Shown: positions 1 to 34,017 of the stretch, one piece after another
Layout: each line of letters starts with the position of its first letter
How positions within the stretch are numbered: position 1 is the stretch's first letter
Assembly (NCBI GenBank): GCA_037446815.1
Contig: JBBIHX010000018.1
Coordinates: forward strand, 1 to 34,017
Origin: Caldilineae bacterium
GTDB lineage: Bacteria > Chloroflexota > Anaerolineae > DTLA01
Length of the DNA: 34,017 nt
Direction of reading: 5' to 3'
Translations under genes and position numbers: made by a program
The notes under the pieces: generated by a model
Database searches by the model: none
What the model saw: only the letters and a program-made list of their open reading frames with translations
What the model was told of the DNA's origin: nothing

Positions 1-9
1 GCCTTTTTG

Positions 10-63
10 CCTACGGGTACAACCCTACAGCGGCTAACAGATCGGTCGCCCCTACGCGGTAGG
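10..63. repeat. Cluster of GTAG/CTAC-terminated REP-like remnants
   Basis: CCTAC at 10-14, 24-28 (GGGT-ACA-ACCC-TAC) and 51-55 (ATCGGTCGCCCCTAC); GTAGG at 59-63. Confidence 0.45.
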
Positions 64-101
64 AACGTATCCACGGATGGGGCGGATGGACACGGGGTCG
101 T

Positions 102-3100
102 TCAGGGGAGCGGCCAGTCCGGAATGGCCTCGTCAATCTCCTCCATCAGGCGGAGGGTCTCCGCCAGGGCCACGACAACCCGCTGGTAGTGGACGACGTC
201 CTGCGCCGAGAGGCGTCGGCCCTTGCGGTCCTTCAGCCACTTCTCGCATACCTGGTACCCGCCGACCTGGAACTCCCACACGTCGGGCGGGACGCCCTCA
301 AAGTACTGGGTCTTGTTGATGTACACGCGGCCTGGGGCGTCGTCGCGGGGCGGTTCGTACCGCACCTGGGCCACCTCGTTGTCGCCCTCCACGGGGAAGC
401 GGGTCATCAGCGCGTCCAGCGCGGGCGATTCCAGCAGGTGCAGCGCGACGAGCGCCTCGCCCTTCGCGGCCAGCGCGCGGAACAGCGCCGCGTCCGACGT
501 GAGGGGCACGCGCGGGAAGTCGGTCTTCAGGAATTCGGCGTACCGCTCGCGGTAGGTGGGCGAGTGGAAGATGGCGTAGATGTAGTGGAACACGTCCTCG
601 GGGCCGAAGGTGGTTTGCAGGTCGCCCTTGCCGTCGGGCACGAACGCCATGCCCAACTTCTCGCGCAGCGCCGCCACGAACGCGGGCGACAGGTTGGCGC
701 GGCGGGTTGCGTACTCGCCCTTGGGCTCCAGCAGCGCCATCATGACGGCCTTGCCGCCCCCGCGCATGGGCCTCTCCTTCTTGTTCTCGGCGTAAAGGTA
801 GAGGGGGAAGAGCGAGTCAATGGTCTTCAGCGAGATGGCGACGTGCTCCACGATAAGGCGAGTGCATAGCACATGCTGCCAATCGCCCATGACCTCCACC
901 CTGCGCGGCAAGACGAGCCCCAGGTTCTGCCCCGCGAGCATGTGGCGCATGACTTCGGGGCGGGGCCTGCAGATGAAGCCCCGCGTCTGGCCCGTATAGT
1001 AGGTATGGCGCACATCAAAGGGGCGGTACAGGATCGGCACCACATTGCGGCGGTTAGGCCCGCTCGCTTTCACGTCTTCTTGAGCAAGCCGCACCTTCCA
1101 GTCGCGGGCATCCTTGCCCAGCGCATAGCTCTCACGCGCCTCTTCCTCCGGAAGCCTCGCGAAGTCCTGTACTGTCGCCCATACTTCGTCGGGCGACCAG
1201 TGTATAGTTAGATGGTCGCGTGCTGTAACCACGCCCACCGAGTTCACCGGAAAGATGTCCGTTACCTTCCAGCCCTGCTCGTATTCCGCCAGCAGGTTCA
1301 CGTCGCGCGGGACGAAGAGGTAGAAGGGCGACCGGGGCGATAACTCCGTCCACGGCGTGGTGAACACGTCCATCTCAAACAGTTGGCGGTATTTGCCGTC
1401 GCGGGAGCCCCACAGGTCGGCGTGGTGGACGCGGGCGGGGCCGGCCTTGCCGCGCTCCTTGACGAAGATGCCGATGGCGACGCCCTGCTGGATGTCAAAG
1501 ACGTTTTCGTCCTTGGAGCCGTCGGGCGCGGCCTCTTTCTTTTTGACGTTGCCGTGGAGGTCCAGGATGTAGATGTCGGTGAAGGCCTGCATCAGGTGCT
1601 GGCGCATTCCGCGGAAGGTGGGGTTGTCCAGGTAGCCGTGGTTGGTGATGAAGGCCAGGATGCCGGCGCCGGTCTTCTCAATGCGCCACTGACCCCAGCG
1701 GATGAATTTTACATAATCGTCTTGCAGCCATTTGGGGTTGCGCTCGCCCAGGGGCTTGCCGTCCACGAAGTAGTATTCGCGCACAAGGGCGCCGATGAAG
1801 GTGGGCACGCGCTTGCCGTCCTTGACCTCCCAACTGCGGTTGGCCGAGTGGCCCGAGTAGGGCGGGTTGCCGAGGACCACCATGATGGGCTTGTCGCGCT
1901 TGACGGCGGCGGCTTCCTCGGCCTCTTCGCCGATCATGCGCCAGCCGAACAGGTCTTGGGCGCGCTGCTCCGCGTCTTCCAGCGTGTTGGTGAGGTAGAT
2001 GCCCAGGCGCTTGCCGGTGAAGGCGTAGCGCAGTTCGCGGAGGAGGACGCCCAGTTTCATGTGGGCCACGGCGTAGGGGGCCATCAGGAGTTCAAACCCG
2101 AAGACGCGGGACAGGAGGTACTCGTCCACGTACTGGGGCCACAGGCCGCGCTGGCCCATCTGCACGAGGGCGTCGTAAATCTGCTGCACGACGAAGTACA
2201 GGAAGGTGGCCGTGCCCGCGGCGGGGTCCAGGATGTACACGTTCTTGTCCCGCTCGGCCAGGCCCCAGGCGCAACCGAAGCGGCGCTTGAGCAGGGCGTC
2301 CACCGAGCGCACGATGTAGGACACGACGGGCTCGGGCGTGTAGTAGACGCCGCGGGTCTCGCGCAGTTGGGGGTCGTAGGCGGCGAGGAACGTCTCGTAG
2401 AAGTGGACGACGGGGTCCTCCTGCCGCGTGCGCCTGCCGAAATCGGCCAGAATCGCGCTCATGTCGGCGTGGGCCAGCAGTTGCACCAGGTCGTCCACGA
2501 ATGGGGCGTGCGGCTCGTCGTCCATGTCGGGGCCGGTGATGGCGTAGAAGAACTTGCGCAGGAAGGGGTTCGTCTTGGGGATGAGGTTCTGCGCCGCCTG
2601 GCGGGTGAATTCGGCGGAGGCGTCCATGGCCCGCGCCGAGAACAGGCCGTAGGCGACGGTCTGGGCGTACATGTCGGCAAACTCGCCGACCTTGTCGGGC
2701 CGGTCCAGGTCGGGCATGAGGGTAACGGCGAAGGCGCGCCGCAGGTCCTGGAGCATGGGCGACGCGTGGTCGCTCTGGAAGGCTTCTACGATGATGTCGC
2801 GGATGAGGTGGGTGAGGCGGGCCATGCGCTCGGCCAGTTCCTTGGGGGTGGCGATGGGCTGGGGCGCGTGGGCCAGGAAATCTTTCAGCAGCATCGGCAA
2901 GGCCTCGGCCCCATGCTTGTTGTGCATCAACTTGCCGCCTGGACCGACTCTGGCCACCTGCGCCGAACCGCGAAACTCCCCGTCCACGTACCAGCGGAAC
3001 TCCAGGTAGTCGGTGAGGATGAGGTTGCCGAGGGAGCGCAAGTAGCGGCGCAGTTGGTCGGAACGCTCGGCCTCGTCCAGCGACTCGCCCACATCCTTGG

Positions 3101-3314
3101 TCTCCACATAGCCGATGGTAACGGGTCCGGGCAGGCGGGACACGCGGAAGTCGGGCGCGCCGCATTCCACGCGCTTGGGTTCGTTGACGGCGCGGATGTC
3201 GCGCGCGAGGGATTCCAGCAGCGTTTTGAGCGCGGGGCGGTGGGTGTGCTCGGTGGCGTCGCCCGCCTTCAGGTTGGCCTCCACGGCTTGCAGGTATTCG
3301 CGGATCGGGTTCAT
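102..3314 (-). CDS. Single-chain restriction-modification enzyme (Type IIG/IIC-like): PD-(D/E)xK nuclease, N6-adenine methyltransferase and Type ISP-like C-terminal specificity region; no helicase
   Basis: N-terminal APDF...GYVETK nuclease motif; GVYYTP; motif I ILDPAAGTATF; motif IV GNPPY; C-terminal YRERYAEFLKTDFPRVP and VWEFQVGGYQVCEKWLKDRK. Start placed at ATG 3314, preceded by a GGGAG RBS. Confidence 0.85.
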   Translation of the reverse strand: MNPIREYLQAVEANLKAGDATEHTHRPALKTLLESLARDIRAVNEPKRVECGAPDFRVSRLPGPVTIGYVETKDVGESLDEAERSDQLRRYLRSLGNLILTDYLEFRWYVDGEFRGSAQVARVGPGGKLMHNKHGAEALPMLLKDFLAHAPQPIATPKELAERMARLTHLIRDIIVEAFQSDHASPMLQDLRRAFAVTLMPDLDRPDKVGEFADMYAQTVAYGLFSARAMDASAEFTRQAAQNLIPKTNPFLRKFFYAITGPDMDDEPHAPFVDDLVQLLAHADMSAILADFGRRTRQEDPVVHFYETFLAAYDPQLRETRGVYYTPEPVVSYIVRSVDALLKRRFGCAWGLAERDKNVYILDPAAGTATFLYFVVQQIYDALVQMGQRGLWPQYVDEYLLSRVFGFELLMAPYAVAHMKLGVLLRELRYAFTGKRLGIYLTNTLEDAEQRAQDLFGWRMIGEEAEEAAAVKRDKPIMVVLGNPPYSGHSANRSWEVKDGKRVPTFIGALVREYYFVDGKPLGERNPKWLQDDYVKFIRWGQWRIEKTGAGILAFITNHGYLDNPTFRGMRQHLMQAFTDIYILDLHGNVKKKEAAPDGSKDENVFDIQQGVAIGIFVKERGKAGPARVHHADLWGSRDGKYRQLFEMDVFTTPWTELSPRSPFYLFVPRDVNLLAEYEQGWKVTDIFPVNSVGVVTARDHLTIHWSPDEVWATVQDFARLPEEEARESYALGKDARDWKVRLAQEDVKASGPNRRNVVPILYRPFDVRHTYYTGQTRGFICRPRPEVMRHMLAGQNLGLVLPRRVEVMGDWQHVLCTRLIVEHVAISLKTIDSLFPLYLYAENKKERPMRGGGKAVMMALLEPKGEYATRRANLSPAFVAALREKLGMAFVPDGKGDLQTTFGPEDVFHYIYAIFHSPTYRERYAEFLKTDFPRVPLTSDAALFRALAAKGEALVALHLLESPALDALMTRFPVEGDNEVAQVRYEPPRDDAPGRVYINKTQYFEGVPPDVWEFQVGGYQVCEKWLKDRKGRRLSAQDVVHYQRVVVALAETLRLMEEIDEAIPDWPLP

Positions 3315-3354
3315 GGCACGCTCCCGCACAGGATTCGCATTGTACGCCTGGGCT

Positions 3355-3365
3355 ATTATACCACA
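3355..3365 (-). promoter_or_regulatory. Extended -10 promoter candidate for the R-M gene
   Basis: Minus strand reads TGTGG-TATAAT about 40 nt upstream of ATG 3314; no good -35. Confidence 0.55.
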
Positions 3366-3419
3366 GGTTTGGCGATTGCGCTCATCCGTTCCAGCGCATG
3401 GATGGCAAGGGAATTGTGG

Positions 3420-3462
3420 GGGCAGGTCGGGCAGGTCGGGCAGGTCTGAGACCTGCCCCTAC
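3420..3462 (-). repeat. GTAG-type REP palindrome with a triplicated arm
   Basis: GGGCAGGTC x3 (3420-3446), then TGA-GACCTGCCC-CTAC; the minus strand reads GTAG-GGGCAGGTCT-C-AGACCTGCCC. Confidence 0.75.
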
Positions 3463-3483
3463 GATTGCGCGGCGCGGCCGGAT

Positions 3484-3511
3484 TTGACAACGGGTGCAGG
3501 GCGCGTATAAT
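3484..3511 (+). promoter_or_regulatory. Sigma70-type promoter of the IclR/methyltransferase operon
   Basis: TTGACA (3484-3489), 16-bp spacer, TATAAT (3506-3511). Confidence 0.8.
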
Positions 3512-3550
3512 TGTTGCGCGACGTGTAACAGTGTTCCGCATTGCGCAACA
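3512..3550. promoter_or_regulatory. Two tandem palindromic operators TGTT-N11-AACA (probable IclR sites)
   Basis: TGTTGCGCG-A-CGTGTAACA (3512-3530) and TGTTCCGCA-T-TGCGCAACA (3532-3550), directly downstream of the -10 box. Confidence 0.7.
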
Positions 3551-3579
3551 CCGCGGCCTGAGGAAGGGAAAGGCTTCTC

Positions 3580-4368
3580 ATGGCAGACCGCCGAGAGCCA
3601 ACGGTGCAATCCGTAGAGCGGGCCATCGCTATCCTGCGATCCTTCTCCCGCGAGAAGCCCGAGCGCGGCGTCACCGAACTGAGCCGGGAACTCGGCGTCC
3701 ACAAGAGCACCGTGTTCCGTCTGTTGGCGACGCTGGAGCGCCACGGCCTGGTGGCCCGCAACCCAGAGACGGAGCGGTACCGCCTGGGGCTGGACCTGCT
3801 CATCCTTGCGGCGCAGGTGGTGGAGCACCTGGACCTGCGCGAGATCGCCCGCCCTCACTTGCGCGATCTGTCCGAACGTTGCCAAGAGACCGTGAACCTG
3901 GCCATCCTCCATGAGGGGCAGGTGATGGACATTGAACAATTCGCGCCACCAGTGCGAAGCGTCAAGAACATCGGCTGGGTTGGCCGCCGGATGCCGCCCC
4001 ACTGCACGGCGGCCGGCAAGGTGCTGCTGGCCCATCTCCCGCGGGACAGGCTGGAGCGGTTCCTACAGTCCCGGCTGGAGCGCCTGACCCCCCGAACCAT
4101 CACAGCCCCCGAACGCCTGCGCGAGGAATTGGAGCGCGTGCGCGCCCTGGGGTACGCCATCGCGGAGGAGGAACTGGAAGACGGGCTGAACGCGCTGGCG
4201 GCGCCGATTTACGACCACACCGGCGCGGTGAATGCCGCCGTGAGCCTGGCCGGGCCGGCGTTCCGCATCCCGCCGGCGATGTTCCCGCACCTGGCGGGGC
4301 TGCTTCTGGACACGTGCGCCCGAATCTCGGCCGAATTGGGATACCGACCGGACCGCGCGCATCCCTGA
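3580..4368 (+). CDS. IclR-family transcriptional regulator
   Basis: VQSVERAIAIL...GVTELSRELGVHKSTVFRLLATL HTH; HCTAAGKVLLA; GYAI...EELEDGLNALAAPI effector domain. Confidence 0.95.
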   Translation: MADRREPTVQSVERAIAILRSFSREKPERGVTELSRELGVHKSTVFRLLATLERHGLVARNPETERYRLGLDLLILAAQVVEHLDLREIARPHLRDLSERCQETVNLAILHEGQVMDIEQFAPPVRSVKNIGWVGRRMPPHCTAAGKVLLAHLPRDRLERFLQSRLERLTPRTITAPERLREELERVRALGYAIAEEELEDGLNALAAPIYDHTGAVNAAVSLAGPAFRIPPAMFPHLAGLLLDTCARISAELGYRPDRAHP

Positions 4369-4418
4369 CGCTGGGGCAGGGGGCCGTCCGGCAGATTCTG
4401 CTGTCATAGGAGACGCGT

Positions 4419-5291
4419 ATGGAGACTGTTCTGAGGAGTGCCCGTAAGACCGTCGTCATCGGCCCGGACAAGCCGACCGTCCTCATCGGCGAGCGCATCA
4501 ATCCCACGGGCAAGAAGCGCCTGGCGGCCGCGTTGGCCGAGGGCAACCTGGACATCGTGCGCCAGGAGGCCGAGGCGCAGGTGGATGCGGGCGCGGATGT
4601 CCTGGACGTGAACGTTGGGGCCGCGGGGATTGATGAGGTGGATTTGCTCCCCAAGGCCGTGAAGTTGGTGGCCGAGACGGTGGACGTTCCGCTGTGCGTG
4701 GACAGCGCGAACCCTGCTGCTCTGCGCGCTGCTCTGACGCTGTACCGCGAGTTGGTGCCCAACGGCAAGCCGCTGGTGAACTCGGTCAACGGCGAGGCGG
4801 CGAGCATGGAGCGCGTCCTGCCGCTGGTGGCCGAATTCGGGACGGCGGTCATCGGCCTGGCGATGGACGAGGGCGGCATTCCTCCGACGGCAGAGGGCCG
4901 GCTGGCCGTGGCCCGTCGCATCGTGGAGCGCGCCGAGGCGTTGGGCATCCCGCGCCAGGATGTGGTGATTGACTGCCTGGCGCTGACCGTGGGGGCCGAC
5001 TCGCGCGCGGGCCTGGTTACCCTGGATGCCATCCGCATGGTGCGCGAGGAGTTGGGCGTGAACATGACGCTGGGGGCGAGCAACGTCTCCTTTGGCCTGC
5101 CGGAGCGCGAGACCATCAACTGGGTGTTCCTCGCGATGGCCATTGAGCGCGGGGTGAACTGCCCGATTGTGGATGTGGCCAAGGTGCGGCCCGCCGTCCT
5201 GGCAACCGACCTGCTGCTGGGGCGCGATGAGTACGCGATGCGCTATCTCAAGGACTACAAGAAGCGCCTGAAGGCCACGCAGGCCAAGTAG
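4419..5291 (+). CDS. Pterin-binding methyl-corrinoid:tetrahydrofolate methyltransferase (MT2; MetH-pterin/AcsE-like)
   Basis: IGERINPTGKK, DVNVG, LCVDS, VNSVNGE and LGASNVSFGLPER motifs; AGGAG RBS. Confidence 0.9.
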   Translation: METVLRSARKTVVIGPDKPTVLIGERINPTGKKRLAAALAEGNLDIVRQEAEAQVDAGADVLDVNVGAAGIDEVDLLPKAVKLVAETVDVPLCVDSANPAALRAALTLYRELVPNGKPLVNSVNGEAASMERVLPLVAEFGTAVIGLAMDEGGIPPTAEGRLAVARRIVERAEALGIPRQDVVIDCLALTVGADSRAGLVTLDAIRMVREELGVNMTLGASNVSFGLPERETINWVFLAMAIERGVNCPIVDVAKVRPAVLATDLLLGRDEYAMRYLKDYKKRLKATQAK

Positions 5292-5323
5292 CCCGCGGCA
5301 CACGATTCTCGGCGAGGATTGCA

Positions 5324-6031
5324 GTGCCCACCGTCGTGCGCGATATTCCCATAACCCTGACCCCCGACGCGCTCTTGGAATCCCAGGCGCGCAAGGGACG
5401 GCCCGCGCTCCAGAAGCCCCTGGCGCGCCGCTCGGCGGAGCAGGCTGTCGCCATGGCCCTGGCGTTGGCGCGCCCGGCGGCGGTCTGGGATGAGTTCGCC
5501 GTGGCGAGCGTGTCGGACGGCGTCCTCGCGTTGGAGTCCCCCGCCGGCGTGCGCCACCTGACGATGGGACAAGGCGTCGGTCTCCTGCGGGAGGCGCGCC
5601 GAGTCTTCGTCGCCGTTTGGACCATTGGGCCGGAACTGGAGGCCCGCGTGAACCAATTGCAGCGCCAGGGGGATACCCTCTTGGCGTTCATGCTGGACGC
5701 GGCGGGCGTGCTGGCCCTGGGGGCGGTGGGCGAGGCGGTGCGGCGAATCGCCGAGGAGCGCGCGGCGGGGCAGGGTTGGGGCGTGTCGCCCGCGCTCAGC
5801 CCTGGGTCGCTCGTCGGGTGGCCGGTGGATGGGCAGCGGGACCTGTGCGCGCTCCTGCCGTTGCGCGAGATCGGCGTGGAACTGTCGCCCTACTGCGTGC
5901 TGCAGCCCCACAAGTCGTGCTCGGTGCTCATCGGGAGCGGGCCTGGCCTCCCGTCCAAGCACGTGGGCGCGCTGTGCCGCTACTGCTCGCTGGCCGAGAC
6001 CTGCTGGCGCAGGCGGGAGGACGCCGAATGA
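5324..6031 (+). CDS. Stand-alone MetH reactivation-domain-like protein
   Basis: AVWTIGPELE, LLAFMLDAAG, SPG...WPVDGQ, IGVEL...LQPHKSCS, C-terminal CxxCxxxxxCxxR; GTG start. Confidence 0.75.
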   Translation: MPTVVRDIPITLTPDALLESQARKGRPALQKPLARRSAEQAVAMALALARPAAVWDEFAVASVSDGVLALESPAGVRHLTMGQGVGLLREARRVFVAVWTIGPELEARVNQLQRQGDTLLAFMLDAAGVLALGAVGEAVRRIAEERAAGQGWGVSPALSPGSLVGWPVDGQRDLCALLPLREIGVELSPYCVLQPHKSCSVLIGSGPGLPSKHVGALCRYCSLAETCWRRREDAE

Positions 6032-8043
6032 CCGTCGCGCTTGGCATTGACACGGGCGGGACCTACACGGACGCCGCGCTGGTGCGGGAGCGCACGGGCG
6101 AGGTGCTCCATTCGGCCAAGGCGCTGACCACGCGCTGGGACCTGTCCATCGGCATCGGCGAGGCGATTGCGGCGGTGTTGGCGTCAGGGGCGGCGTCGCC
6201 TTCGGACATCAGTTTGGTGGCCCTGTCCACGACGCTGGCGACCAACGCCATCGTGGAAGGCCAGGGCAGCCCCGCGTGCCTCATCCTCATCGGCTACGAC
6301 CGCGACTTGATGCGCGAGTTCGGATTTGAGGGCGCGCTGGTAACGCCCGACGTGGCCTACGTGGGGGGCGGGCACGACGCCATGGGCGATGAGGTGTCGC
6401 CGCTGGACGAAGACGGCCTGCGGCAGGCCGTCGCGGCGCGGATGGGGCGGGTGGGCGCGTTCGCGGTCTCCGGCTACTTCGCGACGCGCAACCCCTCGCA
6501 TGAACTGCGGGCGCGGGCCATCATTGAGGAGATGACCGCGTCGGCCTCGGATGGCGGCAATCCCCTGCCGGTAACGTGCGGGCACGAACTGTCGGCGCAA
6601 CTGAACGCGGTGCGCAGGGCCACCACGGCGGCGCTGAATGCGCGGCTTATCCCCCTGCTGCAAGATCTCATTTCCACCGTGCGGCGGACGCTAGAGGCGC
6701 ACGGGATTTCCGCTCCCCTCATGGTGGTGAAGGGCGACGGGTCGCTTGTGTCCGCCGAGTGGGCGATGCGCCGCCCGGTGGAAACGATTCTTTCGGGCCC
6801 GGCGGCCAGTGCGGTTGGCGCGTGGCATCTGGCCGGCCGCCAAGATGTGTGGGTGGTAGATGTAGGCGGGACGACGACCGACATCGCCGCGCTGCGAGGC
6901 GGCCGCCCGCGCCTGAACCCCGAAGGGGCGCGCGTGGGCCAGTGGCAGACCATGGTGGAGGCGGTGGATGTGCGGACGACCGGCCTGGGCGGCGACAGCC
7001 TGGTGCGCGTGGACGGGGAGCGGCGACTCCACATCGGGCCGGGCCGCGTTGTGCCCCTGTGCCTGCTGGCCGCGCAGTACCCGGACGTGCTGGCGGAATT
7101 GGAGCGCCAGGCCGCCAAAGCGGCGGATGAGCCCTGGACAGGACAGTTTGCGCTGGTGCAGGGCCGGCCAGTGAACGCGCTCTCGGAAGAAGAGTCGCGC
7201 TTGCTCCGCAGCCTGGGCCAGGCTCCCAAGCCGCTGTCGGCGTTGCTGCGCGAGGAGGGGTACCCGCTGGTTGCCCTGCGGCGGCTGGAGCGATTGGAGG
7301 CCATGCGCATCGTGATGCGGGCCGGGTTCACGCCCACCGACGCGCTCCATGTGCTGGGGCGCTTCCGCGAGTGGGATGAGCGAGCGTCGCTGCTGGGCGC
7401 GCGCGTCCTCGCAAGGCTGGCGGGATGCTCCGCCGAGGCGCTGTGCGAGCGCGTGGTGGAGCAGGTGTCGGCGCGGATTGCGAAGGAACTCGTTGCCAAG
7501 GTTCTGGGGGATGAGGGCGTCGCGGTGGATTGGGCCGGCGCTGCCGAAGAAGCGTTCTTCGCGCGCGCCACGGACAGTGGGGCGAATTCTAGCCTGGGGT
7601 GTCGCCTGTTCCTGCGGGAGCCTATCGTGGGCATCGGCGCGCCGGCAGAAGCCTACATGCCCCGCGTGGCCGAACTCCTTCACACCGACCTTATCATCCC
7701 CGAACATGCCGAGGTGGCGAATGCGGTCGGGGCCGTCGCGGGCGGCGTGATCCAGCGGTGGCGGGTCATGGTGCAGCCGCTCCCCGGCGGCGAGGCGTTC
7801 CGAGCGCACCTGCCCGACGGGGTGCGGGATTTCGCCACCGTGGAGGACGCCGTGGCCTACGCCGAGCGGACGGTTCCCGCCGCGTTGGAGGCGACGGTGC
7901 GCCAGGCGGGGGCGGCGCACGTGGAGGTGCACGTAGCGCGGGAAGACCGCGTCGCCGTGGCGCAGGCGGGATGGGGCCAGGAAATCTATCTATGCACGGA
8001 ACTTACGTTCACCGCAGCGGGGCGACCGAGTCCGGCGCGGTGA
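6028..8043 (+). CDS. Hydantoinase/oxoprolinase A-family (ASKHA-type ATPase) protein, with no B subunit in the window
   Basis: GIDTGGTYTD, STTLATNAIVEG, ETILSGPAAS, DVGGTTTD, GLGGDS, FTPTDALHV, VANAVGA; GGAGG RBS and ATGA overlap at 6028-6031. Confidence 0.88.
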   Translation: MTVALGIDTGGTYTDAALVRERTGEVLHSAKALTTRWDLSIGIGEAIAAVLASGAASPSDISLVALSTTLATNAIVEGQGSPACLILIGYDRDLMREFGFEGALVTPDVAYVGGGHDAMGDEVSPLDEDGLRQAVAARMGRVGAFAVSGYFATRNPSHELRARAIIEEMTASASDGGNPLPVTCGHELSAQLNAVRRATTAALNARLIPLLQDLISTVRRTLEAHGISAPLMVVKGDGSLVSAEWAMRRPVETILSGPAASAVGAWHLAGRQDVWVVDVGGTTTDIAALRGGRPRLNPEGARVGQWQTMVEAVDVRTTGLGGDSLVRVDGERRLHIGPGRVVPLCLLAAQYPDVLAELERQAAKAADEPWTGQFALVQGRPVNALSEEESRLLRSLGQAPKPLSALLREEGYPLVALRRLERLEAMRIVMRAGFTPTDALHVLGRFREWDERASLLGARVLARLAGCSAEALCERVVEQVSARIAKELVAKVLGDEGVAVDWAGAAEEAFFARATDSGANSSLGCRLFLREPIVGIGAPAEAYMPRVAELLHTDLIIPEHAEVANAVGAVAGGVIQRWRVMVQPLPGGEAFRAHLPDGVRDFATVEDAVAYAERTVPAALEATVRQAGAAHVEVHVAREDRVAVAQAGWGQEIYLCTELTFTAAGRPSPAR

Positions 8044-8088
8044 GTGTGAGGATAAACAACACAACATATCAGTGGAGGATGAACGAAA

Positions 8089-8721
8089 ATGGCAGACATT
8101 CTACAAAAAATCGCGAGCAAGTTGTACGAGGGCGAAGACGAGGAAGTGGCAGAACTGGTTCAGCGGGCGCTGGACTCCGGCCTGACGCCCAAGGAGATTC
8201 TCCAGGATGGCCTCATTGCCGGCATGGATCAGGTGGGCAAGGACTTCAAGGCCGGCGACCTGTTCGTGCCCGAGGTGCTCATCGCGGCGCGCGCCATGCA
8301 CGCGGGGATGAACGTGCTGCGCCCGCTCCTGGCGGCCAGCGATTCGCCGACGGTGGGCAAGTACGTCATCGGCACGGTGAAGGGGGACCTGCACGACATC
8401 GGCAAGAACCTGGTGAAGATGATGCTGGAAGGCGCCGGGTTTGAGACGGTGGACCTTGGCACGGACGTGGCGCCCGAGGCGTTCGTGAAGGCGGTGCAGG
8501 AGCACAAGCCGCGCATCGTCGGCATGAGCGCGCTGCTCACGACGACCATGGTGAACATGAAGACGACCATTGACGCGCTCCAGGAGGCCGGGCTGCGGGA
8601 TTCGGTCAAGATCATGGTGGGTGGCGCGCCGGTAACGGCGGCTTTCGCCCAGCAGATCGGCGCCGACGCCTACGCGCCGGATGCCGCCACGGCGGTGGAT
8701 GTGGCGCGCAAGTTGGCGTAG
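8089..8721 (+). CDS. Corrinoid (cobalamin-binding) protein, MttC/MtbC/MtqC family
   Basis: Cap FVPEVLIAARAM; GTVKGDLHDIGKNLV (DxHxxG); MSALLTTTM; IMVGGAPVT. Confidence 0.95.
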   Translation: MADILQKIASKLYEGEDEEVAELVQRALDSGLTPKEILQDGLIAGMDQVGKDFKAGDLFVPEVLIAARAMHAGMNVLRPLLAASDSPTVGKYVIGTVKGDLHDIGKNLVKMMLEGAGFETVDLGTDVAPEAFVKAVQEHKPRIVGMSALLTTTMVNMKTTIDALQEAGLRDSVKIMVGGAPVTAAFAQQIGADAYAPDAATAVDVARKLA

Positions 8722-8774
8722 TCGCCCCGCGACGGGGGCCGTGATGGGGAGCGAGGGCGCGGGTCTAGGAGCGC

Positions 8775-8809
8775 GAGATTCTTCGCGGCTTCGCCGCTCA
8801 GAATGACAG
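8775..8809 (+). repeat. REP-like hairpin GAGATTCTTC-[stem-loop]-TCAGAATGACAG, copy 1
   Basis: Flanks identical to the copy at 33972-34006; inner stem GCGGC-TTC-GCCGC. Confidence 0.8.
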
Positions 8810-8909
8810 CCCCGTGGCCTTTCCGTTGGGCGAGGGGGCAGTCTCGGAGCGGGGACTGCCTCGCAAGGGCACGATGAGCATCATGAGATTACGATGAAGG
8901 GAGATTCTT

Positions 8910-10355
8910 GTGTCCGAACAGATACCCATTGAGACACTGCGTCCAACCATGCGTATGTTGTCGGACGAGCAGGTCCAGGCGATTCACAACACCAGCCTGG
9001 ACATCCTGTCTCGCACCGGTATTGTGATGAAGAACGAGAAGGCGCGGCGGCTGCTTCTGGACGCCGGCGCCTGGGAGTCGGAGGGCCGTATCAAGATACC
9101 GGAGCACCTGGTGATGAGCGCCATTGGGTCGGCGCCGTCGCGCATCCCGATGTACAACCGCCTGGGCGATTTGGTCATGCCGCTGGAGGCCGGGAACGTG
9201 TTCTTCGGCAGCGGCTCGGACTGCGTGTTCACCATTGACGTGGAGACGGGCCAGCGCCGCAAGGCCACCTATGAGGACGTGTACCGTATCGCCCGCCTGA
9301 CCGACGGCCTGGACGAGATTTCGTGCATCATGTCCATGAGCAACCCGTCGGATGTGCCGCCGCTGGATGTGTACATTCACGGGTTCATCGGCATGATTCG
9401 CGGGTCGGTGAAGCCCAACGTGTACACGGCGAACCATCGGGGCGACATGGAGGACATCTACCGCATCGCGTGCGCCGTGGCGGGCAGCGAGGAGCGCCTT
9501 CGCGAGCGGCCGTTCCTGATGTTGTACGCGGAATCCATCTCGCCGCTGCTGTATCCCGACGAGTCGGTGGACAAGTTGCTGTTCTGCGCCGAGAAGCGGA
9601 TTCCGGTTACCTATCCGCCTTCGCCGAACACGGGCGGCGGGGGGCCCATAACCCTGGCGGGCGCGCTGGCGCTGGGCAACGCCGAGTGCCTGGTGGGGCT
9701 GGTGCTGACACAGTTGGTGCGGCCGGGCACGCCGTTCCTGTACGGCATGAACACGGCCGCGCTGGACATGCGTTCGGCCATCGTCAGTTACGGCGCGCCG
9801 GAATGGCCCACGGGCATGGCGGCCTGGTGCGACATCGCGCGGTACTATGGGCTGCCCACATGGGGCGCGGCGGGCGCTAGCGACAGCAAAGTTGTGGATG
9901 CCCAGGCGGGCCTGGAAGCCGCCATCACCATCATGACGGCGTACCTGACCCGCTGCAACCTGGTGCACGATGTGGGATACATGGAATATGGCTCCACGTC
10001 GTCCATGGAGATGCTGGTCATCGCCGACGAGATCATCCGCGACGTTCGCTTCATCATGAACGGCGTGGAGGTGAGCGAGCGGACGCTGGCGCGCGAGGCG
10101 ATCCATCGGGCGACGCCCGGCGGCGGGTTCCTCGCCGATGAGCATACGCTGCGCAACTGGAAGTGGGCGCAGTTCCGTCCGCGCGTGATAGACCGCATGC
10201 GCTACGACGAGTGGGCCGCGAAGGGCGGCAAGGACATGGCGGCGCGCGCCAACGAGCGGGCACGTCGCATCGTGGCGGAGCATGAAGTCCCGCCATTGCC
10301 GGAAGCGGCCGAGGAGGAAATCGCGTCGGTGCTGCGGCGGCGGGCCGGCAAGTAG
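8910..10355 (+). CDS. Non-pyrrolysine MttB-superfamily methyltransferase, paralogue 1
   Basis: IHNTSLDILSRTGI, GGGPITLAGAL, QLVRPGTPFLYG, YGLPTWGAAGASDSKVVDAQAG, HDVGYME, PGGGFL; GTG start after AAGGGAG. Confidence 0.92.
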   Translation: MSEQIPIETLRPTMRMLSDEQVQAIHNTSLDILSRTGIVMKNEKARRLLLDAGAWESEGRIKIPEHLVMSAIGSAPSRIPMYNRLGDLVMPLEAGNVFFGSGSDCVFTIDVETGQRRKATYEDVYRIARLTDGLDEISCIMSMSNPSDVPPLDVYIHGFIGMIRGSVKPNVYTANHRGDMEDIYRIACAVAGSEERLRERPFLMLYAESISPLLYPDESVDKLLFCAEKRIPVTYPPSPNTGGGGPITLAGALALGNAECLVGLVLTQLVRPGTPFLYGMNTAALDMRSAIVSYGAPEWPTGMAAWCDIARYYGLPTWGAAGASDSKVVDAQAGLEAAITIMTAYLTRCNLVHDVGYMEYGSTSSMEMLVIADEIIRDVRFIMNGVEVSERTLAREAIHRATPGGGFLADEHTLRNWKWAQFRPRVIDRMRYDEWAAKGGKDMAARANERARRIVAEHEVPPLPEAAEEEIASVLRRRAGK

Positions 10356-10366
10356 CGGAGGATACC

Positions 10367-11806
10367 ATGGCGCGTCCAGGCCCTGAAGGCGGTCAGTACA
10401 ACCCCCTGAGTCCATGGCAGGTGGAGGAGATTCACCGCGCCTCGCTGGCCGTCCTGGAGACGACGGGGCTGCTGGTGGAGAACGAGGCGGCCTTGCGCCT
10501 GTACCACGACGGCGGCGCAACGGTGGACGGCCCGCGCGTGCGCATCCCGTCGGCGATGGTAGAGGCGGCGCTGAAGACCGTCCCGCATCGGGTGGTGCTG
10601 GCGGGTCGCGATCCCTCGCAGGACGTGGTGCTGGAAGGCAAGCGCGTGTATGCGGGCACGGGCGGCTCGCCGACGCAGGTGCTGGACCCGGGCGCGGACA
10701 CGCCGCGCGCCGGAACGCTGGGCGACCTAGCGCGCCTTGTGCGCCTTGCGGATGCGTTGGAGCATTGCGATTTCGTCGTGGCGCCTTTGTATCCCACAGA
10801 CATCCCGAAAGAGGACGTGCCCGTCAACCGATTCTACGCCTGCCTGCGCAACACGGGCAAGCATGTGATGGGCGGCGTGGATTCGGTTGCGGGCGCGCGG
10901 CAGGTGATTCGTCTGGGCGCGATGCTCGCAGGCGGGGAAGACCGCCTGCGGGCGCGCCCGTTCATCTCGGCCATCACCAGTTGGATGGTTAGCCCGCTGC
11001 GCCTGGATACGGAGGTTACCGATATCCTGCTGGAATGGTGCGCGCACGGGCTGCCGGTGGCGCTGTCGTCGGCGCCCATGGCCGGTTCCACGTCGCCGAT
11101 GACGCTGGCGGGGACGCTGGTGCAGTTGAACGCGGAGCAGTTGAGCGGCATCGTGCTGACCCAGTTGGCGCGGCCCGGCACGCCGGTGCTGGCGGGGTAC
11201 ATCCCGGGCGTGGCCGACATGAAGAGCGGCGGATACCTGAGCGGCGCGGTGGAGTTCGGGATGATGCAGGCGGCTGCGGCGCAGTTGGCCCACTTCTACG
11301 GTGTGCCCATCTACGGCTCCGGCGGCATGAGCGATGCCAAGATTCCCGATGCCCAAGCGGGGTACGAGAAGATGGCGACGTTGCTGCTGGCGGCGATGGG
11401 CGGGTGCAACTACATCCACCACGCCATCGGCATGGTTACGAACATGAGCGCGGTCTCGCTGGAGCAGGCGGTGATAGACGACGAGATCGTGGGCATGGCC
11501 ATGCGGGTGCTGCGAGGGATTGACATAACGGAAGAGACGATGGGATTGGATGCCATCGGCCGGGTTGGGCCTGGCGGCCACTACCTCATGGATGCGCACA
11601 CGGTACGGCACATGCGACGGGAGTTCTTCTACCCGCGGGTGGCCGACCGCCAGGCGCGCGCCATGTGGGAGGAAGACGGCAAGCGGGATACTCGCGCACG
11701 GGCGCAAGAACGCGTGGCTGCGTTGCTCTCGGGGTGGCAGTCGCCGCCGTGGGCGGAGGATGCGGATGCGGCCATCCGGCGCGAGTTCCACATCTGGCTG
11801 GAGTAG
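10367..11806 (+). CDS. Non-pyrrolysine MttB-superfamily methyltransferase, paralogue 2
   Basis: IHRASLAVLETTG, MAGSTSPMTLAGTLVQLNAE, SDAKIPDAQAGYEK, VGPGGHYL. Confidence 0.93.
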   Translation: MARPGPEGGQYNPLSPWQVEEIHRASLAVLETTGLLVENEAALRLYHDGGATVDGPRVRIPSAMVEAALKTVPHRVVLAGRDPSQDVVLEGKRVYAGTGGSPTQVLDPGADTPRAGTLGDLARLVRLADALEHCDFVVAPLYPTDIPKEDVPVNRFYACLRNTGKHVMGGVDSVAGARQVIRLGAMLAGGEDRLRARPFISAITSWMVSPLRLDTEVTDILLEWCAHGLPVALSSAPMAGSTSPMTLAGTLVQLNAEQLSGIVLTQLARPGTPVLAGYIPGVADMKSGGYLSGAVEFGMMQAAAAQLAHFYGVPIYGSGGMSDAKIPDAQAGYEKMATLLLAAMGGCNYIHHAIGMVTNMSAVSLEQAVIDDEIVGMAMRVLRGIDITEETMGLDAIGRVGPGGHYLMDAHTVRHMRREFFYPRVADRQARAMWEEDGKRDTRARAQERVAALLSGWQSPPWAEDADAAIRREFHIWLE

Positions 11807-11817
11807 CGCGGAAACGG

Positions 11818-12492
11818 TCAGCGGGTGGGGCCAAGGCGCCAGTTTGCGGCCTCTTCCTGCATCACGCGGTCCAGAATGGCGTCGCGGGTGGCGTTCAGTT
11901 CCTGACGGGTGAGTTCAACGGCGCGCTCCTTGTCGCGGCTGCGCAGGGCTTCTACGATGCGCCTATGGCTTTCGGGTTGGATGCGGCCGGCGTGGCGCAG
12001 CACCATGAAGCGTGCAAGGCGGTCATGGAGGCGGCCCAGGGTTTCGGCGAGTTGGTCGTTGCCGGAGGCCTTGGCGAGGAGATAGTGGAAACGGCGGTTC
12101 TCGTCGGTGTAGCGGTCGTAGGATTCGTCGTCATCGCCGGTGTAGGGGGCGTGGACGTGCTCCAACTGTTGGAGTTGCTCTTCGGTGATTCGGCCAATGG
12201 CGCGTTCCACCGCTGCGACCTCCAGGATTTCGCGGAGGTCCAGCAGGTCGCGCAGTTCCTTGAGGGTCGTATGGGTAACGAAGTAGCCCGCCCGCGACTT
12301 GATGGTTACGAGGCCCTCTTGACCCAGCATCTGCAGGGCGTCGCGCACGGGCGTAACGCTGGTGCCGTACCTGCGCGCCAGTTCGTCCACGTCCAGTTTG
12401 AGGCCGGGCCGCAGGTGGCCCATGATGATGGCGCGCCGCAACTGCTTGTAGATAACCGACTTGGATGTCTCGCCGGTCTGGGTAGTCGCCAT
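11818..12492 (-). CDS. GntR-family (FCD/FadR-type) transcriptional regulator
   Basis: ELARRYGTSVTPVRDALQML HTH; LREILE, NRRFH and SHRRIVEAL FCD motifs; AGGAGG RBS before ATG 12492. Confidence 0.93.
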   Translation of the reverse strand: MATTQTGETSKSVIYKQLRRAIIMGHLRPGLKLDVDELARRYGTSVTPVRDALQMLGQEGLVTIKSRAGYFVTHTTLKELRDLLDLREILEVAAVERAIGRITEEQLQQLEHVHAPYTGDDDESYDRYTDENRRFHYLLAKASGNDQLAETLGRLHDRLARFMVLRHAGRIQPESHRRIVEALRSRDKERAVELTRQELNATRDAILDRVMQEEAANWRLGPTR

Positions 12493-12554
12493 GGAAACCT
12501 CCTGGCGGGACGGTCCCGATAGGCCGTGCCGGTGTATGCTGTACATTCATACGT

Positions 12555-12583
12555 ATTATAGCACAAGAAACATAGAATTGCAA
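12555..12583 (-). promoter_or_regulatory. Promoter of the GntR gene
   Basis: Minus strand: TTGCAA, 17-bp spacer ending TGTGC, then TATAAT (extended -10). Confidence 0.75.
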
Positions 12584-12601
12584 CACCTTGGCGTATCTCT
12601 A

Positions 12602-12630
12602 TTGACAGGTAGCACAGCATGTGCTATAAT
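12602..12630 (+). promoter_or_regulatory. Consensus sigma70 promoter of the ABC/hut operon
   Basis: TTGACA (12602-12607), 17-bp spacer, TG-n-TATAAT (12625-12630). Confidence 0.88.
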
Positions 12631-12883
12631 TGATGTATCAGGTCGCTGCCTGCGTGTCGCTTTGCCCCACCTGGCGGCGCGCGTACAGCCACGAGCCTAG
12701 CGAGCGGTTTCCATCGGTCCCACGGTTCGCATTGGCGATGTCATCCCGTTTTGCAGTCCCCTAGCGGGTAGAAAGGAGGTGCTCCGCCGGAGATTCTTGC
12801 GCTGACTCAGTGTCGGAACCGACGAAGGTTCCCGAACCCCACCGCAGTGGGCAGATTCTCTACACGATGAGGAGGAGTATCTG

Positions 12884-14611
12884 ATGGAGATCATCAAGAA
12901 GGATGAGACGCAGCACGAGCACCCGTACATCCCCGAACTGAAGGAACTGTACAAGAAGGGGAGGATCACGCGCCGCGAGTTCCTTCGCAACGCAACGCTG
13001 CTGGGCATGTCTCTGGCCAGCGCCACCGCATTCCTGTCCGCGTGCGGCACGAAGGCGACCCCTGCGCCAACCACTGCACCCACGAAGCCGCCTGCCGCTC
13101 AGCCGACCCCTGTTCCGCCCACGGCCACGCCCAAGCCGGCAGGCCCGAAGCGCGGCGGCACCATGACCATCGCCACCCGCGTGCCCCGCGTGGATCACCC
13201 CGCGCGCCTGTCCTGGATTGAAGGCGTGAACCAGTTCCGCCAGGTCTGCGAGTACCTCACGTACACCGACTACGACAACATCACACATCCCTGGCTGCTG
13301 GAGAAGTGGGAGGCCGATGCCGAGGTCAAGGAGTGGACACTCTACGTCCGCAAGGGCATCAAGTTCAACAACGGGCAGGAACTGACCGCCGACGATGTCA
13401 TCTTCAACTTCCAGCAGTGGCTGGACAAGGATGTGGGTTCGTCCATGTTGGGCCTGCTCAGCTACTTGCAGCCCACCGGCATTGAGAAGGTGGACGACTA
13501 CACCATCAAGTTGCACCTGGATTCGCCGCAGATCGCCGTGCCCGAGCACCTGTTCCACTATCCCGCGATGATCGTCCCGCGCACGTTTGAGGGCGACATC
13601 ACCAAGCAGCCCATCGGCACGGGGCCGTTCCTGCTGGAAGAGTTCCGCGAGACGGAGCGGGCTGTGTTCCGCCGCCGCGAGGACTACTGGCTCATGGCCG
13701 ACGACGGCAAGCCCTACCCCTACCTGGATCGCTTGGTCTACCTGGACCTGGGGCAGGACGACGCCGCCCGCATCGCCGCCATGCAGAGCGGGCAGGTGGA
13801 CAACATCTTCAACCCGTCGGCGGAAATCTGGCAGGCGGTGAAGGACTTGCCCACGGTAACCGTCTACTCCACGGCCACCGCTCAGACCTTTGTCATCCGC
13901 ATGCGCGTGGACAAGGAGCCGTGGAACGATAACCGCGTGCGCCTCGCGCTCAAGAAGTGCATTGACCGCCAGAAGATGCTGGACCTGGCCTGGTTTGGCG
14001 AGGGCGTCCTGGGCCACGACGCGCACGTTGCGCCGATTCACCCCGAGTACTGCCCGAAAGACATCCCGGCCTACGATCCGGAAGGCGCCAAGAAGTTGCT
14101 GGCCGAAGCGGGCTATCCCAACGGGTTGACGGTGCAGTTGTCCACGCAGCAGGCGCGCGCCGAACCGGCCATGGCGCAGGCGCTGCGCGAGTCGGCGGCC
14201 GCGGGCGGGTTTGACATCCAACTCAACATCCTGCCCTCGGCGCAGTACTGGGACATCTGGACCGAGGTCCCGCTGGGCATCACCATCTGGGCGCACCGTC
14301 CGCTGGGCACCATGGTGCTGGCGCTGGCCTACACCGCCGACGATACCGGCAAGCCCGTGCCCTGGAACGAGACCTACTGGGTGGATTCGGAGTTCACGAC
14401 GCTGCTCAAGGAAGCCGAGCGGACGCTGGATGTGGAGAAGCGCCGCGCTATCATGTGCAAACTGGAGGACATCCAGATGGAGCGCGGCTCGGTCGGAATT
14501 GCGTTCTGGACCAATGTCTGGTACATTGCCAACAAGAAGTTCAAAAACGTGGGCGCGCACCCGACCAACTACGACATCCTGTACAACGCTTGGTTTGACC
14601 CGGAGGCGTAG
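12884..14611 (+). CDS. ABC transporter substrate-binding lipoprotein, family 5 (DppA/OppA-like), Tat-exported
   Basis: ITRREFLRNA twin-arginine motif, lipobox FLSAC, P/T/A linker, KFNNGQELTADDV, PIGTGPF, AKKLLAEAGYPNG; GAGGAGGAG RBS. Confidence 0.93.
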   Translation: MEIIKKDETQHEHPYIPELKELYKKGRITRREFLRNATLLGMSLASATAFLSACGTKATPAPTTAPTKPPAAQPTPVPPTATPKPAGPKRGGTMTIATRVPRVDHPARLSWIEGVNQFRQVCEYLTYTDYDNITHPWLLEKWEADAEVKEWTLYVRKGIKFNNGQELTADDVIFNFQQWLDKDVGSSMLGLLSYLQPTGIEKVDDYTIKLHLDSPQIAVPEHLFHYPAMIVPRTFEGDITKQPIGTGPFLLEEFRETERAVFRRREDYWLMADDGKPYPYLDRLVYLDLGQDDAARIAAMQSGQVDNIFNPSAEIWQAVKDLPTVTVYSTATAQTFVIRMRVDKEPWNDNRVRLALKKCIDRQKMLDLAWFGEGVLGHDAHVAPIHPEYCPKDIPAYDPEGAKKLLAEAGYPNGLTVQLSTQQARAEPAMAQALRESAAAGGFDIQLNILPSAQYWDIWTEVPLGITIWAHRPLGTMVLALAYTADDTGKPVPWNETYWVDSEFTTLLKEAERTLDVEKRRAIMCKLEDIQMERGSVGIAFWTNVWYIANKKFKNVGAHPTNYDILYNAWFDPEA

Positions 14612-14653
14612 TACGGGTCGCACGCGTGGGTTTGTGTCCGCGTGATGGGTTAC

Positions 14654-14690
14654 TCGGCTCCCATGCTCGCACGTCGGGCATGGGAGCCGA
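14654..14690. repeat. 16-bp stem-loop downstream of the binding-protein gene
   Basis: TCGGCTCCCATGCTCG-cacgt-CGGGCATGGGAGCCGA, one G-U pair, no U-tract. Confidence 0.7.
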
Positions 14691-14769
14691 ATCTGAGCGG
14701 AGACGCGGCTCACCACCAACGAGCCTGGCGGCCGCTGGCGCGGATTCGGTTCCAAAGGCTGTTGGTACC

Positions 14770-14843
14770 CGTCATTGCGAGGGCACGCAGTGCGCGAAGC
14801 AATCTCCGGGGCGTGCGATTGCTTCGCTTCGCTCGCAATGACG
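14770..14843. repeat. Bipartite REP-like inverted repeat (GTCATTGCGAG...CTCGCAATGAC)
   Basis: 12-bp perfect terminal IR CGTCATTGCGAG / CTCGCAATGACG, with internal CGAAGCAATC / GATTGCTTCG arms. Confidence 0.8.
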
Positions 14844-14934
14844 CACGAGGCGAGTGCGCCTACGGTTCACCAACACAAGATGAAACCGACTCCTAACGCG
14901 TGGTGAGCCTGAACTTGTGCAGCAAGGGAGTAGC

Positions 14935-16236
14935 ATGGCCAAGTATATCCTGCGCCGAATCGGATTCATGCTCTTGACAATGCTCCTCGTCTCCATTGCC
15001 ATCTTCCTTATCTCGGAGGTGGCGCCTGGGGATGTGGCGCGGCACATCCTGGGCCAGTTTGCGACGCCGGAACAGGTGGAATTGCTGCGCGACCAGATGG
15101 GCCTGGACCAGAACGTGGCGGTCCGCTATCTGGACTGGCTGGTGGGCAACGACTGGCGGCTGTGGCGGCTGGTTGGCAAGCCCTTGCGATATACCAAAGT
15201 GGGCCAGTACGATAGCCCATCCTGGTACGCGGTGGAGGCCGACGGCACGCTCAAGCAGTGGCGCATGAAGAAGGGCACGGGCCTTGTAGAGATTCGGATC
15301 CAGCCCGACGGAACCCGCGAGGAGGTCCTGTTTGAGGGCTGGCAAGTCGCGGAGGATGGCAGCGAAATCTTCTGGGGCGTGGACACGGCCGACCACGTGG
15401 TGCTGTGGCGCAAGGGCGAAGAGGCGCAGAAGGTGGGGCCCGCCTCTGCCGGCCGCACGATGACCGAGGCCAGCGGCGTGGAATACTATCCGCTGCGGAA
15501 AGGCCTGCTCCGCGGCGACCCGGGCATCTCGCTGCGCACCAACAAGCCGGTGGGGCCTACGCTTGTGCGGCGGCTGCGCAACTCCTTTGTCTTGGCGGGC
15601 ATTGCATTCATTATCATTATGCCGATTGCGCTGCTCCTCGGCATCCTGGCGGGCCTGAAGGAAGGGCGCGCGCTGGATCGCACCATCTCCATTTTCAGTC
15701 TTGTTACCACATCCGTGCCCGAATTCGCCAGCGGGGTGTTTCTCATCCTGCTGTTCGCGTTCTGGCTCAAGGTGCTGCCCGGCGCGACGGTGTTCGTGAG
15801 CGATGTGGCGCCGTACATGCAGCCGAAGTTGCTGATCCTGCCCGTGCTGACGCTGACATTGGTTGAGGTGGGCTACGTTACCCGCATGACGCGCGCCAGC
15901 ATGATAGAAGTCATGAACGCGCCCTATATCCGCACGGCGTTCCTGAAGGGCTTGCCCTACTGGCGCATCGTGTTCAAGCACGCCGTGCGCAACGCGCTGA
16001 TGGCCCCGATCACGGTCATCATGCTTCACGTGAACTGGCTCATCGGCGGCATCGTCGTCGTGGAGTCGGTGTTCGGCTACCCGGGCCTGGGCATGTATAT
16101 GCTGGATTCGGCGCTGTTCAAGGATATCAATGCGATTGAAGCGGGGGCCATGGTGATGGTGGCCCTGGCCGTGGGGACGCAGTTGGTGGCGGACATTATC
16201 TACACATTCCTCAATCCACGCATTCGTTACACGTAG
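14935..16236 (+). CDS. ABC transporter permease (DppB/OppB-like) with a large extracytoplasmic insertion
   Basis: YILRRI, APGDVA, RGDPGISL, YIRTAFLKGL EAA loop, HAVRNAL, VVESVFGYPGLG; AAGGGAG RBS before ATG 14935. Confidence 0.92.
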   Translation: MAKYILRRIGFMLLTMLLVSIAIFLISEVAPGDVARHILGQFATPEQVELLRDQMGLDQNVAVRYLDWLVGNDWRLWRLVGKPLRYTKVGQYDSPSWYAVEADGTLKQWRMKKGTGLVEIRIQPDGTREEVLFEGWQVAEDGSEIFWGVDTADHVVLWRKGEEAQKVGPASAGRTMTEASGVEYYPLRKGLLRGDPGISLRTNKPVGPTLVRRLRNSFVLAGIAFIIIMPIALLLGILAGLKEGRALDRTISIFSLVTTSVPEFASGVFLILLFAFWLKVLPGATVFVSDVAPYMQPKLLILPVLTLTLVEVGYVTRMTRASMIEVMNAPYIRTAFLKGLPYWRIVFKHAVRNALMAPITVIMLHVNWLIGGIVVVESVFGYPGLGMYMLDSALFKDINAIEAGAMVMVALAVGTQLVADIIYTFLNPRIRYT

Positions 16237-16278
16237 TCGGGGGCGGTCGGATATGCTAGGACGTAAGGAGAGAGGCGC

Positions 16279-17163
<885 letters not shown>

Positions 17164-17211
17164 CCGTGCGACTTTGGGCGCGAGTAGAACCGACATGAGA
17201 GGCAAGAGGGA

Positions 17212-19290
17212 ATGCAGCAAGCGCGTAGTGCTCCGATCCTGAGGGTGCAGGACCTGGCCATCGCCTACGAGACGCGCAAAGGCGATGTGGCCGCGGTGCG
17301 CAATGTGTCGTTTGAGATACGCCGCGGCGAGACCCTGGGCATCGTCGGCGAGTCGGGCTGCGGCAAAAGCACCGTGGCCTTCGGCATCGTCAACTTCCTG
17401 GGGCGGAATGGGCGCATCACCAACGGGCGCATCATCTTCCAGGGCCAGGACCTGGTGGGGCGCTCGGAAGAGGAACTGCGGCGGTTGCGCGGCGACCGCA
17501 TTGCCATGGTGTACCAGGACCCGATGCAGGCGCTGAACCCGTCGCTGCGCATCGGCGAGCAACTGAGCGAGGTGCTGGTGGTGCACCGAGGCATGAAGCG
17601 CAAAGAGGCCGAGGATCGGTGCATCCAGATGCTGCAGCGCGTGTACATGCCCGACCCGGCCAACGTTATGCGGCGCTACCCGCACCAACTGTCGGGCGGC
17701 CAGCAACAGCGTGTGGTCATCGCCATGGCGCTGCTCAACGACCCGGCGCTCCTCATCATGGACGAGCCCACCACGGCGCTGGACGTTACCGTGGAGGCGG
17801 CGGTCCTGGACCTGGTGGAGGAACTCCAGAAGGACTTTGACACTGCCATCATGTACATCAGCCACAACCTGGGCGTCATCGCCCGCGTGTCGGATAGGGT
17901 GGGGGTGATGTACGCGGGCGAGTTGGTAGAGCGCGCCTCGGTGGAGGAGGTGTTCCTGCGGCCGCACCATCCGTACACGCAGGGGCTGATGCGCTGCGTG
18001 CCCAGGCTGGGCATGGACAAGGCCAGCAGTTACCTGTATCCCATCAAGGGACGGGTTCCGCCGCCGGACCACCTGCCGCCGGGCTGCATCTTTGAGCCTC
18101 GCTGCCCCTACGCGCGGCCCGAATGTTGCCAGAGCCGGCCCGAACTTCGCCAGGTGGCCGATGGCCATTGGGCGCGCTGCCTGTTCGCCGAGGAGGTGGC
18201 GCAATCGGCCTGGGCGCCGCCGGAAGAGGTGCCTGTCCGTCTGCCTGTTGCACAGGCGACCGCGGACGAGAAGCCGCTGCTCCGCGTCCGCAACGCCCGC
18301 ACGTACTACGAGGTGCCGTCTCGCCAGATCATGGGGCGCAAGCAGGTGGTGAAGGCGGTGGACGGCGTGAGCGTGGAGGTGAGGCGCGGCCAGACGCTGG
18401 GCATCGTCGGCGAATCGGGCTGCGGCAAGACGACGCTGGTGAAGACCATCGTGGGCATGGAGAAGCCGACAGGCGGCGAGTTTGAGTTCATGGGCGTGGA
18501 CATCTCGGTGCCGGTTGCGCAGCGGAGCGTGGAGGTCATCCGCAACCTGCAGATGGTGTTCCAGAACCCGGATTCTACGCTGAACCCGTCGTTCAGCGTG
18601 GGGCAGCAGATCGCCTGGCCGCTGCGTCGCTTCCGGAAGGTGCCCCGCAATCAGGTCCGCGCCGAGGTGGTCCGCCTGCTGGAGATGATGAAACTGGGCG
18701 AGCGGTACTACGATCGCTTGCCCCGCCAACTGAGCGGCGGGGAGAAGCAGCGGGTGGGCATCGCACGGGCCATCGCAGGGTTGCCGGCGCTGGTGCTGTG
18801 CGACGAGCCGGTGTCGGCGCTGGATGTGTCGGTGCAGGCGGCGGTGCTAAACCTGTTGCTGGAGATTCAGGCGGGACTTGGCACGACGATGGTCTTCATC
18901 GCCCACGACTTGAGCGTGGTGCGCTTTTTCTGCGACTACATCGCGGTCATGTACCTGGGGCACGTGGTGGAATTTGGGCCGGCGGAGGCGATTTACGCGC
19001 CGCCGTACCATCCCTACACCGAGGCGCTCCTGTCGGCGGTGCCTTTCCCCGACCCGACGGTGGAGCAGAAGAGCATTCGCTTGAGCGGCACCGTGCCCAG
19101 CGCGCTGAACCCACCCAGCGGCTGCCGATTCCACACGCGGTGCCCGCGCAAACTGGGCGATATCTGCGAGCGAGAGACCCCGCCATGGCAGGAGGCCGGC
19201 AACGGGCATCGGATTTTCTGCCACATTCCGCTGGACGAACTGCGGAAGGTGGAGGCGGTGGTCGTCGCGCCGAGAAAAAACGAGAACTAG
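17212..19290 (+). CDS. Fused dual-domain ABC ATPase (DppD-DppF-like)
   Basis: Two GESGCGK Walker A motifs, LSGGQQQR and LSGGEKQR signatures, two Cys-rich oligopeptide-ABC C-terminal domains (GCxFxxRC). Confidence 0.95.
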
Positions 19291-19305
19291 AGGGAGTGTA
19301 GAAGT

Positions 19306-20955
19306 ATGGCGAAGCGAGTCATACACCCGCCTACGGGTACTCAACTGACGTGCAAGAACTGGCTGATAGAGGCCGCGTATCGCATGATCCAGCACAATCT
19401 GGATCCCGACGTGGCCTTTGACCCCGACAACCTCATCGTGTACGGGGGGAGCGGCAAGGCGGCCCGCAACTGGGAATGCTTTGACGCCATCCTGGAAAGC
19501 CTGCGCAACCTGGAGCCAGACGAGACGCTCCTTGTCCAGAGCGGCAAGCCGGTTGCGGTCTTCAAGACCCACACCGATGCTCCCCGCGTGCTCATCGCCA
19601 ACTCCAACCTGGTGCCCGCCTGGGCGAAGCAGGACTATTTTGACGAGTTGGAGCGCAAGGGCCTCATCATGTACGGGCAGATGACGGCTGGGAGTTGGAT
19701 TTACATCGGGACGCAGGGCATCCTGCAGGGGACCTATGAGACGATGGCGGCATGCGCCAAGGCGCAGGGCTGGCCCAGCCTGAAGGGGAAGTTCGTCCTC
19801 ACCGCGGGCCTGGGCGAGATGGGCGGCGCGCAACCGCTGGCCGTTACCATGAACGAGGGCGTCGCGCTGGTGGTGGAGATTGACCGCTGGCGCGCCGAGC
19901 GGCGACTCCGCACCGGCTACCTGGACCGCATCGCCGAGAACGTGGAGGAGGCGATGACATGGGTGGAGGAGGCCGTCGCCGCCGAGCAGCCGCTGTCGGT
20001 CGGGCTTATCGGCAATGCCGCCGAGATTCTGCCGGAACTGGTGCAGCGCGGCGTGGTGCCCGATGTGGTAACGGACCAGACCAGCGCCCACGACCCGCTG
20101 CGCTACTTCCCGCGCGGTATGACCTTTGAGGAGGCCAAGGCGCTCCGCGAGCGCGATCCGGAAGAGTTCAAGCGCCGCGCCATGGAGTCCATGGCTGCCC
20201 ACGTGCAGGCCATGCTGGACTTCCAGGCCAAGGGGAGCGTGGTATTTGACTACGGCAACAACATCCGCCAGCGCGCCTATGACATGGGCGTGAAGAACGC
20301 CTTTGACTTCCAGGGGTTCGTGCCGCTGTACATCCGCCCGTTGTTCTGCGAGGGCAAGGGGCCTTTCCGCTGGGTGGCGCTGTCGGGCGACCCGCAGGAC
20401 ATCTACGTAACCGACCAGGTCATCATGGACCTGTTCCCGCACGATGAGCACCTGGTGCGGTGGATCAAGATGGCGCAGAAGAAGGTCAAGTTCCAGGGGT
20501 TGCCGTCGCGCATCTGCTGGCTTGGGTACGGCGAGCGGGCGAAGGCGGGACTGGCCTTCAATGACCTGGTGGCGAGCGGGCGGGTGAAGGCACCCATCGT
20601 CATCGGGCGCGACCACCTGGACGCGGGATCGGTGGCATCGCCGCGCCGCGAGACGGAGGGGATGAAGGACGGCTCGGATGCCATCTCGGACTGGGCGATC
20701 CTGAACGCGCTCATCAATGCCGTGAACGGCGCGACATGGGTGAGTTTCCATCACGGCGGGGGCGTGGGCATCGGCTACAGCCAGCACGCGGGCATGGTCA
20801 TTGTGGCCGACGGCACGCCCGAGGCGGCCCGCAGGCTGGAGCGCGTCCTCACCACCGATCCAGGGATGGGTGTGGTGCGCCATGCGGACGCGGGCTACGA
20901 GCGCGCGATTCAGGTGGCCAAAGAGCGCGGCGTCAAGATTCCCATGCTGAAGTAA
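19306..20955 (+). CDS. hutU: Urocanate hydratase
   Basis: [79 protein letters not shown]. Confidence 0.96.
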
Positions 20956-20978
20956 ACATAACTGCGGAGCAAGGGCCT

Positions 20979-22556
20979 GTGGGTTCTCGGTTGGTCATTG
21001 ATGGGAATAGCCTCACTCTGGAGGATGTGGTTGCCGTTGCCTACGCGCCGTCAAAGGGCGAGCACGTAGAGGTTGTCCTGTCCGAGGAGAGTAGCCGTCG
21101 GGTGCGGCGCGCGGAGAAGGCGGTTCAGGAATTCATCGCGCGCGGTGAGGTGGTGTACGGCGTTACGACGGGGTTCGGGGCGTTCAAGGGGCGCATCATC
21201 CCGCCTGACCAGGTGCGCCAACTCCAGCGCAACATCATCATGAGCCACGCGGTCGGGGTGGGCGAGCCGCTGGACGAGCCGACGGTCCGCGCGATGATGT
21301 TGATTCGGGCGAACGCCCTCGCCAAGGGGCATTCGGGCATCCGCCTGGAGACATTGCAACTGCTGCTGGACATGCTGAACCGCGGCGTGCATCCGGTGGT
21401 GCCGTCGCAGGGGTCTTTGGGGGCCAGCGGGGATTTGGCACCCCTGGCGCACATGGCGCTGCCCATCATCGGCCTGGGCGAGGCGGTGTACCGTGGCGAG
21501 CGCCTGCCTGGGGCCGAGGCTCTGGCGCGGGCCGGCCTGCGGCCCACAACGCTGGAGGCGAAGGAGGGGCTTGCGCTGACCAACGGCACGGCGCTGATGG
21601 CGGCCATCGGCGCGCTGACCACGTGGCAGGCGGAGAATCTGTCGCGCGTGGCCGACATCGCAGGCTGCTTGACGCTGGAGGCGACCTACGGGACGCCGCG
21701 GGCGTTTGACGCGCGAATCCACGCGGCGCGGCCACATCCCCGACAGGTGGAATGCGCTGCCTACCTGCGCACGCTCGTTGAGGGCAGCACCTTCACCCGT
21801 CCGGACGACCCGCTCAACGTGCAGGATGCCTACACGCTGCGGTGCATCCCGCAGGTGCATGGCGCGGTGCGCGACGCCATCGCCTACGCGCGGTGGGTGC
21901 TGAGCATTGAACTCAACTCGGCGACGGACAACCCGCTCATCTTTATTGACGAGGAGACGGGCGAGGCGACGGTGCTGTCGGGGGGGAACTTCCACGGCGA
22001 GCCGTTGGCCATCGCCATGGACTACTTGAGCCTGGCGCTGACCGAACTGGGCAATATCTCCGAGCGGCGACTGGCCCGCCTCACCGACGAGTCCAGCAAC
22101 GCGGAGACGCTGCCCGCGTTTCTGACGCGCGAGGGCGGCCTGAACTCGGGCTTCATGCTGACGCAGTACACGGCGGCGGCGCTGGCGTCGGAAAACAAGG
22201 TGCTGGCCCACCCCGCCAGCGCCGATACCATCCCGACCTCGGCGAACATAGAGGATCACGTGAGCATGGGGCCGACGGCGGCCCGCCACGCGCGCAGGAT
22301 TGCGGCCAACGTGGAGCGAATCCTGGCGCTGGAACTCATGGCGGCGGCCCAGGGGATTGACTTCCGCCGCGATGTCCTCGGCCCGTCGGCGCGGCTGGGC
22401 AAGGGCACGCGGGCCGCGTATGCGCTGATTCGCCAGCATGTCCCGTTCCTGGAGCGGGATGATGTGATGTATCCCCACATTGAGGCGGTTACCGCGCTGG
22501 TATCAAGCGGCGCGCTGGCAAGGGTTGTGGAGGAGGCCCTGGAGGGCAGGGGCTAG
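20979..22556 (+). CDS. hutH: Histidine ammonia-lyase (MIO enzyme)
   Basis: VYGVTTGFG, SH selectivity pair (IMSHAVG), SLGASGDLAPL MIO triad, KEGLALTNGT, QDAYTLRCIPQVHGA, GGNFHG, EDHVSMG; start placed at GTG 20979. Confidence 0.92.
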   Translation: MGSRLVIDGNSLTLEDVVAVAYAPSKGEHVEVVLSEESSRRVRRAEKAVQEFIARGEVVYGVTTGFGAFKGRIIPPDQVRQLQRNIIMSHAVGVGEPLDEPTVRAMMLIRANALAKGHSGIRLETLQLLLDMLNRGVHPVVPSQGSLGASGDLAPLAHMALPIIGLGEAVYRGERLPGAEALARAGLRPTTLEAKEGLALTNGTALMAAIGALTTWQAENLSRVADIAGCLTLEATYGTPRAFDARIHAARPHPRQVECAAYLRTLVEGSTFTRPDDPLNVQDAYTLRCIPQVHGAVRDAIAYARWVLSIELNSATDNPLIFIDEETGEATVLSGGNFHGEPLAIAMDYLSLALTELGNISERRLARLTDESSNAETLPAFLTREGGLNSGFMLTQYTAAALASENKVLAHPASADTIPTSANIEDHVSMGPTAARHARRIAANVERILALELMAAAQGIDFRRDVLGPSARLGKGTRAAYALIRQHVPFLERDDVMYPHIEAVTALVSSGALARVVEEALEGRG

Positions 22557-22574
22557 CCCTGCGGAAGGAGGCGT

Positions 22575-23228
22575 ATGCTTGTCAAAGACTACATGACCCG
22601 ACACCCGTTCTTGGCCGAGCCGTCCATGTCCATCGTGGAGGCCCAGCGCCTGATGGGCGAGAATAACATCCGCCATCTCCCCGTGGTGGGCGAAGGGAAG
22701 CGGCTTCTGGGGCTGGTAACGCGGAGTTCGCTCCTGGTGGATCCGGGCCGACTCAGCAGCCTGGACATGTGGGAGATTGCGCGCTACCTGTCGGGGCTCA
22801 CCGTGAAGGATGTGATGATCAAGGCGCGGGACGTGATCACGATTCACCCGGACGCGACGATAGAGGAGGCGGCCCGGGTTATGGTGGAGCGCAAGGTCGG
22901 CTGCCTGCCCGTGGTGGACGGCGAGTTCGTGGTGGGGATCCTCACCGATGCCGACATGATGGGGCACCTGATGCAGATGATGGCGGCGAGCATCCCGGCC
23001 GTGCGGGTTACGGTGCGCATGCCGGACGTGCGCGGGGAACTGGCGAAACTGGTGGGCGCCATCGCCGCGCAGGGGTGGGGCATCCTGGCGCTGGGCGGCG
23101 CGCCTGCCCCACGCGAGCCGGGGAAGTGGGACGCCGTGGTCAAGATTCGGTACGTTACGAAGGAGCAGGTGGCGAATGCGCTCTCCCAGGTGGAGGGACA
23201 GCAAATCGTTGACCTGCGCGAGGTGTAG
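22575..23228 (+). CDS. CBS-pair plus ACT-domain protein (AcuB-like)
   Basis: VKDYMT...IRHLPVV, VKDVM...VGCLPVVD...VGILT, then an ACT-like C-terminus DVRGELAKLVGAI; AAGGAGG RBS. Confidence 0.85.
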   Translation: MLVKDYMTRHPFLAEPSMSIVEAQRLMGENNIRHLPVVGEGKRLLGLVTRSSLLVDPGRLSSLDMWEIARYLSGLTVKDVMIKARDVITIHPDATIEEAARVMVERKVGCLPVVDGEFVVGILTDADMMGHLMQMMAASIPAVRVTVRMPDVRGELAKLVGAIAAQGWGILALGGAPAPREPGKWDAVVKIRYVTKEQVANALSQVEGQQIVDLREV

Positions 23229-23247
23229 GCCCGACGTTGAGGTGCGA

Positions 23248-23347
23248 NNNNNNNNNNNNNNNNNNNNNNNNNNNNNNNNNNNNNNNNNNNNNNNNNNNNN
23301 NNNNNNNNNNNNNNNNNNNNNNNNNNNNNNNNNNNNNNNNNNNNNNN
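23248..23347. other. Scaffold gap of 100 N
   Basis: Run of N flanked on both sides by TTGAGGTGCGA. Confidence 0.99.
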
Positions 23348-23359
23348 TTGAGGTGCGAA

Positions 23360-24388
23360 TTGAGCGAATCCAACACGGCGCTCGTGGAAGAATTCATCGG
23401 CGTTTTTGACGTGTGGGAACCGGCGCGCCCGTATCTCTCCATGATGGTGGATGAGGCGGAGATGGCCCTGGTGCTGGCCATGCGAGGAGAGACGCTGCCG
23501 CCGGCCGAGGTTGCCCGCCGCCTGGACATGCCCGAGAATGCGGCGCAGGCGCTACTGGAGCGCGCGTACCGGCGGGGCGTCATCAACAAATCGGCGGAGG
23601 GCGAGGCCGCGCTCTACTCGGCGGCGGATTTCTACACGCGCCTGGACGTGTTCGCCAAGTTTGAGAACTGGGACGACATCCCGCCCGAGGATCGCAAGGC
23701 CATCAATCGGCGATACCTGGACGAGTTCATCCGGCGCGTGCGGCCCAAGGTGGAGCAGTTGATGGCGGGCGCGCCAGCGGTGGAAGGCTTGCACAACAAC
23801 GATGTGCTCCTCCTGCACGAGGTGGAGGAGATGCTGGACGCGGCCACGGACATCGTGGTTCAGCCGTGCGACTGTCGCCGCCTGGGCCAGAACTGCACTC
23901 GCCCGGTGGAGACGTGCATTTGGCTGGACAAGTCGGCGCGCGACGCGCTAGACCGCGGCCACGGGCGGCGCCTGACGCGCGAGGAGGCGAAGGCCCTGGT
24001 GCGCCACGCGGATCGCAAGGGGCTGATGCACACAGGCGACAGCAAGTGGCGGACGAACGGACTGTCGCCCATCTGCAACTGCTGCGCCTGCGACTGCTAT
24101 CCCTTCAACGCGGCCCGCGAAATCGGGAGCAAGGGCGTATGGCCGCGAAGCCGATATGTGGCCGTCCACGACCGCGCCGCGTGCTCCTTCTGCGGGCTGT
24201 GCGTCCGGCGCTGCCATTTTGGCGCTTTCTATCACGACGGCGGCGAGGTAACTGTGGCCGGCAAGACGCTGCGCAACGTTGAGTTTGACCCCGCGAAGTG
24301 CTGGGGCTGCGGGCTGTGCGCCAACTCGTGCCCGACCGGGGCTATCGCCATGCGCCCGCTATCCCCCATCCCCGACAGGACGCCGTGA
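23360..24388 (+). CDS. Fe-S protein: N-terminal wHTH-like region, CxC/CNCCxCxC cluster and 2x[4Fe-4S] ferredoxin domain
   Basis: PCDCRR...C..P.ETC, ICNCCACDC, CSFCGLCVRRC, CWGCGLCANSCP; TTG start at 23360 after GAGGTG (uncertain because of the adjacent gap). Confidence 0.8.
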   Translation: MSESNTALVEEFIGVFDVWEPARPYLSMMVDEAEMALVLAMRGETLPPAEVARRLDMPENAAQALLERAYRRGVINKSAEGEAALYSAADFYTRLDVFAKFENWDDIPPEDRKAINRRYLDEFIRRVRPKVEQLMAGAPAVEGLHNNDVLLLHEVEEMLDAATDIVVQPCDCRRLGQNCTRPVETCIWLDKSARDALDRGHGRRLTREEAKALVRHADRKGLMHTGDSKWRTNGLSPICNCCACDCYPFNAAREIGSKGVWPRSRYVAVHDRAACSFCGLCVRRCHFGAFYHDGGEVTVAGKTLRNVEFDPAKCWGCGLCANSCPTGAIAMRPLSPIPDRTP

Positions 24389-24396
24389 GAGGGACA

Positions 24397-25803
24397 ATGC
24401 CCGCGATTGTGCATCTGCTCGCCGTGCCCGCGGTGGGCGGCTACTACTGCGAAGACCTGGCTGCGCTCCAGTCCAATCCCATGCCTGTGGCGGAGCGCTA
24501 CACGACGCCTGGCGTTACGCCGGGTTTCCGCCGCGTGCGCGAGGTGGCCGAGGCGGTGTCGGTGGGGCTGGTGCTGGACGACGGGCGCGTGGCCTGGGGC
24601 GATTGCGTCGCGGTGGCGTACAGCGGCAAGGCGGGGCGGTATCCCGTGTTCCGCGCCGAGGATGGCATGGCAACGCTGCGCGAGGTTGTTGCGCCCGCGC
24701 TGGAGGGCCGGCCGCTGACGGGGTTCCGTCCGCTGGCTGACGCCGTGGAGGGCCTGGGGGAGTCGGTCCTTGAGGAGCGGCCTGTGGAATTGCCCGAAGG
24801 GCAGCGGAGCGGGCTGTCCCGCCGCGACCTGCTGACGGGCCGGTTTGCGCGGGCGGGGGACGCCCCGGCCATCCGCACGGAGAGGGTTGCCGTAACGCGG
24901 CCGCTGCATACGGCGGTGCGCTACGGGGTGAGCCAGGCGCTGCTGGGGGCGGTGGCGCTGGCGCGGGGCCTGACGATGGCCGAGGTCATCGCCGACGAGT
25001 GGGGATTGCCCGCGCCCGCCGAGCCGGTGCCGATCCATGCCCAGTCGGGCGGCGAGCGGTACGCCAACGTGGACAAGATGATCGCACGGCGGGTGGCGTC
25101 GCTTCCCCACGCGCTGGTGGACAACATCCCCGAGCAGTTGGGCAGCGACGGCTCCAAACTGGTGCAGTATGCCCGCTGGGTGAGGGAGCGCATCCAGACG
25201 CTGGCGGGCTCGGACTATCAGCCCATGATACACCTGGACGTGCACGGGGCGCTAGGGCATATCTTTGACAACAACCTGGGCAAGGTGCTGGGCGTCCTGT
25301 ATGCGCTGGAGTCGGCAGCGCGGCCCTATCCCCTGCGGGTGGAATGCCCGGTGATGCTCCAAAGCCGCGAGGCGCAGATAGAGGCCATGCGCACGCTGCG
25401 GGAGTACATCCGAGCGCGCGGGATGCGCGTGCAGTTGGTGGCCGACGAGTGGGCCAACACGCTGGACGACATCCGCGCCTTCGTGGACGCGGGGGCGGCG
25501 GACGTGGTGCAAATCAAGATGCCCGACCTGGGCAGCGTTCACAACGCGGTGGATGCCGTCCTCGCGTGCAGGCGGGGCGGCGTGGGAGCGTTTCTCGGCG
25601 GGAGTTGCGCCGAGACCGACCTGTCGGCCCGCGTGAGCGTCCACGTCGCGCTCGCCGCCCGGCCGGATATGGTGATGGCAAAGCCAGGCATGGGCGTGGA
25701 CGAAGCCGTCATGCTTGTGCAGAACGAGATGGGGCGCGCGCTGGCCGAGATGGGCTTGCGCCGCGGCACCAACCGAATCCATGAGGAGACAAAGGAGTCA
25801 TGA
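24397..25803 (+). CDS. mal: Methylaspartate ammonia-lyase homologue (enolase superfamily) with altered substrate pockets
   Basis: GDC..V.YSG, LHTAVRYG, AQSG..RY.NVDKMI, LPHAL, HLDV.G, VADEW.NT, QIK.PDLG, AKPGMGVDE; GAGGGA RBS before ATG 24397. Confidence 0.88.
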   Translation: MPAIVHLLAVPAVGGYYCEDLAALQSNPMPVAERYTTPGVTPGFRRVREVAEAVSVGLVLDDGRVAWGDCVAVAYSGKAGRYPVFRAEDGMATLREVVAPALEGRPLTGFRPLADAVEGLGESVLEERPVELPEGQRSGLSRRDLLTGRFARAGDAPAIRTERVAVTRPLHTAVRYGVSQALLGAVALARGLTMAEVIADEWGLPAPAEPVPIHAQSGGERYANVDKMIARRVASLPHALVDNIPEQLGSDGSKLVQYARWVRERIQTLAGSDYQPMIHLDVHGALGHIFDNNLGKVLGVLYALESAARPYPLRVECPVMLQSREAQIEAMRTLREYIRARGMRVQLVADEWANTLDDIRAFVDAGAADVVQIKMPDLGSVHNAVDAVLACRRGGVGAFLGGSCAETDLSARVSVHVALAARPDMVMAKPGMGVDEAVMLVQNEMGRALAEMGLRRGTNRIHEETKES

Positions 25804-27239
25804 GATCCGCAAATCGCATCGCATTCACATCGCCGCAGTTCGCAGTTCTCTCGGAGCAGCAAAAGCAGGATCTGCACCTGGCCGCGCTGGAGGTGTTGCG
25901 CCGCACGGGCGTGCGGTTCCACCATCGGGGCGCGCTGGAGATGCTGAAGAAGGCCGGGGCCTTCGTGTCCGACGGCAATCTGGTGAAGTTTCCGGCGCGG
26001 CTCATCACCGAGGCGCTGTCGTCGCCGCCGAGCCGCGTCGTCATGTGCGACCGGGATGGCGCGCCGGCCATGTTGCTGGAGGGGACCCGGACGTACTTCG
26101 GGACTGGGTCGGATTGCCTGAACCTTCTGGACCCGGAGACGGGGGCCCATCGCCCGTTCACCCAGGCCGACATCGTGAACGGCTACCATCTGTGCGAGGC
26201 GCTGCCCAACATCCACTTCGTGATGTCCATCGGAATCCCGTCGGATGTGGCGCCGGCCCTGACCTACGACGTGCAGATGGCGCTGATGCTGGAGCACACG
26301 ACCAAGCCCATTGTCTTCGTTACCAACGACGGGGCCAGTTGTCGGCGGGCGATTGACATGGCGGCAGCGGTGGCAGGCGGGCACGAGGCCTTGCGCGAAC
26401 AGCAGCATATTCTGCTGTACTCGGAGCCTTCGTCGCCGCTCCAGCAGTCGGAGACGGCGGTGGACAAGTTGCTCCTTATGGCCGAGCACGAACTCCCCGT
26501 AGTGCACTCGCCTGGGCCACAGATGGGCGCGACGGCTCCCATCACGATGGCGGGCGGGCTGGTGATGTCGCTGGCGGAAATCCTGAGCGGCCTGGTTGTG
26601 CACCAGTTGCACAGGCCGGGCGCGCCATTTGTCTTTGGCGCGGGCCTGCACCACATGGACATGGGCGCGATGCAGATTTGCTACGCTTCGCCCGAGTTCC
26701 AGTTGACCAAGGCAGCGGTGGCCGAGATGGGGCGCTGGTACGGGCTGCCCACGTGGGGATACGCGGGCTGCTCCGACGCGAAGGTGATGGACGAGCAGGC
26801 GGCGCTGGAGGCCATGCTGTCGGTCCTCATGGCGAAACTCAGCGGGGCGAACCTGATTCACGACGTGGGCTACATGGAAAGCGGCCTTACCACATCGTTT
26901 GAGATGATCGTGCTGACCGACGAACTCGTCGCGATGGCGGATCACGTGATGAAGGGCATTGAGGTCAGCGAGTCCACGCTCATGGTGGATGAACTGGATG
27001 CGGTGGGGCCAGGCGGCAACTTCCTGGGGACGCGCACGACGCTCCAGCGGTTCCGCGAGTTCTGGTTCCCGAGCCTCTTGGATCGCAAGATGCGGCCGCA
27101 GTGGGTGGAGGCTGGGGCGACAACCCTGGGGCAGCGACTCACGGCAAAGGTGCGGGACATCTTGCGGAATCATTCGCCGAAACCGCTGCCGCCGGAAATC
27201 AAGCGGCGCGTGTGGGACATCGTCTCCAGCGCCAACTAA
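25800..27239 (+). CDS. Non-pyrrolysine MttB-superfamily methyltransferase, paralogue 3
   Basis: LHLAALEVLRRTGV, GATAPITMAG, YGLPTWGYAGCSDAK, HDVGYMESG, VGPGGNFL; ATGA overlap with mal. Confidence 0.92.
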   Translation: MRSANRIAFTSPQFAVLSEQQKQDLHLAALEVLRRTGVRFHHRGALEMLKKAGAFVSDGNLVKFPARLITEALSSPPSRVVMCDRDGAPAMLLEGTRTYFGTGSDCLNLLDPETGAHRPFTQADIVNGYHLCEALPNIHFVMSIGIPSDVAPALTYDVQMALMLEHTTKPIVFVTNDGASCRRAIDMAAAVAGGHEALREQQHILLYSEPSSPLQQSETAVDKLLLMAEHELPVVHSPGPQMGATAPITMAGGLVMSLAEILSGLVVHQLHRPGAPFVFGAGLHHMDMGAMQICYASPEFQLTKAAVAEMGRWYGLPTWGYAGCSDAKVMDEQAALEAMLSVLMAKLSGANLIHDVGYMESGLTTSFEMIVLTDELVAMADHVMKGIEVSESTLMVDELDAVGPGGNFLGTRTTLQRFREFWFPSLLDRKMRPQWVEAGATTLGQRLTAKVRDILRNHSPKPLPPEIKRRVWDIVSSAN

Positions 27240-27272
27240 CGCAGACCGAATTCCATTGCGAAGAGGGTTCAA

Positions 27273-28730
27273 GTGGATACGAACTACAGCGCTCATCAGA
27301 CTCCGCAATTCCGCGTGCTGTCGGATGCGCAGGCGCGGGTCATCTACTACGGGGCCTTGGAGGTCCTGAACCGCACGGGCGTGAATGTGCACAACGCCGA
27401 GGCGCGGGACTTGCTGGCGAAGGCCGGCGCTCGCGTGGATGGCGTGCGGGTATGGATTCCGCCGCACATCGTGCAGGACGCCATCGCCGCGACGCCGCGC
27501 ACGTTCACCCTGTGGGGCAGGGATGGCAAGCCGCGCATCCAGGTGGCGCCGGACCGCGTTCACTTCGGCCCCGGGCTGACGAACACGTATTTCGTAGACC
27601 CGGAGACCGGCGAGCGGCGCAAGACGCGGCGCGGCGACCCGGCGCTCACCGCCAAGGTGTGCGATGCGCTGCCGAACATAGACTACGTCATGGGGCTGGG
27701 CCTCATCGGCGACGTGCCGCCCAACCTGGCCCCCGTGTACGAGTTCGCGGAGATGGTGGCCAACACCACGAAACCGGTGATGCCCTGGGCCTACAACCTG
27801 GACAACGCGCGCGACATCTACGAGATTGCGGTGGCGGTGGCAGGCAGCGAAGAGGCCCTGCGTCGTCGGCCGTTCCTGGCCTTCTTCGCCACGTTCCAGG
27901 CGCCGCTGATGGCGACGGATCACGATTTGGCCAACGTGCTGTGGATGGCCGAGCGGGGGATTCCGGTCATCTACCTGGGCGGGGGCGCGGCGGGCAGCAC
28001 GGCGCCGATTACCGGCGCGGGGCTCCTGGTGTCGTATCTGGCGGGGGCGCTGACCGGGCTTGTGGCGGTGCAACTGAAGGCGCGCGGCGCTCCCATTTGT
28101 ATCGGGGGCGTCCCCGAGCCGACGGACCTTCGCACGGCCCGCCCGGCCTACGGCGGCCCGGAAATGAGCCTGTACAGCGCGGCCATGTCAGATTTGGCGC
28201 GGTACCTGGGCGTGCCGTTCATGGGGACGGCCGGGGCGTCCGAGGCCAAGGTGCTGGACCTGCAGGCGGCGATTGAGTGCACGGTTCAGGTGCTGATGTC
28301 CGGCCTGAGCGGGGCGAGCCTGGTGCACGATGTGGGCTTCCTGGATTGCGCCGACATCGGCTCGCTGGAGTCGGTTGTCATGAACGATGAGATCATCGCC
28401 ATGGCGCGCCGAATCCTGCGCGGGGTTGAGGTCAGCGACGCGAGCATGATGCTGGACCTGATTGACAAGGTTGGCCCCGGCGGCGAGTTCATGTCCACCA
28501 AAGAGACGGCCAAACTGTGCCGCTCCGAAATCTGGACGCCCACGCTGTTTGACCGCGAGCCGTGGGTCAATTGGGAGATGAACGGCGCGCTGACCACGCT
28601 GGACCGCATTCGCCGGAAACTGCGCGACATCCTCGCGAATCACCGCGTGCCGCCGCTGCCCGCCGAGACCGAGGCGCGCATCCGCGCCATCTTGGAGGCC
28701 GCCGAGGCACGCGAGCGACGCAACGGGTAG
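27273..28730 (+). CDS. Non-pyrrolysine MttB-superfamily methyltransferase, paralogue 4
   Basis: ALEVLNRTGV, GSTAPITGAG, LGVPFMGTAGASEAK, HDVGFLD, VGPGGEF; GTG start. Confidence 0.92.
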   Translation: MDTNYSAHQTPQFRVLSDAQARVIYYGALEVLNRTGVNVHNAEARDLLAKAGARVDGVRVWIPPHIVQDAIAATPRTFTLWGRDGKPRIQVAPDRVHFGPGLTNTYFVDPETGERRKTRRGDPALTAKVCDALPNIDYVMGLGLIGDVPPNLAPVYEFAEMVANTTKPVMPWAYNLDNARDIYEIAVAVAGSEEALRRRPFLAFFATFQAPLMATDHDLANVLWMAERGIPVIYLGGGAAGSTAPITGAGLLVSYLAGALTGLVAVQLKARGAPICIGGVPEPTDLRTARPAYGGPEMSLYSAAMSDLARYLGVPFMGTAGASEAKVLDLQAAIECTVQVLMSGLSGASLVHDVGFLDCADIGSLESVVMNDEIIAMARRILRGVEVSDASMMLDLIDKVGPGGEFMSTKETAKLCRSEIWTPTLFDREPWVNWEMNGALTTLDRIRRKLRDILANHRVPPLPAETEARIRAILEAAEARERRNG

Positions 28731-28736
28731 ACGGCT

Positions 28737-31487
28737 ATGGGCACTGCGATCTCGTTCACGCTCAACGGGCGGCCGGTAACGGTTCAGACGGAGCCAACGC
28801 GCACGCTGCTGGAGGTCCTCCGCTCCGAGTTCGGCCTCACGGGGACCAAGCAGGGCTGCGACCTGGAGGGGGAGTGCGGAGCCTGCACCGTGCTGCTGGA
28901 TGGAGTGCCGGTGCGGTCGTGCCTCACGCCGATGGGCAAAGTGGCGGGGCGGGATGTGTTGACCGTGGAGGGGCTTGGCGACCCCGACCACTTGCACCCG
29001 CTGCAACGGGCGTTCGCCGAGACGGGCGCGGTCCAGTGCGGGTACTGCACGCCCGGGATGCTCATGGCGGCTGCCGGCCTGCTGACGCGCAATCCCAACC
29101 CCACCCGCGCGGAGATTGTGGAGGCGCTGGAAGGCAACCTGTGCCGCTGCACCGGCTACGTGCGGATTGTGGCCGCGGTGGACTTGGCGGCGGCGTGGAT
29201 GCGCGGCGACGCGCCATCGGGCGTTGCCGCGCCGCAGACGAGGCCCGTCGGCGGGGACCTGCTGCGGGTGGACATCGCCGAGCGAGTTACCGGCCGCACG
29301 CGGTATGTGGAAGACATGCCCATGCCCGGCGCGCTCCACGTGCGGGTTGTGCGCAGTCCCCACCCCCACGCACGCGTGGTGGCCATAGACGCGGGGCGGG
29401 CGATGCAAGTGCCCGGCGTGCTGCGGGTGCTCACCGCGGCCGACATCCCAGGGCAGAACAGCATTGAGGGCTACAGCAAGGACGAGACGGTGCTGGCGCC
29501 CGTGGGCGGCACGGTCAAGATGGTGGGGGATGCGGTGGCGCTGGTGATTGCCGAGACGCCAGAGGCAGCGGAGGAGGGCCGACGGGCGGTCAGGGTGTCG
29601 TATGAGCCGCTGCCTGCGCTCCTGGATGTGGACGAGGCCCTTGCGCCCGACGCCGTGGAAATCCACGCTGGCGGGAACGTGCTGAGCACCTTTTCGGTGG
29701 CGCATGGAGATGTGGATGAGGCGCTGGCTGCGAGCGACGCGGTGCTGGACGTAACGTACCGCACGTCGTACCTGGAACACGCCACAATAGAACGCGAGGC
29801 GGCCCTGGGGTATATAGACGAAGAGGGTCGCATCACCATCGTGAGCGGGACGCATGAGCCGCACTGGCATCGGGACTTCGTCGCGCCGGTGCTGGGGCTG
29901 GAGCCGTCGCAGGTTCGGGTCATCATGCCGCCCACGGGCGGGTCCTTCGGCAAGCGCCAGGATCCGTGGCTGGCGGCGGCGACGGCGCTGGCGGTGTACC
30001 ACATGCGACGACCGGTGCGCGTGGCCTACACCCGCCGCGAATCCTTTGACGCCTCGCCCAAACGACACCCGTACACAAGCCGGTACACGGTGGGCGCGAC
30101 CGCCGATGGGAGAGTTACGGGTCTGCGACTGCACATCACCGCCAACACGGGCGCGTATGACTCCGGGGGCTACTGGATTCCCAACTACGCCGTGGTGGCA
30201 GGCGGCGGGCCATACCGCTGGCGGGGCGTGGACGCCTTCGCGCAGAGTGTCTATACCAACGGGCCCAAGTCGGGCCAGATGCGCGGATACGGCACGCCGC
30301 AGTCCAACTTTGCCCTGGAGTGCACCCTGGACGAGTTGATACAGCGGCTGGGCGATGATCCGGTGGAGTTCCGCTTGCGCAATGCCATTCGGCAGGATGA
30401 GGCCACATGGCTCGGCTACCCCGTGGCGGAGTCGCTGGGCTACCGCGAGGTGCTGGAGGCGATTCGCCCGCACTATCGGGCGCTTGAGGCGGCGGCGCGT
30501 GCATTCAACGAAGGCGAAGGCCCTTGGCGCAGAGGCGTGGGGCTGGCGGGCATGTGGTACCGCTTCGGCAAGTACGGCATCCCGCGCGTCGCGGCGGAGG
30601 CGGAACTGGGGCTGGACGGGCGTTTCGTCGTGTACTGCTCCGCGCCGGACTACGGACAGGGCATCACAACCGTGATTGTGCAACTGGCCGCCGAGACGCT
30701 GGGCGTTTCGCGCGACGCCATCCGCCTGGTGAACGCGGACACGGCGACGACGCTGGATAGCGGGGTTCCCGGGGCGTCGCGAGCCACCTACTGGGTCGGC
30801 GGGGCGGTGTCCCGCGCGGTGGCGGCGTTGCGGGAGGTGGTGGCCGAAGCGGCGTCGGAGATGCTGGACTGCCCGCCGTCGGCCGTCGTGTTGGCCGATG
30901 ACCGCGCGCTGGTGCAGGGCGACCGGAGCCGTTTCGTTCGCCTGGGCGATGTTGCGGCGGAAATGGAGCGGCTGGGGCAGTCCCGCAAGGTACGGGGCGT
31001 CTTTGACTTGAGCGCGCAGTTCCCCAATCATGAGCGGGAAGTGTACACGCCCCATTTCGTTACCGGCGCGCAGGTGGCCGAGGTGCTGGTGAACGTGGCG
31101 ACGGGCCAGGCGCGGGTAACTCGCATGGTGGCGGCGCACGATGTGGGCCGGGCCATCAACCCACGGGACGCTCGTGGGCAGATAGAAGGGGCCATTGTGA
31201 TGGGGCTGGGGGCTGCGCTGATGGAGGAGTACGTGCCGGGGGTTACCACCGGCTTCTCCAACTACTACATTCCCACGGCCAAGGCCATGCCCGAGATAGA
31301 CGTCATCCTGGTGGAGGTGCCGAGTTATCAGGGGCCTCTCGGCGCGAAGGGGCTGGGCGAGGCGCCGATACTCCCTACCGCGCCGGCCATTGTCAACGCC
31401 ATCTCCCGCGCCATCGGCGCGCGCATCCACGAGATTCCCGCCACGCCCGAGCGCATCCTGGCTGCTAGAGGGGGAGGGCTACGATGA
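28737..31487 (+). CDS. Xanthine dehydrogenase/aldehyde oxidoreductase-family molybdoenzyme with fused 2x[2Fe-2S] and Mo-binding domains
   Basis: TKQGC..GECGACTV, QCGYCTPG, NLCRCTGY, RSPHPHA, GGSFGKR, MRGYGTPQ, YGQG, GQIEG, AKGLGE. Confidence 0.93.
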   Translation: MGTAISFTLNGRPVTVQTEPTRTLLEVLRSEFGLTGTKQGCDLEGECGACTVLLDGVPVRSCLTPMGKVAGRDVLTVEGLGDPDHLHPLQRAFAETGAVQCGYCTPGMLMAAAGLLTRNPNPTRAEIVEALEGNLCRCTGYVRIVAAVDLAAAWMRGDAPSGVAAPQTRPVGGDLLRVDIAERVTGRTRYVEDMPMPGALHVRVVRSPHPHARVVAIDAGRAMQVPGVLRVLTAADIPGQNSIEGYSKDETVLAPVGGTVKMVGDAVALVIAETPEAAEEGRRAVRVSYEPLPALLDVDEALAPDAVEIHAGGNVLSTFSVAHGDVDEALAASDAVLDVTYRTSYLEHATIEREAALGYIDEEGRITIVSGTHEPHWHRDFVAPVLGLEPSQVRVIMPPTGGSFGKRQDPWLAAATALAVYHMRRPVRVAYTRRESFDASPKRHPYTSRYTVGATADGRVTGLRLHITANTGAYDSGGYWIPNYAVVAGGGPYRWRGVDAFAQSVYTNGPKSGQMRGYGTPQSNFALECTLDELIQRLGDDPVEFRLRNAIRQDEATWLGYPVAESLGYREVLEAIRPHYRALEAAARAFNEGEGPWRRGVGLAGMWYRFGKYGIPRVAAEAELGLDGRFVVYCSAPDYGQGITTVIVQLAAETLGVSRDAIRLVNADTATTLDSGVPGASRATYWVGGAVSRAVAALREVVAEAASEMLDCPPSAVVLADDRALVQGDRSRFVRLGDVAAEMERLGQSRKVRGVFDLSAQFPNHEREVYTPHFVTGAQVAEVLVNVATGQARVTRMVAAHDVGRAINPRDARGQIEGAIVMGLGAALMEEYVPGVTTGFSNYYIPTAKAMPEIDVILVEVPSYQGPLGAKGLGEAPILPTAPAIVNAISRAIGARIHEIPATPERILAARGGGLR

Positions 31488-32380
31488 CGCTGTATCACGT
31501 GGCTGCGTCGGTAGAGGAAGCCTTGAGGGTTCTGGAAGAGTACGGCGGCGAGGCGCGCATCATCGCAGGCGGGACGGATGTGATGGTAGACATGCGCAAG
31601 GGGAAGATTGCGCCGCGCTGTCTGGTAGACATAACTCGGATTGCGGAGTTGCGGCAGATTGCCGTTGAGGGCGAGGTGGTGCAGGTCGGGGCTGCCGTAA
31701 CCTTCGCCGAGATTCACCGGCACCCGTTCATCGCGCGGCGCGTTCACGTGCTGGCCGAAGCCGCGCGCTCGGTGGGCGCGCTGCCGATCCAGACGGCGGC
31801 GACATGGGCGGGCAACATCGTGCAGGCGATGCCCGCCGCCGACGGCGCCATCGCGGCGGTGGCGTTGCAGGCCGAGGCCCGCGTGGCCGACAGGGCGGGG
31901 GCGGAGTGGAAACCCGTGGAGGCGCTCTTCGCGGGGCGGGGGGTCTCGGCGGTGGATTCGCGCCGCCAGATGATCACCCACATCCGATTTCGCGTGCCGC
32001 CGGTGCGGTGGGGGAGCGCGTGGAGCCGCGCAGGACGCCGGGAGTCGCTGGTGCTGCCCACGCTGAACTGCGGGGTAAGCGTGCGCCTGGGCGATGATGG
32101 CAGGATTGAGGATGTGGCCATCGCGCTGGGGCCTGTGGCTCCGCGCCCGTACCGCGCCCGGGACGCGGAGGCGGTCCTGCGCGGGAGGTTGCCCGATGCG
32201 GATGCTTTCGCCGAAGCGGGCTGCGTCATCAGCGGCGATTGCAACCCACGCACCAGCCCGGCCCGGGCGACCCGCGAATACCGCCTGGCGCTGATTCCGG
32301 AGATGGTGGTGCGGACGCTGGAGGCGGCCACGGAGCGCGCCCGGCATTTGACAGAAGAGGCAGTGCCTTCCAATATTTGA
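31484..32380 (+). CDS. FAD-binding (medium) subunit of the Mo-hydroxylase
   Basis: IAGGTD, VGAAVT, IQTAATWAGNIVQAMPAAD, IALGPVAPRP; ATGA overlap at 31484-31487. Confidence 0.92.
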   Translation: MTLYHVAASVEEALRVLEEYGGEARIIAGGTDVMVDMRKGKIAPRCLVDITRIAELRQIAVEGEVVQVGAAVTFAEIHRHPFIARRVHVLAEAARSVGALPIQTAATWAGNIVQAMPAADGAIAAVALQAEARVADRAGAEWKPVEALFAGRGVSAVDSRRQMITHIRFRVPPVRWGSAWSRAGRRESLVLPTLNCGVSVRLGDDGRIEDVAIALGPVAPRPYRARDAEAVLRGRLPDADAFAEAGCVISGDCNPRTSPARATREYRLALIPEMVVRTLEAATERARHLTEEAVPSNI

Positions 32381-32410
32381 CATAATATCATAGTCTAGGA
32401 GGAACCTACC

Positions 32411-33841
32411 ATGACAATCAGTACCCAGGCATTTCCACGGTTGGAGATGCTCACCAAGGAGCAGTGCGAAGTCATCCACCGCGCGTCGCTGGAGATTTTG
32501 CGGCGGACCGGCGTGCGCGTGTACCACGAGGAGGCGCTGACCCTGTTGCGGCAGGCGGATGTCAGCATCACCGACGGCAACCTGGTGCGGTTCCAGCCCG
32601 GGCTTGTGGAGTGGGCCTTGGCGCAGGCGCCGTCGCGCATCGCCCTGTGCAAGCGGGGGAGCAACGAGGTGGGCGCGGCGTTGGAGGGGCGCAACGTGAA
32701 CTTCGGCACCGGCTCGGACTGCCCCAACTACTTGGATCCGCGCACCGGGCAGGTTCGCCCGTTCACGCTGGCCGACGTGGTGGACGCGATTCACGTGGTG
32801 GACGCTCTGCCCGAGTTGCAGTTCTGCATGTCCATGGGCATTCCGTCGGACCTGAAGACGGCCAACGCCTACCGCCATCAGTTTGCGCTCATGCTGGAGC
32901 ACACGACGAAGCCCATCGTGTTCGTGTGCGACGACCGCGCCGACTGCGAGGCGATTTCGGCGATGGCAGCGGCGGCCGCAGGAGGCATGGAGCAGTTGCG
33001 GCTGAATCCCACGCTGCTGCTGTATTCCGAGCCGTCCACGCCGCTGAAGCATTCCGAGACGGCCACGGGCAAATTGCTGTTCATGGCCGAGAACATGTTG
33101 CCCATCGTGCACTCGCCCGCGCCCATGATGGGCGGGACGGCGCCGGTAACCATGGCGGGCGCGCTGGCCCTGGGCAACGCGGAAACGCTGTCCAGCCTGG
33201 TGATGCACCAATTGAAGCGCCCTGGTGCGCCGTTTGTGTACGGGAGCGGCCTGCACCACATGGACATGAAGACGACCATCAGCGTGTACGGCGCGCCGGA
33301 GTTCCAGTTGGCCCGCGTGGCCGTGGCCGAGATGGGGCGCTTCTACGGCTTGCCCACGTGGGGGTACGCCGGCCACTCGGACAGTTGCACCATGGACGAG
33401 CAGGCGGCGGCCGACGCGACGTTCTCCGTCCTGGTGGCGCTGCTGGCGGGCAACAACCTGGTGCACGATGTGGGCTACCTGGAAGCCGGCCTGACGACAT
33501 CGCCGGAGATGATCGTGTTCACCGCGGAAATCATCTCCATGATGCGCGCGTTCATGGGCGGCGTGGCGCTGGATGCCGAGTCGCTGGCGCTGGACGTGAT
33601 TCACAAGGTGGGGCCGGGCGGCGACTTCCTCACCCAGAAGCACACGCTGAAGCACTTCCGCGACCTGTGGGAGCCGAGCCTGTTCAGCCGCCAGCGGATG
33701 GAGGATTGGGTGGCGCAGGGCAGCAAGCGGTTGGGGCAGCGCCTGAAGGAGAAGACGCTTGCCATCCTTGAGAGCCACAAGCCGCAGCCGCTGCCGGATT
33801 CGGTGCGCGCGGAGATTGAGTACATTCTGAAGGGCAAGTGA
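32411..33841 (+). CDS. Non-pyrrolysine MttB-superfamily methyltransferase, paralogue 5
   Basis: IHRASLEILRRTGV, GGTAPVTMAGAL, YGLPTWGYAGHSDS, HDVGYLEAG, VGPGGDFL; AGGAGG RBS. Confidence 0.93.
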   Translation: MTISTQAFPRLEMLTKEQCEVIHRASLEILRRTGVRVYHEEALTLLRQADVSITDGNLVRFQPGLVEWALAQAPSRIALCKRGSNEVGAALEGRNVNFGTGSDCPNYLDPRTGQVRPFTLADVVDAIHVVDALPELQFCMSMGIPSDLKTANAYRHQFALMLEHTTKPIVFVCDDRADCEAISAMAAAAAGGMEQLRLNPTLLLYSEPSTPLKHSETATGKLLFMAENMLPIVHSPAPMMGGTAPVTMAGALALGNAETLSSLVMHQLKRPGAPFVYGSGLHHMDMKTTISVYGAPEFQLARVAVAEMGRFYGLPTWGYAGHSDSCTMDEQAAADATFSVLVALLAGNNLVHDVGYLEAGLTTSPEMIVFTAEIISMMRAFMGGVALDAESLALDVIHKVGPGGDFLTQKHTLKHFRDLWEPSLFSRQRMEDWVAQGSKRLGQRLKEKTLAILESHKPQPLPDSVRAEIEYILKGK

Positions 33842-33854
33842 TGTGAGCAAGACA

Positions 33855-33919
33855 CGCCGCAGGGGCACAAAGGGCAGGGAGTGCAGACCATTCTCTGCGC
33901 TTGCTGTGACCCTGCGGTG
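33855..33919. repeat. Long imperfect hairpin after the last gene
   Basis: CGCCGCAGGG..CACA..GCAGGGAGTG-cagac-CATTCTCTGC..TGTG..CCCTGCGGTG, with G-U pairs and no U-tract. Confidence 0.55.
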
Positions 33920-33971
33920 GGCAAAGCGGCCGCAAGATGGGCCAGGGCGCACGGGTGCAAACGTAGTGCGG

Positions 33972-34006
33972 GAGATTCTTCGGCGCTCCGCGCCTCAGAA
34001 TGACAG
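33972..34006 (+). repeat. REP-like hairpin GAGATTCTTC-[stem-loop]-TCAGAATGACAG, copy 2
   Basis: Same flanks as 8775-8809; inner stem GGCGC-TCC-GCGCC. Confidence 0.8.
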
Positions 34007-34017
34007 TTGGTGGGGGT

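Follow-up and report, generated by a model that had tools for sequence, protein, structure and literature searches.

A candidate corrinoid-dependent betaine pathway with a divergent MAL-family lyase in an uncultured Anaerolineae bacterium

The known substrates of MttB enzymes are quaternary amines that carry an acidic group, and the accessible part of the same source names no characterized MttB that uses a histidine derivative (PMC12155760). The fate of trimethylhomoserine was stated to be unknown in 10.1101/2021.03.10.434842. Among C-N lyases, a MAL engineered to carry Q73A takes alkylamines as substrate (PMC7586795). Here we analyse a stretch of 34,017 nucleotides (the window) from an uncultured Anaerolineae (Chloroflexota) bacterium, on a scaffold with one gap, in which five MttB genes accompany a MAL homologue and the genes hutU and hutH. 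A sequence-only reading had noted that no MttB is characterized on histidine derivatives; our literature search, which found no paper joining MttB with hercynine, agrees with this.

Two adjacent operons

The window holds two adjacent operons, operon 1 (3580-11806) and operon 2 (12884-33841), whose genes are listed in Table 1. Pfam and NCBIfam profile searches recovered every gene in the sequence-only reading, all on the plus strand: five non-Pyl MttBs, a corrinoid protein, a methylcorrinoid:THF methyltransferase, an importer, HutU, HutH, a MAL homologue and a Mo enzyme with its FAD subunit. The 100-N gap, the MAL start at 24397, the GTG start of HutH at 20979 and the divergence of the MAL homologue are corrections. 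From the transporter ATPase through MttB5 the genes are spaced by -4 to 33 nt, with two 4-nt overlaps (MAL/MttB3 and Mo/FAD), and hutU, hutH and three MttBs do share one tightly spaced operon, as had been proposed. Two related loci from independent assemblies (L001 and L002) are contiguous across the gap point, with a spacer of 20-25 nt. The window ends 176 nt past MttB5.

Table 1. Features of the window (positions in nucleotides).
Feature	Position	Strand	Family matches and remarks
IclR-family regulator, first gene of operon 1	3580-4368	+	PF09339, PF01614
Methylcorrinoid:THF methyltransferase (MtgA/MtqA-like, pterin-binding)	4419-5291	+	PF00809; PRK07535 269.4 bits (cutoff 259)
Cys-rich ORF, 235 aa	5324-6031	+	stop overlaps ASKHA start (ATGA)
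ASKHA ATPase, N-terminal half hydantoinase-A-like	6028-8043	+	PF05378, PF01968
Corrinoid (B12-binding) protein	8089-8721	+	PF02607, PF02310; TIGR02370 226.6 bits (cutoff 215.3)
MttB1, non-pyrrolysine MttB family	8910-10355	+	PF06253, E = 1.6e-93
MttB2	10367-11806	+	PF06253, E = 4.8e-116
GntR/FCD regulator, divergent to operon 2	11818-12546	-	PF00392, PF07729
Putative divergent promoter-like sites	12555-12630		consensus match only
Family-5 (Dpp/Opp/Nik-type) substrate-binding protein, SBP_bac_5	12884-14611	+	PF00496
ABC permease 1	14917-16236	+	PF00528 with PF19300
ABC permease 2	16279-17163	+	PF00528 with PF12911
Fused double ABC ATPase	17212-19290	+	PF00005 x2, PF08352 x2
Urocanate hydratase HutU	19306-20955	+	TIGR01228 940.6 bits (cutoff 375)
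Histidine ammonia-lyase HutH, MIO type	20979-22556	+	TIGR01225 653 bits (cutoff 539)
CBS-pair protein	22575-23228	+	PF00571 x2
Scaffold gap, 100 N	23248-23347		between CBS and Fe-S genes; same 11-mer on both flanks
Winged-helix, Cys-rich, 2x[4Fe-4S] protein	~23360-24388	+	Fer4 families
Divergent MAL-family (enolase-superfamily) C-N lyase, 468 aa	24397-25803	+	PF05034, PF07476
MttB3	25800-27239	+	PF06253; start overlaps MAL stop by 4 nt
MttB4	27273-28730	+	PF06253
Xanthine-oxidase-family Mo enzyme, fused 2x[2Fe-2S] and Moco domains	28737-31487	+	PF00111, PF01799, PF01315, PF02738, PF20256
FAD-binding subunit of Mo enzyme	31484-32380	+	PF00941, PF03450; 4-nt overlap with Mo gene
MttB5	32411-33841	+	PF06253

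By Pfam and NCBIfam matches the methyl-transfer machinery (corrinoid protein, THF methyltransferase and MttBs) is complete. The corrinoid protein has a DLHDIG motif at residue 100. The IclR regulator reaches no NCBIfam equivalog cutoff. The nearest solved structures of the ASKHA ATPase, over residues 3-339 only, are 5-oxoprolinase and the A-type subunits of acetophenone carboxylase, and a profile search finds no hydantoinase B domain in it. Its position suggests that it may reductively activate the corrinoid protein. The Cys-rich ORF, which has no match in Pfam and NCBIfam searches and holds six Cys in its final 60 residues, is possibly the Fe-S partner of this ATPase.

Pairwise identity among the five MttBs is 33-54%, and all five reading frames are free of internal stop codons; where the Methanosarcina enzyme has pyrrolysine, the alignment shows A (MttB1), M (MttB2), C (MttB3), A (MttB4) and H (MttB5). 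MttB1 falls under the NCBIfam equivalog cutoff for TMA (399 vs 525 bits), and in 8 loci its orthologues (62-83% identity) adjoin genes for a corrinoid protein and a binding protein. MttB2 is the most divergent paralogue (33-36% identity to the other four) and forms its own clade.

Between the operons, matches to a TTGACA-17-TATAAT consensus face the binding-protein gene (12/12) and the GntR gene (10/12); these are the only two such sites across 19.3 kb. We considered HutC as an identity for the GntR regulator and rejected it (25.9 bits vs a cutoff of 220). Locus L034, which lacks hut genes, has a GntR orthologue upstream of its binding-protein gene. The best structural matches of the binding protein (E = 1e-31 to 1e-29) are peptide, nickel and opine binders, and its closest NCBIfam matches are nickel binders; the importer is thus of the peptide/nickel/opine type, unlike classical betaine transporters. 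The start of the Fe-S protein is uncertain because the 100-N gap adjoins it. Its AF2 model has a pLDDT of 90, and a fold search matches only parts of it, to ArsR/TrmB-type HTH domains and to ferredoxin domains, always with E > 0.001.

Conserved linkage of MttB genes with a divergent MAL homologue

We surveyed related loci in 59 Chloroflexota species genomes. An MttB lies near the MAL homologue in 51 of them, and in 34 the two are co-oriented and no more than 700 nt apart; of 21 distant MAL loci, only 1 has an MttB. The central place of the MAL homologue in these counts is partly built in because all loci were seeded with it. The recurring order is binding protein-permease-permease-ATPase-CBS-(variable slot)-MAL-(MttB3)-MttB4-(Mo+FAD or W-AOR)-MttB5. 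MttB4 neighbours the MAL homologue most often (orthologues at >=60% identity in 31/59 loci), MttB3 orthologues (>=74%) come after MAL in 9 loci, and MttB5 orthologues (>=72%) are present in 19/59. In related loci MttB5 comes after either the Mo enzyme or a tungsten-dependent AOR. The CBS gene comes after the transporter ATPase gene in 37/59 loci, and the Fe-S protein gene is present in 20/59.

The MAL homologue belongs, by sequence, to a divergent, non-canonical subfamily. It keeps K331, H194, Q329, Q172 and the Mg ligands and passes the NCBIfam MAL equivalog cutoff (TIGR01502, 463 vs 286 bits), while its pocket carries Q73A, F170H, Y356F, T360S and L384M and it has a 52 aa insertion. Q73A is thus natural here and is the same change as in the engineered, alkylamine-accepting MAL. 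Among long-form homologues Q73 is kept in none of the 56 covered (38 Ala, 14 Glu, 4 other), His stands at F170 in 59/59, and an insertion of 49-84 aa is present wherever covered. The clade that is sister to the long forms (L060, L062, L066, L067, L068 and L073), placed in FastTree trees that have no printed support values and a root chosen by us, has operons that include a transporter (BCCT or OpuAC) and an aldehyde dehydrogenase; four of the six have a HalD-like gene. The best NCBIfam match of the two aldehyde dehydrogenases scanned (L060 and L067) is betaine-aldehyde dehydrogenase, below its cutoff (536 and 503 vs 668 bits).

Clostridium tetanomorphum ferments histidine via glutamate, glutamate mutase and MAL. 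With this precedent, HutH and HutU could lead to glutamate, 3-methylaspartate and an ordinary MAL, with the missing genes elsewhere and the betaine methyltransferases unrelated neighbours. The equivalog score and the full set of catalytic residues fit such a route, as does a Gemmobacter fulvus plasmid with hutIHGU <=3 kb from glmS-glmE-MAL. We nevertheless consider it very improbable: Q73, F170, Y356 and L384 are all altered, the insertion is present, the MttB3 gene begins before the MAL gene ends, and 53 of the 59 loci have the MAL homologue and no hut genes. Neither the conserved clusters nor the scanned ORFs of the 59 loci contain glutamate mutase E/S chains, whereas this mutase is adjacent in 4/12 distant Q73-retaining loci (L063, L065, L069 and L074) and on both inspected plasmids (Gemmobacter and Ensifer); in L079 the neighbour of a Q73-retaining MAL is fumarase. 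These observations speak against taking the MAL homologue for the enzyme of glutamate fermentation.

The hut genes as a proposed lineage-specific module

HutH and HutU are canonical on their TIGR01225 and TIGR01228 scores and the ASG/MIO motif (GSLGASGDL). HutH is closest to HALs of solved structure (E = 6e-125; ergothionase 6s7j, E = 9e-76), and HutU stays below both cutoffs for thiourocanate hydratase (676 vs 930 and 713 vs 880 bits).

Do these genes reveal the substrate? The sequence-only reading proposed that the whole island imports an N-methylated histidine (hercynine, N-alpha-methyl- or ring-methylated histidine, or peptides), which the MttBs would demethylate stepwise, possibly with one paralogue for each methylation state, before HutH and HutU act. 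An MIO enzyme requires a free amine, which fits demethylation before deamination. Both hut genes lie within the operon, 15-23 nt from their neighbours, and the ASG motif is kept in 7/7 HutH copies. In the MAL tree the order hutU-hutH-MAL turns up in three distinct parts, two of the loci being near the base. The nickel-type matches of the binding protein, and the lack of an MttB for histidine betaines in the accessible literature, also count on this side. However, hutU and hutH occur in just 6/59 related loci (6/42 when only loci with >=6 kb of upstream sequence are counted), none of the MttB clades is confined to hut-bearing loci, and the hut locus L016 has a single MttB, the Mo-coupled MttB5. 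We found no hutI, hutG, hutF or ftcD in the window (Pfam and NCBIfam) or among the scanned neighbours in L016, L018 and L050. This proposal also leaves the conserved parts, the MAL homologue and the Mo enzyme, without a role, and we judge it unlikely. Of the linkage it expected, the MttB-MAL part is conserved and the hut part is not; the hut genes do lie amid an MttB operon. Commoner partners are the importer and CBS protein (36-37 of 59 loci), a Mo or W oxidoreductase (22) and alcohol dehydrogenases (21). The hut genes are best read as a lineage-specific histidine module, an add-on in few related genomes; a methylated histidine is a possible substrate, but not the conserved theme.

Oxidation partners and the candidate betaine pathway

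Over its full length the Mo enzyme is closest to the D. gigas aldehyde oxidoreductase (E = 6e-128), with NdhM and NdhS also matching; its Moco part alone is closest to the E. barkeri nicotinate dehydrogenase NdhL (270 bits/408 aa vs 219 bits/519 aa for aldehyde oxidoreductase). It reaches no NCBIfam cutoff for any hydroxylase. Mo, FAD and MttB5 genes form a tight, recurring trio; the Mo enzyme is present in 19 loci, and a tungsten AOR occupies exactly its slot in L009 and L010. With the Moco domain nearer to nicotinate dehydrogenase, the case for an aldehyde role has to come from the W-AOR and the aldehyde dehydrogenase that stand in for the Mo enzyme elsewhere.

The same likeness suggests N-methylated heteroaromatic betaines (trigonelline, homarine or dimethylimidazolium compounds) as substrates. 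An MttB would demethylate the ring nitrogen, the Mo enzyme would hydroxylate the freed heterocycle in the manner of nicotinate dehydrogenase, the Fe-S protein would aid ring reduction, and the MAL homologue would deaminate a ring-opened amino-dicarboxylate. The NdhL, NdhM and NdhS matches, an FAD subunit as in hydroxylases of this family, and the recurrent trio are in keeping with this. The racemase superfamily and the PrpD family include enzymes of unsaturated-dicarboxylate metabolism, and such genes occur in 18 loci (racemase superfamily) and 11 loci (PrpD-like). Against it, a tungsten AOR replaces Mo and FAD in two loci, the aldehyde dehydrogenase of the sister clade is of the NAD type, no hydroxylase cutoff is reached, and the scanned ORFs contain no enamidase, 2-methyleneglutarate mutase or other nicotinate-fermentation gene. 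We find this substrate class quite improbable.

Our preferred reading, to which we give a probability of roughly 0.45, is that the two operons serve corrinoid-dependent betaine catabolism with a MAL-family lyase, the hut genes being a lineage-specific module. We infer the substrates and the order of steps as follows. Operon 1 would supply shared C1 machinery: the THF methyltransferase, the Cys-rich protein and ASKHA ATPase (putative activase), the corrinoid protein, MttB1 and MttB2. Operon 2, probably transcribed from the GntR-guarded promoter, would take up one or more carboxylated quaternary amines (betaines) via its Dpp/Nik-type ABC system, and MttB3, MttB4 and MttB5 would transfer N-methyl groups by way of the corrinoid protein to THF. 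C-N lyases matched to the carbon skeleton would then remove it. In the conserved route the divergent MAL-family lyase would act on an aspartate-type skeleton, probably still N-substituted, made by oxidation of an alcohol through the aldehyde to the acid, with an alcohol dehydrogenase in relatives and the Mo enzyme in the window. The leading concrete candidate is homoserine betaine, which would yield first an aspartate-type betaine and from this fumarate. HutH and HutU may dispose of a histidine skeleton, e.g., from hercynine after full demethylation.

We count for the betaine reading the complete machinery, the MttB-MAL linkage, the altered pocket, the betaine-type neighbours of the sister clade, the alcohol dehydrogenases and the Mo/W-AOR slot. 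On the same side we place the glutamate mutase or fumarase neighbours of Q73-retaining MALs, the alkylamine activity of the engineered Q73A MAL, the acidic quaternary amines known as MttB substrates, and the published statement on the fate of trimethylhomoserine. Zn or Fe alcohol dehydrogenases occur in 21/59 Anaerolineae loci, the Fe enzyme of L036 being best matched by choline dehydrogenase GbsB (206 bits, below the cutoff of 550). We count against it that the window has no alcohol dehydrogenase, that the Moco domain is nicotinate-dehydrogenase-like, that the importer is not of a betaine type, and that the MAL homologue exceeds the MAL equivalog cutoff. An enlarged amine pocket would be needless if the MttBs strip all three methyl groups, and homoserine betaine leaves hutU and hutH unexplained. 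The MAL-seeded loci and the trees' absent support values and chosen root weigh on the same side. On balance, the loci are best read as a conserved, undescribed corrinoid-dependent betaine pathway that would end in a MAL-family C-N lyase.

Gene organisation and its conservation

Pfam and NCBIfam searches over the ORF listing give a gene-dense, forward-strand map that confirms, with corrections, the gene set claimed by the sequence-only reading: five non-pyrrolysine MttB-family methyltransferases (MttB1-5, in gene order), a corrinoid protein, a methyltransferase, an importer, hutU and hutH, a homologue of methylaspartate ammonia-lyase (MAL) and a molybdenum (Mo) enzyme. A stronger and broader result is an unnamed operon, conserved in Anaerolineae, in which many non-pyrrolysine MttBs are coupled to a re-tooled MAL-family lyase. 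It is carried by the protein families, the gene order and overlaps, their conservation and the changes in the lyase pocket, all of which are directly observed.

Features of the window and of related loci (L numbers denote loci found with the MAL homologue as seed)
Locus	Positions	Strand	Feature	Details
Window	102-3329	-	Type ISP-like restriction-modification gene	1075-aa ORF; N6_Mtase and Type ISP C-terminal specificity domain, E = 2.7e-99; upstream of the island, unrelated to the finding
Window	1383-3449	+	ORF overlapping the restriction-modification gene	No family match; probably spurious
Window	3420-3446		Perfect 3-copy tandem repeat of the 9-mer GGGCAGGTC	In the interval from the restriction-modification gene to the IclR gene
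Window	3580-11806	+	Run 1: IclR, methyltransferase, Cys-rich ORF, ASKHA ATPase, corrinoid protein, MttB1, MttB2	
Window		+	Pterin-binding methylcorrinoid:THF methyltransferase (run 1)	PRK07535, 269 bits (cutoff 259)
Window	5324-6031	+	Cys-rich ORF (run 1)	No family match
Window	6028-8043	+	ASKHA ATPase (run 1)	
Window		+	Corrinoid protein (run 1)	PF02607 and PF02310; TIGR02370 226.6 bits (cutoff 215.3); DLHDIG
Window	11818-12546	-	GntR/FCD regulator	Between the runs
Window	12555-12630		Two promoter-like sites	Back to back, between the GntR and binding-protein genes
Window	12884-33841 (whole run)	+	Run 2, transport part: family-5 binding protein, two permeases, double ATPase	
Window	up to 33841	+	Run 2, remainder, in order: HutU, HutH, CBS, Fe-S protein, MAL, MttB3, MttB4, Mo, FAD, MttB5	
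Window	23248-23347		Run of 100 Ns	Scaffold gap in run 2
Window	24397-25803	+	MAL homologue	Divergent long form
Window	28737-31487	+	Mo enzyme	
Window	31484-32380	+	FAD subunit	
L009	11330-13358		Tungsten aldehyde:ferredoxin oxidoreductase (AOR)	Between MttB4 and MttB5
L010	13001-14884		Tungsten AOR	Between MttB4 and MttB5
L022	11482-12297		Acetoacetate decarboxylase	
L037	5287-6693		Reductive-dehalogenase-like, QueG-like Fe-S protein	TIGR02486, 148 bits (cutoff 160)
L037	11599-13844		Beta-keto-acid cleavage enzyme (BKACE) with adjoining class-III aminotransferase	Directly downstream of the MAL homologue
L063	4741-9462		Canonical glmS-glmE-MAL (Q73), then directly an MttB homologue	Candidatus Aerophobetes MAG
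L067	311-5356		Sister-clade operon	Tight cluster

From the transporter ATPase gene onward the spacers measure -4 to 33 nt, the scaffold gap excepted. Across 19.3 kb, promoter-like sites number just two; both lie ahead of the second run, and one is a perfect 12/12 TTGACA-17-TATAAT with a TG extension, promoter-like by consensus match alone. A terminator scan returned 12 sites against 8.4 expected, none convincing. The gap splits the hutU-hutH-CBS part from the part running from the Fe-S gene to MttB5. The 11-mer ttgaggtgcga flanks it on either side, which suggests that the contig ends really overlap. Two independent assemblies, L001 and L002, are contiguous at this point with a spacer of 20-25 nt, and the linkage of hutU-hutH to the MAL/MttB3-5 part is therefore real.

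Two proteins of this run gave little in database searches. Sequence matches of the Fe-S protein in the protein atlas are generic “4Fe-4S binding protein” clusters only; its AF2 model (pLDDT 90) matches no PDB fold at E <= 0.001, and the fold search gives only partial matches to ArsR/TrmB-type HTH and ferredoxin domains. For the binding protein, the PDB search (best E = 8e-31) mixes peptide, nickel, haem and opine binders, so that no ligand can be inferred from it.

All five MttBs are full-length members of PF06253 (E = 1e-80 to 5e-116 across approximately 470 residues), with pairwise identities of 33-54%. Their ORFs are uninterrupted, with no in-frame UAG, which places them in the non-pyrrolysine branch, and the pyrrolysine position of the Methanosarcina enzyme is A, M, C, A and H in MttB1-5 (X of 7xcl aligned with the MttB3 Cys; the other MttBs placed through alignment A1). 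Their scores of 373-439 bits lie under the 525-bit cutoff for TMA methyltransferase proper (TIGR02369). The glycine-betaine-binding residues of MtgB are Y97, R312, H348 and F356 according to the available part of PMC13080624. Among them H348 alone is kept in MttB1-5, while Y97 becomes S/G/S/L/S, R312 becomes W/Y/W/M/W and F356 becomes G/M/G/A/G (positions assigned manually, allowing for a +2 offset in numbering relative to 9yce). With three of four binding residues changed, an MtgB-like assignment was rejected; the mapping names no substrate. A plasmid search with MttB5 returned 195 records, every one below 35% identity and thus none orthologous.

The window shares with MtgB/MtgC/MtgA of Desulfitobacterium hafniense a three-component scheme from MttB to corrinoid protein to pterin-binding methyltransferase. 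Counterparts in Eubacterium limosum are MtpB, MtcB, MtyB and MthB with MtqC/MtqA and RamQ. Also common to the known non-pyrrolysine systems are the non-pyrrolysine residue at the pyrrolysine position and an ATPase gene within the cluster. The window differs in having five paralogues and perhaps in its putative activase, a hydantoinase-A-type ASKHA protein. Its MttBs are also coupled to lyases that degrade the skeleton and to a Mo enzyme; in the systems characterised so far the demethylated product is left as such, as the available text of PMC12155760 describes for choline. The same text counts MthB as the sixth MttB-superfamily member with a known substrate and notes that the other known substrates bear a carboxylate. 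Literature joining Anaerolineae with MttB consists, to judge from its accessible portions, of survey papers.

Both B12-binding domains of methylotrophic corrinoid proteins, cap and Rossmann, are present in the corrinoid protein, as is their DxHxxG motif. What reactivates it? The stop codon of the Cys-rich ORF overlaps the ATG of the ASKHA ATPase gene (ATGA), and the resemblance of the ATPase to hydantoinase A/oxoprolinase A is confined to its first 340 residues. RamA/RamQ-type activases, which combine an Fe-S domain with an ASKHA domain, carry out an ATP-dependent reduction of Co(II) to Co(I). Compared by domain layout alone, the window has the ASKHA domain and a translationally coupled Cys-rich ORF, and the two may form a two-part corrinoid activase of an undescribed kind. 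A role for the ASKHA protein as a hydantoinase that uses ATP to open hydantoin-5-propionate was set aside: the B subunit or domain is lacking, and the gene is flanked by the methyltransferase and corrinoid-protein genes.

How far does this arrangement extend? The MAL homologue has more than 100 relatives (66-85% identity, 452-492 aa) among 90%-identity clusters, and the few named ones are Chloroflexi or Anaerolineae MAG proteins. An alignment of 40 of the 120 listed relatives (A2) served as seed for a scan of species-representative genomes, which kept 80 loci with 10-kb flanks: L001-L059 from Chloroflexota and L060-L080 from distant lineages. The best loci are the 59 Chloroflexota species representatives, all of them MAGs by title. 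Window proteins and 16 further families were mapped by tblastn (E <= 1e-8, at least 40% query coverage, best match per place). The resulting counts describe loci all selected for the MAL homologue, many of which end at contig ends, with paralogues named by best match.

Gene families at the 59 Chloroflexota loci
Feature	Loci (of 59)
At least one MttB	51
MttB within 700 nt of MAL, same strand	34
MttB4 orthologue (at least 60% identity)	31
MttB5 orthologue (at least 60% identity)	19
MttB3 orthologue (at least 60% identity)	9
CBS protein	37
Transporter ATPase	36
Fe-S protein	20
Mo enzyme	19
FAD subunit	14
Zn-ADH	18
Fe-ADH	3
Racemase-superfamily protein	18
PrpD-like protein	11
Amidotransferase/peptidase C26	7
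Cys/Met-type PLP enzyme	5
Tungsten AOR	3
BKACE	3
hutU and hutH	6

L001 has the gene order of the window, at 85-99% protein identity. In five of the eight loci with no MttB the DNA ends within 1 kb downstream of MAL, and in L055 it ends after 2.3 kb; L036 and L042 show no MttB in the 5.5-9.7 kb downstream of MAL. A tree of 106 MttB ORFs of at least 380 aa from the related loci contains at least nine conserved clades.

Several loci carry additional modules. In L037, and in L039 of the same cluster, the QueG-like gene stands amid four further MttB paralogues upstream of the MAL homologue. A BKACE gene lies directly downstream of the MAL homologue in L037, L039 and L026, adjoined in the first two by a class-III aminotransferase, and L022 has an acetoacetate decarboxylase. 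Together, these cleavage-enzyme, aminotransferase and decarboxylase genes may serve to degrade a skeleton like that of carnitine or aminohexanoate. The variable modules (BKACE with aminotransferase, a proline-racemase-like gene, the amidotransferase) suggest that the loci are mosaic betaine islands.

The pocket of the lyase and its relatives

Is the MAL homologue a methylaspartate ammonia-lyase? The available part of PMC7586795 gives K331 and H194 as the catalytic bases of MAL and assigns Q73 to the amine and L384 to the methyl group. It also reports that engineered Q73A has a broad amine scope, with linear and cyclic alkylamines, and that L384A has a wider scope for C3 substituents. Like the solved MALs of Clostridium tetanomorphum and Citrobacter amalonaticus (1kcz, 1kko), the window protein has K331, H194, Q329, Q172, D238, E273 and D307, the same fold and a TIGR01502 score above cutoff; in the subfamily, 40 of 40 members share K331, H194 and the Mg ligands. 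It differs in reading AVAYSG for AVQYSG, which matches the engineered Q73A protein 3zvh, in the changes F170H, Y356F, T360S and L384M, and in a 52-aa insertion (residues approximately 118-169) with an SRRDLLT motif. We take F170 and Y356 to be residues of the methyl-group pocket, with roles likewise assumed for T360 and C361. The window protein, with A, H, F and M at Q73, F170, Y356 and L384, thus departs from the pocket of EC 4.3.1.2.

These changes run through the Chloroflexota long forms. At the Q73 position, the 56 long forms covered have Ala (38), Glu (14) or another residue (4) and never Gln; the F170 position is His in all 59. The insertion measures 49-84 aa where covered and occurs in none of the 21 distant forms, 12 of which keep Q73. 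Its conserved SRR[DE]LLT resembles a twin-arginine signal, yet it sits mid-protein. The database name “methylaspartate ammonia-lyase” is probably wrong for the long-form clade.

The genomic context differs as well. Q73-type MALs adjoin glutamate mutase in L063, L065, L069 and L074 (74 nearest-neighbour ORFs scanned of 184 listed at the distant loci), while that of L079 adjoins a racemase, a dicarboxylate carrier and a class-I fumarase. A plasmid search with the MAL homologue gave 18 records, none exceeding 44% identity; the two inspected carry canonical glmS-(glmL)-glmE-MAL, the Gemmobacter fulvus one with hutIHGU 3 kb away. A rival reading of the window is classical histidine-glutamate-methylaspartate fermentation, and the sequence-only reading had drawn on MAL as an enzyme of glutamate fermentation. 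That role is improbable for the window protein: its pocket is altered, its neighbours are MttBs, and no glutamate mutase (glmS/glmE) gene occurs in the window or, at the 59 loci, in the conserved clusters and the ORFs scanned. An MttB is present in just one of the 21 distant loci, L063, and this is the only MttB found adjoining a Q73-type MAL.

Six distant loci from Bdellovibrio-like and related lineages (L060, L062, L066, L067, L068, L073; here the sister clade) have a short MAL in which Q73 is replaced by Ser or Val and Q172 by Ser (by Met in L066). FastTree places this Ser/Val group as sister to the Chloroflexota long forms, in a tree rooted on the canonical group with support values not printed. 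The sister-clade operons are tight clusters with a BCCT or OpuAC betaine transporter and an aldehyde dehydrogenase, and four of the six include a HalD-like Fe/2OG-type protein gene. The two dehydrogenases scanned (L060, L067) match betaine-aldehyde dehydrogenase best in NCBIfam, at 536 and 503 bits, below the cutoff of 668. The cluster looks like an aerobic counterpart of the pathway proposed below.

Hut genes and oxidation steps

The sequence-only reading held that the island imports an N-methylated histidine derivative, that the MttBs demethylate it and that HutH and HutU degrade the skeleton. The hut enzymes themselves are canonical. HutU scores 941 bits against TIGR01228 (cutoff 375), and HutH scores 653 bits against TIGR01225 (cutoff 539) and has GSLGASGDL with the Ala-Ser-Gly MIO motif. 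Ergothioneine catabolism uses a homologous pair, ergothionase and thiourocanate hydratase, which acts on a histidine betaine. Ergothionase is not known to carry MIO. The window pair differs from this pair: HutH has ASG/MIO and matches solved histidine ammonia-lyases far better (E = 6e-125) than it does ergothionase 6s7j (E = 9e-76), and HutU falls below both thiourocanate hydratase cutoffs (NF058530, 676 against 930; NF058531, 713 against 880). Only the first two steps of the Hut pathway are encoded, embedded in a methyltransferase operon; HutI, HutG, HutF, FtcD and HutC are absent among the window genes, and no hutI, hutG or ftcD occurs among the neighbours scanned in L016, L018 and L050.

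Hut genes recur in L001, L002, L003, L016, L018 and L050, which is six of the 42 loci with at least 6 kb upstream. In all six MAL follows them directly, or, in the window's clade, CBS-Fe-S-MAL does; the hut genes appear at three places in the MAL tree, with L050 and L018 near the base, and the MIO motif is kept in seven of seven HutH copies. Chance in a single genome therefore does not explain the hut-MAL link, which is nonetheless a minority feature. Part of the histidine model thus stands, namely the canonical pair within the operon and its recurrence beside MAL. As an account of the whole island it falls short: MttBs occur near the MAL homologue at most of the 59 loci and hutU/hutH at six, no MttB clade in the tree of 106 ORFs tracks the hut genes, and in L016 they are paired with MttB5 only. 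Our search, which extended to literature outside subscription journals and supplements, found no paper connecting MAL with MttB or MttB with hercynine; MAL together with betaine gave incidental mentions only, and hercynine with corrinoid unrelated papers only.

The Mo enzyme belongs to the xanthine oxidase family, with two [2Fe-2S] clusters, a hammerhead domain, two Moco-binding domains and a separate FAD subunit. Its fused Fe-S and Moco layout is that of MOP of Desulfovibrio gigas (1sij), while the separate FAD subunit is as in nicotinate dehydrogenase of Eubacterium barkeri (3hrd). It reaches no NCBIfam cutoff. At full length it is closest to the D. gigas aldehyde oxidoreductase (E = 6e-128), and its Moco part alone is closest to the E. 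barkeri nicotinate dehydrogenase, with 270 bits over 408 aa where MOP scores 219 bits over 519 aa. In view of this ranking, a firm call as a plain MOP-type aldehyde oxidoreductase was withdrawn. The Moco ranking would suit a rival in which N-methyl heteroaromatic betaines are attacked by a nicotinate-dehydrogenase-like hydroxylase. On the other side, the tungsten AOR of L009 and L010 takes the exact slot of the Mo and FAD genes in other loci and the sister clade has an aldehyde dehydrogenase, which together point to an aldehyde-oxidising step filled by non-orthologous replacement.

Alcohol dehydrogenase (ADH) genes occupy a variable slot adjoining the MAL gene in related loci; the best match of the L036 Fe-ADH is the choline dehydrogenase GbsB (206 bits, cutoff 550). 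The series resembles the oxidation of choline through betaine aldehyde to glycine betaine (GbsB/GbsA, BetA/BetB), in which a quaternary amino alcohol becomes a carboxylated betaine. Unlike the choline-route enzymes, however, the GbsB-like Fe-ADH and BADH-like genes of the related and sister loci fall below the equivalog cutoffs. A skeleton longer than glycine betaine would be implied, because glycine betaine has no beta-hydrogen for MAL-type elimination.

Candidate substrates and a proposed pathway

It is tempting to propose the following route. One or more carboxylated quaternary amines would be imported and demethylated by the MttBs, with the ASKHA protein and its Cys-rich partner re-reducing the corrinoid. 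Alcohol and aldehyde oxidation would turn the skeleton into an aspartate-type dicarboxylate, which the MAL-family lyase would then cleave to a fumarate-type acid and ammonia or a methylated amine. In the window lineage HutH and HutU would take a histidine skeleton, for which hercynine is the obvious betaine.

Which betaine might feed the general route? Homoserine betaine, which serves Trichodesmium as its main osmolyte and forms the head group of DGTS lipids, fits the chemistry proposed from these genes. It is favoured because ADH and aldehyde oxidation would yield an aspartate skeleton, because O-acetylhomoserine-type PLP enzymes occur in five loci and because the sister clade has betaine transporters. 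No paper on its breakdown appears among the matches listed (titles and abstract openings, outside subscription journals), and its fate is called unknown in the available part of 10.1101/2021.03.10.434842. Diphthine, staphylopine-type opines, anserine and N-methylaspartate are unsupported as substrates, with no gene specific to them.

The combined reading has three parts: a MAL-family (methyl)amine-lyase with a naturally opened amine pocket acts on an aspartate-type betaine derived from homoserine betaine; the non-pyrrolysine MttBs also demethylate tertiary or secondary amine intermediates; and hercynine is demethylated to histidine in the window lineage. All three together are unlikely, and we put their joint probability at roughly 15%. 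If true, they would constitute the first anaerobic routes for two alpha-amino-acid betaines.

The operon itself supplies at least five conserved orthogroups with a defined set of genomic partners, which recurs across 59 species-level Chloroflexota genomes, largely sediment and subsurface assemblies to judge from their record titles. It provides the first link of an enolase-superfamily C-N lyase to betaine catabolism, and this link suggests that nature already has the pocket for alkylamines that protein engineers obtained in MAL. Should homoserine betaine or hercynine prove to be the substrate, the operon would account for what becomes of abundant methylated nitrogen compounds under anaerobic conditions and would also mark a source of methyl groups in sediments.

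Follow-up and report, generated by a model that had tools for sequence, protein, structure and literature searches.

The gene at positions 24,397–25,803 of the window, as we call the whole 34,017-nucleotide stretch from a Caldilineae bacterium analyzed here, encodes a homolog of methylaspartate ammonia-lyase (MAL) that carries an altered substrate pocket and belongs to a separate clade of Chloroflexota proteins linked to MttB-family methyltransferases. We tentatively favor the view that this clade is a distinct subfamily of the MAL branch whose members act, in anaerobic, corrinoid-dependent operons, as C-N lyases that split a methylated amine off aspartate-type betaine intermediates, and not as the methylaspartase of glutamate fermentation.

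The MAL homolog and its active site

The gene starts with an ATG 8 nt past the upstream stop codon, preceded by a purine-rich stretch, and its translation is a protein of 468 amino acids that matched the Pfam families MAAL_N and MAAL_C (PF07476, 2.5e-102; PF05034, 2.7e-46). With the NCBIfam profile TIGR01502 it scored 463 bits compared to a cut-off of 286. In a phmmer search against PDB sequences, the protein aligned without gaps around every motif to the MAL of Clostridium tetanomorphum (CtMAL), residues 4–117, 169–269, and 270–456 corresponding to CtMAL residues 3–116, 125–225, and 227–413, respectively. The top-scoring chain was 3ZVH, the engineered CtMAL variant Q73A. An AlphaFold2 model (pLDDT 95.4) showed the TIM barrel and capping domain of the enolase superfamily, and Foldseek matched it to the MALs of C. 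tetanomorphum and Citrobacter amalonaticus (1KCZ, 1KKO; EC 4.3.1.2) with TM scores of 0.91–0.96 normalized to the target and 42% identity. The closest structural matches outside the MALs were dipeptide epimerases and muconate cycloisomerases with 12–17% identity. Sequence and fold thus both place the protein in the MAL family. A search for fused forms retrieved two longer proteins only (831 amino acids, 45% identity; one with a Peptidase_M29 domain) and no MAL-MttB fusion, a blank that counts as weak evidence, and a complex prediction for the MAL homolog with the MttB protein termed MttB4 (two alignments) gave a score of 0.00, which is no answer and speaks neither for nor against a complex.

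The initial annotation of this DNA had read Ala, His, Phe, and Met at the positions equivalent to CtMAL residues 73, 170, 356, and 384, and the alignment placed all four at exactly the codons concerned (24616, 25036, 25591, and 25675). It likewise confirmed that the Mg2+ ligands (D238, E273, D307), the catalytic lysine K331 in its QIK motif, and the catalytic histidine H194 in LPHAL are retained. The substitutions are Q73 to A74, F170 to H214, Y356 to F399, and L384 to M427, to which the alignment added C357 to Leu and T360 to Ser; Q172, Q329, and C361 are unchanged. Of the canonical amine pocket Gln73/Gln172, the protein therefore keeps Gln172 only, and the 3-methyl pocket, which in CtMAL is formed by Phe170, Tyr356, and Leu384, consists of His, Phe, and Met instead. 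Among 120 related protein clusters, H170 was present in all, F356 in 118, L357 and S360 in 119 each, and M384 in 111, and the Mg2+ ligands, K331, H194, and Q329 were each conserved in 119–120. Conservation of the same pocket across 120 clusters argues that the substitution pattern is not due to chance, and the sequence predicts a remodeled, catalytically intact enzyme.

A review on CtMAL (PMC7586795) assigns L384 to the 3-methyl pocket, names K331 as the S-specific and H194 as the R-specific base, and describes that the engineered variant Q73A has a wider amine scope and takes linear amines and cycloalkylamines. It also lists methylamine and ethylamine among the amines already accepted by wild-type CtMAL, so that Q73A is not required for small N-alkyl groups, a point on which the initial annotation is not supported. 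The window protein shares Ala at position 73 with the engineered enzyme (3ZVH). The latter, however, retains F170, Y356, and L384, whereas in the natural clade Ala and Glu alternate at position 73 and the C3 pocket is changed, too.

A Chloroflexota clade and its sister subfamily

In the phylogenetic tree, the MAL homolog was located in a well-supported Chloroflexota clade of 149 tips (split support 0.995). Its hallmarks are His170, the residues Phe356/Leu357/Ser360/Met384, and a β-hairpin insertion of 47–70 amino acids with two invariant arginines. All 149 tips, and only those, carried the insertion together with His170; across the wider family, His at position 170 was found in 32 of 111 representatives. 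In the window protein the insertion comprises 51 residues in place of the 8 residues 117–124 of CtMAL and was predicted as a β-hairpin arm with strands at 121–129 and 161–169 and a short helix at 142–147. Position 73 was Ala in 86 tips, Glu in 59, Ser in 2, Cys in 1, and never Gln, with about 10 inferred switches within the clade, which argues against a single finely tuned pocket for an N-substituent. The alternation did not follow gene context cleanly: every one of the 5 loci carrying a HypA-like gene had Glu73, but this residue also occurred in loci with ABC importer and CBS genes (L012, L017, L033), and a corresponding rule was rejected. Of the clade defined by Ala73 and His170 and linked to MttB for which the initial annotation had proposed a test, the linkage (see below) and His170 in combination with the insertion therefore held; Ala73 is no hallmark.

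The clade grouped with a sister subfamily (split support 0.992) found mainly in metagenome-assembled genomes labeled Bdellovibrionota or Oligoflexales, with the signature S/A-H/Q-S-H/A...H-K-L-L-S-C. Like the clade, the sister subfamily lacks Gln73, has His or Gln at position 170, and is linked to betaine-type genes. Unlike the clade, it lacks the insertion, has Ser instead of Q172 and His instead of Q329, and is not accompanied by MttB, which was absent from all 25 sister loci inspected. These loci contained genes for an aldehyde dehydrogenase resembling betaine aldehyde dehydrogenase (BADH) in 23 cases, a HalD-like oxygenase in 22, and a BCCT betaine-type transporter in 17. Operons composed of HalD-like oxygenase, BADH-like aldehyde dehydrogenase, BCCT transporter, and lyase look like the aerobic version of the scheme proposed below for the clade, in which an alcohol or aldehyde is converted to an acid before the lyase acts. 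The searches made retrieved no earlier characterization of the sister subfamily.

Gene neighborhoods and genome content

The annotated features of the window are summarized in Table 1. From the first permease gene of the importer through mttB5, the gaps between genes are at most 48 nt, and the ATGA overlap of the MAL gene with the downstream mttB gene, already recognized in the initial annotation, was confirmed. To analyze the conservation of this arrangement, we compared 29 fetched clade loci with 38 other MAL loci; a Pfam scan of the clade-locus flanks covered 69 of 130 flanking ORFs. Non-pyrrolysine mttB genes were present in 27 of the 29 clade loci and in none of the 38 others. In 21 clade loci mttB was the next recognized gene downstream of the MAL homolog, and three conserved MttB ortholog groups accompany the gene. 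Further genes encoded a zinc-dependent alcohol dehydrogenase (Zn-ADH; 11 of 29), a molybdenum oxidoreductase of the xanthine dehydrogenase type (9 of 29), or a tungsten-dependent aldehyde:ferredoxin oxidoreductase (3 of 29; replacing the molybdenum enzyme at its position in L057 and L058 and lying upstream in L009). An Asp/Glu-racemase-like protein was encoded in six loci, and a search of the PDB with such a neighbor of 262 amino acids gave no match. Four loci contained a gene for a PrpD-family protein, for which the best PDB match was the epimerase of iminodisuccinate, an N-substituted aspartate (E 1e-29). Besides the window, just four of the 29 fetched loci (L001–L003 and L012) contained hut genes.

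Table 1. Features annotated in the window, with positions counted from its first nucleotide.
Feature	Position	Strand	Basis
Methyl-THF:corrinoid methyltransferase of corrinoid methyl-transfer module (whole module 4419..11806)	4419–5291	+	Profile match
ASKHA/hydantoinase-A-like protein of corrinoid module, putative activase	5617–8043	+	Profile match
Corrinoid protein of methyl-transfer module	8089–8721	+	Profile match
Two further MttB genes of corrinoid module	8910–10355, 10367–11806	+	Profile match
Opp/Dpp/Nik-type ABC importer: family-5 binding protein, two permeases, double ATPase	12884..19290	+	Pfam/NCBIfam; 16/29 clade loci
hutU (19306–20955) and hutH (ORF from 20736, likely start GTG 20979)	19306..22556	+	Pfam/NCBIfam; accessory
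Stand-alone CBS-pair protein	22575..23228	+	Pfam; 17/29 clade loci
Polyferredoxin-like Fe-S protein, directly upstream of MAL gene	23237..24388	+	Pfam; 11/29 clade loci
MAL-family gene (468 aa), MttB-linked Chloroflexota clade	24397..25803	+	Pfam, TIGR01502, phmmer, AF2/Foldseek
Ala74 (CtMAL Gln73), amine pocket	24616..24618	+	phmmer alignment, codon mapping
Clade-specific insertion, residues 118–168	24748..24900	+	Alignment, AF2; in all 149 clade tips, missing from sister and canonical groups
Arg142-Arg143, S/T-RRDLLT motif	24820..24825	+	Invariant in 48/48 aligned clade members
His214 (CtMAL Phe170)	25036..25038	+	Alignment; 120/120 clade clusters
His238 (CtMAL His194), R-specific base	25108..25110	+	Alignment; base role from PMC7586795
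Span of Mg ligands Asp281, Glu316, Asp350 (CtMAL D238, E273, D307)	25237..25446	+	Alignment; 120/120 each
Gln372-Ile-Lys374 (CtMAL Q329, K331; Lys is S-specific base)	25510..25518	+	Alignment; base role from PMC7586795
Phe399, Leu400, Ser403, Cys404 (CtMAL Y356, C357, T360, C361)	25591..25608	+	Alignment
Met427 (CtMAL Leu384)	25675..25677	+	Alignment; Met 111, Leu 9 of 120 clade clusters
MttB-family methyltransferase MttB3, no in-frame stop; start overlaps MAL stop (ATGA)	25800..27239	+	Pfam/NCBIfam profiles
MttB-family methyltransferase MttB4, commonest downstream neighbor of MAL homolog in other loci	27273..28730	+	Pfam, locus comparison
Mo enzyme, xanthine-dehydrogenase/aldehyde-oxidoreductase type: 2Fe-2S and MoCo domains (28737–31487), FAD subunit (31484–32380)	28737..32380	+	Pfam/NCBIfam profiles
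MttB-family methyltransferase MttB5	32411..33841	+	Pfam/NCBIfam, locus comparison

The methyltransferase partners resemble the MtgB, MtpB, MtcB, and MtyB systems, in which non-pyrrolysine MttB homologs are likewise accompanied by a corrinoid protein and methyl-THF methyltransferase. Seven MttB paralogs were found in the genome, all with uninterrupted frames, and PylS and PylD were not found in it. A sequence search of the PDB did not place MttB4 in any known substrate class, as the glycine betaine MtgB chains (2QNE, 9YCE) and the trimethylamine MttB (7XCL) were equally distant.

Two observations on the gene content count against a betaine-lyase reading: the importer belongs to the peptide/nickel/opine type and not to one with a classical betaine binding protein, and the Zn-ADH ortholog of this genome (68% identity) is encoded on another contig, outside the operon. 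Contig C40 was considered as the continuation of the window and rejected, its ADH gene reading toward the contig end.

Proposed function and alternative explanations

In the lyase reaction that we tentatively favor, Lys374 (CtMAL K331) would enolize the Mg2+-bound carboxylate, with His238 (H194) on the opposite face, and the amine on the adjacent carbon would be expelled as in MAL. This amine may leave as mono-, di-, or trimethylamine, turning a dicarboxylate skeleton of the aspartate type into fumarate or a substituted fumarate. In a possible pathway, the substrate would be taken up by an ABC or MFS carrier, Zn-ADH would convert its terminal alcohol to an aldehyde, and a molybdenum or tungsten aldehyde oxidoreductase would make the second carboxylate from the latter, the polyferredoxin carrying the electrons. 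The non-pyrrolysine MttB paralogs might then demethylate the product once or more, the methyl groups passing via the corrinoid protein to tetrahydrofolate, before the MAL homolog cleaves the C-N bond. We infer the substrate class, the direction of the lyase reaction, the order of the steps, and which betaine is involved. From pathway logic alone, homoserine betaine is a candidate, the oxidation of which would yield aspartate betaine or an N,N-dimethyl or N-methyl derivative. That the substrate carries a methylated amine had been proposed in the initial annotation and fits the gene neighborhoods.

The fate of the methyl groups also counts against this proposal. Characterized non-pyrrolysine MttBs are not known to demethylate anything but quaternary amines. 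If di- or trimethylamine were expelled, an organism that lacks pyrrolysine would forfeit the methyl groups still attached; if, on the other hand, the three MttBs removed all methyl groups, a plain aspartase activity would suffice. The enzyme might then be an ammonia-lyase that forms fumarate and ammonia from L-aspartate or from an aspartate substituted at C3, with a C3 pocket (H170, F356, M384) adapted away from the 3-methyl group. The three MttB ortholog groups, the retention of Q172 and of all catalytic residues, and the concentration of the conserved changes in the C3 pocket with a variable position 73 are in line with this idea. Nevertheless we consider it unlikely: characterized non-pyrrolysine MttBs are not known to take off more than the first methyl group of a quaternary amine, Gln73 is missing from all 149 tips, and the sister subfamily also lacks it in operons without MttB, where the amine would still be methylated. 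Somewhat less probable still is a betaine epimerase or racemase in which the opposed bases K331 and H194 invert the stereocenter beside the Mg2+-bound carboxylate and so supply the right isomer to MttB. The enolase superfamily includes such an enzyme, 4-hydroxyproline betaine 2-epimerase, both bases are invariant, and the racemase-like and iminodisuccinate-epimerase-like genes give the operons a stereochemical theme. Betaine epimerases of this HpbD type have MR-subgroup catalytic residues and enclose the quaternary ammonium in an aromatic cage. Yet several loci already possess dedicated racemase- or epimerase-like genes, the residues binding the substrate's amino group and its C1 carboxylate are retained, and in the sister operons, which make their substrate via an aldehyde dehydrogenase, no downstream amine-removing enzyme was seen.

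A canonical role, in which histidine is degraded via the Hut enzymes to glutamate and on via 3-methylaspartate to mesaconate, would agree with the score above the equivalog cut-off, the hutU and hutH genes in the operon with hutI and a formiminotransferase gene elsewhere in the genome, and the nearby corrinoid protein. We nevertheless regard it as very improbable, as all three methyl-pocket residues are altered, hut genes are rare among the clade loci, and a glutamate mutase was found neither in the window nor in the 69 scanned flanking ORFs of the clade loci. Glutamate mutase E was also not found in the genome, which is 93.6% complete, the best match to PF06368 being partial with 30.9 bits. 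In contrast to the clade genes in their MttB/corrinoid operons, the MAL gene was directly preceded by GlmS-GlmL-GlmE in three of six canonical loci scanned (L028, L034, L035), and the MAL homolog showed no coupling to glutamate mutase and mesaconate-utilizing genes. These findings support the earlier suggestion that plain 3-methylaspartate is not the substrate. The route offered with it, in which N-pi-methylhistidine passes through the Hut enzymes to an N-methylated glutamate- or aspartate-type intermediate from which the MAL homolog releases methylamine, is hardly credible, even though hutU and hutH share the operon in the window and in four other loci and the importer is of a dipeptide type. 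MAL chemistry requires an aspartate skeleton, in which the carbon next to a carboxylate bears a proton and the following carbon bears the amine, whereas the route would yield N-methylglutamate, and its conversion to that skeleton calls for a glutamate mutase, for which the search was negative; moreover, HutU and HutH are canonical, scoring above the NCBIfam equivalog cut-offs, and most clade loci lack them. Only slightly less remote appears a reversible, quaternizing lyase that adds a secondary or tertiary methylamine, such as trimethylamine or a tertiary amine remaining from a first demethylation, to fumarate, has the charged N-(1,2-dicarboxyethyl) ammonium compound demethylated by the non-pyrrolysine MttBs, and then frees the demethylated amine and regenerates fumarate. 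Fumarate, a small molecule, would here take the place of pyrrolysine, and methylamines could be used in a corrinoid-dependent manner without the 22nd amino acid. The strict lyase-MttB linkage and the missing Pyl genes are consistent with it, and the invariant arginine pair could hold the extra carboxylate.

The C-N cleavage that we tentatively propose has a functional analogy in EDDS lyase and the iminodisuccinate C-N lyase, which convert N-substituted aspartates to fumarate and an amine. These belong to the aspartase/fumarase superfamily with an unrelated fold and mechanism without a metal-stabilized enolate, and the MAL homolog does not have their fold. In the literature collection searched, methylaspartate ammonia-lyase and MttB are not mentioned together in any paper, and the titles and opening lines of abstracts on quaternary-amine MttB systems do not mention a C-N lyase. 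At the same level of titles and abstract excerpts, searches for an alanine betaine or homocholine lyase gave nothing relevant and those for homoserine betaine degradation or catabolism gave no pathway; according to a preprint from 2021, it is not known what becomes of homoserine betaine in metabolism (10.1101/2021.03.10.434842).

Within the enolase superfamily, a single function has been ascribed to the MAL branch, and all these proteins are labeled methylaspartate ammonia-lyase by automatic annotation. The present analysis describes two related, widespread subfamilies in betaine-type operons, one anaerobic and linked to corrinoid proteins and MttB in Chloroflexota, the other aerobic and linked to BCCT transporters and BADH-like enzymes. 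If the former do remove methylated amines from aspartate-type betaines, they would supply a missing C-N cleavage step of quaternary-amine catabolism, offer a candidate route for homoserine betaine, and parallel in nature the Q73A biocatalyst engineered for the synthesis of N-substituted aspartates.

Active site and insertion of the MAL homologue

The MAL homologue gene starts 8 nt past the upstream stop codon, and its own stop codon and the ATG start of an MttB gene overlap. Both Pfam domains of methylaspartate ammonia-lyase (MAL) were found in the protein, which exceeded the NCBIfam equivalog cut-off of 286 bits with a score of 463 bits. In a phmmer search against PDB sequences, the enzyme of Clostridium tetanomorphum (CtMAL) aligned cleanly to it, the best match being the engineered Q73A mutant 3ZVH (E 5e-116). 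Mapping of the alignment onto the codons reproduced every residue and codon coordinate of the initial annotation, which had described a Q73A-like MAL. C357L and T360S are further changes relative to CtMAL that it did not list. Kept are D238/E273/D307, K331, H194, Q172, Q329 and C361 (CtMAL numbering). We take F170, Y356, T360 and C361 to have pocket roles in MAL, and S/T360, C361 and Q172 to be the residues that bind the amino group and the C1 carboxylate. According to a review (PMC7586795), methylamine and ethylamine are already substrates of wild-type CtMAL, and the Q73A change extends the range to larger amines.

Residues 118-168 (51 aa) replace 8 residues of CtMAL, which had been overlooked. 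The AlphaFold2 model (84-row alignment; pLDDT 95.4, pTM 0.92) matched the four MAL entries in Foldseek at target-normalised TM 0.91-0.96. The insertion is predicted to form a long β-hairpin (strands 121-129 and 161-169), with a short helix at its tip (residues 142-147, pLDDT about 77) carrying an S/T-RRDLLT motif. All 48 clade sequences aligned carry both Arg142 and Arg143. Candidate roles of the motif are binding of a substrate carboxylate, a subunit contact or partner docking. It resembles a twin-arginine signal core, yet sits 140 residues into a cytoplasmic enzyme.

Coordinates of features in the window
Feature	Position	Strand	Basis or remark
MAL homologue	24397-25803	+	translation of 468 aa
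Ala at CtMAL position 73	codon 24616	+	alignment mapped to codons
His at CtMAL position 170	codon 25036	+	alignment mapped to codons
Phe at CtMAL position 356	codon 25591	+	alignment mapped to codons
Met at CtMAL position 384	codon 25675	+	alignment mapped to codons
Insertion motif S/T-R-R-D-L-L-T	24820-24840 (residues 142-148)	+	clade conservation
hutH	ORF 20736-22556, likely start GTG 20979	+	family model matches from residue 86
Type ISP restriction-modification enzyme, 1075 aa	102-3329	-	N6_Mtase and Type_ISP_C specificity domain

A clade linked to MttB genes

By word index, 3083 relatives were retrieved. Identity was 66-85% and length 452-492 aa in the top 120 clusters, and the named sources among them were Chloroflexota/Anaerolineae MAGs. 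All catalytic residues were retained in these 120 clusters, as was H170; F356 was present in 118, L357, S360 and C361 in 119 each and M384 in 111, and position 73 was occupied by Ala (70), Glu (49) or Ser (1). When cluster representatives at 50% identity were searched exhaustively with HMMER, 253 proteins reached E ≤ 1e-30. Pocket signatures in the MAL family were much more diverse than the canonical Q-F-Q-H...Q-K-Y-x-T-C-L, and His170 occurred in 32 of 111 full-length representatives. In a FastTree phylogeny of 245 sequences, a single split (support 0.995) held all 149 insertion-bearing H170 sequences and no others. Ala73, proposed as a marker, does not define this clade: position 73 is A in 86, E in 59, S in two and C in one of the 149 sequences, and Q in none; parsimony gives about 10 changes. 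The next split outward (support 0.992) takes in 19 sequences lacking the insertion, with the signature S/A-H/Q-S-H/A...H-K-L-L-S-C.

Among 201 sampled genomes of the same class, 21 had MAL matches at E ≤ 1e-30, 19 of them at ≥53% identity, and all four other genomes of the genus were among them. In five of the 22 class-sample matches (G093, G124, G168, G189, G041) a TAG was flagged once within the matched stretch, which may reflect a match extending beyond the stop codon. In two 831-aa proteins from outside the window (P0271, P0272), a MAL domain that is 45% identical to the query is joined to additional sequence, in one case with a Peptidase_M29 domain.

Across 185,579 species genomes, 69 loci were recovered: 29 clade loci of useful length, two clade fragments and 38 loci of other MAL groups. 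Gene presence was determined by tblastn with window proteins and proteins found in relatives as queries; neighbour families were assigned by scanning 69 of 130 unexplained flanking ORFs against Pfam and NCBIfam, the other 61 being mostly short or on the opposite strand. The proposed linkage to genes for MttB methyltransferases, here of the non-pyrrolysine kind, was borne out: MttB genes occurred in 27 of 29 clade loci (absent from L019 and L024) versus none of the 38 others, and in 21 of the 29 MttB was the next recognised gene downstream. Clade loci also contained genes for a CBS protein (17), ABC importer (16), polyferredoxin (11), Zn alcohol dehydrogenase (11), Mo oxidoreductase (9), racemase-like protein (6), HypA-like protein (5), MFS carrier (4), iminodisuccinate (IDS)-epimerase-like protein (4) and HutU/HutH (4). 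A W-type aldehyde:ferredoxin oxidoreductase was found in three, occupying the exact position of the Mo enzyme in L057 and L058. The nearest PDB entry to the PrpD-family neighbour was iminodisuccinate epimerase (E 1e-29), whose substrate is an N-substituted aspartate. At L004, L006, L008, L009 and L020, the gene immediately preceding the MAL homologue is HypA-like (nickel metallochaperone family); each of these loci has Glu73, and where enough upstream sequence was available, an MFS carrier replaces the ABC importer.

In canonical MAL loci, GlmS, GlmL and GlmE lie directly upstream (L028, L034, L035) and fumarase or citramalate-lyase-type genes downstream (L034, L035); L041, L047 and L052 had neither type of neighbour. 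Five alphaproteobacterial loci (L060, L063, L064, L065, L068; Aquamicrobium, Paracoccaceae, Mesorhizobium, Chelativorans, Propylenella) carry 2-4 MAL paralogues each, with signatures I-L-S/G-H...Q-K-Y/C and neither Gln73 nor Phe170. They represent another uncharacterised MAL subfamily. Family-5 ABC importers occur at L060, L065 and L068, an aldehyde dehydrogenase and a creatinase/M24 protein at some of the five, an AstE/AspA-type hydrolase at L064 and a large flavoprotein (Oxidored_FMN and Pyr_redox domains) at L065.

Gene context in the window and in the sister subfamily

The entire window is a methyl-transfer island. It begins with genes for a methyl-THF:corrinoid methyltransferase, an ASKHA-type protein (presumably the activase), a corrinoid protein, two MttB proteins and a GntR regulator. 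An Opp/Nik-type ABC importer, hutU, hutH, a CBS-pair protein, a polyferredoxin and the MAL homologue follow, and then MttB3, MttB4, a Mo enzyme (xanthine-dehydrogenase/aldehyde-oxidoreductase type) with its FAD subunit, and MttB5. From the importer permease gene Perm1 to MttB5, intergenic gaps are ≤48 nt. The listed hutH ORF overlaps hutU by 220 nt; the likely start lies 23 nt past the hutU stop. The ABC binding protein matched nickel/opine-type NikA models most closely, though weakly. A Type ISP restriction-modification enzyme borders the island.

The MttB reading frames in the window are uninterrupted, and neither PylS nor PylD was found in the genome (completeness 93.6%), which has seven MttB paralogues. 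Other contigs carry an orthologue of the alcohol dehydrogenase (68% identity) and an IDS-epimerase-like gene, the latter adjoining a sixth MttB gene and a Cys/Met-type PLP enzyme gene (C200:534-4625, locus L073). MttB is also paired with a Cys/Met-metabolism PLP enzyme in L008 and L010; this family acts on homoserine/methionine-type skeletons.

A second scan yielded 25 loci of the sister subfamily, most of them in MAGs bearing the label Bdellovibrionota or Oligoflexales (subfamily loci: L042, L056, L059, L061, L069, L085-L107). The conserved operon comprises a HalD-like oxygenase-family protein (22 of 25 loci), an aldehyde dehydrogenase (23; best models betaine-aldehyde dehydrogenase, 516 bits, under the equivalog cut-off), a BCCT carrier (17; best model glycine-betaine type) and the MAL-like lyase. 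An ArsM-like SAM methyltransferase occurred in three loci, and MttB and corrinoid protein in none of the 25. The aerobic sister branch thus has an O2/NAD-type enzyme set with a betaine-type carrier, whereas the Chloroflexota branch has a Zn-alcohol dehydrogenase and Mo/W-ferredoxin set plus corrinoid demethylation.

A possible role in betaine-type catabolism

In MAL chemistry, the proton alpha to the Mg-bound carboxylate is removed and the amine on the next carbon expelled; the homologue would therefore cleave the C-N bond of a beta-ammonio acid with a methylated nitrogen. We tentatively read it as a C-N lyase in betaine-type catabolism, at a probability a little short of even. Since S/T360, C361 and Q172, with their presumed roles, are kept, the sequence favours an aspartate-type dicarboxylate as the substrate, whose second carboxylate would be made by the neighbouring oxidoreductases. 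For substrate identity, step order and reaction direction, we infer the following. The simplest candidate route would run from homoserine betaine via aspartate-semialdehyde betaine to aspartate betaine; at least one methyl group would pass via MttB to the corrinoid, and the MAL homologue would eliminate the remaining methylated amine, leaving fumarate. Homoserine betaine specifically is a rather unlikely source; another candidate substrate would be beta-alanine betaine derived from homocholine. The fate of trimethylated homoserine is stated as unknown in a 2021 preprint (10.1101/2021.03.10.434842). Judging from titles and abstract openings, the MttB-superfamily papers listed in our search deal with systems for glycine betaine, gamma-butyrobetaine, choline, tetramethylammonium, chloromethane and dichloromethane, and a lyase partner is not apparent in them; our search found no literature joining MAL and MttB.

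An aspartase-like role following full demethylation is unlikely, and a betaine epimerase acting via two bases slightly more so. A canonical 3-methylaspartate ammonia-lyase, the assignment implied by the equivalog score, is very improbable: as the initial annotation had also held, plain 3-methylaspartate is an unlikely substrate, the best glutamate mutase E match in the genome being partial and unconvincing (30.9 bits). Because hutI and formiminotransferase are present elsewhere in the genome and glutamate mutase E was not found, histidine can reach glutamate, not 3-methylaspartate. The boldest alternative, a fumarate-adduct cycle that renders methylamines demethylatable without pyrrolysine, is more improbable still. 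Least credible is the earlier proposal of a Hut route from N-pi-methylhistidine, despite hutU and hutH in the window: its product would be an N-methylglutamate, so the chemistry fails, and hut genes occurred in just four of the 29 fetched clade loci besides the window.

The reading as a C-N lyase in betaine-type catabolism receives independent support from the sister subfamily. From the sister and clade gene contexts together, both non-Gln73 branches therefore pair a lyase homologue with a transporter and alcohol/aldehyde-to-acid enzymes. The genomic evidence argues strongly that the MAL homologue is not a canonical methylaspartase, its own function being putative.
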